From: Craspedostauros australis
Taxonomy: Eukaryota
Length of the DNA stretch: 60,457 bases
Assembly (NCBI GenBank): GCA_030167865.1
Contig: JALAGF010005726.1
Span: 1-60,457 of the forward strand
Direction: 5' to 3'
Shown: in pieces, positions 1 to 60,457 of the stretch
Numbering within the stretch: position 1 is the first letter of the stretch
Layout of the letters: every line of letters begins with the position of its first letter
The notes under the pieces: generated by a model
What the model was told of the DNA's origin: nothing
The model's database searches: none
Seen by the model: the letters and a program-made list of their open reading frames with translations, nothing else
Program-made: the position numbers and the translations under genes

Positions 1-1430
1 GCGAACAGCACCATGTCTTCCTCCTTGACGATCGTCGAATCCAGCAGCTCTGCCAATCCAGACGACGAGCCCTCGATGGATTCCTTCACGATGTCCATGT
101 TGATGGGAGAGGATCGGCGGGATTCGTGAAGCAGGGTCCATGCGATCCCATCCTTGCTTGCGAGGAAGTCCCACGACTCCATGCCACATGGGCAGTTGAT
201 GCCGCTGTGACGCAAGGAGTAATGCGATGGCCTCACCTTGATGCCCGCAGGCAGCTCCAGCGTGACGTAGAATTGGCTCATCCCCTGATCGGTGATGCGG
301 CCGTCGTAAAGGCAGCAGCTGAAGACGTCTGCCGTGTACGGAACGCTGATTTCGTACCCCTCGCTCTCCGGTTCTTGCGCGATTCGATCTTGCTCAATCT
401 CAATCAAGCCATTGCCGTCGTTGTCGTGATTCTCATCACTGCTGCTGTCGGCATCGCGGTCGATGTTATCAGCATGGTGGTTTTGATGTTCGCCATTGTC
501 ATCATCATCATCATGATTGCCATCCTCTTCCACCTCGCTTTCATCGATATCATCAATAATTACAGCGCCGTCATCTCCCTCTGCATCATGATCATGATCA
601 TTGACATCGTCGTCGTGAATGGCAAAGATGTGACCGATGGCATCATTCCTTCGATTCGACGAATTGGCGCGGGAACGCCGACGGTTGCGACGCCGTCTCT
701 GTCTTCGTTGGGATGATACACGAGTAGAGGATGATGGTGGATGCATTCGCGTTCTCTTGCGTCTCGTCTTGGCCTTGAGCTGGCAGAACATCGGGCGGTA
801 TGCAACGAAGTTGGCGCGTGCTTTGTCCGTCCCAGAAATCAGGTCCTGCTCCGACCAATGTCGTGACTCGGATTGTCCCGGATCCGTGGATCGGTAGACG
901 CGCACCAATCCGCGGTGGAAAGGGTTGTTGTAAGCTTCCTCCTTGCCAAAGTTGGTGCCGACATGATGCAAGATCCCTTTGCCGTCGGAGCGGAAGGGGA
1001 ATTCGGTGGTGCTGCAAATGAGCCTTGTGGTGCGAAGCATGTACTGAAGGTGCGCGAGACAGTAAAAGTCGGCCTCCTTCTCCAAGCAATCCCAGAGCTC
1101 CGCTTTGCCAGGCGTGAAAGGCAGCAGCTCCCTCGGAAGCTCGGTTTGCTGATCTCGCAGGAACTGCAGGATGAAAGGGAAGTAGCGAGGATTGCGATCG
1201 ATGAAGAAGGTCGGGATCGCGTTGGGCTTCTGGCATGTTTGGCATTCGGCTTCGTTGCTGCCGCTTGCACCGCAGAGACCGGTCTCGCCAAGCTGCCCTC
1301 CAGGGTGAAAGCCGGATGAGAAACGGGCATCAAAATACGATCCCTTGGCTGTCGTGAGCGTGCAGAGGCTGCAATAGAACGGCGTTCCGCCTACATTCAG
1401 ACAAATGACTTCATCCCCTCGCATGGTCAT
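1..1430 (-). CDS. KCTD/T1-type BTB-domain protein with a HECTD1-like (discoidin/galactose-binding-like) beta-sandwich; 3' end lies beyond the left window edge
   Basis: Not in the ORF track (no stop in window). Manual translation from ATG at 1430 is open to position 3: MTMRGDEVICLNVGGTPFYCSLCTLT..SYFDARFS..FFIDRNPRYFPFILQFLRD..EADFYCL (T1-BTB signature), then DGKGILHHVGTNFGKEEAYNNPFHRGLV and VRPSHYSLRHSG..SWDFLASKDGIAWTLLHE, resembling the HECTD1/At2g30600-type domain. Upstream in-frame stop at 1512-1514. Confidence 0.85.
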   Translation of the reverse strand, partial: MTMRGDEVICLNVGGTPFYCSLCTLTTAKGSYFDARFSSGFHPGGQLGETGLCGASGSNEAECQTCQKPNAIPTFFIDRNPRYFPFILQFLRDQQTELPRELLPFTPGKAELWDCLEKEADFYCLAHLQYMLRTTRLICSTTEFPFRSDGKGILHHVGTNFGKEEAYNNPFHRGLVRVYRSTDPGQSESRHWSEQDLISGTDKARANFVAYRPMFCQLKAKTRRKRTRMHPPSSSTRVSSQRRQRRRRNRRRSRANSSNRRNDAIGHIFAIHDDDVNDHDHDAEGDDGAVIIDDIDESEVEEDGNHDDDDDNGEHQNHHADNIDRDADSSSDENHDNDGNGLIEIEQDRIAQEPESEGYEISVPYTADVFSCCLYDGRITDQGMSQFYVTLELPAGIKVRPSHYSLRHSGINCPCGMESWDFLASKDGIAWTLLHESRRSSPINMDIVKESIEGSSSGLAELLDSTIVKEEDMVLF

Positions 1431-3162
1431 TCGACTTTTGGAGCTTGTGGATTTGTTAGATTGTTGGCTTGTTGGCTTGATCGGTGTGGGTGCAATGATG
1501 GGCGTGCTTTCCTAAACTGGTGGTTGATGTCTTTATCGATGTCTGTGCTTTCTGTTCTTTTGTGTGTGAGTGTATGTACGCGTATGTGTGCGAGTATGTC
1601 TGCGTGTGATGCTTGCATGCGATTGCGCTCTTGAGTTTTGCTTCTTGCTGTGTTTATGGTTCAACAGGCCACGCAGCACTGATGGCTGTGCTCGCACGGT
1701 GCAACGAGCAACCTCTGGCTCAGGTTTCCAGCGGTGCCTGTTGTTGCACCGTCACCACCCATGGTGCCATCGCAGACAACACGAGAAGAACGCCGACAAC
1801 GATGCGGAGATGTGCTGCGCTTTGTTCTGCCTCGATCGTATTGTGATGGACCACAGCGGCAAAAAGTGAGCAAAAGCGGTGTGGACATGTGGGTGTGTTG
1901 GCGCGTCACACAACCACCAAGGTCTGGTTGGAGGATGCAACTGGAGAGGTCGTATTTATGACGAGTTCGTATGACATCTTGTGAACGCGTCGAACGGAAG
2001 GATGGACCAATCGAAAGCACGGAGTTGATTGTCACAACCAATCAAAAGACTGGATGAGAAAGAACTTCAGAAGTATGATTTCGTCTGTGTCTCGCAAACA
2101 AGAAGGAGGTATACCTCGTGTTCGAAACACCCAAATGACCGGACAAGGTAATAAAAAGAAGCGGAAACTTCGATCTCGCAAATTGCGAACCTCGATCGTG
2201 TTTTGTCGCTGTTCACAAACACAGAAAGTGAAGCCAAGAACGGCGCCAAGAGCCAGGCGAGCTTGCGGAGCTGCACACAGATTTGTGATGATACCATTTT
2301 CGGCAGATGATCTAAGGATCCTGGTCCTCATGCTCTGTGGTAGGTTGCACATATAGTACATGACGTACCGCAGCGGTCGACGGATGCAACTAGATATGAT
2401 AGATGATGAGATGGCTTGAAGGAAGGTCATGGATGGATGCGATCTTTGTGTTACTCGATGAGTAACTCGTATAGTACATGCTGGCGAATCGCTCGCAGGA
2501 TGGGCAAGGCATCTGATGTCGACGGATACTGCGGGCTTGGGAGCGCCAACTCTGACTCTTCCACTCGCTCTGTGGCTACGACCTCCAGCGATCCCACTGC
2601 CATCATGACCTGAACTCGAAGGTCAGGGTCAAGCCCAAGCGGAGAAGAGAAGAGAGGAGAAGAAAGTAACACCGTGCAGTGTCGACTTCGATCATGTCCA
2701 CAATGCTTGCAACTACTTGTACGAGTACGTGAGGGCTTGTCTTCCAACAATAGATCCACGCACTGATCAAACAGTGCCCTTCTTTCTTTCTTGTCGGTGG
2801 GCAGCTGTCTCTCTCTCTCTCTGAAGAGCTCGTTTGGTCCACTGTGACGAGTAGCAGCACGGAGAACCTCTGGCGGAGCGGTCACAGCTCTTGCATTGAT
2901 CCCCTTGTGAGGCGGCACAAACCAACACGAGATAAAACAAAGCGTGAGACAAAAGGGAAGAGAACGGAAGATGGATTGGAACCGGTTCATCCTGAAGGCT
3001 TCGGAGCAGTGAGAATAAAATGAATTTGCACACTGACCCAACTTCATGGACGAATCCAGCAGACAGTCCACTTGCACTACTCTGCGAGTGTAGAACATCA
3101 CTGAGGCATCGACGGCCTCTCTGAAGAATCATATAATATTATACCACATTACGAGCATCGCT

Positions 3163-4767
3163 TTAAAACTTATCTGAATTACAAGTAGTTTTGGTCAGGT
3201 ACCGCAGCACACCTTCAAAATATTCCTCTCCAATACGTTCTGCTTGCTCCAGGGCGTTGGTGCCGTATGTGCGGAGCTGATTGGGATGCTCATGGATGCT
3301 GACGCCGTGGCGAAGCAACAGCTCGACCATATCGGGGTCCTTGTTCCACATCGTCGCACAGAGTAAGAAGTTGCCGTTGTAGGCACCTTCACTCGGATTG
3401 GCTCCATGATGCAGCAGCGTCCGCGCAGCCTCAAAGTTGCTTTTTCTACACGCCACATCAAGCGGCGTGCTCAAGTGCGCCAGCGGCCCATGTACGCTTT
3501 GCCCCAAGGAGATCAATTCTTCGATCATGGGCACGCTGTTGTTCTCGCAGGCAATGTGCATGGCGCTGCTAGCACTCCAGCTGGTGCCGCTGCAATCGCC
3601 GCCATTCTCCAGCAGGAGCCTGACCATGCGAATGTCGCCTTTGTGACATGCCGTCTGGACTGCCGTCAGTCCATCATGTCGGCTGTCGTTGATGTTGGCA
3701 TTGTGCAGCAGCAGAATTTCCACAATGTCGCGGCATCTATGCTCAACGGCGTGATACAATGCCGTGCATCCGTCCACATCGCGAGCCTCCACTTCAGCGC
3801 CGCCATCGATGAGAAGCTGCAGGACGCCGGCGAGCTTGTTCTTCATCGCCGCATGGTGCAAGGCCGTCCTGCCGGATTCATCACAGCGGCCTGTGCTGAC
3901 ATCACCGTCCAACAGGCAAGCGACGACGTCAGCGTGCCCCGCTTTGACGGCGTCTCCCAGAGCAGTCGATCCATCTCGCATCACTGCATCCACATCGGCA
4001 CCAGCACCGATGAGCTGCTTCGCGACACTGGCATGGCCGTTGATGCTGGCCACGTATAAAGGTGTGCATCCGCTCTTGTCCTTGATGTTGGCCTTGGCAC
4101 GTGGCTGGGATAGGAAGGTCTCCACCACATCTTCCAATCCTTGGCGAGCTGCCTCAATCAATGCAGTCTTGCCACGTCGCGGCCTTGAACTGACATCAGC
4201 ACCATGTTCCACCAACAGATGCACGATATTGCTGTGACGATGATGGATGGCCAACAGCAAGGGCGTGCGGTATTCCGAGTCGTACAAATTAACATCCGCA
4301 GTGGTCTGCGATGACGATGATGGTGCCAGCAAGCACCGCACAGCTTCCAAATGACCATTTGCGCATGCCACGTGCAATGGTGATTGGCCATGTTCGTTGT
4401 TGGTGACATCGATGTGAGCGTAGCCGCCATGATCCAGCAGAAGTCGAAGGATATCCACATGACCAACCTTGCTGGCAACGTGAAGAAGCGTGGATCCATC
4501 GTCGCTGGTCTGCTCGAAGAGGCTGTCGTTGTTTGATCGATTCTTCTTCTTCTGTTGCTGTTGCTGCTGCTGCTCCAGCAACCGTCTCACTTGATCCGCA
4601 TCACCACGTTGCACCATCTGCATGAGATCGTTCTTGTGGGAAAGGCCGGCGTTGTCGTTGTCATTGTCATTGTCGTTGGCATTGTGGTCGTTGCTCACAG
4701 TGTGAGTGGCTTCCACGTGCTTGCGTACCGCCGCCTTGTTGGTGCGCTGTTTCTTTCTGCGGGGCAT
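3163..4767 (-). CDS. Ankyrin-repeat protein (roughly 11-12 repeats)
   Basis: Repeated T/S-P/A-L-H..A...G motifs (GSTLLHVASKVGH, GQSPLHVACANGH, GCTPLYVASINGH, GRTALHHAA). First plausible ATG at 4767 (MPRRKKQR, NLS-like); the ORF track extends to a non-ATG start at 4962. Confidence 0.9.
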   Translation of the reverse strand: MPRRKKQRTNKAAVRKHVEATHTVSNDHNANDNDNDNDNAGLSHKNDLMQMVQRGDADQVRRLLEQQQQQQQKKKNRSNNDSLFEQTSDDGSTLLHVASKVGHVDILRLLLDHGGYAHIDVTNNEHGQSPLHVACANGHLEAVRCLLAPSSSSQTTADVNLYDSEYRTPLLLAIHHRHSNIVHLLVEHGADVSSRPRRGKTALIEAARQGLEDVVETFLSQPRAKANIKDKSGCTPLYVASINGHASVAKQLIGAGADVDAVMRDGSTALGDAVKAGHADVVACLLDGDVSTGRCDESGRTALHHAAMKNKLAGVLQLLIDGGAEVEARDVDGCTALYHAVEHRCRDIVEILLLHNANINDSRHDGLTAVQTACHKGDIRMVRLLLENGGDCSGTSWSASSAMHIACENNSVPMIEELISLGQSVHGPLAHLSTPLDVACRKSNFEAARTLLHHGANPSEGAYNGNFLLCATMWNKDPDMVELLLRHGVSIHEHPNQLRTYGTNALEQAERIGEEYFEGVLRYLTKTTCNSDKF

Positions 4768-5391
4768 GGTGCTGGTGAAGGGCGAAGGGTGAGGGTGAAG
4801 AGGCAAAGAGCGAGACACTGTGTGATGAAGTATTGGATGAACCACGAGGATTGGAATGGTGATTGTCTCTTGTTTTTGTGAGCTCTCCTGTCTCCTCCTT
4901 GCACATGCATTCTTGTGTGTGTTGGCTTCGTTTCTTTTGGTTTGGTTGTCGGTGGGAAACAACCAACCCCGGTCATTTGGATTTTTCTTTTTGATGTTCG
5001 GTTGGTGGCATCTTTTGAAGACAAGGACGATAAGTCTACAACGAACAATCTAGAGAAATATGTGTCAACACCCCAAAGTCGCGATGACGTCATCGGACAC
5101 ATCATTCTTCGACCGAATTCTGAGATGGCTTGCCGATTTCGCCAACAACAGAGACGGCACGGCTGCAACACTCTCAAGCAGCACCAACTCAACACCTTTG
5201 CTTCCACAATCACATGTACCTGTTGTGCCAACAGTGACTCTGCTCGAAGACCATTGCATGAGCAACTGTGCCAACCCGCACTCCACCATCACGGCACACA
5301 TATCGTGCATGGCAGTGTGAACGCAGCATCAACACTGCACAGTGTCATACGCGTCCCCTACCCACTGATTGGAAGGACCACCGCCACGACG

Positions 5392-6282
5392 ATGATCATG
5401 CGCAAACCGACAAGCACGAAGATGATGAGACGGTTGATTGCGGCTGTCGGCGGAACCAGAAACTCAGGAGCTGGCTGCCGACCAACTCAGGCGAGGACTG
5501 GTGGATGTATCCATGCGGATGCAGGTCGTCATCTTCGCCAACATCCGCGCGAACCTCAACAGCAACGGCAACAGCAACAGCAACATTCTCATCACCAACT
5601 CGTACACTCCAGGGCTTATTCGTGCAGCAACGCCGCATCTACGAGTACGATCACATCAGACCCAACAGACCCGTTGGCAGGCCTCGCCTTTCACAATCCC
5701 ATGCATGCGTCAGCAACCTTCCATCACCGCCGTGGTCGTCATCGTCAACATGCGCAATGCACATCAACGTCAATATCCGCACGATCGTACTTCACCAACG
5801 GCGATCGCATCAAGAAGGACGACCCCTACGCCACGCTGGGCTTATCCTGGGGTGACGGCGCCACTACGGCCGACATCAAGGCCGCCTTCCGTGCCAAGGC
5901 CCGCGAACTGCATCCCGATCTCAACACCACCGACACGCCGCAACAGGCGCAGGCCAAGTTCCAACAGCTGCGCAAAGCTTACGAGACCCTGCTGCAAGGA
6001 ACCGATGGCACGTTGGCGAACGAGGAATGGTACTACGCCACATGGCTGCAGGCCGATCGCATCGCCAACGATCGCACGGACGTAGCGGGAGTGCGACGCA
6101 AACGGCCCATCCAGCCTGTCACGGCGACAGAAAAGTGGGGCGTGGGGCAGCTGGGACATCCCAGCGGACGCGGCATCGCCCAACGTGGCGAATACATCGG
6201 CACGCGCAAACGGCGGTCAACGGTGGGACGCGGCACCTCGAAGTGGGTTGCCAAGCCCGATTTTGTGGAATGGAAAGGATGA
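5392..6282 (+). CDS. J-domain (DnaJ type III) protein, possibly mitochondrion-targeted
   Basis: DPYATLGL..DIKAAFRAKARELHPDLN..AKFQQLRKAYETL with the HPD motif. Arg/Thr-rich, acid-poor N-terminus from ATG 5392 (start uncertain; ORF open from 4915). Confidence 0.85.
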   Translation: MIMRKPTSTKMMRRLIAAVGGTRNSGAGCRPTQARTGGCIHADAGRHLRQHPREPQQQRQQQQQHSHHQLVHSRAYSCSNAASTSTITSDPTDPLAGLAFHNPMHASATFHHRRGRHRQHAQCTSTSISARSYFTNGDRIKKDDPYATLGLSWGDGATTADIKAAFRAKARELHPDLNTTDTPQQAQAKFQQLRKAYETLLQGTDGTLANEEWYYATWLQADRIANDRTDVAGVRRKRPIQPVTATEKWGVGQLGHPSGRGIAQRGEYIGTRKRRSTVGRGTSKWVAKPDFVEWKG

Positions 6283-7435
6283 GCACGACACTACGAGGAC
6301 TAATTGCACTCTCTTGGCATGACCTTGCCGTGATCCGAAGATGCAGATTTCCTTCAGATCGCATGGCTTTCCTTCTCTGTGTTACGAGTATCTACCAGTA
6401 CACTTGATAGATCTTCTTCAACAACTCATGAACGCTGTAATTCCTGAAACGATACACATGGAGCCATTCATATCCACACATTACAATCGCTGCATCATTG
6501 CCTGTTGGTCTGTGGCACCTGGTACGGAATGGAGACCGGCTTCATCGTTCACATCACATCATATCATATCACATGGTGATGTCACAGTATGATACATGCT
6601 ATAATAGATGTTCGCATATGCATGTAATTGGAGGAAGCAGATCGTTCCGCTGCGGTCAAACAAGAACAATGTTGCCTCCCGAGATGCTTGAAGAATGCGA
6701 GGAGATGATGATCCGCGACAATCATTTTTGGCACGATTCGTCAATCGTGGAGGTTTCATGTTTGGAGTGTCTGTAAGCAGCTTTCACCAAAACCGCATGC
6801 AGGATCGAGTCGTTCGACTCATAAATAATGTTGAATCACAATTGGCAATTGATTCACGGACTTCGAACAGTTTTCTGAGATCGCACACGAGGAAGGCAGA
6901 CTTTGGGGGACTGGTGTGGGTCGCGGAAAGAACAATGAGGACAAGCGATTGGTCGCAGAACTCCGCACTACACAACACCAACATGGCGGCTGCTTGCAAA
7001 TCGATCATAATTGCGGCAGCTCGGTGATTGCGATCGCGATCCAACCAGCCAGGTGAGCAGAAGACGAGGACAGTAGGTGAAGATCAGACTTGGCGGGTAC
7101 GTGGTGGCAGACGCATCGGACTTTATGGTACTCGTGCCGTGTTGTGATCACCTCGATTGTGGTTGTTTCGTTTCTCGCCGCACATCAAGTCAAAACGTTC
7201 CGTTTGCAGCTACAGTCTTCTACACGCACCTGTCGATATTCTGCGCTCGAGTATAGTATTGCTACAACTTACACCTCTTGTGTTCTTCGTCGGAGCGCTT
7301 TGATTTGCTATGCGCAGAAACAGCAGATACCTTGACTGGCGGCGCGTCTCACACGCTCGATAGGCCAACACGCTGGGACTCATCGGTCGAAGCGAGTCAC
7401 CAACCAACGGGCTCGCGGGAGTTGGTCACGCCACG

Positions 7436-9052
7436 ATGCCGAATATCAGGGTGCATCATCTCCTGGATGCCGCCAAGACAGGCAACTTGGAAGTGCTCCA
7501 GAAATGGAAAGAGCTCAATCCTGATGCTGATATCAACAACTGCCGACGCGGCAAGGATGGCACTCTGCTACATTGGGCTTCCGAAAAGTGCCAATATGAC
7601 TGCGTGGTCTACCTCGTCGAGGCATGCGGTGCCACCGTCAACGTCCAAAACAATCGAGGATACACTCCCCTTCGCAACGCCTGCGCGCACGGCGATCTGC
7701 GCTGTGCGAAGTTCCTGATTGAGTCCTGCAATGCCGACGTCAACATTCGGGATCTGATTGGGTACACTCCCCTACATTGGGCATGTGCTGGCGGCCATGT
7801 GGACTGTGCGAAGTGCTTGATCGAGCTAGGCAAAGCCGACATCACCATCCAGAGTGATGGGAAGCAAACAGCCCTCGACCTTGCAGAAGAAAGCGAGCAT
7901 ACGAACATTGTCGAGCTCTTCGCAACTCGTTCCAGCCATGATCACTCCAAAACTACGAGTAGTCCACACGAAGATGAACGCCAGCATCAGCAACAGGATG
8001 AGTGCCAACAACAGGAACAAGACGAATGCCAAGAGGACGAACCCCAGCAGGACGGATACCATGATCAGGAACAAGACGAATGTCAAGAGGATGAATCCCA
8101 ACAGGGCGAATACCAAGATCAGGAGCAGGAGCAGGAGCAGAAGAACGACGACCACCACCCACACCAGGAGCAGCACGGATGCAAACAAGAACACTGCCAT
8201 CACCCCAGCCAACAGCAACAACAACGGCAACAACAACAACAACGGCAGCCACGAAGAAAGAGCATTAACTTCAGTCGACTCAGCGCTTTCCAAGACGAAG
8301 CCATGGCAGACATCACCTTCCTGTGTGGACAAGGTGGCAAGCAACAAGTAATCAAGGCCTACAGTGGGATTCTCTTGCTCACCGTACCGTCGATCCAGCA
8401 GCTAATCAGCCCCGGGATCAAGTACCGATCTCCAACCGATCCTTCCTCACCAGGTCTTGCCTCCATCAGCACCAACAAAGAATTCACTCTCGTCCCCCTT
8501 CCTGATTTTGCCCCCAAGCACGTCCGGTATGTCCTGCGATGTATCTACGCAGGTGAGATCTCATTCGTCGACTATTCCAGCGGAAACGACAAGCTCGACA
8601 TGACTCAAAGAGACGATCTGCAGCAGGTCATCCTTGTTGCCACCAAGTTCGGCTTCTGGCGACTCAAGCTGGCCATCGAGGCGGAGATGATGCGGCTGCG
8701 GCATCTCACACCGGGCACGATGATTGAGATGCTGTTCTTCGCTGAGAACCACGACTGCATGATGCTCAAAGACGCGGCGCTGAGGTTGGCGGCGGAGAAT
8801 GCCCACACACTATTTGACCATCCCGAGGCCAGCAGGCTGTTTGCCAGACCTGAGTTGATGGAAGAAATCCGTCTCCTTCGGATCAACGATGACTACAGCG
8901 ACATGTCAGTGATGGATCTGTACGAGGCCTTGGACGAAGAGGAGATTGCGCAATTGCCAGCGTACACGGACCGAGCATCGCTGTTGGTGTTCGTGCGTTC
9001 AGTCAAGTCAGGAAGAGCACGGAAGCGACAGAAGCTTGATTACGTCGGTTGA
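7436..9052 (+). CDS. Ankyrin-repeat + BTB/POZ protein (putative Cullin3 substrate adaptor)
   Basis: N-terminal ankyrin repeats (GTLLHWAS, GYTPLRNACAHG, GYTPLHWACAGGH, QTALDLA), Q/E/D-rich linker, then BTB (ADITFLCG..IKAYSGIL..PDFAPKHVRYVLRCIYAGEI..VATKFGFWRLKLAIE) and BACK-like helices (FAENHDCMMLKDAAL); C-terminal RKRQK. Confidence 0.88.
   Translation: MPNIRVHHLLDAAKTGNLEVLQKWKELNPDADINNCRRGKDGTLLHWASEKCQYDCVVYLVEACGATVNVQNNRGYTPLRNACAHGDLRCAKFLIESCNADVNIRDLIGYTPLHWACAGGHVDCAKCLIELGKADITIQSDGKQTALDLAEESEHTNIVELFATRSSHDHSKTTSSPHEDERQHQQQDECQQQEQDECQEDEPQQDGYHDQEQDECQEDESQQGEYQDQEQEQEQKNDDHHPHQEQHGCKQEHCHHPSQQQQQRQQQQQRQPRRKSINFSRLSAFQDEAMADITFLCGQGGKQQVIKAYSGILLLTVPSIQQLISPGIKYRSPTDPSSPGLASISTNKEFTLVPLPDFAPKHVRYVLRCIYAGEISFVDYSSGNDKLDMTQRDDLQQVILVATKFGFWRLKLAIEAEMMRLRHLTPGTMIEMLFFAENHDCMMLKDAALRLAAENAHTLFDHPEASRLFARPELMEEIRLLRINDDYSDMSVMDLYEALDEEEIAQLPAYTDRASLLVFVRSVKSGRARKRQKLDYVG
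8012..8119 (+). repeat. 54-bp coding tandem duplication (2 copies, QEQDECQEDE(P/S)QQ..Y.D) followed by (CAGGAG)3
   Basis: caggaacaagacgaatgccaagaggacgaa at 8012 and caggaacaagacgaatgtcaagaggatgaa at 8066. Confidence 0.85.
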
Positions 9053-9320
9053 ATAGACTGTACCATGCTAATACCTAGACTGTGCTGATGAGATACCCTT
9101 CGCGCCCGTCGGCCTTGTTCCATCCCACGTACGTGTAGTCTACAGCCTGAACCCGGCAACAGGGAGGTATGATTGCGGACGAGAAGTTGGAGTGCACCAC
9201 ACGCAACTGCACTCTGCAGGAGTTTGTTGGCATGAGACGCTGAACCATCCAGTTGAGATGAAAACTAACCATACATATTATGCTATGCATTATAATAAAC
9301 GACATAATGTAACTGCACCT

Positions 9321-11099
9321 CTAAACGCAATTGAATACGTCGCAACAGTTGGTGGGACAGATGACTCCTTTGCCAACGACGTCGCTGTTCTTGGCGCAGT
9401 CGAAGACAAAGGATTCGAGCGGCGATATCGTGGTGCCGATTTCTGGACAGTACTCCCCGGGAAAGACGCCAGTGAACAGATTGTCTTGCAGCAGCAGCGT
9501 CTCTGCGTATTCATCGTTGTTGTATTTGGCGGGCGTTGTTAGAGAGGCGTTGGTAGAGATGAACGGTGGAACGAGATGTGAGATGGGCAAGAGCGGAACA
9601 AGAGACAGATGGAGAGCGCAGGCGAAAACAGCATCACCGCAGAAATGACGATAGCACAGCATGGGATGTGACTTACGCAAAGAGCTCTCGCGCAGGAAGG
9701 TGTTGGGAATATCGCCGAAGAACTGGTTGGACTGCAGATCGAGGATGACGAGATCGGGCAGGTTACCAAAGATCAGGCCGTTCGGAATGATCTGCGCGAT
9801 CTGGTTGCGCCGCAGACTGACGGAGGTGAGTGCCGTGAGGAGGGTGAACTCGACCGGCAGGTCGCCCGTACCAGTGAGGCTGTTGCTCGTCCACGCGACA
9901 GCGGAGACGCGGCGCGTGAGGAAGTCGCAGGTGATGCCGTACCAGGTGCAGTGGTCGACGTCGGGCATGAGGAAGTTAGTTTGGTCGATCCACCCCGGAC
10001 CTCCGAGATGGAAGAAGAGGCAGGCCAGGGCGAATCTGTCGATGAGACGGGCGAGGTTGGTTGGTCCGTACGGGTTGTTTGGTTCGTCGTAGTAGTAGTG
10101 TCCAAGCTGCTGCTCATCCAGCGTGAAGAGCCAGGACATGACGATGTCTTGCGGGTAGTTTGAATCCGGATCGGAGGCCGTGGCATTGACCGCTTCGATA
10201 CTTCCGGGCCACAATCCGACGTAGTCGTCGACGTTGAAGGAGAGACCATCCACTATCGGGAATGCGATGTTATCCCTGTTGATCGCAAAGATGATGTCTT
10301 TGAGAAGCGCTGTTTTGAAGGGGCCGGGATCTGTGGGAGACGCCGTGGGTGCCGAGGTAGGTGCCAAGGTGGGGGCAGACGTGGCCACCGGTGGATCTGT
10401 GATGATGATGTTGGTGTCGTTGTCGTTGGCCGTGTCGCCGCTGTCATCATCCGAGCCGCCGACAACCACTCCCACGACGACAGCGACCGCGATGATGATG
10501 ACGCAGAGCACCAGACCCATGACGATCTTGCGATCCGAGGATGACACGGATCCCCATTTTCCGGTTTCCTGGTATTCTTTCATCTCGGCCGTTGGCTCCT
10601 GCTGCTGCTGTTGCTCTGGTGGTTGCTGCTGCTGTTGCTGCTGCTGGTTGGGTTGTTGACGAGTCGCCTGGCTGCTGTTGTTGCCGTTGGCATTGTTGTT
10701 TCTGTGCCTGGACTCCTCCATCTCATCCTCAAAGTTGTCGGACTTGCTTTGGCGCAGCACATTGTCGGAACCAGCCTGCGAAGCACCCGGCGTTCGGGCT
10801 GAGCGCGACTGGTTGGATGCGTATCGTTCCTCCTCCAATTCCAGCTTGGCCTGCATCTTCTGTTCGATCATGATGTCATGGTAGTTGGATTGGTTGGCCC
10901 CGGCCTTGGGGCTTTCAGGAGCAACCATGGGGGATTGCGCCATGGCAGGCAATGGTGGCGGTGCTTCCTCATCGCCGATGTCGGGCATCACTGGGTCGAC
11001 TCGGTTGGGATCGTCGCCCAGGTCGGCATTGATGCCATTGGGGGTGTTGGTCGGTGGGCTGCCGCTGCCCTCGACTTCGGTCTCGTTGATGGGTTCCAT
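9321..11099 (-). CDS. Single-pass membrane protein with plant-type LRR N-cap and leucine-rich repeats; predicted intron 9503-9676
   Basis: TM segment IVMGLVLCVIIIAVAVVVGVVVGG; APT stalk; RFALACLFFHLGGPGW..HCTWYGITC cap; LRRs (LTSVSLRRNQI, LVILDLQSNQFFG). GTAAGT donor at 9676 and CAG acceptor at 9503; splicing restores LQTLLLQDNLFTG. Confidence 0.88.
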   Translation of the reverse strand: MEPINETEVEGSGSPPTNTPNGINADLGDDPNRVDPVMPDIGDEEAPPPLPAMAQSPMVAPESPKAGANQSNYHDIMIEQKMQAKLELEEERYASNQSRSARTPGASQAGSDNVLRQSKSDNFEDEMEESRHRNNNANGNNSSQATRQQPNQQQQQQQQPPEQQQQQEPTAEMKEYQETGKWGSVSSSDRKIVMGLVLCVIIIAVAVVVGVVVGGSDDDSGDTANDNDTNIIITDPPVATSAPTLAPTSAPTASPTDPGPFKTALLKDIIFAINRDNIAFPIVDGLSFNVDDYVGLWPGSIEAVNATASDPDSNYPQDIVMSWLFTLDEQQLGHYYYDEPNNPYGPTNLARLIDRFALACLFFHLGGPGWIDQTNFLMPDVDHCTWYGITCDFLTRRVSAVAWTSNSLTGTGDLPVEFTLLTALTSVSLRRNQIAQIIPNGLIFGNLPDLVILDLQSNQFFGDIPNTFLRESSLRKSHPMLCYRHFCGDAVFACALHLSLVPLLPISHLVPPFISTNASLTTPAKYNNDEYAETLLLQDNLFTGVFPGEYCPEIGTTISPLESFVFDCAKNSDVVGKGVICPTNCCDVFNCV

Positions 11100-12082
11100 C
11101 TTTGCCAATGTCCTAATGTCCTAAGGCACTTATGTATGAAAGAAGTGGAGGCAAGTGATCGGTGCTTTGAGTATGCCCAAGTCAAGTGAACTCAGCTGTG
11201 CGAAAGTGAGATGTGTGCTTTCTATTCTGCGCAGGAGTTGGACTTTCGCACGATTCTTTTCGGCGGCAGTTCTGATTGTTCCCGTTCCTTCTTCTCTGTC
11301 TCTCTCGTTCTCGTGCTCTCGTTCTCGTGCTCTTGGTTGTGGTGGATCTACCACTTGTGGAGGTGGGGGAGGGAAGCAGAGTGCTGTTGACCAGTTGTGG
11401 TCGAATTCAGTATCGTTTGGGTGGCACTGCCTCTCTTTGTGGGTGGAGGTGGAGCGAAATGAGGTGAGGAAGGAGCGAAATGGAATTGGACATGATCCTC
11501 GCGCTGCAGGTACTGCCAGTTGTGAACGTGGTTGTGGTTGTTCGCGTTCGTGCTCGTCTGACAGTGGTGAACACTGTGCAGAATACTCGTTTCGCGTATC
11601 AATTGCCAGCGCCAATGTCATGGTCATTGCCGTCGGACCGTCCATCCGTGTGTGAAGCTGCCATTTAGTCTTGACGATCATGCATTGGTGACAACTGGTG
11701 GCATTCCTCACGCAAAGACAAAATAGCCAGTGAACCTTCGGCGCAATTCGTGATAGGCACAGAGCAACACAATTCACAGACGCAAGGGGGATACGCTACG
11801 GGTTACTCTCTCTCTGGATTTCGAGCAGAGAGTGGAGGAGCAGATCCAGGCAACCGGAGGCATCCTCCGAATCATCTCCATAATGAGCATCTGTGCAGCT
11901 CGTACAATAGCAAGAAAGAGCGAGAGCGCGCGCAGTCTGCAACATCCTCCATCATGTCTTTCTGCTGTCTATAATATTATATTATATGATATTGCAGAGT
12001 ACTGCAGTTCCTTGTGCATTCTCATGGAACCGAATAGATCATCATACTCTCTAGAATACCACACAGATAATGAAACGCAATT

Positions 12083-13241
12083 CTACAGATCCTCGAGCAC
12101 CACATCCGGCGCATCCTCCTTCAATCGCTGCACCACCCGCTCCTTCTCCTTGTCATCGAATGCCTTGCTGCGCAACAGCTGATCGAGCGTCGACACGCGG
12201 TGCATCCCGTTGCGTCCGTCGCGGTATCGGTACGAAGCTTCGTAGACGCTGGAGCCGTCGGTGTAGAGGCCCGGTTTCAGGCGACGTTCTCTCCAGTACT
12301 GTCCAGACGAGTCAGACAGCATATGCTTCGGGGAGAAGTTCCACAGATTTCTGTTATATCCGAGATTGCGGTGGCGGCAAGGTGCGTTGCGATGCGTTGT
12401 ATTCCGTTGAGGTCAAGTTCGACGGCAGTAATGAGGCATGTGTGAGAAGATACGGTGAGTTCCATTCATCATCAACAATGCAATATTTCATGCAACCTAG
12501 CACGATACACCATGCAGCACAGAACAGATGAATGAGAGCATGCGACCATCGTCTTGACAATTGAGCCATCCATCCATCCATCCATCCACTCAGTCTGTCT
12601 CACCTCCAGGATCGCTCTCGCACATCGTACTGCGTCTGAACGACGGGCCGGTTGGTCTGCTCATCCATCTCGCCCGTGTTGACGTATTTGGCGAAGATGT
12701 CCACCTTGCCCTGCGTGAACAGGTCCTTGACGATGGCATCCCGATTCACGTGAATCAATCGCACCGACCAATTGGCATTGCGGGGCTTGCTGCGCGCGTA
12801 CCACGAGATGGGCGATGCGCCGCCATGGCGTTCCACGACGCCCACGAATTGATACGCGTTGTTGGATCGTGACGATTTCTGCGGCTTGTCATCCAAATCG
12901 GCCACGGCTCGATCGAAGGAACGCTCCACGATGGCATCCTCCACCTTGCGTCTGCGCGTCTCCGCGTCCGACGCCTCTTCGGCCCAATTGGCGTCGAACG
13001 TGCCGCTGGCACCGCGTTTGGCGGCCAACGCCTTGCGCGTTGTTACTTCCGCCTCGAAGCCCTTGCGGAAGCGTGCCAGGAATCGTTGGCGCGGCGGGAC
13101 GGCGTCCTCCATGGCAGCTTCGTGATCCGGAATCGTGAGCGATTGCAGCGGAGACGCGAACCGCAGCCTTTTGGAGTGTACGGCGCTTGCGCATAGCAAG
13201 ATGGACAGAATCCATGACAGCGGCTTCGTCGCAATCATCAT
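12083..13241 (-). CDS. Hypothetical protein with N-terminal signal-like peptide; two exons (13241-12604, 12350-12083)
   Basis: GTGAG donor at 12603 and CAG acceptor at 12351 join two ORFs in frame (..ERSWR-NLWNFSPKHMLSDSSGQYWRERRL..). Hydrophobic N-terminus LSWILSILLCASAVHS. Confidence 0.8.
12566..12588 (+). repeat. (ATCC)n microsatellite inside intron
   Basis: ccatccatccatccatccatcc visible directly. Confidence 0.8.
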
Positions 13242-14303
13242 TGAGTAGTCTTATTTCTGTTGCTGTTTCTGCTGTGGATGGAATGAACTTGCGGAATACT
13301 ATACCCCGACTTTTGTCTCTGGATGTGGAGAGGATGGCAAGGATGGCCCAAGATGGATTGTTCCGAAGTGCAAACGATGACAATGAAGTTGATGCTGATG
13401 CTGATGTTGATGTTCGTGATGATGTGTGGCGTGATGCCAACAAGAAAACTCCAGCATGCAAACAAACACGCTCACGATCTTTGCCTCGTCTTCCAAATGG
13501 AAGTTCGACTTGATGCGGTTGGAGGAAGGACGAGAATCACAACAGATGGTCACCCTAGTCGTTTTGACTAGATGGAGTGAAGCTTCTTTCTTTCAACATC
13601 AAGTGTCACAGTCGAACGCACAACGTTGATCACCAAGTATTCGCGACACGCTGTCATGCACTTATGACGTGTCATGATGTCGAAAATATCATCGAAAATT
13701 TGGTTCTGCACACTTTCTTCCGTTTCTCTTCGCAGATTTCGTTCACTGCCGAGCGGGCGAACATTCAACGGCAACAACACTACCACCCGCAACGCGAACA
13801 TTCCGAGAAAGCCTTCGGCACGCGCCACGGCAAAAAACAGGCGCTGTGCCCCCGTGCCACAGTTTACGCTCGCACGAAAAGGGAAGGCTCAGTCTTCCCA
13901 TCACCACAACACAGCACAACACAAAACATGAGCAAGAGTGGGAAGAATGACCAGGAACAGGAGCAGCATCACCAGCACAATCACAGTCACAAGTTGGAGC
14001 CCCACACAGCAAAGAGTGATCGATAGGAATAGAGACCAGAGAGTAGAGCAGAGCGTCCGCCCATCGATCATCATTGTACCACACCCATCATAATATAATA
14101 CGTACTCCACCTCACTTCACTTCGTTCCAACTCAATCCACTCCGCCAACGCAGACCATACGGATTGATCATCGAAGAGTCGCAGGCTTGCCCACCTCACA
14201 AGTCACACAGCTCCAACAACAACAACAAGGAGCAGCAGCAGCAGCAGCAGCAGCAACAACACCAACATCAAGGAGCAGGCGGGGAAGCTGAACACCTGTC
14301 AGC

Positions 14304-16889
14304 ATGATTCCGAGATGGAGCAACTACAGCAACAGCCAAGTGCGCGTTCCAAGTGGTGTCAACAGCGACATCTCTTCCTCCAAGGACTCGCAGGACAACT
14401 CATGCAGTCCTGGCAACAAGCGAGTCAGCAACATCTGCCGATGGTGGTTGGTGTGCTGCCTCTTCCAGTGCTGCGCTGTTGTCTTGTACTTTCAAAAGAT
14501 CTCGGATTGGACGTTGGAGGCGCAGCTGAAACTGGACGCGCACAACCAGCCTTCGCGGCAGCAACAGTCAGGTATCCATGCAGATTTCCACATCATCACG
14601 ATGGGTCGTGATGGCGGTAGTACTGAACGCCCTGATACGGAACAGAATTCCACCAGTTCACATCATGTCAGCAGCGGACAGAGCGTACCGTCGCATCATC
14701 TGCGGTTGGCCTCAGTTCCGTCCTCTGAACCGCAGCAGGATCATCAACAGTCGACGCCAACAAGCTCTCCAAGCAGCGAAGACGAATTCAACTTGATCAT
14801 TGATACGTTTCGAAAGGTGATGAAGGGAAGGGTATACTTTCAGACGCAGTCCTGGAATCTACTTGCGGGATCGCATCAAGACACCCGAACGAACGTAACC
14901 AACCGTTCAGCGTATGCAGATGACGATCGTGATCATCATCATCATCATCATCATCACTTGCAGATACGTGATCTTCTATCTCAATCGCCTCATCTCCAGC
15001 AGCAACGGCAAACGGCATGGTCCAATTTCGAATCCTTACAACAACAGAAGCAACAGCGACAGCAACAGCGACAGCAACAGCAACAACAATACTCAATACC
15101 AGATGCACCATCAGGCGATCAGAATGATCTCATCATTTGGGACAACGAAGCCGATGTCAGCTCGTACTTCGACCATCTCATCAACAACTGCGGCACCGCC
15201 TTTGATGCCACCACGGACCAACACTTCCAACAGCGATGCTGGGACTCCCTGCTGCATCTTGTCGACGCCCCGCGATGCACAACGCAGCTTGATTCCACCT
15301 TCACATGCGACGGGAATGCCACGGCCTCCATCGACATCAATGCCACGGGCACGGTGAAACCAGCACAGATCCCATCCCTGCGACGCATCGACCCGCAACA
15401 GCTCATTCGAGATCATTTCCTGTCCGCAGACAATTCCATCAACATCGTCATCATCGGTGCTGGTCCGGTCGGTCTGTTCCTTGCCAATATCCTCTCGCGC
15501 GTCAAAGGATTCAAGCGTCCATTGCGTGTCCTCGTCTTCGAAAAGCGGACGACGCAACCGGGTCGCAAGAAGGCCTACGAGCGGGATTGGTTGACAGAAC
15601 TACCCTCGGTCTCCTTCGAGCAGACGGATCCCAGAATCGTGGAGTTCCTCTCAGTCGTTCACACCGAATCCTGCGACGAATACACGGCTCGCATGATGGC
15701 GAAGCGAAAAGCCGCCAAACTCGCCAATAGCACCATCGTGTTCGATGAGAAGGAGCTGGATGTCAGCCAGGTGTCGGAGACCTACGACTGCAAAACGATC
15801 GTTCCCAAATGCATCGACTCCATCACGCATCTGCACACGACCCTTCCGATCAAGGTCCACGAGACCTTCCTCCTCATCTCCAACCGAGAACTTGGCGTTA
15901 AGTTCATCTACGAGGATGTCGCATCGTACAAGGACATGCTGGCGTCCATGCCCAACATGATGGTCTTTGACGCGTCCGGGCATCGCATGGATCAGCTGCA
16001 CAGGGGCGATATCGAGGGTGCGCGTGTCACCATCTCCAAATGGACCGACGAGACCGCGCACGGCCGGGATGACCTGTTGCGGGAGCCGGACTTCGACAGG
16101 GTCGGTCTTAGAACCTACAAGATGCTCAGCCGGATGGACATGAATACGCGTGTTGCGCAGCATGAATCCGACCAGGGCACCATCCTCTACCCAGTCACGA
16201 AAGACACCCACGAACCTTTCGTTGTGCGCATGCTCAAGATCAACGACTCGCGGTACACGCAGGGTTGCCAGAGCCTCTTCATCGATCTGGTCACGGCAAT
16301 GAAGGACGTCATGCTAGCGCAGACCGCATTCTGCAGCTACTGCGCGAAGAGCATACGCCCAGCACAATGTGACAACGTGTGCCGATTGAGCTTTGGTTGG
16401 GACGTCATCGAGAAGTACAGGCAGGACATCGGCCTCAGCATGACGAAGAGGCCGCCGGGATTCGCCACCATGGTCTCCATCCTCACACTCACCGCTCGCC
16501 AGCACGATGCCTTGATGTACCTCACCAAAGGCGGCGCCACCGCGATGCCGCTGGGCACATGGCCATTGACTGCGATGATGTTCGACTCCGTCATGCGCGA
16601 GAACAACCTCATCCACGCTTTGAAGCTTTACTGGCGTTACGCCGGATCCATGTACCCGCTGGCGTCCATGTTGTCGCACGTCCCCTACATTTACGCCGAC
16701 CCGCTGATCCCCACCACGGCCATCACGAACGCGCGCATCGGCGATGCCCCCTTGTTGCGGGTCGGCGATTCCATGTGGACCGGCAATCCCAACTGGTCCA
16801 ACGGATTGACGATGCACGTGGCGACGTTGCACAAGTTCTCCAAGCTTCTCAACGATATCGACACCAACGACGACGATGATGGAATATAG
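14304..16889 (+). CDS. Type II membrane-anchored FAD-dependent oxidoreductase-like protein, paralogue 1 (861 aa)
   Basis: TM RWWLVCCLFQCCAVVLYF; INIVIIGAGPVGLFLA..VFEKR (Rossmann), VFDASGHR (DG-like motif), LLRVGDSMWTGNPNWSNGL (GD motif); clear similarity to three other ORFs in the window. Confidence 0.88.
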   Translation: MIPRWSNYSNSQVRVPSGVNSDISSSKDSQDNSCSPGNKRVSNICRWWLVCCLFQCCAVVLYFQKISDWTLEAQLKLDAHNQPSRQQQSGIHADFHIITMGRDGGSTERPDTEQNSTSSHHVSSGQSVPSHHLRLASVPSSEPQQDHQQSTPTSSPSSEDEFNLIIDTFRKVMKGRVYFQTQSWNLLAGSHQDTRTNVTNRSAYADDDRDHHHHHHHHLQIRDLLSQSPHLQQQRQTAWSNFESLQQQKQQRQQQRQQQQQQYSIPDAPSGDQNDLIIWDNEADVSSYFDHLINNCGTAFDATTDQHFQQRCWDSLLHLVDAPRCTTQLDSTFTCDGNATASIDINATGTVKPAQIPSLRRIDPQQLIRDHFLSADNSINIVIIGAGPVGLFLANILSRVKGFKRPLRVLVFEKRTTQPGRKKAYERDWLTELPSVSFEQTDPRIVEFLSVVHTESCDEYTARMMAKRKAAKLANSTIVFDEKELDVSQVSETYDCKTIVPKCIDSITHLHTTLPIKVHETFLLISNRELGVKFIYEDVASYKDMLASMPNMMVFDASGHRMDQLHRGDIEGARVTISKWTDETAHGRDDLLREPDFDRVGLRTYKMLSRMDMNTRVAQHESDQGTILYPVTKDTHEPFVVRMLKINDSRYTQGCQSLFIDLVTAMKDVMLAQTAFCSYCAKSIRPAQCDNVCRLSFGWDVIEKYRQDIGLSMTKRPPGFATMVSILTLTARQHDALMYLTKGGATAMPLGTWPLTAMMFDSVMRENNLIHALKLYWRYAGSMYPLASMLSHVPYIYADPLIPTTAITNARIGDAPLLRVGDSMWTGNPNWSNGLTMHVATLHKFSKLLNDIDTNDDDDGI

Positions 16890-17931
16890 CCGTGGCGGCG
16901 GTGCACTCGCATGGTACGAGCTACTCGTGGTGCCTTATAACGCAAACAATACACATATAACAAACGATAGACTAATCCTTCACACTCCTGTGGCACCTGG
17001 ATGTGCGCGCGTGGTCGAGAGCACCAGAATATGATATGATACTACCGTGCAGTTGGCATGTGAGATTCATGCTCTACCTTTGTTTTAAGTCTGAGACTCG
17101 TCTGACTACCGCTCGGGGAAAAGCGCACTTCGGTGTTTTGCAACGAAATCCACAGGCATGATTGGGTGCAAACCGGGATATGTATGAAACCGTTGAAACG
17201 GCGTTACACGATAGACGCTGTTATCAATCATGGACGACACAGTAATGCAGCCAATACACTGACGCATACGACATCGATAAGACTCATAATCTGCATCTTT
17301 ACTCTTTTTCACTCTAAATCGGTTTCACGTGTGTCGTAACTTGGGTGAACTGATGTGGCACAAGGAAGTCTTCAAGTGAGACAAAGGTGACCCGGAGTCA
17401 CTCCAAAGTAACAGGTGTCAATCCACTTTTCGGCTAGACCACAGAACGAAGCAAGAGACATGATTGATTTCGACAGTGACCGCCAAGATGAATGGATCAT
17501 GCTGAGGCTGAAGGATGTCCATGTGCACATACGAGCTACCACACATGTGCTCTTCAGGAACGTGGTCCTTGCGTTTCACCCACATAGCTTGTCGCAACGT
17601 CGTTTGGTTGCTCCATTCCATCTCTCGGATCCCCTTTGTTGTCCGTGTGGGAAGAGTTTGATGACGGGTTCGGGATCGTTTCTGTCAACCGTCGATTCTT
17701 GTCGGAGTTTCGCACAAGTGGGCCCTTCTCCTTCCCACAGAAATGGAACCCAAGTCAGGTGTCGAAGGGCGCAAAAACAGATCACTCTCAGAGAGGATCC
17801 ATCAAGAACCAGACTGGCGGCGATTCATCATCACAATTCAAATCAGCCCAGCGCAACTGCGCCCACTGTCGCAACTGCTCGGACGAATGCTCGCACAACT
17901 GTAACACGAAGCAGTGCGAGGCCATCGCTCG

Positions 17932-20844
17932 ATGAGCACCAACATGCAATCTCATTCCACCATGATGGACAGGAGCCTGCGGTCGCACAATCACAAGAAG
18001 AGAAGGCAGACAGTTCTGCTTTGGTGGCTGTTCTGCTTGATCTTTCAATTCTCCATCCTGTTGATCCAATTCCGAAACGCCTCACGATGGCAATCAAGGC
18101 CGGAGACCGCATCGAATCGCCCGGATCATACACGTCGTGACGATCGCAGCGAACGACACAGCCGAGAGGATGGCGGCCAAGGCGCAATCCAAGTTGATGA
18201 AATCACCAATGACAGCCGTGACCATGGTGGCGACGACATTGAAGAAGTGGACGGACATGATGATAACGATGGCCGCGATGATGGCGATAGCGAAGAGGAT
18301 AAAGATGAAGAAAAGGATTCAGAACAATCCATTCGGATACAGTCCAATGACGATCGTGTCCCCAAGCATCGCTTGGAAATGCCGTCGGGAAGTGGCGAAA
18401 AGAAGGAACGGCAGAAGCAGCGATCGCATCACATGCGAAAAGGCCAACACACAGCACAGGACGAATTGAGCATGATCACCGATACATTCCGAAAAGCGCT
18501 CAATGCGAAGCTCTACTACCAAACTCAGACCTGGAACATGCTGGCAGGATCGGAGCTTGATACGCGAGCACATATCCCAAGTCGATCTGCATTTGCCAGC
18601 GATGACGACGGCAACGACTCGCAAATCCGCGATCTCCTTCGTCTGTCTCCGCGGCTGAAATGGCAGAGACAAACTGCATGGTCAAATTTCGATGCAGTAA
18701 CACGGCAGCAGCGGCAGACGCAACAAAAGCAGGTATCAGCTGGACAAACACCAAAACACGACAGTGATCGCATGATCTGGGACAACGAAGGCGATATCAG
18801 CTCATACTTCAACCATCTCTTGTATCATTGCGGGCGGTCCTTCAACGCATTCAAGGACCCGACCTTCCAACAACGGTGTTGGGATTCGCTCATCCATCTC
18901 GTCGATGCTCCACGATGCACGACGCAACTGGATTCCACCTTCACATGTGATGGCGACGCCATCGACTCCATCCAGCTGAATGTGACAGGCACCGTCAAGC
19001 AATCTCGCATTCCAGCATTGCGACGCATCCAGCCTCAGAAGCTGATACGAGGTCATTTCCTGTCGACGGAGAACTCGATCAATGTGGTCATCATCGGTGC
19101 CGGACCTGTTGGTCTGTTCCTCGCCAACGTCCTGGCCCAAGTCAATACATTGAAGACACCAGTGCGCGTCCTCGTCTTCGAAAAGCGCACAAGCCAGACG
19201 GGCCGCAAGAAGCCGTACGAGCGGAATTGGTTGACGGAGATTCCTGCAAGTTACTTTGGGCAGAGCGACCCACGAATTGTGAAGTTCCTCAGAGTAGTGC
19301 ACGAAGATATATGCGATCCTGGTGGAAACAGGGGCGGTGGCAATGCAGCAGCCAAAACTGTGAGCAACGAAAAGGAAAAAGAAGAGAAAGACAGCGATGA
19401 AGAGGAGGAAGCAACGGAGGAAGCATCCGAGGAGGAGGAAGACAAGAAAGAACAGAAAGATAGCGATGAAGAGGAGGAAGAAACTGAGGAAGAGAAAGAT
19501 GATGAGAAGGAAGAGAAAGAGAAAGACAAAAGGAAAGGCAAAGTCATCGATGATGCAGCAGAAGAAGCATCAGAGGAGGAAGAGGAGGAGGAGGAGAGTG
19601 CAGAGACTCACCCAGAGAAACGTCGTAGACTCAGTGTTGTCGATGCAGACGACAGCGAAGAAGAAGTGAATATGTACGGATTCACTGCAGCGCAAATGGC
19701 CTTGAGGTGCCAAATGAAAGCATGGGAAAGCCACACATCCCTTCCCATCAAGTTCTACGAAACTCTCCTCTTGCTTTCGAATCGTGATTTGGGCGTCAAG
19801 TTCATCTACGAGGATGTGACATCATACAAAGACATGCTGGCTGCGATTCCCAACATGATCGTCTTTGATGCATCGGGACATCGGATGGACCCCCTTCAAA
19901 AGGGCTTCCCAAACGATGAAGGCGCCCATTCAGACAAGGATTCGAAAGGTCTGCGCCGGCAGAAGCACCACAAGGGCACCATCACGGTCTCGAATTGGAC
20001 AAGGAGCGAAGGCAACGGGTACGAGGAGGCACTGCGGACTCCACTGTTGAACAAGCTGAGCATTGAGGCCTTCACGCTCATGCAGAATCTGGACATGCAG
20101 GCCAAAGTGGCCCGGCACGAATCGAAGCAGGGGACCATCCTTTACCCAGTCACCAGGGACACCCACGAGCCTTTCGTTCTCCGAATGCTGAAGATCAACG
20201 ACTCCAGACAAACCAGGGCCGAGAAAGGCCTCTACTCTGGACTGAATGGATTCATGAGCGATGTGATGGTGTCCCAGCACCCGCTCTGCAAGTACTGCGG
20301 AGAGCACGTGAAGAAGGGTTGCTTGCAGATCTGCCGGTTGGGTTGGCCATGGGATACGATAGGAAAGTACCGCATCGACATCGGCCAGACCATGGCGAAG
20401 CACCCTCCGGGATTTTCCACCATGGTCTCGATCCTGACGCTGACCGCCCGCCAGCATGACTCATTGATGTACCTGACGAAGGGCGGAAGCACGTCCATGC
20501 CGCTGACTGCGCTGCCGTTGGACTCGATGAAGTTCGACCCGATCATGAGGGAGAACAACCTCGTCCATTTGCTACGGTACTACGCTCGATTCTCAACCTC
20601 TGACTACCCTGTCCTGTCCGTGTTCTCGTACGTACCGTACATCTACACAGACCCGCTGGTACCGATCACCGCCACGACGGATGCGCGCATCGGCAAGGCC
20701 CCTTTGCTGCGAGTGGGCGATTCCATGTGGACCGGCAATCCCAACTGGGCCAATGGGTTGACCATGCACATTGGGGCATTGCACAAGTTCTCGAAGCTCC
20801 TCAATGCCGTCGAGGCCGGAAACGACGACGATGATCGTGTCTGA
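17932..20844 (+). CDS. Type II membrane-anchored FAD-dependent oxidoreductase-like protein, paralogue 2, with Glu/Lys-rich insert
   Basis: KKRRQ then TM TVLLWWLFCLIFQFSILLI; GAGPVG..FEKR, FDASGHR, RVGDSMWTGNPNWANGL. First in-frame ATG at 17932. Confidence 0.88.
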   Translation: MSTNMQSHSTMMDRSLRSHNHKKRRQTVLLWWLFCLIFQFSILLIQFRNASRWQSRPETASNRPDHTRRDDRSERHSREDGGQGAIQVDEITNDSRDHGGDDIEEVDGHDDNDGRDDGDSEEDKDEEKDSEQSIRIQSNDDRVPKHRLEMPSGSGEKKERQKQRSHHMRKGQHTAQDELSMITDTFRKALNAKLYYQTQTWNMLAGSELDTRAHIPSRSAFASDDDGNDSQIRDLLRLSPRLKWQRQTAWSNFDAVTRQQRQTQQKQVSAGQTPKHDSDRMIWDNEGDISSYFNHLLYHCGRSFNAFKDPTFQQRCWDSLIHLVDAPRCTTQLDSTFTCDGDAIDSIQLNVTGTVKQSRIPALRRIQPQKLIRGHFLSTENSINVVIIGAGPVGLFLANVLAQVNTLKTPVRVLVFEKRTSQTGRKKPYERNWLTEIPASYFGQSDPRIVKFLRVVHEDICDPGGNRGGGNAAAKTVSNEKEKEEKDSDEEEEATEEASEEEEDKKEQKDSDEEEEETEEEKDDEKEEKEKDKRKGKVIDDAAEEASEEEEEEEESAETHPEKRRRLSVVDADDSEEEVNMYGFTAAQMALRCQMKAWESHTSLPIKFYETLLLLSNRDLGVKFIYEDVTSYKDMLAAIPNMIVFDASGHRMDPLQKGFPNDEGAHSDKDSKGLRRQKHHKGTITVSNWTRSEGNGYEEALRTPLLNKLSIEAFTLMQNLDMQAKVARHESKQGTILYPVTRDTHEPFVLRMLKINDSRQTRAEKGLYSGLNGFMSDVMVSQHPLCKYCGEHVKKGCLQICRLGWPWDTIGKYRIDIGQTMAKHPPGFSTMVSILTLTARQHDSLMYLTKGGSTSMPLTALPLDSMKFDPIMRENNLVHLLRYYARFSTSDYPVLSVFSYVPYIYTDPLVPITATTDARIGKAPLLRVGDSMWTGNPNWANGLTMHIGALHKFSKLLNAVEAGNDDDDRV

Positions 20845-21739
20845 TATGAGCTATACGCTACAGCAGTACGAGTAAGGCTAGGATCCAGTGTTAAATCCAG
20901 AGTTGCAGTAGGCAGATACCGGATGGACAAGTACGAGCCATGAGTGACATTGAGTATTGTTACTCTCCGTGAGATGAAAGCGCGTACGCATCAATATGCT
21001 CACACACCAATACCATAGTGCTGGGAATGATCGCAAGGTAATAAGCCTTCCATGCATCAAAGCAAACATCTCTCTGCACACACGCCTATGTGCTCTGCAC
21101 CACTCGTACAATACGCACTATGGCATCATGAGTAGCAGCTCGTCGTATGGCACGAAGGACTTCAGTATTATTCTATTAGAATAGGTTGGTATCCCAACAC
21201 ACACACAAGTAGTGGTGGAACATGAATCCACGAAGGGAATCGTGTCAATTCCACAAAGCGACCACCGCCCCCTGCAAAAAAGTGAGCCGGTGTTGTTCCT
21301 TGTGGAACACACGAAAGAGAAGCCAGAAGAGGGAGAGAGAACGGATGGTGCGTGTCCCTCCACCTCCACACGTCCACACACGGAGAAACTTGAGTCGTCA
21401 GCGGCACGTGCCACGGCGACCAACAAATCTTCTCCACTTTACCGCGTTGTTCGCAGAAAAGGCTGCGACAAAAATGGAGGCGAAAGTTCGGTTCCTGCAC
21501 AAACCCACAAACCGCAAAAAAGAGAAGGAACCAGCATTGGCCATCCTCTGGTTTCCATCACAATCAGGCATCTCTGCAGGTTCATGGTCCAACAGAGCAA
21601 AGTGACATCAACGCAAGAGATACCATACTGGTACGAATGCACACTCATATCATCACTTCCAGACATAATAGGAGCTCGTCCAAGCTCGATGCCCATGCCA
21701 TCCCATCCCATCAAGGCGATCCACCCACCAGTGCGAGCG

Positions 21740-24313
21740 ATGGCACCAAAGCATCGTGCAAAGGCACCATCCAAGTCGAAGTCCAAGTCGAAGTCAAAGC
21801 CTCTCCCTCCGCAACGAACTGCCGGGCCATCCACCAACATGGCCACGGACGCGAACACCGAGACCATGACGGCGCGACACGTCGTCAGAAGCAACAACCG
21901 GCGACTGGGCATGGTTCTGTGGTGCACGTTGATATGCGGTATCGCGCAATTCTCCACCCTCGTATTCACACAGGCAGGCGCTGACTACTGGTGGATGCCA
22001 TGGCGAGCTCCTGCAACTGGAGCTGCGACGACGACCGCCAAAGCCTCATCTCCTGGCGTTCCCGACATGCTGCGGTTGCAATCACCCGCCAATGCTCCAC
22101 TCGCTGCCGAAGATCAGGTGCCGTCGCATCATCTGCGGATGCCTGCCACCAACCAGCAGCAGCAAATACAGAGAGATGGCAATGTCACACAGGGCACTGA
22201 TGCTCACGGCCACGCACGATCTCCAAGCTCACAGAATCATGCAAAGCCAGCGCAATCGCAGGCGAACATCACAAAATCAGCCGCAGACCAACAGTTAACT
22301 CAACACGAGATCAGCAGGATCATTCGGATATTCCAAAAGGCCATGAAGGCGAAGATCTACTACCAGACGCAATCCTGGAATCTCCTCGCTGGCTCTGACC
22401 TGGACACACGCGTCGATGTGCCGAGCTGGTCTTCTTTTGCCCAGGGCGATCAGGATCCGCAGATACACGATATGCTCCAGCAATATCCGCAGCTCGAGCG
22501 ACAGAGGGAGATGGCATGGTCATCCTTCGATTCTATGCGGCAACAACAACAAGGAAAGGCAGCCGATGGCAGAATACCATCGGATGGTGAGGATCTCGTC
22601 ATCTGGGACAACGAGAAGGATATCGGCACCTATTTCGACCATCTCATACACAACTGCGGAGACTCCTTCAATGCAACGGAGGACTCGACCTTTCAACACC
22701 GATGCTGGGATTCTGTGCTGCATCTCGCCAATGCTCCGCGTTGCACAACGCAGCTTGATTCCACATTCGAATGCGACGGTCGTGCCGCGGATTCCATCGA
22801 CACCAGCATCACGGGCACAGTGCAGCCGTCTCAGCTTCCGTCGCTGCGGCGCCACGACCCAGAACAGCTGATTCGGGATCATTTCTTGTCGAAGGAGAAT
22901 TCGATCAACGTGGTCATCATCGGCGCGGGTCCGGCCGGTCTCTTCCTGGCAAACATCATGTCGTACCTGCGGCTGGTCGAAGTCCCCATGCGCATCGTGA
23001 TCTTTGAGAAGCGAACGAGTCAGGTTGGGCGCAAGAAGCCCTACATTCGCAACTGGCTCACGGAGATTCCTGCCAGCTCCTTCTATCATGCCGATTCCAG
23101 AATTCTGCGCTTCTTGCAAGCGGTGCACAACGATCGTTGCGAGGACATCGTGACTAAACCAGACAATCCCTACGCCAATCTCGATCACGCGGCAGCCCTG
23201 AAACAGTGCGAAGAGGACAAGTGGGGCAAGCACACCTCGTTGCCGATCCGCTTTCACGAGACCCTCCTCCTGATATCCAACCGTCAGCGCGGCGTCAAAT
23301 TCATCTACGAGGACGTGGAATCGTACAAGGAGATGCTGGCGTCCATGCCCAACATGATCGTCTTTGATGCATCGGGACATCGCATGGATAAGCTGAATAG
23401 ACCGCCGGGGCGGAACCCGATCAACGGGGAGCCCAGTCCAAACATCAACGTGGCACAATGGAGTTCCACGCACGGCGCAGGTTACGACACCCTTCTCGGA
23501 GAGGCCAACATAGGTGGCATCGGTGAGCCCATTTACGAACTCTTGCGCAAGGAACAAGCTCGAGCCCGCGTGGCGCGCTACGAATCGGACCAGGGCGTCC
23601 TCCTGTACCCCGTCACCAAAGGCGACCACAAGCCGTTCGCCGTCCGCATGCTCAAGATCAACGACTTTCGGCACACGAGATATGAGAACGGCTTCAACTT
23701 TCAATATCGCTCTTCCATCTCCGCGGTCATGCTTTCCCAGCACGAGTTCTGCACGCTCTGCGGCAAAGACAGACAACTTGCGGGATGCTCAAAGATCTGC
23801 AGGCTGAACTGGACATGGGATACGATCAACAAATACCGATCGGATGTCGCGCGACGCCTCAACGACGAATCTCCAGGATTTTCCACAACTGTGTCCGTCT
23901 TCACATTGACTACGCAACAGCATGACGCCATGATGTACATCACGAAAGGTGGCAGCACGCCCATGCCGTTGGAATCCTTGCCGTTGTCTGCCATGAAGTA
24001 CGATCCCATCATGCGCGAGAACAATTTCTTCCAAGCGCTCAAGTTCTACGCGAGCTATGCTGGCGGTATCGACTACCCCCTCGTCTCCGTCTTTTCCTTC
24101 GTTCCGTACATGTACGCCGATCCTCTCGTTCCGATGACAGCAGTGACAAAAGCTCGTATCGGCGATGCCCCCTTGCTGCGCGTCGGTGATTCCATGTGGA
24201 CGGGAAATCCCAACTGGGCCAATGGGTTGACGCGGCATCTTTCGACGCTGCGGAGTTTTGCGAAGATGATGCATCCAATCATTGTCGCCGACGATGACGA
24301 TGACGGTGTATGA
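21740..24313 (+). CDS. Type II membrane-anchored FAD-dependent oxidoreductase-like protein, paralogue 3 (shortest insert)
   Basis: RR then TM LGMVLWCTLICGIAQFSTLVF; GAGPAG..FEKR, FDASGHR, RVGDSMWTGNPNWANGL. Start uncertain (ATGs at 21689, 21740 and further upstream; ORF open from 21212). Confidence 0.86.
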   Translation: MAPKHRAKAPSKSKSKSKSKPLPPQRTAGPSTNMATDANTETMTARHVVRSNNRRLGMVLWCTLICGIAQFSTLVFTQAGADYWWMPWRAPATGAATTTAKASSPGVPDMLRLQSPANAPLAAEDQVPSHHLRMPATNQQQQIQRDGNVTQGTDAHGHARSPSSQNHAKPAQSQANITKSAADQQLTQHEISRIIRIFQKAMKAKIYYQTQSWNLLAGSDLDTRVDVPSWSSFAQGDQDPQIHDMLQQYPQLERQREMAWSSFDSMRQQQQGKAADGRIPSDGEDLVIWDNEKDIGTYFDHLIHNCGDSFNATEDSTFQHRCWDSVLHLANAPRCTTQLDSTFECDGRAADSIDTSITGTVQPSQLPSLRRHDPEQLIRDHFLSKENSINVVIIGAGPAGLFLANIMSYLRLVEVPMRIVIFEKRTSQVGRKKPYIRNWLTEIPASSFYHADSRILRFLQAVHNDRCEDIVTKPDNPYANLDHAAALKQCEEDKWGKHTSLPIRFHETLLLISNRQRGVKFIYEDVESYKEMLASMPNMIVFDASGHRMDKLNRPPGRNPINGEPSPNINVAQWSSTHGAGYDTLLGEANIGGIGEPIYELLRKEQARARVARYESDQGVLLYPVTKGDHKPFAVRMLKINDFRHTRYENGFNFQYRSSISAVMLSQHEFCTLCGKDRQLAGCSKICRLNWTWDTINKYRSDVARRLNDESPGFSTTVSVFTLTTQQHDAMMYITKGGSTPMPLESLPLSAMKYDPIMRENNFFQALKFYASYAGGIDYPLVSVFSFVPYMYADPLVPMTAVTKARIGDAPLLRVGDSMWTGNPNWANGLTRHLSTLRSFAKMMHPIIVADDDDDGV

Positions 24314-24576
24314 GGGGGTCAGCGGTGGCAATGTCAAAACGGGGAAACGACATGAACCGCAATCGCAATGTGTCTATGTATTATATGTCTGTACGAGTAA
24401 AGTGATAGAGATAATAAATCGAAACTCGAAGTCTCATGCGACTCGTTGTGGTGGATGGTATGCAGAGCAACACGCAAGCTGAAAAGGAAATGTCCACAAC
24501 GTTGTAATGCAGATACTGGTTTCCATTCTGTTTATATGCATAGGGCCTGCTAGTACGAGCACCGACATACCCAATG

Positions 24577-27251
24577 TTAATCAAACCACCGGGCACCGGA
24601 GCTTTTCTTCGGTTCCGGAGTGGATGCCTGCATGTCGGTAGCATTCGTCGTAGTATCAGTTGCTGCGGTTGCCGCCTTTTTGCCTTTCTTCTTTGGCGAT
24701 TTGGAACGACGAGGACGATGAGCCTCTTCATCGTCCGTGACAGTTTGGGTGACGGCGGCTTTTGGCTTCTTCTGCGGGGTCTCGTCGTTGGACTTCGTCC
24801 CTTCCAGACGCTGCTTGCGTTTCCGCTCACGCTGTCGCGCACCGCGGCTCTTCTTGGCGTTGTTGTCATCGTCGGTCGCCGCGTTCTGTTTGACCTGCTG
24901 CTGCTCCTTCGATTTGAGTTTATTCTCGATGTGCTGTTTCTTGCTGTTGATTTGCTGAGCCACACGTCGTTTCAGCTGCTTCTCCACCTTGACACGATTT
25001 TCGACCTGTGGGAAATTCAAAGCAAGTGCGTGAGAGACGTGCTGTCGTCCAAGGGATACAGATCGCTTCGATTCCCTGCACGCGACCAACACACACACAT
25101 GAACGCAAATACACACGCACAGGGAGTCAAGTAACAATAACGGCCATACCAGTTGACACACGCAGATGCACGTACCGTGAAATCGACAATCAACCGTGAC
25201 AGCACCGGGCCCGAAACCTGCGGCTGCTGCTGCTTCTTGCCCTGCTTCTTCTGGGGTCCCTTGCCACCCGCCACGTACTGCGCTGAATATGCCTTGTTGT
25301 TGTTCAATTCTCGCAAGCACGCCAAGGCATGGACGTGGTACTTGAACTCGATGAAGCCGAATCCGCGGCTGGGCTGCTCCTGCTTCGTCCGCTTCGACAG
25401 CCCGCTCACCATGTCGCGCGAAATGAAGACCGAAGGCAGGAGCTCCTTGCTGAGCTTGTCCTGGAAGGATGGGATGATCTCCTCGTTGTCGGCCTCCTTT
25501 TGCTTCACGAGATCGAGGATGTCTCTTGTGGACAGTTCGCCGGATGCCTGCCAATGCTTGACCTGATCGTCGGCCGTGACGAGGCCGCTCTTCAGAGCCT
25601 TCTTGACCGCCCTGGCACAGAGCTGCTGCAGAGCGAGCTCGTCGACGTGCTTCGCCAGGTTCTTGAAGGAGAGACGGAAGGGATTGATGAAGAACAGCGG
25701 CGACTTGAGCTTGGTGGTCTTCTCCCTGTCGGAAATCTGTCGCTTCTGCTTGTCCTTGTCGGGAAGGAACTGCCAGGAGTCGACGTCCCCACCTTCGGTG
25801 CCACCCCCAACTCTGTCCTCGGATCGCAGGTAGAGGTTGCGACGATCCGTGTTGCGCTTCTGCTGGTCCTTGTCGGAGAATGTGGAGGCGGTTTCGCGAT
25901 TGACGGCGAGCGAGATCATGACTGGGCGACCTCGGATAGTGAGATCGGACTGGTTGAGCATGGTCTTGGACTTGTCGGTGGCGTCGCCGCTGCCGGTGGA
26001 CACAGTTTCGAGCACCTTCGCGGCGAAGCTCTGCTTGGCGAATTCGATGAACGCTGTGCCCTTGTTCATCCCCGTCTGGTTGTCCTTGACGAGGAATATG
26101 GAGACGATGTGGCCGAATTTGTAAAAGAGCTGGAAGACGTCATGCCGCGTGGCGTCGAATGGGAGATTCCCAAGGAAAAGCGTGCGGTTTTCCTCCACCC
26201 CCTCATCCTTCTTGTCATCTTCATCGCTTTCATCGTCGTCGTCATCATCGTCGTCATTGTCGCTATCGTCGCTGCCACTGTCATCTTCCATGTCTGCTTT
26301 GGACTTGGATTTTGCTTGCTCTTGGTCATCGGAATCAGACTCGTCGTCGTCTTCTTTGTCGTTGTCATCATTGTCATCATCGCTGTCGCTGCCACTGTCG
26401 TCGTCACTCCTATTCCCCTTGTCCGCTTTGCTCTGCTTGTCACTCTCTGCCTTCTTCGCCTCCTTTTGCAGCTGCGCGTTGCGTTCATGCATCTGCTTGG
26501 GCACGGACCAGCTGATCTGCAGGGTCCGCTTCTTAACCTCAATCTTGGAGGTATCCTCCACGGCTTGCTTGGCGTACTTGGGATTGGCAAAGGTGACGAA
26601 GCAGAACCCCACGTGCAGATTGGACTTGGCCATCGGCAGATGAATGTCGACGATCGGACCGTACTTGTCCTGCAGGATGGTCTGGATCTGGCGCGCGTTG
26701 GCGTAGAAGGAGAGGTTGCGCACGATGATGCGAGCATGCTTTTTGAGATACCGCTCATCGAAGGTGCTGTGCTTGGTCGCTTCGTGATCGCTGGGTGCGA
26801 GCGGCTTGTGTCGCTGTTTCGGTTTGTCCGCATCGGTGGCAGCAGCTGGCTTGGCGTTTGGATGGGCGGACGCAGCAGCAGAAGCCGACTGCACCTTGAG
26901 CTGGAAGAGCTCGCCGTTCATGGACAGCTGCGTTTCGTTGAAGGAGCTGGCCGCCTCCGCAGCATCCTCCTCCGTCATGTACTTGACGAAGCCGTATCCC
27001 TTGCTGGTGCCATCCTGAGCGGAAGACGAGATCCACGACGACTTCTTGATGGGTCCCACCTGGGAGAAGTGATTCTCCAGCGCATGCCGCGAGACCTGCT
27101 CCTGCGGGGTTGGGACCATCCTCACGAACACCGTGCATTTGGTCGATTTCTTCATCTTGTGGCTTCCGCTCGATGCGGGTGCTGATGCAGATGCTGATGC
27201 AGACGCCTCCCCACCTCTTCCATCAGATGGCGGTCCTCCATGTCTGGCCAT
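24577..27251 (-). CDS. NOP4: Nucleolar multi-RRM protein NOP4/RBM28; intron 25006-25175
   Basis: Four RRMs (KGYGFVKY, IIVRNLSF..VGFCFVTF, LFLGNLPF..KGTAFIEF, RGFGFIEF), acidic linker, DRRNLYL and KLKSPLFFINPFRLSFKNL, HALACLRELNNN. GTACGT donor at 25175 and CAG acceptor at 25006 give LIVDFT-VENRVKV. Confidence 0.9.
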
Positions 27252-28266
27252 TCTGTCACTCACGATCCGTGGAGACTGTGGTTGTCGTCTCTCTCTCTCG
27301 CTTCCCCGATCAGTTGGTGTCAAAGATGTCTTCGTCAACGCGGGCTTGCCTTCCCTGCACGGTTATGGTATGCTCAGCTGATACTTGCGAGTGCTGAGAG
27401 CTGCGAGTGCTGGGATGAGCGTCGTATGAACGTGGTATGATGATGATCCGAATGAGAAATGGAAGGATGTGGGGTTGGGCAGGTCCACCATCACGTGTCG
27501 AAACAGATTTGGTTTTGGGTTCTGTTCCTTCACTTTTTGTTGGTTTCCACGAAATCAAGAGGGAGCTGACGTACAGACGCCGTATTTATTGTTCTGTTTG
27601 CTTCCTCGGTGGCTGACTCCCTCGACACGAAGTGGGAATTTGGTGACACCGTTGTCAAAAGAGACGAGCACCTCTGTGGGAACTGCGGTTGGGGAAGGCA
27701 ACCACAACACCAACAAGAAAGACACCAACAGACCAACACACCAACCAACTCCAACAAAACACGTACACAACATCCACAACTTGGCAGGACTATACATACT
27801 CATACTCATACTTTGGAGAGTCTACGATTGGACTTCAGCAGAATAGATTGCATCGAACACGCAGCGCTTCGACTCACAACCACAAGGAAGCAACAGCAGG
27901 TGAGCACCGTTTCGTCAGGACTGGATCAAGATGATTTTGTTATTGACAACAGCGACGGTCTTGACCTCTTGTTGCATTGAGATCCTCCTGTGATGATCGC
28001 CCAGGTTGCATGGGTTTGGTTGCGCTGTTGACTTCCCAGCGCGCTGCTGTCGAGAGGTCCATGAATTTCACGAAAGGGGTCAATCAAATCGTCCAAACTG
28101 GCTTTCTGCCAACACCGCTGGTGCAAGGTGTTTGTACGCCGTCATTGGCTGGAGAATCTCTGTCCATATTGGCAGTTGCAGGCCAGTCCTCACACTCACC
28201 AGTGTATTCCCATGTTTTCCCTCTCATTGCAGCATCGAAGCGAAAGACATCAATATTGCTACGAAC

Positions 28267-31248
28267 ATGGCAGATGTAGCTGGCGACACTGAGCTGCATC
28301 GTGCATGCAGATCGGGGGATGTAGCTAGAGTTCAAGCCTTGCTAGAGGGCGGAGCGGAGGCAGATCTGGAGGCTGTCAATGCAGCAGGCAAAAGGCCTCT
28401 TCACGATGCTTCCAGCCACGACCGTGCAGATGTGGTGGAATGTCTGCTCAACTTCTGCCGCAACAACGACAACGTCGACATTAGTCTCAATGCCACAGCA
28501 GGCTCCAGTGGCTGTACTCCTCTGCACTATGCCTGCATGCACGGTCGCCAGGACATCGCAGAGAACTTGCTTCGTTTCGGCCAAGCCAACGGCAACGAAA
28601 ACATCAACGTCGCTATCCAAGACACGAGGGCTGGCTTCACGCCCCTTCATTGTGCTTGCAAGCACGGCCACAGAGAATTGGTGGAATCTCTCCTTGATCA
28701 TTGGCAACTCAACGCCGACGCCAACATTGATACCTACCTTCGCATCGAAGACAATGACGGCCATTCCTCTCTGCACCATGCCCGAGAGAATCGTCACACA
28801 AGTGTGGTGGCGGATCTGCTTCATTTCATTCCCGCCAGCGCGACGCGTGATGATATTATCACCAGAGATGAGGCCAATGGTTGCACAGCATTGCATTATG
28901 TCTGTGAACGGGGCGACGTGGCTGTTGTGCAAAACTTGCTCGACCGCCACGTACCTAATACCATCTTCGATATCCCAAACGACGAGGGCAACACGCCACT
29001 TCATGTGGCTTGCATGGAGGGTAAACGCGATGTCGTTGAGTGTCTCCTACGATTCAGGGAGGCAAACAACGGCAACAATAGAACCTACATCAATCTCAAT
29101 GCTCGCAACGAAGAAGACTTCACGCCATTGCATTTCGCCGCCGAGTATGGCTTCCGACAAACCGCAGCACAGCTGATCGCTCTCACTGATATTGATGTGA
29201 ATGCTCAGGACATCAACGGTGACACACCGTTGCATATCACGTGTCAAAAGCACAACCCGCACGTAAACGACAACCACTTCCGCATATTCGAGATGCTTGT
29301 GCAGCGCGACGGAATCAATCTAGAGCTCGTCAACCAAAACCAAGAAACGGTCCTACTCCTTGCGTGTAGATACCATACAACGCCCAATGAGCACGATTTT
29401 GGCAGCTTCCTCGACTTATTGGTGGCGTCAGGCGCCAATATCAATGCAAGAAATGAGGATGGGTACACAGCATTACATTTGCTTCGTGTCAGCCCGACAC
29501 CTAAAGATATGTGCAGAATCCGAATTTACTTTCGTCGTGCTAGGGCGGATCTCAACATCCAAAACATCCTTGGACAGACGGCCCTTCACCTTGCATGCGT
29601 GCATGGGAGATTGGAGGCAGTGCGCAACTTGGTCGAAGAAACGAATGCAGATGTGAATGTCCGAGATTATGAGGGCAACACCCCGTTGCACCTGCTTTGT
29701 GGGGGGCGGGGTGGCGATGATCTCATAATCTACCAATACCTTCGTGATGCTGGGGCGGATTTCAACATCCGAAACATCCTTGGACAGACGACCCTTCACC
29801 TTGCATGCATGCATGGCAGACTTGAGGCAGTGCGTTTCTTGGTCCGACAATTGAATGCAGATGTGAATGTCCGAGATAAACAGGGCAACACACCGTTGCA
29901 CCTGCTTTGTGGGGGGCAGGGTGGTGATGATCCCAGAATCTACCGATACCTTCGTGTTGCTGGGGCAGAGGTCAACATCCGAAACAACCTGGGACAGACG
30001 ACCCTTCACCTTGCATGCATGCATGGCAGACTTAAGGCAGTGGTTATCTTGGTCCGAAAATTGAATGCAGATATGAATGTCCGAGATTATCAGGGCAACA
30101 CCCCGTTGCACCTGCTTTGTATGGGGCGGGGTGGTGATCATCCCAGAACCTACCGATACCTTCGTGATGCTGGGGTGGAGGTCAACACCCAAAACAACCT
30201 GGGACAGACGGCTCTTCACCTTGCATGCATGCATGGGAGACTCCAGGCAGTGTGTTTCTTGGTCGAAGCAACGAATGCAGATGTGAATGTCCGAGATAAA
30301 CAGGGCAACACCCCGTTGCACCTGCTTTTTGGGGGGCGGGGTGGTGATGATCCCATAATCTACCGATACCTTCGTGATGCTGGGGCGGAGGTCAACACCC
30401 AAAACAACCTGGGACAGACGACCCTTCACCTTGCATGCATGCATGGAAGACTTAAGGCAGTGGTTATCTTGGTCCGACAATTGAATGCAGATGTGAATGT
30501 CCGAGATAAACAGGGCAACACACCGTTGCACCTGCTTTGTGGGGGGCGGGGTGGTGATGATCCCAGAATCTACCGATACCTTCGTGATGCTGGGGCAGAG
30601 GTCAACATCCGAAACAACCTGGGACAAACGCCACTTCACCTTGTATGCACTCATGGGAGATTGGAGACAGTGCGTATCTTGGTTGGACAACTGGGTGCAG
30701 ATGTGAACGCCAAAGACATGCAAGGCAACGCGCCAATCCATGTCGTGTGTTGCTACGGAGACTCCAATGCCGTCCGATTCTTTGTTGAAGCAACGGATGC
30801 CAATATCAACATCCGAAATAACCTGCAGCAGACGCCAATGCATCTCGCATGTGCAACAGGGCAACAAGAAGTGGCAGAGTACTTGATCGATCGCCCAAAT
30901 GTGGAGGCCAATGCTGGAGACGTTGATGGGGCTACCATGATCCACATGGCGTGCTTGGGAGGGTACTGGGATCTCGCTCAGTCGTTGGCCGCACGGGAGC
31001 ACGTTGACATCAACGCGATCAATACGGCTGGCAACACAGCTCTGCACATCCTGTGTTGTTGGGGACAGTTCAATGTCGTGCGGGATTTTGTTGAAGTTTT
31101 CGAGGCTGACATCACCATCACCAACAACGACGGACGCACACCATTGGATTTGGCGACTTTTGGGGGACATCGGGAGGTGGTCGAATATCTCACTCCGTTT
31201 TATCAGCAGCGGCATCTTCGACAAGCGCCGCCGGGTCAGGAACAGTGA
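28267..31248 (+). CDS. Long ankyrin-repeat protein (about 990 aa) with a near-identical internal repeat array
   Basis: More than 20 ankyrin motifs (GDTELHRAC, GCTPLHYAC, GNTPLHVAC, GQTTLHLAC, GNTPLHLLC). ATG at 28267 (MADVAGD). Confidence 0.92.
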   Translation: MADVAGDTELHRACRSGDVARVQALLEGGAEADLEAVNAAGKRPLHDASSHDRADVVECLLNFCRNNDNVDISLNATAGSSGCTPLHYACMHGRQDIAENLLRFGQANGNENINVAIQDTRAGFTPLHCACKHGHRELVESLLDHWQLNADANIDTYLRIEDNDGHSSLHHARENRHTSVVADLLHFIPASATRDDIITRDEANGCTALHYVCERGDVAVVQNLLDRHVPNTIFDIPNDEGNTPLHVACMEGKRDVVECLLRFREANNGNNRTYINLNARNEEDFTPLHFAAEYGFRQTAAQLIALTDIDVNAQDINGDTPLHITCQKHNPHVNDNHFRIFEMLVQRDGINLELVNQNQETVLLLACRYHTTPNEHDFGSFLDLLVASGANINARNEDGYTALHLLRVSPTPKDMCRIRIYFRRARADLNIQNILGQTALHLACVHGRLEAVRNLVEETNADVNVRDYEGNTPLHLLCGGRGGDDLIIYQYLRDAGADFNIRNILGQTTLHLACMHGRLEAVRFLVRQLNADVNVRDKQGNTPLHLLCGGQGGDDPRIYRYLRVAGAEVNIRNNLGQTTLHLACMHGRLKAVVILVRKLNADMNVRDYQGNTPLHLLCMGRGGDHPRTYRYLRDAGVEVNTQNNLGQTALHLACMHGRLQAVCFLVEATNADVNVRDKQGNTPLHLLFGGRGGDDPIIYRYLRDAGAEVNTQNNLGQTTLHLACMHGRLKAVVILVRQLNADVNVRDKQGNTPLHLLCGGRGGDDPRIYRYLRDAGAEVNIRNNLGQTPLHLVCTHGRLETVRILVGQLGADVNAKDMQGNAPIHVVCCYGDSNAVRFFVEATDANINIRNNLQQTPMHLACATGQQEVAEYLIDRPNVEANAGDVDGATMIHMACLGGYWDLAQSLAAREHVDINAINTAGNTALHILCCWGQFNVVRDFVEVFEADITITNNDGRTPLDLATFGGHREVVEYLTPFYQQRHLRQAPPGQEQ
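29551..30740 (+). repeat. 210-bp coding tandem repeat: 5 full copies plus a diverged partial copy; each unit is 70 aa (two ankyrin repeats)
   Basis: Units start at 29551, 29761, 29971, 30181, 30391 and 30601; gaatgtccgagat recurs at exact 210-nt spacing with no indels in the full copies. Confidence 0.95.
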
Positions 31249-31804
31249 TAGTGGGATAGGAACAGATCAAGACAACCGGAGGGACCGAGTGGCGTGGGAA
31301 TAGTAGATGGGGAGCACAGACAGAGTATGGTGTCATACTTTTCTGTCCTGGTAATAGATGCAGTTTACTTTAGTAAGTCTATGAGCCGAACATCGCAATT
31401 GTGTAATCAGAAGACACGCCGCCTTGCGGCACATCCCGCAGTTGATTGGATTGATGGGCGTTGCTCTTCCACTTGAGAGGGTCGGTCTTGTCTCGTCTCA
31501 GTAGCATGTTGGTGGCGGTATCAACGGTCGAGTTTGTTTGGCGAGCGATGTTGTGACAACGTGACAAACCGCGCCACAACAACACAGCGCTCTGAAATGT
31601 CACCACAATGATCTGCATTCACAGACACGAGAGACTTGCGCAAGCCTCGCATCTCTCAGCCACGCTGGGCATTGGCCTCTTGCATCCATGGAAGGCAGGA
31701 AGTGACAAGTGACGAATCCTCCAACATCCGCAGCTGAAGGACCATTCATTCTGCTGCGTTCGTTGCCGCAATCGCAGTCATTCTCATCCAATCAGGCACC
31801 AACG

Positions 31805-34210
31805 ATGACCGCAAAGAGGAAGACGAGCATCACATCCGGATCCGCGTCCACCATGACTCCTGTTGTCCCGAACCGCAGGGGAGCCAAGAACGCGAAGAGG
31901 CACATGCTCGCCATCGTCCTCGTCGCTGCCTTTCTGATTGGACAATCCCAATTGCTGACAACGGGCTTCTTGGATACGGCATCCTCCATTTGGGAGTCTC
32001 CCTACCAGCACATCAAGCCAGACTTTCTCTTTGTGGGATACCTTGGTGGTGACGATGATGCCGATGCTGATGCTGAGTGGGAAGATGAGGGGCACAGTGA
32101 TGCTGAGGGTGATGCTGAGGGTGATGCTGATGATGGAATTGATTTCACTCTGTTGCTCCAGCTCAGCCCCAACATCACGCAGATCCGAGCAGCTGTGACG
32201 GGAGAGCAAGGTGAACCCGCCGAGAACGCGGCTCAGCGGCAGAAGCACCTCGAGCAATCCCAAACGGCCGGAGCAACTCTCATCCTGACACAGTCAATGC
32301 AACCAACGAAGCACTCAGCTACGTCCAAACTCTGCGCATGCGAGGTGGTGTCGGTGGACTGTCTCGAATCCATAGACTGCCTCAGCATCCGCGATGACAA
32401 CGAGGATGACACGGATGACGCGTCGTACACCGTCCTGCACGATGGCGAGGAGATCTCGCTGTCCTACGTGCTCACCAACCAGCAGCGACGCCAGGTCATG
32501 ATGGGCATCGCGACGCGCATCGCAATCCGATCCTTCGGCAACATCGTGTCGACCGGAACCAATCAATTCGGTCCCGTCGGCCTCGTCACGCCACCGGGCA
32601 AGGGGATGCAGTACCTGGGCATCACGTCGTGGCAGCATTTCACGCAGCGCAGACCGATGCAGGTGCGGTACGGGACGCGCAATAGCTTCGCCGATGAGCT
32701 CTTTCATCCCGAGTGTCACGCCAATAGCACGTCCAATCCACTGGGGCGCACGTTGGTGGGCAAGAGCTGCTTCTTTCGAGATTGGGATGCGGAGGAACAA
32801 TTCGAGCCCATGGAACAGCTCTCGTGGCCGGCAGCGGGGATTACGGCGGACGCAAGAGCTGTGGGAAGTACAAACGGAGATGCAGACGCGAATGCAACAC
32901 AGCAGCAGACGGCGGAGAATGAAGATGCAGACGAGAGAGAGGGTTCTGACCTGCCCTCGCAATTGCGATCGCTGTCGGCGGCGGCGGCGCATCCATCACT
33001 GTTGGCGCTTGGTTGCTCGGATCTTATTAACGCAAAGCAGTTCCACGAAATGATGCAACTGGCGTACACCGATGTGCGGGACTACATGTCCGCAGTCCAA
33101 GGTCGCAGGATGTGGATCGACGTGAAGACCAATCCCAACTCGACCAAGAACACCGTCTCTCCGATGGCGGACCTGCTGGTGTTCTGCCACATCATTCTCA
33201 TCCGGTACAACCGACGCGCTGGGACGCAACAGTTCTATGACGACCACGTCAAGACCATCGCAGCTCAGACGAGCAGGCACGGTCCCAATCGCAAGGCATT
33301 CCCCGTCAGCATGCATCTCCGGCGAGCGGATTCATGCGGTCACAAGAAACGCCATCGCTTCGAGCCCAAGGCATCGCCGTTGGATTCCGTGCCGCAGACC
33401 TCCGGACGTCGCATGTGCTATGCCACGCGCGTGTACCTGGACAGCCTGGAACGCATCGAAGACAAGGTGCAACGACCGCTCGAGGTCTACCTGTCCACGG
33501 ATTACGCGGAACATCTGCTCACGGAAATTCGAACAGACGAGCCCGACCTGTACAACCGCATCACCTGGAAGGTCATCGAGGTCTCGCGCGATACCTTCAA
33601 GTACCAAGGGTACGTCGAGGGCGCCGAGGACAATCACCGGCACCTCGGAGAGTCCGCCTTCGCCGACATGTGGCATCTCAGCCATGGTCAGGCCTTCGTG
33701 GGGCATCTGGGGTCGCGCTTTGGCAAGGTTTCCTGGTACCTGGCGACAGCGCGGTACAACTCCCTCGTTCCGTTCTTCAGCGTCGACGGGCACAGCGTGT
33801 GCTGCGAAATCGACGAGTCTTGCGGAGCAGTGGCATCGTCCATCACGTCCATGGAGAATTGGTAAGGTATTGTGTGTGTGTGTTCGCGTGTGTGCGTGTG
33901 ACAGTGGGCAGGTAGATGACGGGTGGCGCTGATGGTGGGATTGTTTGCCGACTCATACGTATCGATTCAAACCGCGTTTCTCCAAACTCACAATTGTATC
34001 ATGCGATGCGTCACCTTTGGCCATACGTATGGTAACTGTTCTGGCATTGTATGTTTTGTGTGTGCGCGCAGCCTCACTTTCTCCCATGAGATCCTGGGCC
34101 GGCAGCACGATAGCTACTGGGAAAAGGGATCATTGATGCGCACGGCAATGGCCAACGACCCGAATCGACAGAAAAAATACGCGAGAAGATCCGGATACTT
34201 GCATTACTGA
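31805..34210 (+). CDS. Type II membrane glycosyltransferase, FUT8/GT23-like (GDP-fucose-dependent GT-B fold); intron 33862-34071
   Basis: TM MLAIVLVAAFLIG after basic N-terminus; fucosyltransferase motif-like segments SMHLRRADS (I), VYLSTD (II), ADMWHLSHGQAFVGHLGSRFGKVSWYL (III). GTAAGG donor at 33862 and CAG acceptor at 34071 give MENC-LTFSHE..YLHY*. Confidence 0.75.
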
Positions 34211-35692
34211 TGAAGAAAACAAGATCCATGACGTTTCTAGGTCACTGCGCTGCAGCATCGCACAACATCGAGCAAGATGTTCTGCTCCACTTGGTCTCCG
34301 GGCAGAAGCTGCAATTTCGCGCTATTACATGTGCGATTGGATCTCCATTTCGCGACTCTGTGTCGCTTCCAAATGCACGCAACCAAACACCTTCAGGCGA
34401 CAATGAATGAAAGTCGCAGATGCAAGATCACAGGAACACATTTGGGGATGAGTATGCACACGAGCTCATGGATCTTTGAGGCGACGCAAGACTCTCCAGA
34501 TCTATGAATCCGTTGTTCCATGGAACAGCAGGACCCGGGGGCAACGGATGGATCCCAAGGCTGCAGTGACGAACCAGGTATTCAAACATCCCAAGTTCCA
34601 CCGAGTTGGAGCAGAGCCGCAAAACCAGCGCTGACAGCAATCTCGCGAGGATGTGTGCAATCACTCGTGTGGCTACCGTCCGGACGTATGACATGTACGT
34701 ACAGCAGCCATCATCATCATCATAATATTGACAGCGGTGGCTATGTGCGCAGTAGCATCGTCTCGTTGCGACTCTTGTCGTGCGAGTGTCATTGGCCTGC
34801 GCTTCGCGGATGAGTAATTTGGCACAACAGGCCAGGGGAGAATTGATCCCCACCAGAACAAGGGCCTCTTGGCTTCTCTCGTTGTGGGCTTGTGCATTCG
34901 TTCAAGGCATCGGCGAACCCATGACCAGTGCAGATCAGAGTATCGGACAAGCACTTGGGGAGTACCGTGCTGTGCGGGTACAGCATCAGCAGAATACGGC
35001 ACTCGCGCACTCTGGAGAGCATGCAAAGCACTTGTGGGCGTAGCTCGTCCGGCATTCAAACTAGCGCGCCAGCGTCGTATGCGCTTTGCTTCCGTGGCAA
35101 TGCGCAATACACTTGGCTCTTACATACTACATCTCGGTTGCGAGTCAAGCTGCTGGAGGTTCATTTTTCGGTCAGCGGCCCTGCACCCTCTCCGCATTAC
35201 CGTTTTGCCAAAAGTGGGACAGTCCCGTTCTTCCATCGATTTGCCCATTTGCTTTTCTTGGATCGTTCGCCCAGGAGCGCTATTATCCATCGGTTGATGT
35301 CATCTCGTCACTTCCAAGTACGAGCTACGACAATGCAACCGAAGAGTTGCATCCCTCCACTGAACGTCCATTCCCCTGCCACCATTGCTGGACCCAATGA
35401 CGAACGCAGCAACATCGCCGAACGCACAGTTGGCCGTTCCTCTTTGCTTCCCTGTATCTGAACATGAACATGAAACACTCTTCGCGGAGGACTCTCTTCC
35501 TCCAGAGAGAGAGAGAGAGCAACAGCAGCACTACACTACACTACACTACGTACGACTATGCCACAATTAGAGTGGAGTAGCTAGCAAGTCTTATGGTATG
35601 ATATGGGTAGCGGAAACTTGTTGCTTGAAATATTTACAAGATTGTGTTGGTTTGTTCAAAATTGAGGGGCTGTGGTAGATGGGGGGAGGGGC

Positions 35693-36529
35693 TCACGCCG
35701 CGGCGGCTGCCGCAGGTGCCAGATCTCCGCCGATGATCATCCAGGATACGTGCTCGTAGAAGATCTCCAGCTCGCCATCGTTGCCGAACGGCATTGAGGT
35801 TTGCGAGGTTGAAAGCTGCGACAGGACCTGCAGGATCTGCTGGCTGCACTGCGTGGCGATGTCATGATCGTTGAGCATGCTGCCGTAGATGTGCGCCAGG
35901 TTGTTCCAGATGCCCAGGTACCTCGCCACATCCTGGTGCTGGTTGTGCGGGGTGGACGTGGCGAAGAGGCTATCGGCCTTGTGGTACAACTGGACGGCAC
36001 GCTGGATGGCGACGTCGCATTCGTCGCCCTGGGTGGCTTGCATGGCTCGGATGTGGTACAGGACGGCGATGTTGAAGACGAGGACGCTCGAGAGGCAATG
36101 CAGGGTAGTTTCCGAGGACCAGATGATGTCTTGAGTGTCATCTTTCATCGCGGATGATTCTGTGCATGGCGTGGCATCGATTTGTTTCGACTGCGCGAGG
36201 ATGCGGTGGACCTTGCGGCAGCTGAGGTAGGGCGACAGGCCGTCCGACACCGCGGTGGGGCCCTTGGCGATCAGAGCGGGGTTCAGAGCGAAAGGCACCG
36301 GTGCAACGGCCGATTCATGCGCGGGGATGGCCATCTGATGTCGTTGGCTCAGATGCTGCCGGTATTGGTGGATTGCATTCCAGGAACGGAGCGATGTCTT
36401 GACCAGCTTCAGCGTCGATGCGAACTTGCGGTTGGCTGTGCTGACATCTCCTGCAGCAAGCGTATCGACGCCCGAGTTGATCTGTTCGACGATGCACATC
36501 AGCGTTCCTTCCATCTGTTGGCAGTCCAT
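35693..36529 (-). CDS. Helical (TPR-like) hypothetical protein
   Basis: 278-aa ORF with strong GC3 bias; motifs VLVFNIAVLYH..AVQLYHKA..WNNLAHIY and C-terminal APAAAAAA resemble, from memory, an expanded diatom family of unknown function. Confidence 0.75.
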   Translation of the reverse strand: MDCQQMEGTLMCIVEQINSGVDTLAAGDVSTANRKFASTLKLVKTSLRSWNAIHQYRQHLSQRHQMAIPAHESAVAPVPFALNPALIAKGPTAVSDGLSPYLSCRKVHRILAQSKQIDATPCTESSAMKDDTQDIIWSSETTLHCLSSVLVFNIAVLYHIRAMQATQGDECDVAIQRAVQLYHKADSLFATSTPHNQHQDVARYLGIWNNLAHIYGSMLNDHDIATQCSQQILQVLSQLSTSQTSMPFGNDGELEIFYEHVSWMIIGGDLAPAAAAAA

Positions 36530-38887
36530 CTTGTGTGTTTGTTTGTGTGCGTACTTGTGTTGGGTTTGGTGTGGTATGGTCTTGTGGAATGGTGAAGCTT
36601 GTAGTGGCGTTGGTTGTGTTGTGGTTGGCGGTTGACTTGTGCGCGTTTTATGAGCAGATCATTGCAGTTGTTGGATGATGCTGGGGGCCAAGCACGAGCG
36701 TTTCCCGTTGAGCAACCGATGTCAAAGGAAGCCGACAAGACCGATCTTGCACAGAGAGGACAAGAGCGATTTGTTCGTCACGCTTGATTCGGTGGTTGTG
36801 TCCAATGTTGCGCTATCGTGAACACGCCCATTGCCGTCCTCGTGAAATCGTGCGCAAGGGCGGGAGTGGCAACACAATCAGTCATCCACGATCAGCCCAA
36901 CATGTCCTTGATTCAATCGGATGGGCATCACTGTGATCCAATCAATTATCCGGCTTCAACGTCGACAGCGTTGTGTGTTCGCATCGGTGCACTATAAGGC
37001 GTTCTGCATCGCCTGGTAGTCGCTCATCCCGTATCACAACTTCGCTTTTTCCATCAGAGGTGGCGGCCTGAGCGCTTCTCGGATTCGCCGGACACCATAT
37101 CTTCTTCGTCTTTGCAGCAGGAAGCAAGGAACTGTCCCTTCGCCTGTTCCAAACGGACACCACCATCTCCTAGTGAGGCCATTGACTCTCAGCAGGACAT
37201 AGCTTCGATGTCTATTTCCCCACACCGGCTATCACCAGATGCGCAATGCATCACGATAAACTTGTGTTATCCGTTCGCGAGCAAGTCCTCAGTCATGCTC
37301 CGCCACACTCCATGGCACATGACTCCGCTCCACATGCGAGGACACCCCTGCCACTATTGCCAGCTATGGTGCGAATACAGTTGTTGTGCGCCCATGGTCA
37401 GCGCTATCACCTGCCGGCACTTTTGCTCCTTTGCGCAATGCACCAGAGAATAGATTGGAGGTGGTTTGCTCTCATTGCTCAAATTCACCCGCCACCCTCT
37501 CCCCAGAGTTGCCGCAGCTCACAGTTGTGTGTCCTCGTTCTTCGGAAAAGGAGATTCTCATCACCCGGTTGTTCCAGATGCTGACGCAGGCGGAATTAGA
37601 AGAGATGTCAGCAGTTGGCACTAACAATCTGCTCTCTCTCTCTCTCCCGTTACCAATCAAGAAAGTTGTGGGTCATGGCACAGAAGGCTTCGTTCGAGTA
37701 CAGGGAAGGAGCAGTTCCGCTCCAAAGATATCTTGTCCCTCGCCGCAGACAAGAAATCGTTCCCCATCTCGTGACCGACATTTATCACCCCGCTTCGCGG
37801 ACGAACAGGCCTCCATTGCTTCGACTCGCAACACATTTTCGAAACAGAAGAGAACAATCCACGCGACCAGTCACTGCAACTCCTCTGATGTCCTCCGAGT
37901 ACGCGTACTACTATGGACCAAGTGGAGTTCTGCGAACACCAATGTCGCCCACACACGTTCGCGGCTTGTGTCGACGCAGAAGGGGAGAACACACGATGCT
38001 GTATGCAACAACCAAACCATCCCACTTCGATCCTTTTCCAAGCGCGCAACGAGTCTCTCTGTTTGCAAGGATAGAATCATATGTTCAATGTTCTGTGATG
38101 ACATCACCCTCATTGCGATTAGGTGGATTTGAAGTTGATGAGGTGAGCGTGGTAAAACACACTCTCGCATACGTGCAATACAGGTATTGTGCGGGTGGAT
38201 GATGCACTGCAACATCGTCTTGAGGAACTTTAGAGATTGCTGCCGCTATACTCGTACGTAAGTTCGTGGTTTTGGCGAGGAGTATTCGAGTCTGCAACAA
38301 GTCCCCTCTTCGGACAAGTTGGACCCTTTGCTGAGCAGTGTGATGATGATGCACGAGCAGTTCCCAAACTTGGATGACAACGTCGCACTCGTACTGGCAC
38401 GAGTGAGGCGAAGTGGTTGTATTTCAGATGCGTAAGCGAACGGACAGCAAGTCAGCGGTATTGAGTCTCACGTTTACATACAACACCTGTACCTGAAAGG
38501 AGCCGCCTCCATGCAGTCCTCTTCTAATTGTACCCGCTTACCACAGCCAACGCAAATATTATGTTGGTCTGAATACACTCTTGTGAATGTACTTTGTTCT
38601 ACTCGCCTACACGTACTGAACATGTTCGGATTCGATGCCTGGTTGGCTCGAAACGCTCACCAAAGTTGTGACCAGCCCCAGGCATTCTCATGTCGTTCAC
38701 TACCGGGCTGTGACTACCATACCTCGCACCCGTCTCTACGAGGAACGCTTTGAGGTTCGCGATGGAGCGAAGTGTAGTGAATTCACATGTTTCCTCCACG
38801 CGAGTGGATGGGATGCCGCATGAATGCCGGATCATCCTCCCCAACCTCATGCACGAAGGGTAACTTGAGCAGTGCGAGTATTCGACT

Positions 38888-41800
38888 CTAATACTGACCG
38901 ATCGCCTCCCACAGAAGGTATCCAAAGCGATGCATCGCCGAGAGATGCATGGAGAGGCCGTTGCCCCAGTTGGGATTGCCGGACCACATGGAATCGCCCA
39001 CCCTCAGCAACGGCGCATCACCGATACGGCCATCTGTCACCGCCGTCGTCGGGACCAGCGGATCGGCGTACATGTACGGTGTGTACGTGAATACGGACAG
39101 GATGGGAAAGTTCGTCCCGCCGTGTCGGGCGAGGAATCGCAGCGCGTGGATCAGGTTGTTCTTGCGCAGGACGGGATCATATCCCATCGACTCCAAGGGC
39201 AGCGCCGCCAGCGGCATGGTCGTGCGGCCGCCCTTGGTGAGGTACATGAGGACGTCGCGCTGCTCCGCGGTGAGGGTTAGCACGGCGACCATGGTGGCAA
39301 AGCCTGGCGGGTCGCGATTCATTCTCAGTGCGATGTCCTGGCGGTACCTCTCCATCACGTCCCAGCCCCAGGCCTGCCGGCATATCATGAAGCAGGCCGT
39401 GTCGAATTTCTCCGCACAGCGTGTGCAGAATGGATGCTGCGAGAGCATGATGTCGACCATGGCCGTCACGAGGTTGAAGTGGAGCCCCACGCAGCCTCTC
39501 GTTCGCTGGAAGTCGTTGAGCTTGAGCATGTGAAGGACGAAGGGTTCGTTCGTGTCCTTCGTGACGGGGTACAGCAGCGATCCCTGGGGGGATTCGTATT
39601 GCGCGACACGGATAGTGGCGTTGTCCTCGTCGAGTGCCTGGATGTCCAGTTCGTGGACGAAATTGTTTTGCAGTTCAACTCGATTCCACTCCTCGTGTTC
39701 GTGACCGAAGGTTCCATTCCAGGTGGACACGATGGGATTGAATCCATGTTCCGCTCGTCGTTGCTCCTGCCGAACTCTCGCTCGCAATACCGCAGTCTTC
39801 TTGGCATTTTCCGTTTCTGTGGTGGCTAGTTTTGCGGTCTCGTTTGGCTTCCCGAGCCTCGTTGCCCATCCCCAGGTCTCCGCTTCTGCTTCGACTGCTG
39901 CAGTGGACACGGGGACTCGCTCCAGTGTATCCAAACGATGACCTGATGCGTCGAAGACGATGAGGTTGGATACGGATGCGAGAACGTCCTTGTAGTTGTT
40001 GAAGTCGTCGTAAATGAGCTTGACCCCGCGGTCTCGGTTGGAGAGCATGAGCAAGGTCTCGTGGATCATGATCGGCAGGGAGGAGTACTGGTCATGTCCT
40101 TCCCGCACGCATTCTGGTACGATTTCGGAGCAATCGTACATATGGCAGCTCATCATCGCCCTCCCTTTCATGTAGGATTCGTCTTCGGGTACTGCGTCCA
40201 GCAATGCATCCATCTCGTCTGTCTCCCACCCGGTTGCGCCCTCGCCGGCATAGAAGTAATCGTAGCCGTCGTATTCGTATCCATCATATTCGAAGTCATC
40301 GACGTCTTCCTCCTCGGCGCCGTCTGCTGAATAATCATAAGCATCGAGATCACCCTCCTCTTCATCATCTTCTACTTCTTCGGATGCGTATGTGTATGCG
40401 GAGGCGTATGCGTATTCATCATCGTCGTCGTCATCATTGTTATCCTCTTCGGCCGCGACTGCTACGCCTGTTGCTTCGTCGAGCATGTCCTCCATATCGA
40501 CCAAGCCTTCTTCCACTTCACCGGAATAGTCGTTGGCACCGTACTCTTCCTCCTCCTCGTCGTCGTCGTCGTCTCCGTATGCGTATGCGTATGCGTATGC
40601 ATATGCGTACTCGTCAATACCATCATACTCTTCCTCTTCGTCATCTTGTCGAGTTGAGACTGCTACTGCTTCAGCTTGATCGTCGGTTGTGTATCCTGCA
40701 TCGACCAGTTCTTCTTCGGCATAATATTCGGATGCATCGTACTCTTGCTCCCTCTCCTCGTCTCCTTCGTACGCGTATGCGTACGCGGACGTGTAGTCGT
40801 ACTCGTACTCATCATACTCCTCTTCTTCTTCGTATGCATCTGCGTACGCATACTCATCGCCATCATACTCGCCTTGGTCTTCCTCATCTTGTGTGGCTCC
40901 GACTATTGCTTGCGTTTCGCTGTCACCAAATGTGCGCTCTGCATCAACCAACTGGTCGTCCAGTTCCGCAAAGTACTCGTAGTCATCCTCTGCATCAAAT
41001 TCCGCATCGTCGTCATCGCTGCCGTACCAGTAATCATAGTCGTCGAGGTATGTCTCGCCTTCGTACTCATCGTAGAGATACGCGTCATCCGTCTCATGCT
41101 CATCGACGTAGTCTGCAGCAGCCTGCTGCTCACTCCAGTGGCACGGAACATTGAAGATTGCCTCGAGGAATTGGACGATCCTTGGATCGCCATTCTCAAA
41201 GAGATGGATGGGAAGCTCCGTGAGCCAATCGCGGCTGTAGGGTTTCTTGCGATGCGGTTGCGTCGTGCGCTTTTCGAAGACGACGACTTTCACGTTGGTG
41301 AGGTAGGAGAGGATGTTGGCGAGGAAGAGTCCGGATGGACCAGCGCCGACGATGGCAACGTTGATGGACGCGGCGTCGAAATGGTGTCGGATGAGGTCGT
41401 TCGCAGTGATGGTTTGCCGCGATGCGAGTTGGGATGCAGGCACCGTGCCGGTGGCATTGACGTGGATGGCATCCGTGACGTCGCCGTCGCACGTGTAGGT
41501 GGAATCGAGCTGCGTCGTGCATCGCGGGGCTTGGACGAGATGGCGCAAGGAGTCCCAGCACTGTTCCTGGAAGAGCGGGTGCGTGTCGGCGTTGAAGGCT
41601 TGGCCGCAGTTGTGTATGAGGTGATTGAGGTACGTGTCCACGTCCTGCTCGTTGTCCCAGATGATGCGATCATCGTTGTTCACATCCGCGGTCTCTTGTT
41701 GCTCCTCTGTCTGCTGCTGTTTCTTATCTTGCGCTCCCTGCTTGATGGAATCAAAGGCCGACCACGCAGCCTGGTGCTCCAAATGCGGCAAGCGCTGCGC

Positions 41801-42430
41801 CTGATGGATGGTCCCATCCATCGTCCATTCCTCGCGCCGCCCCGCCAGCGACGGTCGCCGATCCTGATCGGAGGCCACCATGAGATTCCAGAACTTGGTG
41901 TGCGGATTGATCTGCGAGATCATGCTGGTTTGGAACATGTCGATGATCTGCTGACGATTCAGATCGCGCGGTGCGCTGTGTTGGCTGGAGTCGGTGTCGT
42001 CATTGTTGGGACTCGCGATGGTCGCATTGGAATGCTGTGGACACTGTTGCGGTTGTGGCTGATGGATGCTGTGGCCACAGCTGCTGTGATCGCCGCAGTC
42101 CAGCGATGTTACGGAATCAGACAGACGTGCAGCGGAAGCCTGGGAGAGCACAAGCGAGGGCGCATGTTGCTGCTGAACTGCATCAACTATGGCCTGCGTT
42201 GCATCATGCTGCCATCTGGGGACCTCGGAGGGAATGCTCTTGTCCGTGGTCTGGGATGCATCTTGCTCCAGTTGAGACTGCTGCTGAGATTGTTGCTGAG
42301 ATTGTTGCTGAGACTGGTGGCCTGACTCGAGGAGGACGACAGTGCAGTAAGCTGAGCAGAAGAACAGGCAGCTCACGAGGGCCACCTTCCATCCTTGTCG
42401 TTGGGGGTGATGGTTCATCATTCTCTGCAT
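38888..42430 (-). CDS. Type II membrane-anchored FAD-dependent oxidoreductase-like protein, paralogue 4, with about 350-aa Tyr/Asp/Glu/Ala-rich insert
   Basis: TM WKVALVSCLFFCSAYCTVVLL; INVAIVGAGPSGLFLA..FEKR, FDASGHR, RVGDSMWSGNPNWGNGL. First plausible ATG at 42430 (MQRMMNHH). Confidence 0.88.
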   Translation of the reverse strand: MQRMMNHHPQRQGWKVALVSCLFFCSAYCTVVLLESGHQSQQQSQQQSQQQSQLEQDASQTTDKSIPSEVPRWQHDATQAIVDAVQQQHAPSLVLSQASAARLSDSVTSLDCGDHSSCGHSIHQPQPQQCPQHSNATIASPNNDDTDSSQHSAPRDLNRQQIIDMFQTSMISQINPHTKFWNLMVASDQDRRPSLAGRREEWTMDGTIHQAQRLPHLEHQAAWSAFDSIKQGAQDKKQQQTEEQQETADVNNDDRIIWDNEQDVDTYLNHLIHNCGQAFNADTHPLFQEQCWDSLRHLVQAPRCTTQLDSTYTCDGDVTDAIHVNATGTVPASQLASRQTITANDLIRHHFDAASINVAIVGAGPSGLFLANILSYLTNVKVVVFEKRTTQPHRKKPYSRDWLTELPIHLFENGDPRIVQFLEAIFNVPCHWSEQQAAADYVDEHETDDAYLYDEYEGETYLDDYDYWYGSDDDDAEFDAEDDYEYFAELDDQLVDAERTFGDSETQAIVGATQDEEDQGEYDGDEYAYADAYEEEEEYDEYEYDYTSAYAYAYEGDEEREQEYDASEYYAEEELVDAGYTTDDQAEAVAVSTRQDDEEEEYDGIDEYAYAYAYAYAYGDDDDDEEEEEYGANDYSGEVEEGLVDMEDMLDEATGVAVAAEEDNNDDDDDDEYAYASAYTYASEEVEDDEEEGDLDAYDYSADGAEEEDVDDFEYDGYEYDGYDYFYAGEGATGWETDEMDALLDAVPEDESYMKGRAMMSCHMYDCSEIVPECVREGHDQYSSLPIMIHETLLMLSNRDRGVKLIYDDFNNYKDVLASVSNLIVFDASGHRLDTLERVPVSTAAVEAEAETWGWATRLGKPNETAKLATTETENAKKTAVLRARVRQEQRRAEHGFNPIVSTWNGTFGHEHEEWNRVELQNNFVHELDIQALDEDNATIRVAQYESPQGSLLYPVTKDTNEPFVLHMLKLNDFQRTRGCVGLHFNLVTAMVDIMLSQHPFCTRCAEKFDTACFMICRQAWGWDVMERYRQDIALRMNRDPPGFATMVAVLTLTAEQRDVLMYLTKGGRTTMPLAALPLESMGYDPVLRKNNLIHALRFLARHGGTNFPILSVFTYTPYMYADPLVPTTAVTDGRIGDAPLLRVGDSMWSGNPNWGNGLSMHLSAMHRFGYLLWEAIGQY
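40577..40610 (+). repeat. (TATGCG)n hexamer repeat encoding YAYAYAYAY on the minus strand
   Basis: gtatgcgtatgcgtatgcgtatgcatatgcgtac; shorter copies near 40385-40414 and 40769-40786. Confidence 0.85.
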
Positions 42431-43263
42431 CCTCTTCAACTCTCTACGACTACTATATAATGTAATAGTATGATAGTACGATAGTGGTATCGTATTATAT
42501 GATGGAGGGTACTCAGTTGTGTTCCTTGTGCCGACCAATGTCGTCTCCCAACAGAAGCAACGAAGAACAAATCGCAACCGCAGGAGTGACACGCCAAACC
42601 TTCCTCTTTCTCCACTTCTCCACATCAAAGACCACGGAGGGTAAGCGCTCTCACTAATTATCGGCTGTCGTGTGTGAACTGGGACCACACCCACCAACAG
42701 AAATGTGACACTCGAATCTTTTCACGTGAGCGCCAAAAGCGTGACATCCTCGACAATATTGGCTTAGTGCGTGTCGTGCCTGGATGGACGTGCTGGCGCG
42801 GATTGGCAAATTTGGCACGGTGTGCCGCGAGGGCTTCGGGATTGCCAAGACTTGGGCTTCTCGAAACTGTCGCAACGGTTTCTTGTCAGAACGGTTATTT
42901 CGGTTGATCTTGTCTGTCGGCTTCTCGTTCGTGAGCGCATCATCGCATCCGCAATGTCTCGAGATCGCGGAGGAGGAGTCGTGTCTTTCCCAATCGTGCA
43001 TTCTCTCTCGACACATGAGTATCTCCCGCTTGCTCTCTCGCTGTCCTTCTTCCTTCCTTCTTCCTCGCTGCGTTGAGTCAGTGAAGCCGCTCTGGTTGAG
43101 AGAGAGGGGGAGGCAACCAATCAACCATGGGAATGCTCTACTCAATACTCGGAGGATATCTACGACCTGAGACTACTACTCTTCTCTCTCTTTCTCTCCA
43201 GAGAGCGAGAGAGAGCATGCTTGACCTCACCCATAGTGTTCTTCTTCACCAACATCACCAACC

Positions 43264-44649
43264 TCACCAACCTCCTCCTCTTCTACTACTGCCGCCACCA
43301 CCATCTTCGTCATCATCCCCAAAGAACCCGGTCGTCTGATAGATGATCTTGAGAGCGAACTTGTTCATGTTCTCCGCCGTCGATCCGAACTTGTCGACGA
43401 TGCGTTTGCCTGCCGCGTAGGTACGACCCGAGAAGTCCTCCCGCACGCTGTCGCGCAGCAGCTTCGCGTTGAACTGCATGTGATGCAGGATCTTGCCGGC
43501 GCTGTTGCGGAATCTGGACGGGAAGGTCATCTGCTTGTCGTTGCTGGATTGCGATTCCTTCGTGCTGCTGCTGGTCCGGTCGTCTGCGGATTTGGGGCCG
43601 TCGCTCTTGTTGGTGCTGTTGTTTTCTTCGTACTCGTTTTCCGAAATATCCTCCACCACCTGCTGGTAAATCACTTCCAGCACGCCCAATTGCAGCGTGA
43701 TGATGCGATCCCGCAGTCTGGACGATGCCCAACCTTTGTGCGAGATGTCCCGCACGCTGACGCCTGTCGATGTGTAGGGAGCCACCGCAGCGATGCTTTC
43801 CTCGTTGTTCAATCCTCTGCGGCTCAACGAAGGATCCTCGCGGCTGTTCTGACCACGGGCATTCGCACTTGGGTTGAGATTCATGTTGACGTCCGGCGAT
43901 TTACCATCGGCGCTGCGCAGGACCAGCAAATCAACGCGCGTGGATCCGTAGCAATCCCAATCCTGAGCTGGGAACAGCACGGACGTGTTGGTCGGCGAGT
44001 TGGACGCCATCATGGCATTGGTCGCCTTGTTCGATTTGTTCTTCAGGTTGTGATTCAGCGAGTGGGGTGACTCCGCGTCGCTCTCTATCTCATCTGTTTC
44101 AGCCGTATCGTTGCGCTGTTGGCTACCATTCCCATCACCATGTTTGTCCTTGCCATCCGCACCACTGCCACTATCCGCAGCACCATCCTCGCCATCCACT
44201 TGCCAAGACCCGGCCATGCCTTCCGGATACACGAGCACTTGTGTCTCCATCGCCGTCTGCAAGGCCTGCTCCGCCGGCACATCCTCACCATCGTTCGTGG
44301 AGGGATTCTGCGCCGCGATCTGCTGCGAGAAGACCTGGATGGCCTGCTCACGTGGCACCGTCTTCCAGATGTCCACCAGCTCCAATTGCGAAGCGACGCC
44401 GCGGCAGGCACCGGTCGTGCGCAGCAGCTCCTCCTTCTGGTTGCTCAGCGACAGCTTTCCGCGGCACGTGTAGCGGTAGATCATGGGACGCACCAGCTCC
44501 TGCGGCGCGTGGCCTCGGCCGGGGTCGCCGCCGATCGTGCTGCGTCGTGACAGCGCGGAGAAGCGGCGGTCGCCCATTGCGGTTGTCGCGTTGTGATTCA
44601 CGTCCCGTGTTGGCGTTACGGCAGCGCCGTTTCCGTTGTTGTTCACCAT
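43264..44649 (-). CDS. Hypothetical protein (about 460 aa)
   Basis: Long ORF with coding-like codon bias and alternating ordered and low-complexity blocks; ATG at 44649 (MVNNNGNG). No family recognised. Confidence 0.7.
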   Translation of the reverse strand: MVNNNGNGAAVTPTRDVNHNATTAMGDRRFSALSRRSTIGGDPGRGHAPQELVRPMIYRYTCRGKLSLSNQKEELLRTTGACRGVASQLELVDIWKTVPREQAIQVFSQQIAAQNPSTNDGEDVPAEQALQTAMETQVLVYPEGMAGSWQVDGEDGAADSGSGADGKDKHGDGNGSQQRNDTAETDEIESDAESPHSLNHNLKNKSNKATNAMMASNSPTNTSVLFPAQDWDCYGSTRVDLLVLRSADGKSPDVNMNLNPSANARGQNSREDPSLSRRGLNNEESIAAVAPYTSTGVSVRDISHKGWASSRLRDRIITLQLGVLEVIYQQVVEDISENEYEENNSTNKSDGPKSADDRTSSSTKESQSSNDKQMTFPSRFRNSAGKILHHMQFNAKLLRDSVREDFSGRTYAAGKRIVDKFGSTAENMNKFALKIIYQTTGFFGDDDEDGGGGSSRRGGGW

Positions 44650-45369
44650 GGTATTTGTATAATGTAATATAATATAATATAATATTATGTAATAGATCGT
44701 ACTCAAGTATGCTCCAGGAAGCTGCTATGGTGCAGTTCTTGATGTTGTGCAGACTCAAACATGGTTGCCATCATGGTCGTTGGGTCATTGCCGAACCTGT
44801 CACCTTGGTGCCGGAGAGCGATTTCGCCATGTGTCTGCGATCAACTGTCTTGTGCATAATCGACCCCTTGGACTCAATGCGGATTTGAACTTGTTGTGAC
44901 GGACAGACGCTCGTTCCCGCAAACCAATCGACCATGGCGCCAAAAATCGAAAGGAACGATTCTGCGTCGTTCGTCTCACACCGAAGAAAACAACAACACG
45001 CTGCAACCAACGAGCTGCCGACTGCGACAACACAATACTTGCATACTCCACCCGCATGTACGCTCATCCCGCATCGATCATCAACCGAAGCGACTTTGGC
45101 AAGTGAAGCGTCACGTCAACTGGAATCGCACCTGAGAATCAGCTTCCGCGTCAATCCACTGTTACCTTCTTGTTCTTTATCCGCACACGCCACACCTTCT
45201 GCGACCACTCATCCATCGATCCATCAAGCAGACATCAGGCTCCAGCGACGTCAAACAGCTCGCACGCAACAAGCAGAGGCCGAGACACGCGGATAACCAA
45301 GCCAGTACGCAGCAACACCAGCAACACCAGCGCCTATAGGAACAGCAACAGCAACAATCAGCGACAACC

Positions 45370-46346
45370 ATGAGACCGCTCACAGAAGACGAGACCAAGA
45401 CGTTATTCCTGAAATTATCGGAATACATCGGCAAGAACATTGAGAAATTGATCAACCGCAGTGACGAACGGCATTGCTTCCGGTTGCTCAAGGATCGCGT
45501 GTACTACATCAGTGAATCTCTGCTCAAGGCATCCACCATGATCCACAGGGACAACACGCTGCATGTTGGCACCTGTCTGGGAAAGTTCACAAAGAGCGGC
45601 AAGTTCCGCTTGCACGTCACAGCCATCGAATATCTATCGCAGTACGCCAAGGTACGAGTATGCGTGTGTGTGACTGTGTGCGTGTGTGGTATCGAGGCCT
45701 TATTGGAGAGTTGGAGGTTGGGAGTGATATCATTGCAATAGTTGTCACTCACAAGAGGAAGAAGGCAAAGGGAATGAGAATGGAGTGCATTCATGAATGG
45801 AGGCCTTTGGCATCGCTTCGAAGACGGATACAGCGCATTGCAATCGCAAGATGGCTGCAGTGATTACAAGCTGTGCTTGCTCTGGCAGACGCATTTTCAG
45901 GAAGATTATTATTCTGCCAAATACAAGATCGCAAGGCATCACAACAACGCCGCTGACGCAACATCATCTGTTTGTGTATGATATCCGTAGTCTCACATTA
46001 TTATCCTCGCATTCACTTTGTTCCTCACACAACTTCACATTTCGGTCTTACTCCACTCAATCTGCACTCCACATTGTTCCAGTACAAGGTCTGGGTCAAA
46101 CCAAGCGCGGAGATGTCATTTCTGTACGGCAACCACATTCCCAAATCCGGCCTGGCACGCATGACAGAAGACACGCCTCAATATGCCGGTGTCGTAGTGT
46201 ACAATATGAGCGACATTGCCTTGGGATTCGGTGTTGCGGCCCAAGCCACCCTGCACTGCCAGTCGTTAGAGCCGACAGCCAACGTGGTTCTGCATCAGGC
46301 CGACATCGGCGATTATCTGAGAGGGTTGGAAGATGATATGTTTTAG
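45370..46346 (+). CDS. NIP7: 60S ribosome biogenesis protein NIP7; intron 45652-46082
   Basis: [44 protein letters not shown] joined to [28 protein letters not shown] by GTACGA...TTCCAG intron. Confidence 0.96.
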
Positions 46347-46902
46347 GAGGTGGTGCGCCCGTGCGAGTGCTCCTGCAAGGAGGCTCTCTGCAGAGAGAGC
46401 AAGCACAAGTACGTAATAGAGCGAAGCAGAACAAAGTACTCTCTCCAGAGAATAATTGTATACTCAATACTCTATACTCAAGCACACTACCTATTGCATG
46501 CACGTTAAGGTGGAGCATCAGTGGCGACAGCTGCTCTCTGGAATACGTGCGAGTCATGGCACATGTGGGTATTGGTGATACTCGTGCGTGCACTATCACA
46601 ACACGTGCAAATCAAGCAATACACCTACATTCGAATGTAAAGCCTATTCCTACTTGACTCATTCGACTATAGTTTTTCGATTCGTTTCGTTGTTTGTCTT
46701 TTTGTGTTGGGGCGTTTCTTCGTTGGGAGAGGTCGACCATGACACAACCCAAAACAGAACGCCGTCGTTCCTGCCGCGATCAACCCAAACACACAAAAGA
46801 CGAGAGCGGCTTCCTTCAATTTGGATACCTCTTGACGATCAACAGCAGAAGACAAGCAATAGAGACAAGCAACAGAGACAAGCAACCAATTGAACATTCA
46901 CC

Positions 46903-48645
46903 ATGAGCGCCGGAGAATGCCAAACGAGCAACCGCAATGATTATGACGAGGTGAGTCGAAAGGATACCAACAGAGCCAACGACGAAGCCAACGACGGAAC
47001 CAATTGCAGAATCAGGGACAGAACTGAGTGGAGGCTTCTGCTCCACTCCAACGAAGAGCGTTGTCAGACGATGCGACGGTTCCGGTGTTTGCCTCATCAT
47101 CTGTTGTGTCACTCAATCTCATCACGAGGCGCTGCTTTCCTTTGTTTCGATGCATCATGGGTGTGTCTCACATGCAATGTGTGCATCGTGCTTGTGTGGC
47201 TGTTCGTGCACTGACCGCTGCTTTCAACATCGCTCCATCCAATCCGCTGCTCCGCCTTCTGCATCCAATACTCCAATCTACTGCATTCAATGTCCCATCT
47301 CATGTTTGGATCAACTGCGCAGGAGAAGGAGGACGACGCCCCACCACCGCTCGATGAGGGCGATATCGCCCTGCTGAAGTCGTACGGTTTGGGACCGTAC
47401 TCCACCTCCATCAAGACTCTGGAGGAGGAGATCAAGAAGCACCAGCAGACCGTGAAGGACCTGATTGGGATCAAGGAGAGCGACACCGGTCTCAGCCCGC
47501 CCAGCATGTGGGATCTCGTGGGCGACAAGCAGATGATGTCCGAGGAGGCGCCGTTGCAGGTGGCCCGATGCACGAAGATCATCGCTGGCGATTCCAACGA
47601 CTCCGGCGGTTCCGGTGGTGGCGGCAACAACTTTGCCAACAACCAGTCGTCCGCAGGTACGGGCAACAAGTACGTGATCAACGTCAAGCAGATCGCCAAG
47701 TTCGTGGTTGGCCTGGGTGAGAAGGTGGCACCGACGGACATCGAAGAGGGAATGCGCGTTGGCGTCGACCGATCCAAGTACAGCATCCAGATCCCGCTGC
47801 CACCGAAGATCGATCCCACCGTGTCGTTGATGACGGTGGAGGACAAGCCAGATGTCACGTACGATGACGTCGGTGGCGCCAAGGACGCCATGGAGAAGCT
47901 CCGCGAGGTCCTGGAAACGCCGCTGCTGCATCCGGAACGATTTGTCACCCTGGGCATCGACCCGCCGAAGGGCATCCTGCTGTTCGGACCACCGGGGACG
48001 GGAAAGACGCTGAGTGCCCGCGCTGTGGCCAACCGCACCGACGCCTGCTTCATCCGCGTGATCGGATCCGAACTGGTGCAGAAGTACGTCGGAGAGGGTG
48101 CGCGCATGGTCCGCGAGCTGTTCACCATGGCCCGATCGAAGCGCGCCTGCATCGTCTTCTTCGATGAGGTGGACGCCATCGGCGGTGCGCGTGGAGGCAG
48201 CGACGACAACGGATCCGACAACGAGGTCCAGCGTACGATGCTTCAGATCGTCACGGAGCTGGATGGTTTCGATGCCAGAGGTAACATCAAGGTGCTGATG
48301 GCCACGAATCGTCCCGACACTCTGGACCCCGCCCTGCTGCGTCCCGGACGTCTGGACCGCAAGGTCGAATTCGCCCTGCCCGATCTGGAGGGCCGCGGGC
48401 ACATCCTGAAGATCCACTCGAAGCGAATGAACTGCGACAGGGACATCCGATTCGAGCTGGTGGCCCGGCTGTGCCCCAACACGACAGGCGCCGAGCTGCG
48501 GTCCGTGTGCACCGAGGCCGGTATGTTCGCCATCCGAGCACGACGCAAGTCCGTGAGCGAGAAGGACTTTTTGGATTCCGTCAACAAGGTCGTGAAGGGC
48601 TACAAGAAGTTCTCCTCCACGCCCAAGTACATGGTGTACAACTAA
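46903..48645 (+). CDS. RPT1: 26S proteasome AAA-ATPase subunit RPT1 (PSMC2); predicted 48-nt exon 1 (46903-46950), intron 46951-47322
   Basis: [47 protein letters not shown]-terminal [17 protein letters not shown] donor at 46951 and CAG acceptor at 47322 are in frame (..[15 protein letters not shown]..). Confidence 0.96.
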
Positions 48646-49079
48646 CTAACAGCGCAATGCGAGAGATCGGTACGGTAGAGTGGTCTACATACAATACAAC
48701 ATGATATGATAATGAGGAACGTAAACTTGAATGGTATCCATAGAGTTTAGAGTATAGCGAATGGAATTGTAGCGCAAGCAGCTTGGTGCATCCCTGTTGT
48801 GGGTTCCTGTGCTGAAATGAATTGGAGTATACGAGAATTGAGTTGCGGATCAACGTCATGGTGAGAAGTGTCGAATATCGTGTTGATGCGCTTCGGCTGA
48901 TCATCTCCTTGGTCACCACGATCAGTCGAATCCTCGGCGCTGTATTATGTGCTTCGAGAGACTGATCGGCATCCAAGAACTCTCCAGAGAGGTGTGGAAG
49001 TATGATGAATGCATAGAATAGAATAGTCTTTATGATTTATTAATTGATCTCTGCTCTAACCTGACGCGACGCAACGCCA

Positions 49080-50054
49080 TCAATCCTCAATGATGACCTC
49101 CTCGTACACGTAATACCCCTCATCGTCGACGTAGACCTTATCGAGCATGAATTCATCATCATCGTAATAGGTTTCATCATCATCTTCTTCAATGACGATC
49201 TCCTCGTACCCCAATTCCTCGAGCTGCTCCTCGTAATACTCCTGCCGAAAATCATCGAGCTCGGTGGGAATGTAGAAAAATTCCCTGCGATCCTGCTCGT
49301 CCAACTTGGGAATGAGGTTGACGGTGATCTGATCGCTGAAGGAGACGGTCGATGATTGTCGTTGCAGGTGTCCCGGTCGTCTCATCGATGATTGACGTTG
49401 CAGCTGTCGGCGCAACGGTGCTGGTTTGTTGCGCGGTGGCGAGTCCTGCGATATCATGGATGAGAGGAGACAATCATCTTGCGGATTGGGTTGATGCTGC
49501 GACAACGGCGGTGGTGGCAGCAGGAAGGAGGACGTCGTGGAGAAGAGGAGGGACGTCGTGGGCGCGGAGACGGGCGACGACAGCGGCCTGCCCCGCGATG
49601 CGATGACGTCGGCCGCCGTTCGTTTGGGCGAGAGGAAGACCCTGTTGCGCAACGATCGTCTGGTTGCACTCAAGGTCTTGCGGCGGCTGCTGCTGCTGGT
49701 TGGTCGCGTTCTGTTGTCATGATGGCTGTTGTTGAGGCCGTTGTTGAGGCTGTGATGGCTGTGGCTTTGACTGCGACTGTCGTTGTCATCGTCATTGTCG
49801 CAAACGAGGGGAGAGGAGATGCCGAAGAAGCAGTTGCGCAGGGTGGAGCGTCTGCGGCGCTGCTGCGAGAGAGGCGACAGCATGATGCCGTTGCTGGTTG
49901 TGAGAATGGCCGTGCCGTCCTCTTCCGTCCATGGTGATGATGGTCCTCCTCCTGAAGCAGAGGTGGTGGCAGCATCAGCAGAGGAGGCGCCATGGTGGAT
50001 GACATCGTCGCTGCCAGCTGGGAAGCTCCTGCAGGTCATCATTGCTTTTGTCAT
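49080..50054 (-). CDS. Low-complexity S/R-rich protein with VSF motif and acidic Tyr-rich tail
   Basis: 324-aa ORF; QRQSS repeats, STVSFSDQITVNLIP..FFY..ELDDFRQE, tail EEIVIEEDDDETYYDDDE..EEVIIED. Confidence 0.65.
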   Translation of the reverse strand: MTKAMMTCRSFPAGSDDVIHHGASSADAATTSASGGGPSSPWTEEDGTAILTTSNGIMLSPLSQQRRRRSTLRNCFFGISSPLVCDNDDDNDSRSQSHSHHSLNNGLNNSHHDNRTRPTSSSSRRKTLSATRRSLRNRVFLSPKRTAADVIASRGRPLSSPVSAPTTSLLFSTTSSFLLPPPPLSQHQPNPQDDCLLSSMISQDSPPRNKPAPLRRQLQRQSSMRRPGHLQRQSSTVSFSDQITVNLIPKLDEQDRREFFYIPTELDDFRQEYYEEQLEELGYEEIVIEEDDDETYYDDDEFMLDKVYVDDEGYYVYEEVIIED

Positions 50055-51733
50055 GCTTTGCTGTTGCTAGTCTGCGCGTACGAGTCACTCAATGGGTGGA
50101 GCGTTGGGTAGTATTAGACGAGCTACGATGTGTTCTTTGTGTGTGTTTCTCCGTTCTTCACTCTCCTTTTGTTCGCTTGTGATGTAATGCAATGGTGGGT
50201 GTGCTGTGATGGTGGGTGTGGATGTGATGGATCAGTGGAGTCTGTCAGCTGGATACCTTGCCTTGCCTCTTTGATTGCCTCTTGTCTCTGCTTCGTTTCA
50301 AAGGCCTCGGCGTCCCAATGGATTGTTTGGCCTTGGTTGCTGCCAATTGTTCTGAGCGATCTTGGGTGGCTTCACTTGTTGGAGGTCCTATCGCATCCAA
50401 GACATGCACGTCCAATTGCAACCTTTTCACGCAGCTCGCACGGAGATACTTTGGATGCTGTTGTTGTTGTTATCGTTATTGCTTCTGAGTTGCCTTTCTT
50501 TGTCCCGAGTTGTGCAGAGAGAGAGAGAGAGAGAGGTAATCAATCTCAATGCAGACAGAGAGGCGGTCTTGTCGGTTGGCTTTCGTCGCTTTGTCTTTGC
50601 TCGGATGTTGTTGTTGTTGTTGCACCGTCTTGTGTGCGCTGCGTTCGTGTTGTTCTTGGTGCAGTTGTGCCTCTCTGTTTCTTCCTCTCTGTTTCTTGCT
50701 CTCTGCTTCGTCGTCTTGTTGCTGTCGTGGCTGTTGTCCGCGTTACGCAACCACGCATCGTGTTGCTGCGCGCATCTCTTTCGTGATGTTGCGCCAGCGC
50801 GGGTTCGAACATAGAGTATCTTCTGGTCGTGGAACTGTTGGGCACATTTAGGAACGCGCCAATGACTTCCACTTATGCCAACGAGGCATAAACGCACTTT
50901 CCGTTGACGCGAGTGTTTGGCATTGACAGTTTCCTCCCAGTCACATGCCTGCGTCCTCACATTTTGGCATCAACACAGTGCAGTGCAATCAACACACGCA
51001 GACAACATAGACAGAGCACTGATGGATGAAGCAATGTGAATTGCTCAGCATCCACTCACAAATCATGAACTGAAATGGGAGAGTACCAGCACAACAAGCT
51101 TCCATTTCTTGCCGACCATGGCGGAATTGCTTCTCGCTGTTCTGCTGCCCATCGATCGTACGACTTCAGGCCCAACAAAACGGGATCGCTCACCATCAGC
51201 GCAGCACAACCTCGTGGGTACAATCGACAAAACAAACATCAATGGCCGACCAAACCAAGCGCTGTCTTTGGCCATGGTTTCACACAGCGTCAGCAAATGC
51301 AGCACTCACATCGTGCTCTGCCAACACTGCTCCCATCGTATTGGTATTGGGCAACCGCGTCACATGATCCGCCAGTCGTCAAAAGCAAGACCACGGCAAC
51401 AGCCGCGACAAGGTGGCGCCAACCGCGATCATCAAAACTTGTTCTTGTCTTGGGAGACATCAACAAATTCTTCTTCTTGATTTCTCATCATTGAATCGAA
51501 CAAGTCGTCTATATCTTGATTACTTCTGATAGACGCAACTATGCATCGGCACGATCACTTTCACGCAATCCTGCAATGCTTCCTAGGGTGCACGTAGAGT
51601 ACTCGTCCTCGTACTCTAAGAGAGAGGTAAACGCTGCCTTGCTGTGATATTGTTGCAGAGCACTCCGTCGAACACCGCATTGTTCGTGCACATAGTCTAA
51701 GAGGAGCGTACATCGTATCATAGCGTGCGTCCC

Positions 51734-53630
51734 TCATTTTTCTCCGAGAGCAACGGGGGCCTCCAATGGCAAACTCTTGGATTCTCCAATCATCTTCATG
51801 GCTTCCGTCTTGGCAGCCTGATTTTGAGGGGAAGCATTAGGAATGTTGTCATGAGAAATTGGTGCGAACGGAGCGCCAAAGTTGAATGAGTGTTGCTGTG
51901 CGTGCAATTGTTCAAAGTCATTTGAAATGCAATGCAGCCTGATCCTCCACAACACAATACAACACAACACAACACAACACAAATACGCACACATCATCAA
52001 GACAATGAACACCACAATCGATGCAACTTACGACATCCCCGACGCGATCGTTATTGGGAGCGTACTCGTAGGACTTGGGTTCCCCGAAGAAGGGCGTCAC
52101 GGCCTGCGGCAGCGGCACGCCTTCTTCGATGCTGTACGTCACGATGCTGAGCGCCATATCCAACGCCACCTGCGGCGGAATCCTCACGATGAAATTCAAG
52201 CCAAACCACAGGCGATTGTACCACGTTTCGTGCTCCTCATTGTAGGGCAGCCCGCGCCAACCCGCCAGAAAGCCACCCCACAGTTCGACGGGCAGCCGGA
52301 AGAAGCCCGTGAAGAATCCGCGCAGACCCACGACGTCCTGCTTCATGAGGTACTCGCCGCCGTACGTGGCGAAGTTGCGCTGCCGGATGGCCTCGGGCGA
52401 CCACATGGCGTGGTAAGCCGATGCGACGGTGCGATCGATGGAGCCGTCGTCCGCCGCCAATCCTTGCTGGATGGCCTCGGCGACGAAGGTGGCACCCATC
52501 AAGGCACGGCAGATATGAAAGCCGGTGCTGGGATGCGCCATGGCGGACGCACCGGCAAATGCCAGGACGCGCTGATCGCGCTGCGGCAAGGCGCCGCCCA
52601 TGGGGATGTAGCAATACTCCTCCTCGAGGACGTTGATGGGTTTGATGCCGTGGAATTCGAGACGCTTGTTGAGACGGTCCTTGCATTCCTGGAAGGAGAC
52701 GCCGGGCCGTGCCACCAAGGAGGTTTCCTCGGAGAAGATCTTGTTGCCTCCCAACGGCATGACGTAGTTGAAGGTGGGCGTCTGGATGGCCCTCTGTTCC
52801 GATTCCGGCGTGTCGAAGTGATCCGTGCGATAGTCGAACAGCGTCATGGCCTCCTTATCGTAGGGCCCGAACTTGGACGACGACGGGACATCGGACTCGT
52901 CGACCTCCATGATGGCACCGTAAGCAATCTGAAAGCCCGGCGACGTGTACTGGTCGCGGCCATCCCGCAGCACGAGCTTGGTCTCGTGGCCCGTCGTGTC
53001 GATGACGATCTTGGTGCGCACCGTGACGACTGCGTCATCCTTGTCCTTGAGCTGGATCGTGGTGCCGTCGCGGTCATGCACGAGGGAACCCGCGGGCTCG
53101 TACATGTTGACGCCGATGGCCTCGGAGAAGTGATTGGCCTCGAGGACCTTGTATCCGGACGTGAGCATGTCGGCCACCGCGTGCTTGTCCAGACGCAGGT
53201 AGGGCCGATCGAGGCGCAGACACTCGTCCATGGGCTTGTCGAAGGATCCACCGAAGAAGCAGTCCGTGACCTTCCATTCGCGGTCGACCGTCCGCTGCAG
53301 GGTGACGCCGGCCGCCTGGTACTTGGCCAGGATGCTCTCCCATTCGTCCTTCCAGCCGCCGTACGTGGGCGCCCATTCGCGATCGAAGTTGCGGTCGGCC
53401 AGGACGACGTCGTGTTCCGATGCGGCGAGGAGGGAAGCCATGGCGCGACCGCCCGGACCGCTTCCGAGCACCAGGACGTCGCAGACCTCGTCGAAGGATG
53501 CATCGGCGGATGTGGCGGCAAGCAGCGTGGGTGCAGTGCGCGTCACGCGTGTGGGGATCACGAAGGCGTTGGCCGACTGCGCCAGGATGGTGATGGCCAC
53601 CGCGATCGTCGATGGTTTCATCATTGTCAT
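51734..53630 (-). CDS. LCYB: Lycopene beta-cyclase, plastid-targeted; intron 51818-52031
   Basis: Signal peptide ending ..QSANA-FV (ASAFAP-like); DVLVLGSGPGG, TYGGWKDEW, FQIAYG, FNYVMP..IFSEETSLVARP, EEYCYIPMGG, MAHPSTGF. GTAAGT donor at 52031 and CAG acceptor at 51818 give ..VGDV-AAKTEAMKMIGESK..EK*. Confidence 0.93.
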
Positions 53631-54202
53631 GTGAGATGTGATGAGATAGAATGGAATAGACTGGATTATTGGTATGACAGAGTACTCCAATAGAATGGAG
53701 TATTGGTATGTGTTTGTTTGATTGATTGATTGATTCATCGATGTGGCATTTCTTCTTTCGCTTGATTCCTGTCTTCACACCATGTCGCGTTGCGCTCTTT
53801 CTCGCGTTGATGGGGATGTTGTTCTTACGTATTCGCGACGTGGTAGCCAAAGGAGGAGCGCAAATTCAACGTCAGATGTCGGTTCGAGACGTGGATAAAG
53901 AAGCCAATCAGAAAGGTTCTCATTTTTAGTGGTTGTGTGTGGGCGTTTGATGCTTTTCTGTCTTCTCGTCGTGAGTTGTTCTCTGTGTTGTCGTGGTTGT
54001 GTCCTCGTGACGAAGTGAGAGAGGCAATCAGCATTCTGGTACGGCCGATACGAACAGTTGAGGTCATTCGCCGTCTTTGATGGCAGAATCGCGTGGCGTG
54101 GGACAAGTAGAGCGTGCAGAATCGCATGATGAAGTGGATAATGCTGTTGCATTCAAGTGTAATGATGTGTAATATAACATGTAGAGCATTATCTTATACG
54201 AT

Positions 54203-55651
54203 CTATGGAGTATGGCGTTGCGCATCACTTGGCGGAGACCCACACCTTGGCAGTTTGGTGACGACACCGTGCACCAAGGATTGATCGCCGAGAGCGAGGT
54301 AGCGTGCGAGGTGACGGCCCGCTTGGCTGGACTTGAGGGAGGCCCGTGCCATGAGGGAGGCCGTGTTTGGCCGGCGGCGGCCCTCCTGGATGCGCAGGAC
54401 GGTGTCGACGTGCTTGCGGCGCATCTGCGGGATGTGGGAGCAGATGATGGGCTCGAGGCCGCGTGCGAGGCCTGGCATAGCCAGCATGGTGGGCGCGGCG
54501 GTGTGGGAGGACGTGGGGGCGTAGCAGGATTCGTCTTCCATGTCGCTGTCGCTGTCACTATCGCTGTCGTTGTTGTGGTTGTGTGGGTAGTAGGAGTTGT
54601 TGATGTATGGACGATCGTCTGTGAGAAGGGGCTGCGTCTGACAGAAGCGCACGACGTGCTCGAGCTGCTTGCGGACAAGCTGCTTGTTGATGTTGGGTGA
54701 TGTGGCCTTGTAGGTGTGCGCCATCTGCCTGGCATCCTGCAGCATGGCGGAGCGATCGGACTTGGACCACCACAGCATCGGTTTGAGTTCTTGGACTTCT
54801 TCGTGAGTGGGGTTGAAGCATTTGTTGTTGTTGTTGTTGTTGCGAACAGCGCGCTGTGCGGCTGTGCCATCGCTGTCGTCGTCACTATCACTGTCGAAAC
54901 TGCAGGCGTCGTCATGAGTGGAACGCAGCTGAAAGTGAACGCGCCTGCGTGGACGCACGAGAGACGGGGATCGCATGCGATGCAGGGCTTCGTCGTCGTC
55001 GTCGTCGTCGGAGGTGGAAGAGACGGAGGAGGAGTCGCTGCTCGTGATGCTGGTGGCGGACGTGAATGGGAAGGACATCATGCGCGGGCGTTTGTGCATG
55101 GTGATGTAGGAGTAGCTTGAGCCCATGTCGCTGGCAGGTGGACGGCCGTTGCGCGCCAATGCATCGTGGATGGTGGCTCCCGTCAGGCTGCTGATGCTGA
55201 TGCCGTTCGTTGTCGTTGTTGTGGATGTCGTTGTGGATGCCGTTGTGGATGCCGTTGGTGTTGCTGTGAGATCCGTGAATGCGCATGTGGATGTTGCTGT
55301 GGATGTTGGTGTGCATTCTGACAATGATGACGACAATGATGGTGTGAGAGCAGAGCGTGGTCGGCGTCTGCTGTTGCTGCTGCTCATGGTGTTGATGAGG
55401 ATGCTGCCTGTGCGCATGGAAGCTGGCATGGTGGTACTCATCCTTGCATTGATAGCCGTAGGTGCATGAACAGAAGCAGAAGCGGAAGCATGGACAGAAT
55501 CATGGACAGAAGCAGTTGAGATCGGAGCGAGGTTTGTCCCTGTTGCTTGTCTTGCTTCTCCGCGGCGATGGTTGTGGTGATTGTGATGGTTATGATGATT
55601 GCGATCACTCTCGAGGGCAGAGTTGGATTCACGTGTTGCGACGATCGCCAT
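54203..55651 (-). CDS. Hypothetical protein with RVxF motif and 'RGLE' helical C-terminal region
   Basis: S/T-rich N-terminus, RRRVHF, LWWSKSDRSAM, ARGLE..RRKHVDTVLRIQ..SSQAGRHLARYLALGD; pattern resembles, from memory, a large diatom family of unknown function. Start uncertain. Confidence 0.75.
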   Translation of the reverse strand: MAIVATRESNSALESDRNHHNHHNHHNHRRGEARQATGTNLAPISTASVHDSVHASASASVHAPTAINARMSTTMPASMRTGSILINTMSSSNSRRRPRSALTPSLSSSLSECTPTSTATSTCAFTDLTATPTASTTASTTTSTTTTTNGISISSLTGATIHDALARNGRPPASDMGSSYSYITMHKRPRMMSFPFTSATSITSSDSSSVSSTSDDDDDDEALHRMRSPSLVRPRRRVHFQLRSTHDDACSFDSDSDDDSDGTAAQRAVRNNNNNNKCFNPTHEEVQELKPMLWWSKSDRSAMLQDARQMAHTYKATSPNINKQLVRKQLEHVVRFCQTQPLLTDDRPYINNSYYPHNHNNDSDSDSDSDMEDESCYAPTSSHTAAPTMLAMPGLARGLEPIICSHIPQMRRKHVDTVLRIQEGRRRPNTASLMARASLKSSQAGRHLARYLALGDQSLVHGVVTKLPRCGSPPSDAQRHTP

Positions 55652-58600
55652 CCTGGATGTTGTTGTTGTCTGTTGTTGTTGTTTGTTGTCTGTTGTTGTC
55701 TGTGGTCTGTTGGTTGCACTCTTCGAAGTATTATGATCTCCAAGCTCGGCTCAGCTCAGCTCGACTCAACTCAGATAAGCTTTTGTGTTCGGACGTCGCT
55801 TTTGCGCCAACCACGAAAACACGAGAAACAACGCACAGCGGCCAAATGCACGTGACGAACTGTCCTTCTCTTCTTGGTCTCCCCTCACACGGAAACAACG
55901 TGTGCTTCAATCCCTCGTTGAATCCTTCGTGGACCAAATTTATCGCTCACTGCTTTTCTTTCTTTCTCGGCTCAGCTCTTTTTTTCGTGAGAACAGAAAT
56001 GGAGTATCACTGGAGTGCTCTCTGAATGCAGTATGAATGCGGCATGAATGCAGGATGAATGTATGCTATCGCGATGGTGCAATCGACGTTGTTGCAAGTA
56101 TGATGGTATGGTATGATGTTGGTCCTCGTATGATGTTGGTAATCGTATGATTGCGTCTGGACTCTCTCCCTTCCATCGGCCCTTCTCTTGCCTTGCCTCG
56201 TGTTGTCGTGTCTTGTCACACGTCCTTCTTGGCGCTCATGTACGTGTGGTGTTCTCTCTCTGCGGAGTTTTGCGCATCGGTTCTGTTTTCAAAGGGCGAG
56301 GACGAGATTTGTGTGAGCGGTGTCTGGGCCCTTGCGCGAGCCAGGTGTTCCTCTATTCCTAGCCTCAACTGGAGCGGCCACGCAAACACAAAATATAGCT
56401 ATCTCCCACGCGAACAGATGGGGATAAAAACAAAAACAGCCAATCAAAACGCATTGAGACAAACTCCCTTCGTGGCAAACATCAAAAACCTGTCATCCAA
56501 ACAAACGCAGAAGCAACATCCGGCAACATCGAGCAGCGCGACAACACGCCACAACAACACAGCACGACACGACACAACACTGAGCAAGACATTGCGCAGC
56601 GTCACACAAAGGCAACACCGACCATGAACCAACCAAGAAGCAGACAAGACACCATGCACTCGAACTCAACCAGGGGTGTTTGGCACATGGAAACACAGGA
56701 TGGGTCAAGGCCTTCCATACACCGTACGATACCTACGAGTGCGCAGAGCAGCGCGCTTGGGAGGAACACCATTCTCTTCTCTTCGCACGACTTGCTCTTG
56801 GACGCAGTTGCACTTCAAACGTGCCAGGTATCGCCGACCATTCATGAATCCACTCCGACATCATCACAAGGATTTCATGCTTCAGGCAAGGATGCAGATG
56901 GAAAGGCACGATCAAACAGGCGCATGGTCGTGTTGGAAAGCGACGTCAACACTACCCTGCCTCTCTGTCTCTTTGGACAAGCACTTCATACTCACGGACG
57001 GTAACACCATGGATCTCATCATGTGGAGTTTTTGGCGAACAAATGCCTCTCGCGACATTCGCGATTGCAATGGCCTGCATCGTTTCAGCGGAGGGGCATC
57101 GCGAGTCCCCATTTCACCGATAGAGGCAAGCGCGTCAATCCATTGCAACACATGCATGTCGGTCAACAGACAGTGGGCGCACGCACAGGCATAGACATCG
57201 TATCGTATCGTGTTGCACTTCCATCATTCCCAACGCTGCTTTCTGCTAGTGGACTGGTCATGTAGTGTCATTCTCCGCAGCAACAACAGCACGGCGATGT
57301 CAGCCACATCATCGTCATCGTCGTTGTCATCATCGCTCTCATTCGCAATCGTGCCATCGAAGCAATCGGCCTGTTGGTTTGCTCTTCTGCTTTCTGCCTC
57401 TGTGATGCTTGCGTTCGGCCGTGTTCTTGTTCTCATCGTTGTTCTTGTTGTCATGTCAACGAGCACCAAAGTTCGTGTGCACGAACAGCCATACCCCTCC
57501 CTTTCGCACATGACCTCACTTTGACCTGTGTCTGGTCATCGCGATGTGTGCGCGGACGTGTCCATTGACACGCGGTTCTGCAACATCCGGTTGGGAGAAG
57601 CGTCTGTGACACAATTCGTAGTTAACGGAACATCGTGACAGCGGTGTCATCACCATAAATACGACTTGACGATCCATTGGTCCTCACAAAATTCAAATTT
57701 TCCGCAACAACTGTCGGCGGTTGATTGCGTGCCAACCATTCCAATGAACCAGCGTGTACGCGTACAGAACACCTTCTTTGTATCGCACACACGTGCGAGT
57801 ACGATCATGGCCATCGCTTCTGACTCTACAACATTGATAGCCACCTCATTTACCGCCTGCTCGACTCTGCTCTTGGAATGCAACAGTTACGTTCATTGCT
57901 TCGTTTTGTTGTGTTGTGCTGTGTTGTGTTGTGTTCCTTGTCAATGGCTGCGTTGCTCGTTGTCGCGCCACTTTTTGTTCGTGAAACTCATGTGTGGCAC
58001 GTCTGGTGTGAGTCGTGCCAATCGAATCACAACAACAAAATCAGGCTGTTCACAAAGCCAGAGCGATGTCAGAGTTTGCTGATGATGCCCGCTCGAATGG
58101 TCGATGGTATTGCATGTTGCAGAGCATTGGCGTACCATTCTCGACTTGTAGCTCACAGCTCGTAGCTCGTACATGGCGTACCTACAGTTCTTGTTGTTCG
58201 TAGCTATTCGTACCCAACTGGTCTAGTTTGCAGCGTGTCTCCTTCATTACGCAGCTCCTGTGTTGTCCAAACGTGACTATCAACACGAAAGCGAACAATG
58301 AGGAGTCTGCGACAGCGGAGTGGGAATTATTGGCGCCGGGCATTGGCGGCGAAGGATGGCATTTGGGTGGCTGTGGGGTTGATTTCGCGTACGACCCCGT
58401 GCAACAAAGCAGAGTACCAAGAGAGCACGACCTCTGGAGTAGCCGAAAAGCCCCCGCAGTGCTTATCTGCGCTTGTGTGCTGCGAACTTGCGTGTGGCTG
58501 CAATAACTGCTGGAGTCAAGAGTAGAGTGGAGTACAGAAGCTTTCATGATAGTGTTGCGAGACTGTTGATGTAAGTGCGCAGTTTTGTCAGAACCCACTA

Positions 58601-59362
58601 CTATGCTCTCTTTCCGCTGCTGCCGATGGTATTGGCAAAACCGACGACAGCAAAGATAGTGCCTTGACACGCAACCCATCAGGCCGGAGATGCGCGGTTG
58701 GATGAAGTTGCTGTTCACATGTGCTTCTCATCCCCGCATGTGTCCCACTGAACGCAAACATCGCAGAACAGCCATCATCAGCCATCAGCGAACACGGTTT
58801 TGGCTGATGTCCACCATGTGCGCGCAAAAGCACGCAAAAAGTGAGGCGGACACAACAACACAAAAAGCCAAAATTCGTTTGTGCATTTGTCGGCATAGTT
58901 GTAGAGCTCGAAACGGGAGACAGAGACCTCGCGATGGATGGATCGAGACGATGCCAAGTTCGGATATTCGCAACGCCGTATTACTCCGTTAAAATCGGAA
59001 CAATTAGTACTTCGGAGAAACTGGAATGTCATCACTTCGCCAACCAGGATCGAGTTCTCCTCCGCCATGCGACAAGGCACAACCAACGAGCGGAGCAGAT
59101 CTCAACATGTCGGCATCTTGGCGTACCTCTGCAATGGAATGCCTGCCTGCGAGCTAACATCAATCACCCGTACCAGGGATACCATGGCAAAGGTCGTACT
59201 GTTCGATCCTTGCTGATCGTCTCATGACATGAAAATACACTCTAACTGTTCAATTTGTGCATAGTTCTCCCTTCCATCATGTTTCTGCTGATGCGTACCC
59301 CACACGCCGATGCTCTGTACAATCTCTGGTTCTGTCGATGCACTCAGTCCGTCGATTGCAGC

Positions 59363-60457
59363 TTATCCATACTTGTACTGCTGCGTCTGATACTTCGACA
59401 TGTACATCTGCACCACGTCCTTCCCCTTGCGCTCCCATTCCTGACGATTGGCCGTGGCGTAGTTCAGGTACTCGTCCGAAGCAACTCCGAAGACTCCACA
59501 GGTGGACAGCTTCTTGGCCAGTGGGATGAGGTAGAAGTCGAAGAATGACAGCTCGCCGGCNTACCACCCCTCTGCCGGATTGGCACCATCTTCTCCAAAT
59601 CTGCCTGCCAGGTAGGCTGCGTACATCTCATGGAACAGTCGTTCGTTCCACTTCAGGTACACGTGCCAGTGCTGCATCGTGTGCGACACATCCGACGCCT
59701 GGATGAGATGCTCGATGACGATGNNNNNNNNNNNNNNNNNNNNNNNNNNNNNNNNNNNNNNNNNNNNNNNNNNTGCGTCTGATACTTCGACATGTACATC
59801 TGCACCACGTCCTTCCCCTTGCGCTCCCATTCCTGACGATTGGCCGTGGCGTAGTTCAGGTACTCGTCCGAAGCAACTCCGAAGACTCCACAGGTGGACA
59901 GCTTCTTGGCCAGTGGGATGAGGTAGAAGTCGAAGAATGACAGCTCGCCGGCNNNNNNNNNNNNNNNNNNNNNNNNNNNNNNNNNNNNNNNNNNNNNNNN
60001 NNNNNNNNNNNNNNNNNNNNNNNNNNNNNNNNNNNNNNNNNNNNNNNNNNNNNNNNNNNNNNNNNNNNNNNNNNNNNNNNNNNNNNNNNNNNNNNNNNNN
60101 NNNNNNNNNNNNNNNNNNNNNNNNNNNNNNNNNNNNNNNNNNCGATTCAGTCGGCGCTGCTTGGCGCTCGTGCGGCCTTGTTGCTGATCGCCTTGCGAGG
60201 TCTTGTCCTGTCCCCCGTCGCTGGTTCTACCAGTGTCAGAATGGTCAGTTGTGCTGCATGTGCGGTTGTAGTCGCTCTCCCCGTCGTCCTGTTCTGCGAA
60301 GGCCTGATCCCATCGTGCCTTGCGCAAGGCTCCGAGATCCTTGTCAGCGATATCAGTAGCCATGACGGAGTTCACGACGAGCTGTCGGAACCGTTCGAGG
60401 TCGGACTGCGTCGCACAGATGCATCGTCGGAGATTCGCAAAGTTGTCATGACTTAGG
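59363..60457 (-). CDS. 3' end of a cyclic-nucleotide phosphodiesterase-domain gene (in diatoms often fused to a guanylate/adenylate cyclase); interrupted by N gaps, 5' part outside window
   Basis: ERFRQLVVNSVMATDIADKDLGALRKARW (about 60310-60396) and IVIEHLIQASDVSHTMQHWHVYLKWNERLFHEMY..GELSFFDFYLIPLAKKLSTCGVFGVASDEYLNYATANRQEWERKG; stop at 59363-59365. Confidence 0.88.
59724..60142. other. Assembly gaps (59724-59773, 59953-60142; single N at 59561) enclosing a 179-bp exact duplicate
   Basis: 59774-59952 is identical to 59382-59560. Confidence 0.95.

Follow-up and report, generated by a model that had tools for sequence, protein, structure and literature searches.

Four paralogous genes of Craspedostauros australis encode candidate lumenal flavoproteins of the PHBH fold with MICAL among their nearest structures

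Introduction

The window analysed here, a 60,457-nucleotide stretch of contig JALAGF010005726.1 of the diatom Craspedostauros australis, contains four paralogous genes whose products had been described in an earlier note as membrane-anchored flavoproteins resembling Golgi enzymes. The locus raises the question of what kind of enzyme these genes encode, on which side of the membrane its catalytic domain lies and on what it may act.

Results

Architecture of the four genes

An ORF scan of the window identified stop-free frames at 14304-16889 (+), 17932-20844 (+), 21584-24313 (+) and 38888-42625 (-). This agrees with the proposal of three tandem intronless genes and one inverted copy, "intronless" being judged from the open frames, which were uninterrupted. 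From ORF, hydropathy and motifs, gene 1 (14304-16889, +) encodes 861 aa with an anchor at about 14433-14489. From ORF and hydropathy, gene 2 (17932-20844, +; alternative starts 17944-17965) encodes 970 aa with an anchor at about 18010-18066, and gene 4 (38888-42430, -), which most plausibly starts at 42430, encodes 1180 aa with an anchor at about 42329-42385. Gene 3 (21584-24313, +, taken from the first ATG; anchor about 21911-21967, by the same evidence) has several candidate starts between 21584 and 21866, of which 21839 or 21866 is probably the true one; with either, the N-terminus would be short, as in the other three genes. One loop carries an insert in two of the genes: in gene 2 (19282-19734, +) it is 151 aa long and rich in Glu, Asp and Lys, with a Cys pair closing it, and most relatives have about 8 aa there; in gene 4 (40085-41173, -) it is a Cys-bounded 363 aa containing 140 Asp/Glu, 49 Tyr, 45 Ala and 1 Lys.

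Of the single architecture claimed previously, the pre-domain and the motifs GAGPxG, FEKR, FDASGHR and LRVGDSMWxGNPNWxNGL were found in all four genes. In gene 3, whose core was the sequence used for the structure model, a helical pre-domain (22307-22780, +) carries the invariant Trp of QSWN and cysteines C117, C133, C146 and C156 (core numbering). It is followed on the same strand by FAD motif I (GAGPAG), FEKR and a KxYxRxW segment (22922-23056), by FDASGHR, a non-canonical sequence standing where the DG fingerprint is expected (23363-23383), by a substrate-domain strand with Lys450 and a second Cys cluster, C482, C485, C494 and C498 (23648-23803), and by the GD fingerprint region (24176-24229).

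The four paralogues were 47-60% identical to one another, with genes 2, 3 and 4 being 54%, 51% and 47% identical to gene 1. In six of six pairs, differences were most frequent at third codon positions (0.50-0.58), fewer at first (0.30-0.40) and fewest at second positions (0.21-0.31), a pattern indicating conserved coding genes under purifying selection. Contigs of run X1 matched with 0 differences at 20116-20858 (the 3' end of gene 2), 23899-24107 and 24521-25006; that this run is RNA is a guess, most of the stretch was uncovered, and the contigs were not counted as evidence of expression. The neighbouring gene at 31805-33865 was considered as a fucosyltransferase, for which no confirmation was obtained.

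Distribution of the family

Word-indexed protein searches were nearly blind to the family (2, 2 and 14 matches), and exhaustive profile searching alone exposed it, returning 280 relatives that fell into two clades. The eukaryotic clade has named members from six diatom species, centric as well as pennate, and from MAST-4, and its proteins bear signal peptides or type II anchors. Proteins of the bacterial clade are anchorless and include small soluble members of about 490 aa that were well modelled. Judged by sequence (profile E 1e-18 to 1e-35; 20 GTDB loci), the TPR-fused flavoproteins of this clade are true homologues. A metagenome scan yielded 16 loci, IMG/VR scans gave 32 and 25 pattern matches with 0 confirmed relatives, and a plasmid search gave no match. 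Giant-virus look-alikes were found in the ESM Atlas and BFVD, and the Tupanvirus ORFan A0A6N1NWF8 was the best structural match overall (E 3e-9, TM 0.39/0.49). Within the C. australis genome, 13 intact family loci were counted. The local expansion suggested earlier is only part of the picture: beyond these 13 loci, the family extends to further diatoms, to MAST-4 and to a sister clade in bacteria.

Sequence searches of Pfam, NCBIfam and PDB returned matches limited to the Rossmann strand. Neither Pfam nor NCBIfam has a model for the family, those members that bear a name are called "hypothetical", and no description of it was found in open-access PMC and bioRxiv, where a mention in a supplementary gene table could be missed. 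The family is so far undescribed; none of these searches contradicted the earlier remark that no enzyme of such design was recognised.

Fold and structural neighbours

AlphaFold2 models of the gene 3 core (pLDDT 89.1, pTM 0.92) and of a Gallionella relative (pLDDT 93.6, pTM 0.93), searched with Foldseek and VIA-align, bore out the PHBH/group A flavin monooxygenase fold predicted from motifs and placed MICAL among the nearest structures. Foldseek ranks 1-6 for the gene 3 core (best E 3e-7) and ranks 1-9 for the Gallionella model (best E 2e-10) were all MICAL. The top VIA-align Z-scores belonged to group A enzymes (11.6-12.1 and 15.1, respectively), the small-molecule hydroxylases KMO, PHBH, PhzS and VioD standing 2-3 Z units above MICAL. 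Because VIA-align favoured these hydroxylases and the TM-scores were only 0.25-0.41, the family is termed MICAL-like in a moderate sense.

An extra pre-domain of 190 residues precedes the FAD domain. VIA-align alignments to MICAL began at MICAL residues 14-19 and covered 288-302 and 282-294 residues, and the second half of the gene 3 pre-domain aligned structurally to the region of the N-terminal four-helix bundle of MICAL, a stretch that adds just 25-35 or so aligned residues from a pre-domain modelled within the whole core. PMC3645671 reports that the MICAL N-terminal region lacks a PHBH counterpart and proposes that it aids binding of protein substrates. The pre-domain of the family has a helical bacterial counterpart without the cysteines and is not a eukaryotic add-on.

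Flavin fingerprints and conserved residues

Motifs were counted in 119 aligned rows (67 eukaryote-type and 52 bacterial-type). GxGxxG was found in 66 of the 67 eukaryote-type and 51 of the 52 bacterial-type rows, and E/D234, the acidic residue ending the beta-alpha-beta unit, in every aligned row. The GD fingerprint was present in all four window genes; its G was 100% conserved in eukaryote-type rows, with D in 76% and N in 18%, and its D in 100% of bacterial-type rows. The canonical [AGC]DG..S occurred in 0 of 119 rows, and D-A-[ST]-G stood at what we take to be the DG register of PHBH in 65 of 67 and 46 of 52. Of the three flavoprotein fingerprints first read in these genes, the first and third were therefore present as such, but the second was not canonical. 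The lycopene cyclase of the same window has D-T-T-G-H at this position. MICAL-1 likewise departs from the canonical DG, as described in PMC5772675.

The FAD-site residues G206, G208, G211, E/D234, R248, D354, G357, G627 and G640 were 94-100% conserved in both clades, and the family is accordingly predicted, from its sequences, to bind FAD. Substrate-side residues that were 92-100% conserved in bacteria had decayed in the eukaryotic clade: K450 fell from 100% to 60%, W504 from 98% to 37%, K636 from 94% to outside the top two, and N639 gave way from 96% to T/S. K450 was kept in all four window genes. Given this decay, what the bacterial proteins do may not apply to the eukaryotic clade.

Topology

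Topology was judged from hydropathy and charge scans. In the product of each window gene a single hydrophobic stretch precedes the core (Kyte-Doolittle 19-mer 1.8-2.4), and 2-6 K/R lie upstream of it. The basic residues reported before the anchor were thus found in four of four genes, with a weak charge bias in gene 1 (2 basic against 1 acidic residue upstream, 2 of each downstream). A hydrophobic N-terminal segment was present in 37 of 50 full-length eukaryote-type proteins versus 0 of 47 bacterial-type ones. Nineteen of the 50 had a signal-peptide-like start and 18 a late anchor, the N side being the more basic in 16 of the 18. With about half of the clear hydrophobic segments signal-peptide-like, the Golgi-enzyme-like type II form is one of two forms only, and the earlier designation fits the 18 but not the 19. 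A clear segment was absent in 13 of 50, including Nitzschia P0009 and P0158 and Epithemia P0012; some of these may be truncated gene calls.

C117, C133, C146 and C156 were present in 64/64, 64/64, 60/65 and 61/62 eukaryote-type rows versus 3/49, 2/51, 3/51 and 5/49 bacterial-type rows, and the association of these cysteines with secretion signals counts as one phylogenetic contrast, not as 97 independent cases. C482 and C498 were lost jointly (45 both, 3 neither, 0 single). Sequons occurred at 1.12 times the shuffled frequency in eukaryotic sequences (2 of 200 shuffles as high) and at 0.87 times in bacterial ones. Cysteine parity was uninformative (33 even, 29 odd), an ER-retention motif was found in 0 of 70 sequences, and plastid targeting was rejected because a rough scan found a plastid-type motif in 0 of the 19 early segments. 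The clade-specific paired cysteines, signal-peptide-like starts, N-side basic anchors and mild sequon excess support the lumen-facing catalytic domain proposed earlier, and a lumenal location is highly probable on these features. No lumenal NADPH source was identified; of two G6PD loci in the genome neither had a readable signal peptide, one 5' end being unresolved.

Domain fusions and bacterial gene context

Bacterial-type proteins are frequently fused to TPR (17 of 67), methyltransferase or GT4 domains, and LRR and ankyrin fusions were found in P0001 and P0041. Tailoring enzymes were fused or nearby at 9 of 18 bacterial loci and absent at the other 9, a count with no background rate behind it, and no neighbour gene was common to most of the 18. 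Locus L068 has flagellins with a TPR-sulfotransferase and a TPR-methyltransferase, L057 has LanM with a leader peptide, and L064 lies behind FabZ/ACP and ketosynthase genes. Large substrates are suggested by the TPR, LRR and ankyrin fusions and by the putative MICAL-like bundle at the N-terminus.

Discussion

The reading tentatively preferred, from sequences and models, is that the window genes encode flavin oxygenases that work in the lumen as tailoring enzymes of secreted proteins or glycoconjugates. They would be FAD-binding PHBH-fold enzymes of a MICAL-like branch, derived from a bacterial cytoplasmic tailoring enzyme that passed into stramenopiles; the tree is unrooted, and this direction of transfer is presumed. 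The stramenopile version would have acquired disulfides together with either a type II anchor or a signal peptide, and would later have expanded in C. australis through local duplication. C4a-hydroperoxyflavin, formed from reduced FAD and O2 in the ER/Golgi lumen or at the cell surface, would oxygenate secreted macromolecular cargo at a side chain or a sugar, beside sulfotransferases, methyltransferases and glycosyltransferases of the kinds accompanying the bacterial relatives. Both the oxygenase chemistry and the macromolecular substrate are what we infer. A bolder and somewhat unlikely version holds that the MICAL monooxygenase has a prokaryotic sister in the TPR-fused clade of bacteria, which would oxidise residues of surface proteins such as flagellin, and that diatoms put this enzyme into the secretory lumen as a flavin counterpart of prolyl/aspartyl hydroxylases, giving a new post-translational oxidation of secreted cell-wall or adhesive proteins without cytosolic NADPH.

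It is rather unlikely that the proteins are instead lumenal or extracellular oxidases in which FAD takes its electrons from the substrate (or from uncoupled NAD(P)H) and O2 is released as H2O2, which would serve to cross-link matrix or adhesive oxidatively. Electrons taken from the substrate would make lumenal NAD(P)H unnecessary, and gene 4 has its Tyr-rich acidic loop. PMC5772675 describes high substrate-independent NADPH use and more H2O2 upon Asp to Ala exchange in the DG motif of MICAL-1, and the family also lacks this Asp. However, the top structural neighbours were all monooxygenases or halogenases, with no oxidases, Tyr-rich acidic stretches occurred in only 4 of 70 sequences, and no link to adhesion or EPS was found in the open-access PMC and bioRxiv literature. 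Oxidation or cross-linking of EPS or adhesive had been the guess of the earlier note, to which this alternative comes near.

A lumenal or secreted monooxygenase for small molecules (aromatic, lipid or signalling compounds), as in classical group A, would explain why small-molecule hydroxylases gave the best VIA-align Z-scores and would suit L064, behind its FabZ/ACP and ketosynthase genes. R359, conserved in 92% and 83%, presumably falls on PHBH His162. In PHBH this His touches the NADPH pyrophosphate, according to PMC6315137. The large-substrate fusions and putative MICAL-like bundle, together with a stem-and-anchor layout that fits cargo in transit, make such an enzyme quite unlikely.

The decay of substrate-side residues in the eukaryotic clade, the tolerance of 151 and 363 aa inserts beside the FAD domain and one LRR fusion could also reflect FAD-binding but catalytically degenerate scaffolds, redox sensors or matrix components displaying acidic loops. 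This is improbable, as the FAD-site glycines, E234, R248, W250, E318 and D354 are still 91-100% conserved and K450 stands in four of four window genes.

A cytosol-facing, N-anchored enzyme comparable to P450s and squalene epoxidase, using cytosolic NADPH and possibly acting on a cytoskeletal target like MICAL, would need no lumenal reductant; MICAL is itself cytoplasmic, as are the bacterial relatives, and in 13 of the 50 relatives no clear signal was seen. Against it stand the paired cysteines, the 16 of 18 anchors with a basic N side, the 19 signal-peptide-like starts and the sequon excess, and it is considered very unlikely.

Scarcely likely at all is a halogenase or a non-redox cyclase/isomerase that works with reduced flavin and does not use NAD(P)H directly: D-A-[ST]-G is akin to a motif of halogenases and to D-T-T-G-H of the lycopene cyclase, halogenases were among the structural neighbours (Z 8.1-12.7), and K450 is invariant in bacteria, but the WxWxI[PG] pattern occurred in 0 of 119 rows and the halogenase and cyclase profiles all stayed within noise, the best match being to Trp_halogenase with E 0.003 across 36 residues. 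Flavin-dependent halogenases carry a WxWxIP motif and a catalytic Lys at the position equivalent to PrnA K79.

The tentatively preferred lumenal tailoring oxygenases may be compared with known systems. Like MICAL (PDB 2BRY, 6ICI, 9EWY), they have a PHBH fold after a helical N-terminal region; the longest or near-longest VIA alignments belonged to MICAL, and their ESM features lay near Rossman_Mical clusters (score 0.93-0.95). Identity, however, was 11-17%, Pfam searches gave no match of the family to Rossman_Mical (PF25413), and no MICAL chain was among the PDB profile matches listed (35; best 60 of 193). PF25413 had no match in the C. australis genome either, and control genomes were equally silent, hence this search was uninformative. 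In contrast to cytosolic MICAL, the family has a secretion signal and paired cysteines, has D-A-S/T-G at the DG position, lacks CH, LIM and coiled-coil regions by Pfam, and stops about 25 aa past the GD motif. It has Pro, not Trp, at what we take to be the position of MICAL Trp400.

With the group A enzymes PHBH, KMO, PhzS, VioD and TetX (Z 10-15, about 260-270 residues aligned, rmsd 3.7-4.7), GxGxxG and GD are shared, whereas the canonical DG is absent and the family adds its pre-domain, extra substrate-domain helices and a Cys cluster; no member scored near any curated family cut-off, the Rossmann strand aside. The peptidyl-Trp dihydroxylase QhpG (PDB 7CTQ) has the same fold (Z 8.2 and 12.1), with no closeness beyond it, and is a cytoplasmic, single-turnover enzyme with a winged-helix domain. 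PMC7876137 states that QhpG works on a protein side chain and is not reduced by NAD(P)H. By analogy, MICAL and QhpG may serve as precedents for a PHBH fold acting on proteins.

The evolutionary pattern resembles that of 2OG/JmjC tailoring systems, in which, according to PMC2938197, bacterial hydroxylases are tied to sulfotransferases and methyltransferases, and stramenopile versions are extracellular, Cys-bearing and lineage-expanded, with surface proteins as their predicted targets. The 2OG/JmjC enzymes, however, are Fe/2-oxoglutarate dioxygenases with an unrelated fold, and their role is also a prediction. The bacterial TPR-fused flavoproteins differ in having no signal, anchor or conserved cysteines and in their substrate-side residues; neither they nor the Tupanvirus ORFan have a function on record.

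MICAL is regarded as an unusual protein-oxidising enzyme of the cytosol. In a MICAL-like clade that carries disulfides and secretion signals, such chemistry would reach the lumen, which raises the concrete question of the flavin reductant there. Direct tests of the chemistry are within reach through the small soluble proteins of the bacterial clade. For diatoms, the family provides named candidates for enzymes that would mature secreted polymers of the wall and adhesive by oxidation.

Window genes

The four open reading frames placed in the window by the earlier note were confirmed (genes 1-3, plus strand, 14304-16889, 17932-20844 and 21584-24313; gene 4, minus strand, 38888-42430) and were all stop-free, with more than one possible start codon in genes 3 and 4. 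Genes 2-4 aligned to gene 1 at 47-54% identity, and all four contained the motifs quoted in that note. Codon-position differences were ordered third > first > second in 6 of 6 gene pairs, indicating that the four are conserved coding genes; the family is real as a feature. As had been described, each gene encoded one hydrophobic segment, preceded by basic residues (a weak bias in gene 1) and followed by a low-complexity stem.

Genes 2 and 4 carried acidic inserts (151 and 363 aa) in the same Cys-bounded loop, which is ~8 aa in most relatives. The gene 4 loop (40085-41173, minus strand) contains YAYAYA runs and Tyr flanked by Asp/Glu, a setting that resembles tyrosine-sulfation contexts; similar stretches occurred in 3 other relatives among 70 sequences scanned. 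Between genes 3 and 4, a 686-aa protein (31805-33865, plus strand) has an N-terminal hydrophobic segment and stem. Its HLRRAD and VYLSTD motifs resemble those of alpha-1,6-fucosyltransferases, an identity that received no support from Pfam or PDB searches. The window also encodes ankyrin-repeat ORFs at 3163-5049 (minus), 7364-9052 (plus, with a weak BTB/BACK match) and 28267-31248 (plus, near-identical tandem repeats seen by eye), a weakly matched LRR protein (9321-11120, minus), a multi-RRM RNA-binding protein recognized by eye (25017-27251, minus), the 26S proteasome subunit 7 ATPase (47215-48645, plus) and a weakly matched cyclic nucleotide phosphodiesterase (59363-60226, minus).

Relatives and expansion of the family

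A 12-sequence profile searched against 1.84 billion representatives found 280 relatives at E ≤ 0.001, 150 of them listed. The 119-row alignment (104 listed relatives, 5 other database proteins and 10 C. australis cores) omits fragments, long fusions and gene 4; its labels, 67 eukaryote-type and 52 bacterial-type, were assigned by score and architecture, with taxonomy known for only some rows. An unrooted FastTree of the FAD core, built without the helical pre-domain that precedes it, split the two types (support 99) with relative P0067 as the sole exception. Thirty cluster look-ups and one search put names to eukaryotic members: the diatoms Epithemia clementina, Nitzschia inconspicua, Thalassiosira exigua, T. 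oceanica, Detonula confervacea and Chaetoceros neogracilis, together with a MAST-4 stramenopile. An MMETSP transcript was present in one cluster. A GTDB scan yielded 20 bacterial loci in scattered phyla. In the eukaryote-type proteins P0001 and P0041, LRR or ankyrin domains are fused to the core, the LRR lying between anchor and core.

Two protein searches returned the same 13 intact loci in the C. australis genome, encoding 11 distinct proteins (three ORFs being identical); these counts are lower bounds and may include assembly duplicates. Three further copies (L015, L016 and L017, on contigs C4963, C5610 and C3822), 5′-truncated, frameshifted and identical over 2779 bp, resemble the paralogue on contig C1943 and are either pseudogene duplicates or assembly redundancy. 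The ten C. australis sequences tested formed one clade among all relatives (support 99), indicating a lineage-specific expansion. The four window genes formed a single clade (support 100/99). The expansion described earlier as local thus stands as a local sub-expansion of a lineage-specific one. L010 and L012, a pair of paralogues similar to each other, have DUF7640 repeat proteins just upstream (L080:7388-10000 and L084:7600-8937), which suggests a segmental duplication.

Predicted fold

The gene 3 core (pLDDT 89.1, pTM 0.92) and a bacterial relative from Gallionella (pLDDT 93.6, pTM 0.93) were both modelled confidently by AlphaFold2, with MICAL and group A monooxygenases as closest structures. 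MICAL monooxygenase domains occupied Foldseek ranks 1-6 and 1-9, respectively, at low TM-scores (0.25-0.41). VIA-align gave a different order, KMO, PHBH, PhzS and VioD scoring Z 10-15 versus 9.1-11.8 for MICAL; MICAL nevertheless aligned over more residues than almost every other entry, starting at its residues 14-19, the surplus being only ~25-35 residues. In PMC3645671, MICAL 1-85 is reported to be a four-helix bundle without a PHBH counterpart, proposed to aid protein-substrate binding. The models are suggestive of a link between this bundle and the pre-domain.

By ESM features, the gene 3 and Gallionella proteins lay nearest to unnamed bacterial and giant-virus clusters, then to clusters bearing Rossman_Mical. 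The top single structural match was a Tupanvirus ORFan, A0A6N1NWF8, which outscores MICAL. With BFVD matches A0A6N1NUP4 and A0A7D3V5L1, it places the fold in giant-virus ORFans and a kinase fusion.

The search for a full-length match to a characterised family found none: Pfam, NCBIfam and PDB sequence matches were confined to the Rossmann strand. Unlike MICAL, the window family has no CH/LIM domains, nor does it match MICAL in sequence. As modelled, the family behaves like a PHBH/MICAL-type flavoenzyme yet is not a MICAL member.

Predicted FAD site

Both clades share GxGxxG and the following acidic residue, an R-x-W segment, D354, G357 and the GD region (gene 3 core numbering). Of the three fingerprints previously claimed, GxGxxG and GD were conserved; the second reads D-A-[ST]-G in 111/119 rows and canonical DG in 0/119, unlike the group A fingerprint. 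The window's lycopene cyclase (51918-53774, minus; PF05834, E 1e-55; signal-like N-terminus) has D-T-T-G-H at this position. According to PMC5772675, MICAL-1 is naturally without this Asp and shows higher activity in the absence of substrate, so the change need not abolish activity. Conserved R359 presumably occupies the place of PHBH His162. That histidine contacts the NADPH pyrophosphate (PMC6315137). Substrate-side residues K450, W504, K636 and N639 were near-invariant in bacterial-type and variable or replaced in eukaryote-type proteins.

Topology

The pre-domain occurs in both clades, with W24 and D151 almost invariant. Its four cysteines were present in 64/64, 64/64, 60/65 and 61/62 eukaryote-type versus 3/49, 2/51, 3/51 and 5/49 bacterial-type sequences; C482 and C498 were retained or missing jointly, and Cys parity across the family was random. 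Among 97 full-length database proteins, an N-terminal hydrophobic segment was found in 37/50 eukaryote-type versus 0/47 bacterial-type (and in 0/15 named bacterial ORFs), although the scans are crude and the clade contrast in Cys and signals counts as a single evolutionary event. Sequons were slightly enriched in eukaryote-type (1.12x) and depleted in bacterial-type proteins (0.87x). The type II anchor proposed earlier applied to 18 of the 37 segments, which lie later and are more basic on the N side in 16/18; the other 19 start ≤12 residues from Met, are signal-peptide-like and had no plastid-type motif (0/19). Many relatives may be soluble secreted proteins. The clade-restricted Cys, signal-like starts and N-side basic anchors support the proposed lumenal side, and the catalytic domain very probably faces the lumen.

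Genomic context

TPR repeats occurred in 17/67 bacterial-type proteins scanned, SAM-methyltransferase fusions in P0077, P0114, L059 and L062, and a GT4 fusion in P0070/L076. Tailoring enzymes were fused or nearby at 9/18 bacterial loci (L057, L059, L060, L062, L068, L069, L071, L072 and L076) and absent within ≤4 ORFs per side at the other 9, both raw counts. Contexts included flagellins with TPR-sulfotransferase and TPR-methyltransferase, a TPR-2OG oxygenase, GT2 with rmlA, SET and LanM. In three Nitrosomonadales/Gallionella genomes (L059, L062, L063) the relative is inserted in a TPR-lolB-ispE-prs region.

In C. australis, a type II-like sulfotransferase (L082:3099-4769, E 1e-5) or GT61 gene (L084:1159-2688, E 7e-12) adjoined a paralogue at ~2 kb or less in 2/6 stretches, a weak clue because such genes are common in diatoms. 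PMC2938197 describes 2OG/JmjC hydroxylases that are linked to sulfotransferases in bacteria and have expanded as extracellular forms in stramenopiles, with surface proteins as their predicted targets; the flavoprotein family follows that pattern.

Proposed function

Fold, motifs, clades and signals were computed; the catalytic steps are all inferred from relatives. The most likely reading, a tentative one, is a lumenal flavin oxygenase acting on secreted proteins or glycoconjugates. The protein would fold with FAD and disulfides inside the secretory pathway, some donor would reduce the FAD, and the C4a-hydroperoxyflavin then formed would oxygenate secreted proteins or glycoconjugates; what sets the paralogues apart would be their loops and substrate-side residues. 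In QhpG, an enzyme of this fold hydroxylates a protein side chain and is not reduced by NAD(P)H (PMC7876137). Other families are already known to include lumenal flavoproteins.

An oxidase releasing H2O2 is unlikely, and a small-molecule hydroxylase rather more so. A non-catalytic protein is improbable. A cytosol-facing enzyme, despite 13/50 eukaryote-type proteins with no clear hydrophobic segment, is more doubtful still. Least probable is a halogenase or non-redox enzyme, the halogenase motif WxWxIP occurring in 0/119 rows.

The earlier view that no described enzyme has this design was borne out in open-access main text. The family is uncharacterised, and its bacterial sister is traceable.

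What the first reader, a model, noticed from the sequence alone, without database searches (positions are those of the whole stretch)
15672..41145. Hypervariable cassette at one fixed, Cys-flanked site inside the flavoenzyme domain
Seen: between conserved D.RI..FL....C and (H/Y)(T/S)(T/S)LPI..(H/Y)ET.L the four paralogues hold unrelated sequence: about 55 aa mixed (15672-15830), about 135 aa Glu/Lys-rich (19312-19730), about 25 aa (23138-23232) and about 350 aa Tyr/Asp/Glu-rich (40090-41145). Every insert starts with Cys and has a Cys shortly before its end; the frame is intact in all. Inference: a disulfide-pinned surface loop displaying an exchangeable polyelectrolyte module that could set localisation, metal or mineral binding, or substrate. 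Alternative: a merely tolerant loop in a slippage-prone genome.
Basis: partly seen in the sequence, partly recalled or inferred. Interest (0 to 1): 0.72.

Follow-up and report, generated by a model that had tools for sequence, protein, structure and literature searches.

The report
Disulfide-stapled acidic arms in diatom flavoenzymes
Four copies of an uncharacterised membrane-anchored oxidising enzyme in a diatom-like genome carry a loop, probably closed by a disulfide bond, that in two copies has grown into a long, strongly negative protein arm of unknown purpose.

Summary
Four tandem paralogues (W1-W4) are type II membrane, PHBH/MICAL-fold flavoproteins. Two Cys lie in exact register around 45, 131, 22 and 343 aa (net charge 0, -35, -2, -132), so only W2 and W4 are polyanions. 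In relatives the site is a short turn (median span 37 aa versus 67-388 here). Seven other paralogues of this genome lengthen it without Cys, so the Cys pair arose once, in this cluster. A second Cys pair, one in the insert and one in the substrate lobe, is kept or lost together. The arms grew in place by tandem duplication and slippage, separately in W2 and W4. W4's internal repeats show coding constraint (no stops, third-position excess, acidity kept), so the arm is translated and not neutral filler. Relatives grow acidic arms from two other Cys-closed loops, while their Cys-free expansions are near neutral (small sample). Best reading: a lumenal disulfide staple lets a loop beside the substrate lobe grow a disordered polyanion, weakly selected for charge. 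Disulfides, expression of the inserts, substrate and ligand are unproven. No orthologue was found.

The parts
14304..16889 (+). W1: type II membrane flavoprotein, 861 aa (start codon inferred)
17932..20844 (+). W2: paralogue, 970 aa (start inferred)
21839..24313 (+). W3: paralogue, about 824 aa (start inferred); modelled at pTM 0.92
38888..42430 (-). W4: paralogue, 1180 aa (start inferred); earliest branch of the four
15672..15812 (+). W1 Cys1-Cys2 loop, 45 aa between the Cys, net charge 0; predicted helix after Cys1, then a low-confidence stretch ending YDCxxIVPxC
19312..19710 (+). W2 Cys1-Cys2 loop, 131 aa, net charge -35
19378..19520 (+). 69-bp tandem repeat (2.1 copies, 79% matches) inside the W2 arm
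23138..23209 (+). W3 Cys1-Cys2 loop, 22 aa, net charge -2; predicted helix-loop-helix at pLDDT 87-90
40109..41143 (-). W4 Cys1-Cys2 loop, 343 aa, 137 D+E, 48 Tyr, net charge -132, two further Cys
40319..40981 (-). Three imperfect 68-81 aa units (LVD anchor, spacer, D/E run, (YA)n, D/E run) inside the W4 arm
15789..15791 (+). W1 extra Cys in the insert (YDC); candidate second disulfide
16266..16268 (+). W1 TxGC Cys in the substrate lobe; present only in W1 and W4
40130..40132 (-). W4 YDC Cys
39491..39493 (-). W4 TxGC Cys
39719..39952 (-). Second, Cys-free variable site after DASGHR in W4 (78 aa; the same site is 15969-16043 in W1, 19867-19998 in W2, 23366-23461 in W3)
14433..14489 (+). W1 N-terminal hydrophobic anchor after basic residues (W2 18010-18066, W3 21911-21967, W4 42329-42385 on the minus strand)
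   Evidence: hydropathy scan; sequence

Best explanation
The host proteins are membrane-anchored, lumenal or surface flavin monooxygenase-like enzymes of PHBH/MICAL fold. Their substrate is unknown; a secreted protein or glycan is my guess. The loop arose in four steps. (1) Shown: in the ancestor of this genome's paralogues, a short turn between the DPR helix and the LPI strand lengthened by about 12-45 aa. (2) Shown as sequence, inferred as bonds: the ancestor of the four-gene cluster gained a Cys pair that closes the base of the loop, plus a second pair linking the end of the loop to the substrate lobe (kept in W1 and W4, lost in W2 and W3). (3) Shown: W2 and W4 separately grew long acidic arms inside the closed loop by tandem duplication and slippage of GAN-rich DNA. 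(4) Shown for W4, inferred for W2: selection keeps the arm translated and acidic but not its exact sequence. Inferred working: the staple holds the flavin-side strands together so that the arm can be any length, and the disordered polyanion acts through non-specific electrostatics (Ca2+ or polycation binding, solubility, steric access), not as a swappable specificity module.
For: Both Cys are in exact register in 4 of 4 window paralogues and absent from 7 of 7 other intact paralogues. Other family Cys come in pairs among the 105 rows of alignment A3: 138/154 both 67, single 2; 167/177 both 64, single 2; 519/535 both 53, single 5; 522/531 both 37, single 5. The YDC and TxGC Cys are both present in W1 and W4 and both absent in W2 and W3; the TxGC column has Cys in 2 of 55 rows with a residue. 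Models keep the core: W3 pTM 0.92, W1 pTM 0.90. The tree, built with the inserts removed, is (W4,(W3,(W1,W2))), and a W2+W4 clade is rejected at p-AU 0.0003. In the W4 units, 107 of 215 differences are at third codon positions (0.50, against about 0.34 in neutral simulations; 0 of 300 reached it in each of 8 settings). The units hold 0 stops (2.5-5.5 expected) and 3 AAN codons (9-17 expected). The excess persists without GAN codons (0.47 versus 0.32). Five relatives expand Cys-closed loops with net charge -24, -21, -15, -9 and -3, while five large Cys-free expansions have 0, -1, +3, 0 and -6.
Against: No Cys-Cys distance was obtained. The flanking pair is a single evolutionary gain, so its co-occurrence is one event. 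W4 has an unpartnered extra Cys in the arm. The LVD spacer inside the W4 units is neutral-like (third-position share 0.34), and an unrelated acidic repeat in the window's ankyrin-BTB gene shows the same bias (6 of 9), so the constraint may be generic to coding repeats. The simulations use one unit as a stand-in ancestor and omit slippage, which can itself renew acidic codons. Acidic tracts (at least 15 D/E in 30 aa) occur in 3 of 13 other long ORFs of the window. Cys-free loops also expand by 50-75 aa, so a staple is not required for moderate growth. The ten expansions compared for charge were picked by me from the largest, and some may share ancestry.
Confidence: 0.55

Rival explanations
1. 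Selected display arm. The stapled loop is a platform on which paralogues evolved polyanions that bind a specific polycation or mineral (long-chain polyamines, Lys-rich wall or adhesive proteins, Ca2+-bridged glycan). This would target each enzyme to its matrix or gate the substrate lobe through the second disulfide.
For: Two separate acidic expansions at one site, acidity retained in W4, and acidic growth in other Cys-closed loops of relatives. There is a diatom precedent for lineage-specific disordered charged repeats on an expanded enzyme family binding substrate: the TARP repeats in PMC11960938, section 10.
Against: 9 of 11 intact paralogues lack a polyanion at this site (net +2 to -9). No orthologue was found to show conservation. 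In the relative P0011 the acidic Cys-closed loop changes faster than the core: 9-11 differing columns in 76 aa against 12-13 in 584 aa, including a 3-aa slip.
Confidence: 0.25
2. Purely tolerant loop. The arms are slippage products with no function, purged only of stops and aggregation-prone residues, and the Cys are incidental or merely stabilising.
For: All 11 paralogues vary here, 7 of them without Cys. Microsatellites and acidic tracts are common in the window. The spacer in the W4 units is neutral-like, and a control repeat shows the same third-position bias.
Against: Lys, Arg and Asn codons are strongly depleted in W4 although they are one transition from Glu and Asp codons and are equally soluble (137 GAN to 4 AAN; simulations). 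Two Cys pairs are retained in register over cores only about 50% identical.
Confidence: 0.17
3. The long inserts are introns or are spliced out.
For: In-frame GT..YAG pairs removing at least 80% of each insert exist: 4, 6, 2 and 7. No RNA read over the inserts was seen.
Against: The frame is open through 345 codons while the other two frames hold 7 and 33 stops in W4. W4 has 48 TAY codons and no TAR codon. None of the 19 in-frame pairs has a branch-point motif, their pyrimidine share is 0.24-0.59, and the W2 insert is 76% purine.
Confidence: 0.03

Closest known systems
MICAL monooxygenase domain (PDB 6ici, 2bry)
   Same: The top 8 Foldseek hits (E 3.6e-7 to 3.3e-5). VIA-align Z 11.5, rmsd 5.2 over 311 residues, with the aligned range starting in the N-terminal helical region. 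[quoted passage not shown]
   Different: TM-scores are only about 0.27-0.36. No CH, LIM or coiled-coil domains; an N-terminal membrane anchor and paired Cys instead of a cytosolic protein; Pro rather than Trp seven residues after the GD Asp (my motif count).
PHBH-class (group A) flavoprotein monooxygenases: PHBH, kynurenine 3-monooxygenase
   Same: GxGxxG, FEKR, DASGHR and GD..P..NG motifs; VIA-align Z 11.5-12.5, rmsd about 4.2 over about 265 residues.
   Different: No Pfam FAD_binding_3 or NCBIfam cut-off is reached. Secretory topology, extra disulfide-type Cys pairs and the long insert are not features of those enzymes.
Nepenthesin-1-type insert of plasmepsin V (PMC9478907; abstract and opening text seen)
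   Same: A disulfide-held insert in a lumenal enzyme domain; there it is needed for catalysis.
   Different: That insert depends on its sequence. Here the loop varies 15-fold in length and two copies are low-complexity polyanions.
TARP repeats and loop insertion in Nitzschia sing1 alginate lyases (PMC11960938; passages and section 10)
   Same: An expanded diatom enzyme family with bacterial relatives that gained lineage-specific disordered charged repeats of variable length; a loop insertion there changes the mode of action.
   Different: TARP repeats are cationic and lie between domains. Here the arm is anionic, sits inside the catalytic domain and is flanked by Cys. Binding was shown there and is untested here.
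CxxxxC insert at the same site in P0121 and P0133 (the P0133 cluster has a member labelled Stramenopile MAST-4)
   Same: An insert of about 20 aa with a Cys pair right after the DPR helix, on a distant branch.
   Different: The Cys are four residues apart and do not enclose the insert; no low-complexity growth.

Membership tests
PHBH-class flavoprotein monooxygenases | GxGxxG, DG-type and GD fingerprints (motif set recalled) | tested here: met
   All four carry GAGPxGL, FEKR, DASGHR and GDSMWxGNPNWxNG
PHBH-class flavoprotein monooxygenases | Two-lobed PHBH fold | tested here: met
   Z 11.5-12.5, rmsd about 4.2, about 265 residues aligned, on a pTM 0.92 model
PHBH-class flavoprotein monooxygenases | NAD(P)H- and O2-dependent hydroxylation | not testable with these tools
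   Needs an enzyme assay
MICAL proteins | N-terminal helical bundle plus PHBH core | tested here: met
   Model 103-662 aligned to MICAL3 12-469, Z 11.5, rmsd 5.2, 311 residues; ranges only, no residue-level alignment seen
MICAL proteins | CH, LIM and coiled-coil domains; cytosolic | tested here: not met
   No such Pfam hit; the chain ends about 30 aa after the GD motif; N-terminal hydrophobic anchor
MICAL proteins | F-actin methionine oxidation | not testable with these tools
   Unlikely if the domain is lumenal (inference)
Flavin-dependent halogenases | WxWxIP motif (recalled) | tested here: not met
   The nearest strand reads FGWDVI, WPWDTI, WTWDTI and WGWDVM, without IP
Exchangeable or hypervariable cassette systems | Donor copies or swapped modules elsewhere in the genome | tested here: not met
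   The W4 insert DNA matches only itself in G000 (that search skips simple repeats, and the other three inserts were not searched). No mosaic signal in site patterns along the four genes
Disulfide-closed loop insertions | Cys pair in bonding distance | tested here: inconclusive
   Register and co-occurrence fit; the structure tool gives no coordinates
Spliceosomal intron | Branch point, pyrimidine tract, loss of coding constraint | tested here: not met

The most novel reading that the evidence does not exclude
An undescribed family of secretory-pathway MICAL-like oxygenases in diatoms uses disulfide-closed loops as display sites for de novo polyanionic arms, at three different loops in different lineages. 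In this cluster the arm is also tied by a second disulfide to the substrate lobe, so its charge targets or gates a matrix-modifying oxidase on polycationic wall or adhesive material.
Probability: 0.25. Interest if true: 0.72.

Novelty: new variant of a known kind. Interest (0 to 1): 0.46.

Why it matters
If the arm is functional, it shows a simple route by which a secreted enzyme gains a new binding module from scratch: staple a loop, then let slippage grow a polyanion. Four natural variants (22-343 aa) in one gene cluster make the question of whether low-complexity inserts are functional or neutral directly testable by deletion and swap. The host family is also of interest in itself: lumenal MICAL-like flavoproteins with at least 11 intact copies here and no description found in seven literature searches. 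If the arm is neutral, the site is still a ready-made insertion point in a flavoenzyme.

Tried and rejected
RNA: no RNA holder was listed for 38800-42800, which is no evidence either way, so no reads were laid.

Orthologues: the word-based protein search scored none of 6644 candidates. The exhaustive search gave 176 hits (150 listed), with no full-length close orthologue. Two metagenome scans (73 and 189 pattern matches) and one viral scan (133 matches) confirmed none.

Docking of the W1 loop on its own core with the complex predictor returned 'no answer' and is not used as evidence. The Atlas gave no usable hit for the W4 arm. Earlier scan notes held nothing. PDB sequence searches matched only the Rossmann and GD motifs. 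A first large tree did not finish; a FastTree run and a 14-row IQ-TREE run replaced it.

Rejected: intron; cassette exchange between paralogues; common origin of the W2 and W4 arms (p-AU 0.0003); W1+W4 as sisters (p-AU 0.009). W2+W3 as sisters is not rejected (p-AU 0.14). Halogenase and true MICAL membership were also rejected.

The adhesive-trail preprint 10.1101/2023.03.06.531300 has no main-text mention of FAD, flavin, oxidase, oxidoreductase or monooxygenase (term counts only). Its supplements and those of silica proteome papers were not seen and could list these proteins.

Full report
1. Observation. The window holds four intact paralogous ORFs: W1 14304-16889 (+), W2 17932-20844 (+), W3 21839-24313 (+) and W4 42430-38888 (-). 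W2-W4 are 47-54% identical to W1. After D-x-R-I-x-x-F-L each has a Cys at the same position, and a second Cys exactly seven residues before [HY][TS][TS]LPI. Between them lie 45, 131, 22 and 343 aa with net charge 0, -35, -2 and -132. Three points need correction: only W2 and W4 are polyelectrolytes, and both are acidic; the ends are related in pairs (W1/W4 YDCxxIVPxC, W2/W3 AxALxxC..W); and a second, Cys-free site after DASGHR also varies (25-78 aa).

2. Organism and host enzyme. The window is eukaryotic and diatom-like. Its lycopene cyclase has a signal peptide ending in an ANAF-VIP motif (the diatom plastid-targeting motif is recalled). A fragment that UniRef labels Craspedostauros australis (P0048) is 118 of 133 aa identical to a paralogue elsewhere in this genome. 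Each of W1-W4 has basic residues, one hydrophobic helix, a low-complexity stem and then the enzyme, which I read as type II topology with a lumenal or surface catalytic domain. AlphaFold2 models are confident (W3 pLDDT 90.0, pTM 0.92; W1 87.2, 0.90). Foldseek ranks MICAL domains first. VIA-align gives Z 11-12.5 to kynurenine monooxygenase, PHBH and MICAL3, and MICAL3 also spans the N-terminal helices. The flavin-binding motifs are intact in all four. No family cut-off for a named enzyme is reached. Among 18 bacterial-type relatives that I chose mostly for length, 12 carry TPR repeats, 2 of them also a methyltransferase, and 1 carries a GT4 glycosyltransferase. In 12 of 17 bacterial loci scanned, 5 have fused or adjacent TPR proteins, one lies beside flagellins and one among rhamnose-pathway genes. 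This hints at modification of proteins or glycans, but it is only a lead. P0029, whose sources are listed as UniRef and mmetsp (a transcriptome collection, recalled), equals the last 104 aa of W1. The 3' end of W1 is therefore probably transcribed; the insert is not covered.

3. The site in the family. Among 150 listed relatives, 111 could be measured: the span from the conserved Trp to the LPI motif has median 37 aa and maximum 68, against 90, 176, 67 and 388 here. The ancestral state is a short turn. G000 holds seven further distinct intact paralogues and one frameshifted one. All seven lengthen the site (49-84 aa) with no flanking Cys and net charge +2 to -9. All 11 form one lineage-specific clade (100/100), the four window genes form a clade (100/99), and W4 branches first (99/99) (inserts of W1-W4 removed before tree building). 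So lengthening came first and the Cys pair once, later. In the W3 model the insert is a helix-loop-helix between two short strands; in W1 Cys1 caps a 19-residue helix and the rest is low confidence. That the site borders the substrate lobe is my inference from PHBH topology, partly recalled.

4. Disulfides. No coordinates were available, so bonds are inferred. Eight conserved Cys of the eukaryotic members occur in four pairs that are gained and lost together, which fits an oxidising compartment. The flanking pair is in 4 of 4 cluster genes and in none of the other 101 rows of alignment A3, though most of those rows have no residue in those columns. The YDC Cys inside the insert and a TxGC Cys just after the MLKIND strand of the substrate lobe are both present in W1 and W4 and both absent in W2 and W3. 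W1+W4 is rejected as a clade (p-AU 0.009), so the pair is ancestral to the cluster and was lost jointly once or twice. This suggests that the end of the loop is tied to the substrate lobe. W4 has one more Cys in the arm with no evident partner.

5. How the arms grew. W2 contains a 69-bp tandem duplication and GAG runs; W4 has (TACGCA)n runs and three units about 65% alike. The W4 insert has no other match in the genome. A W2+W4 clade is rejected (p-AU 0.0003), and the two arms differ in make-up (E/K/D versus D/E/Y/A), so they are separate expansions, not swapped cassettes.

6. Translated and constrained. Comparing W4's units, 107 of 215 differences are at third positions (0.50) against about 0.34 in neutral simulations aligned the same way; 0 of 300 replicates reached this in any of 8 settings. 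The units hold no stop (zero stops in 1-21 of 300 unconstrained replicates), 3 AAN codons (9-17 expected) and 3 Lys+Arg (7-11 expected). Without GAN codons the share is 0.47 versus 0.32. Against over-reading: the three comparisons are not independent, slippage was not modelled, the LVD spacer is neutral-like (0.34), and an acidic repeat in a neighbouring ankyrin-BTB gene shows the same bias (6 of 9). In-frame GT..AG pairs exist but lack branch points and mostly lack pyrimidine tracts. I conclude that the arm is coding and held to an acidic composition, not to a sequence.

7. A family-wide pattern. Among 63 eukaryote-type rows, at least six loops take insertions of 25 aa or more. Relatives have grown arms inside two other Cys-closed loops: P0011 (+62 aa) and P0025 (+54) between C138 and C154; P0001 (+121), P0017 (+61) and P0044 (+27) between C519 and C535. 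Their net charges are -21, -15, -24, -3 and -9, while five large Cys-free expansions are 0, -1, +3, 0 and -6. The sample is small and hand-picked. In near-identical variants of P0011 the acidic loop changes about six times faster than the core. P0121 and P0133 have an independent CxxxxC insert at the very site studied here.

8. Mechanism and odds. Best reading (0.55): a disulfide staple at the base of a tolerant loop lets it grow a disordered polyanion that is weakly selected for charge and acts through general electrostatics. Rivals: a specifically selected targeting or gating arm (0.25), neutral filler (0.17), intron (0.03). Shown: register, lengths, history, repeat origin, coding constraint in W4. 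Inferred: topology, disulfides, disorder, any ligand, the enzyme's reaction.

9. Literature. Seven full-text searches (listings seen) showed no description of this family or loop; subscription papers are mostly outside that library. Read: PMC3645671 (passages), PMC9478907 (abstract and opening text), PMC4220933 (passages on tyrosine-rich diatom surface proteins, which were selected as Lys/Tyr-rich and so differ from the acidic W4 arm), PMC11960938 (passages and section 10), and 10.1101/2023.03.06.531300 (term counts only). No supplements were seen.

10. Verdict. A real, lineage-specific feature in an undescribed secretory flavoenzyme family. It works like a disulfide-closed loop insertion carrying low-complexity charged sequence, which is a known kind; the size, the position inside the catalytic domain, the second tether and the repeated acidic growth are new details. 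Interest 0.46.

Noticed in passing
window 27997-31248 (+), repeat 29527-30707: Ankyrin-repeat protein with a 210-bp tandem unit in 5.6 copies at 88% matches, a recent internal expansion.
   Followed up: no
window 7364-9052 (+), 7991-8124: Ankyrin-BTB protein with a 54-bp Gln/Asp/Glu repeat containing Cys (DECQ); used only as a control for third-position bias.
   Followed up: partly
window 49080-50066 (-): ORF of no known family ending in an Asp/Glu/Tyr-rich tail similar in make-up to the W4 arm.
   Followed up: no
window 31706-33865 (+): Another probable type II membrane protein with an acidic stem and no confident Pfam hit, lying between W3 and W4; possibly a glycosyltransferase-like Golgi protein (guess).
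   Followed up: no
window 51918-53774 (-): Lycopene cyclase family protein (PF05834, E 1e-55) with a plastid-type bipartite presequence.
   Followed up: partly
L004, L005, L006 and L010, L011, L012: Two paralogues are each present with identical core protein sequence on three contigs (assembly redundancy or recent duplication); the L010-L012 copy is frameshifted.
   Followed up: no
L008 and L009: Both have lost the inner Cys pair (522/531) of the four-Cys loop together, a clean example of joint loss.
   Followed up: partly
ESM Atlas look-alikes of window 22295-24289: Two top feature matches (0.97-0.98) are clusters that are mostly viral (Nucleocytoviricota). A pattern scan of viral contigs confirmed none.
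   Followed up: partly
L021, L033, L037: Bacterial relatives lie near a LanC-like gene, beside flagellins and TPR proteins, or fused to a GT4 glycosyltransferase among rhamnose-pathway genes.
   Followed up: partly
P0004, P0042: Eukaryotic relatives fused to leucine-rich repeats or ankyrin repeats.
   Followed up: no
window 59561, 59724-59773, 59953-60142: Runs of N near the contig end; none lies in the genes studied.
   Followed up: no
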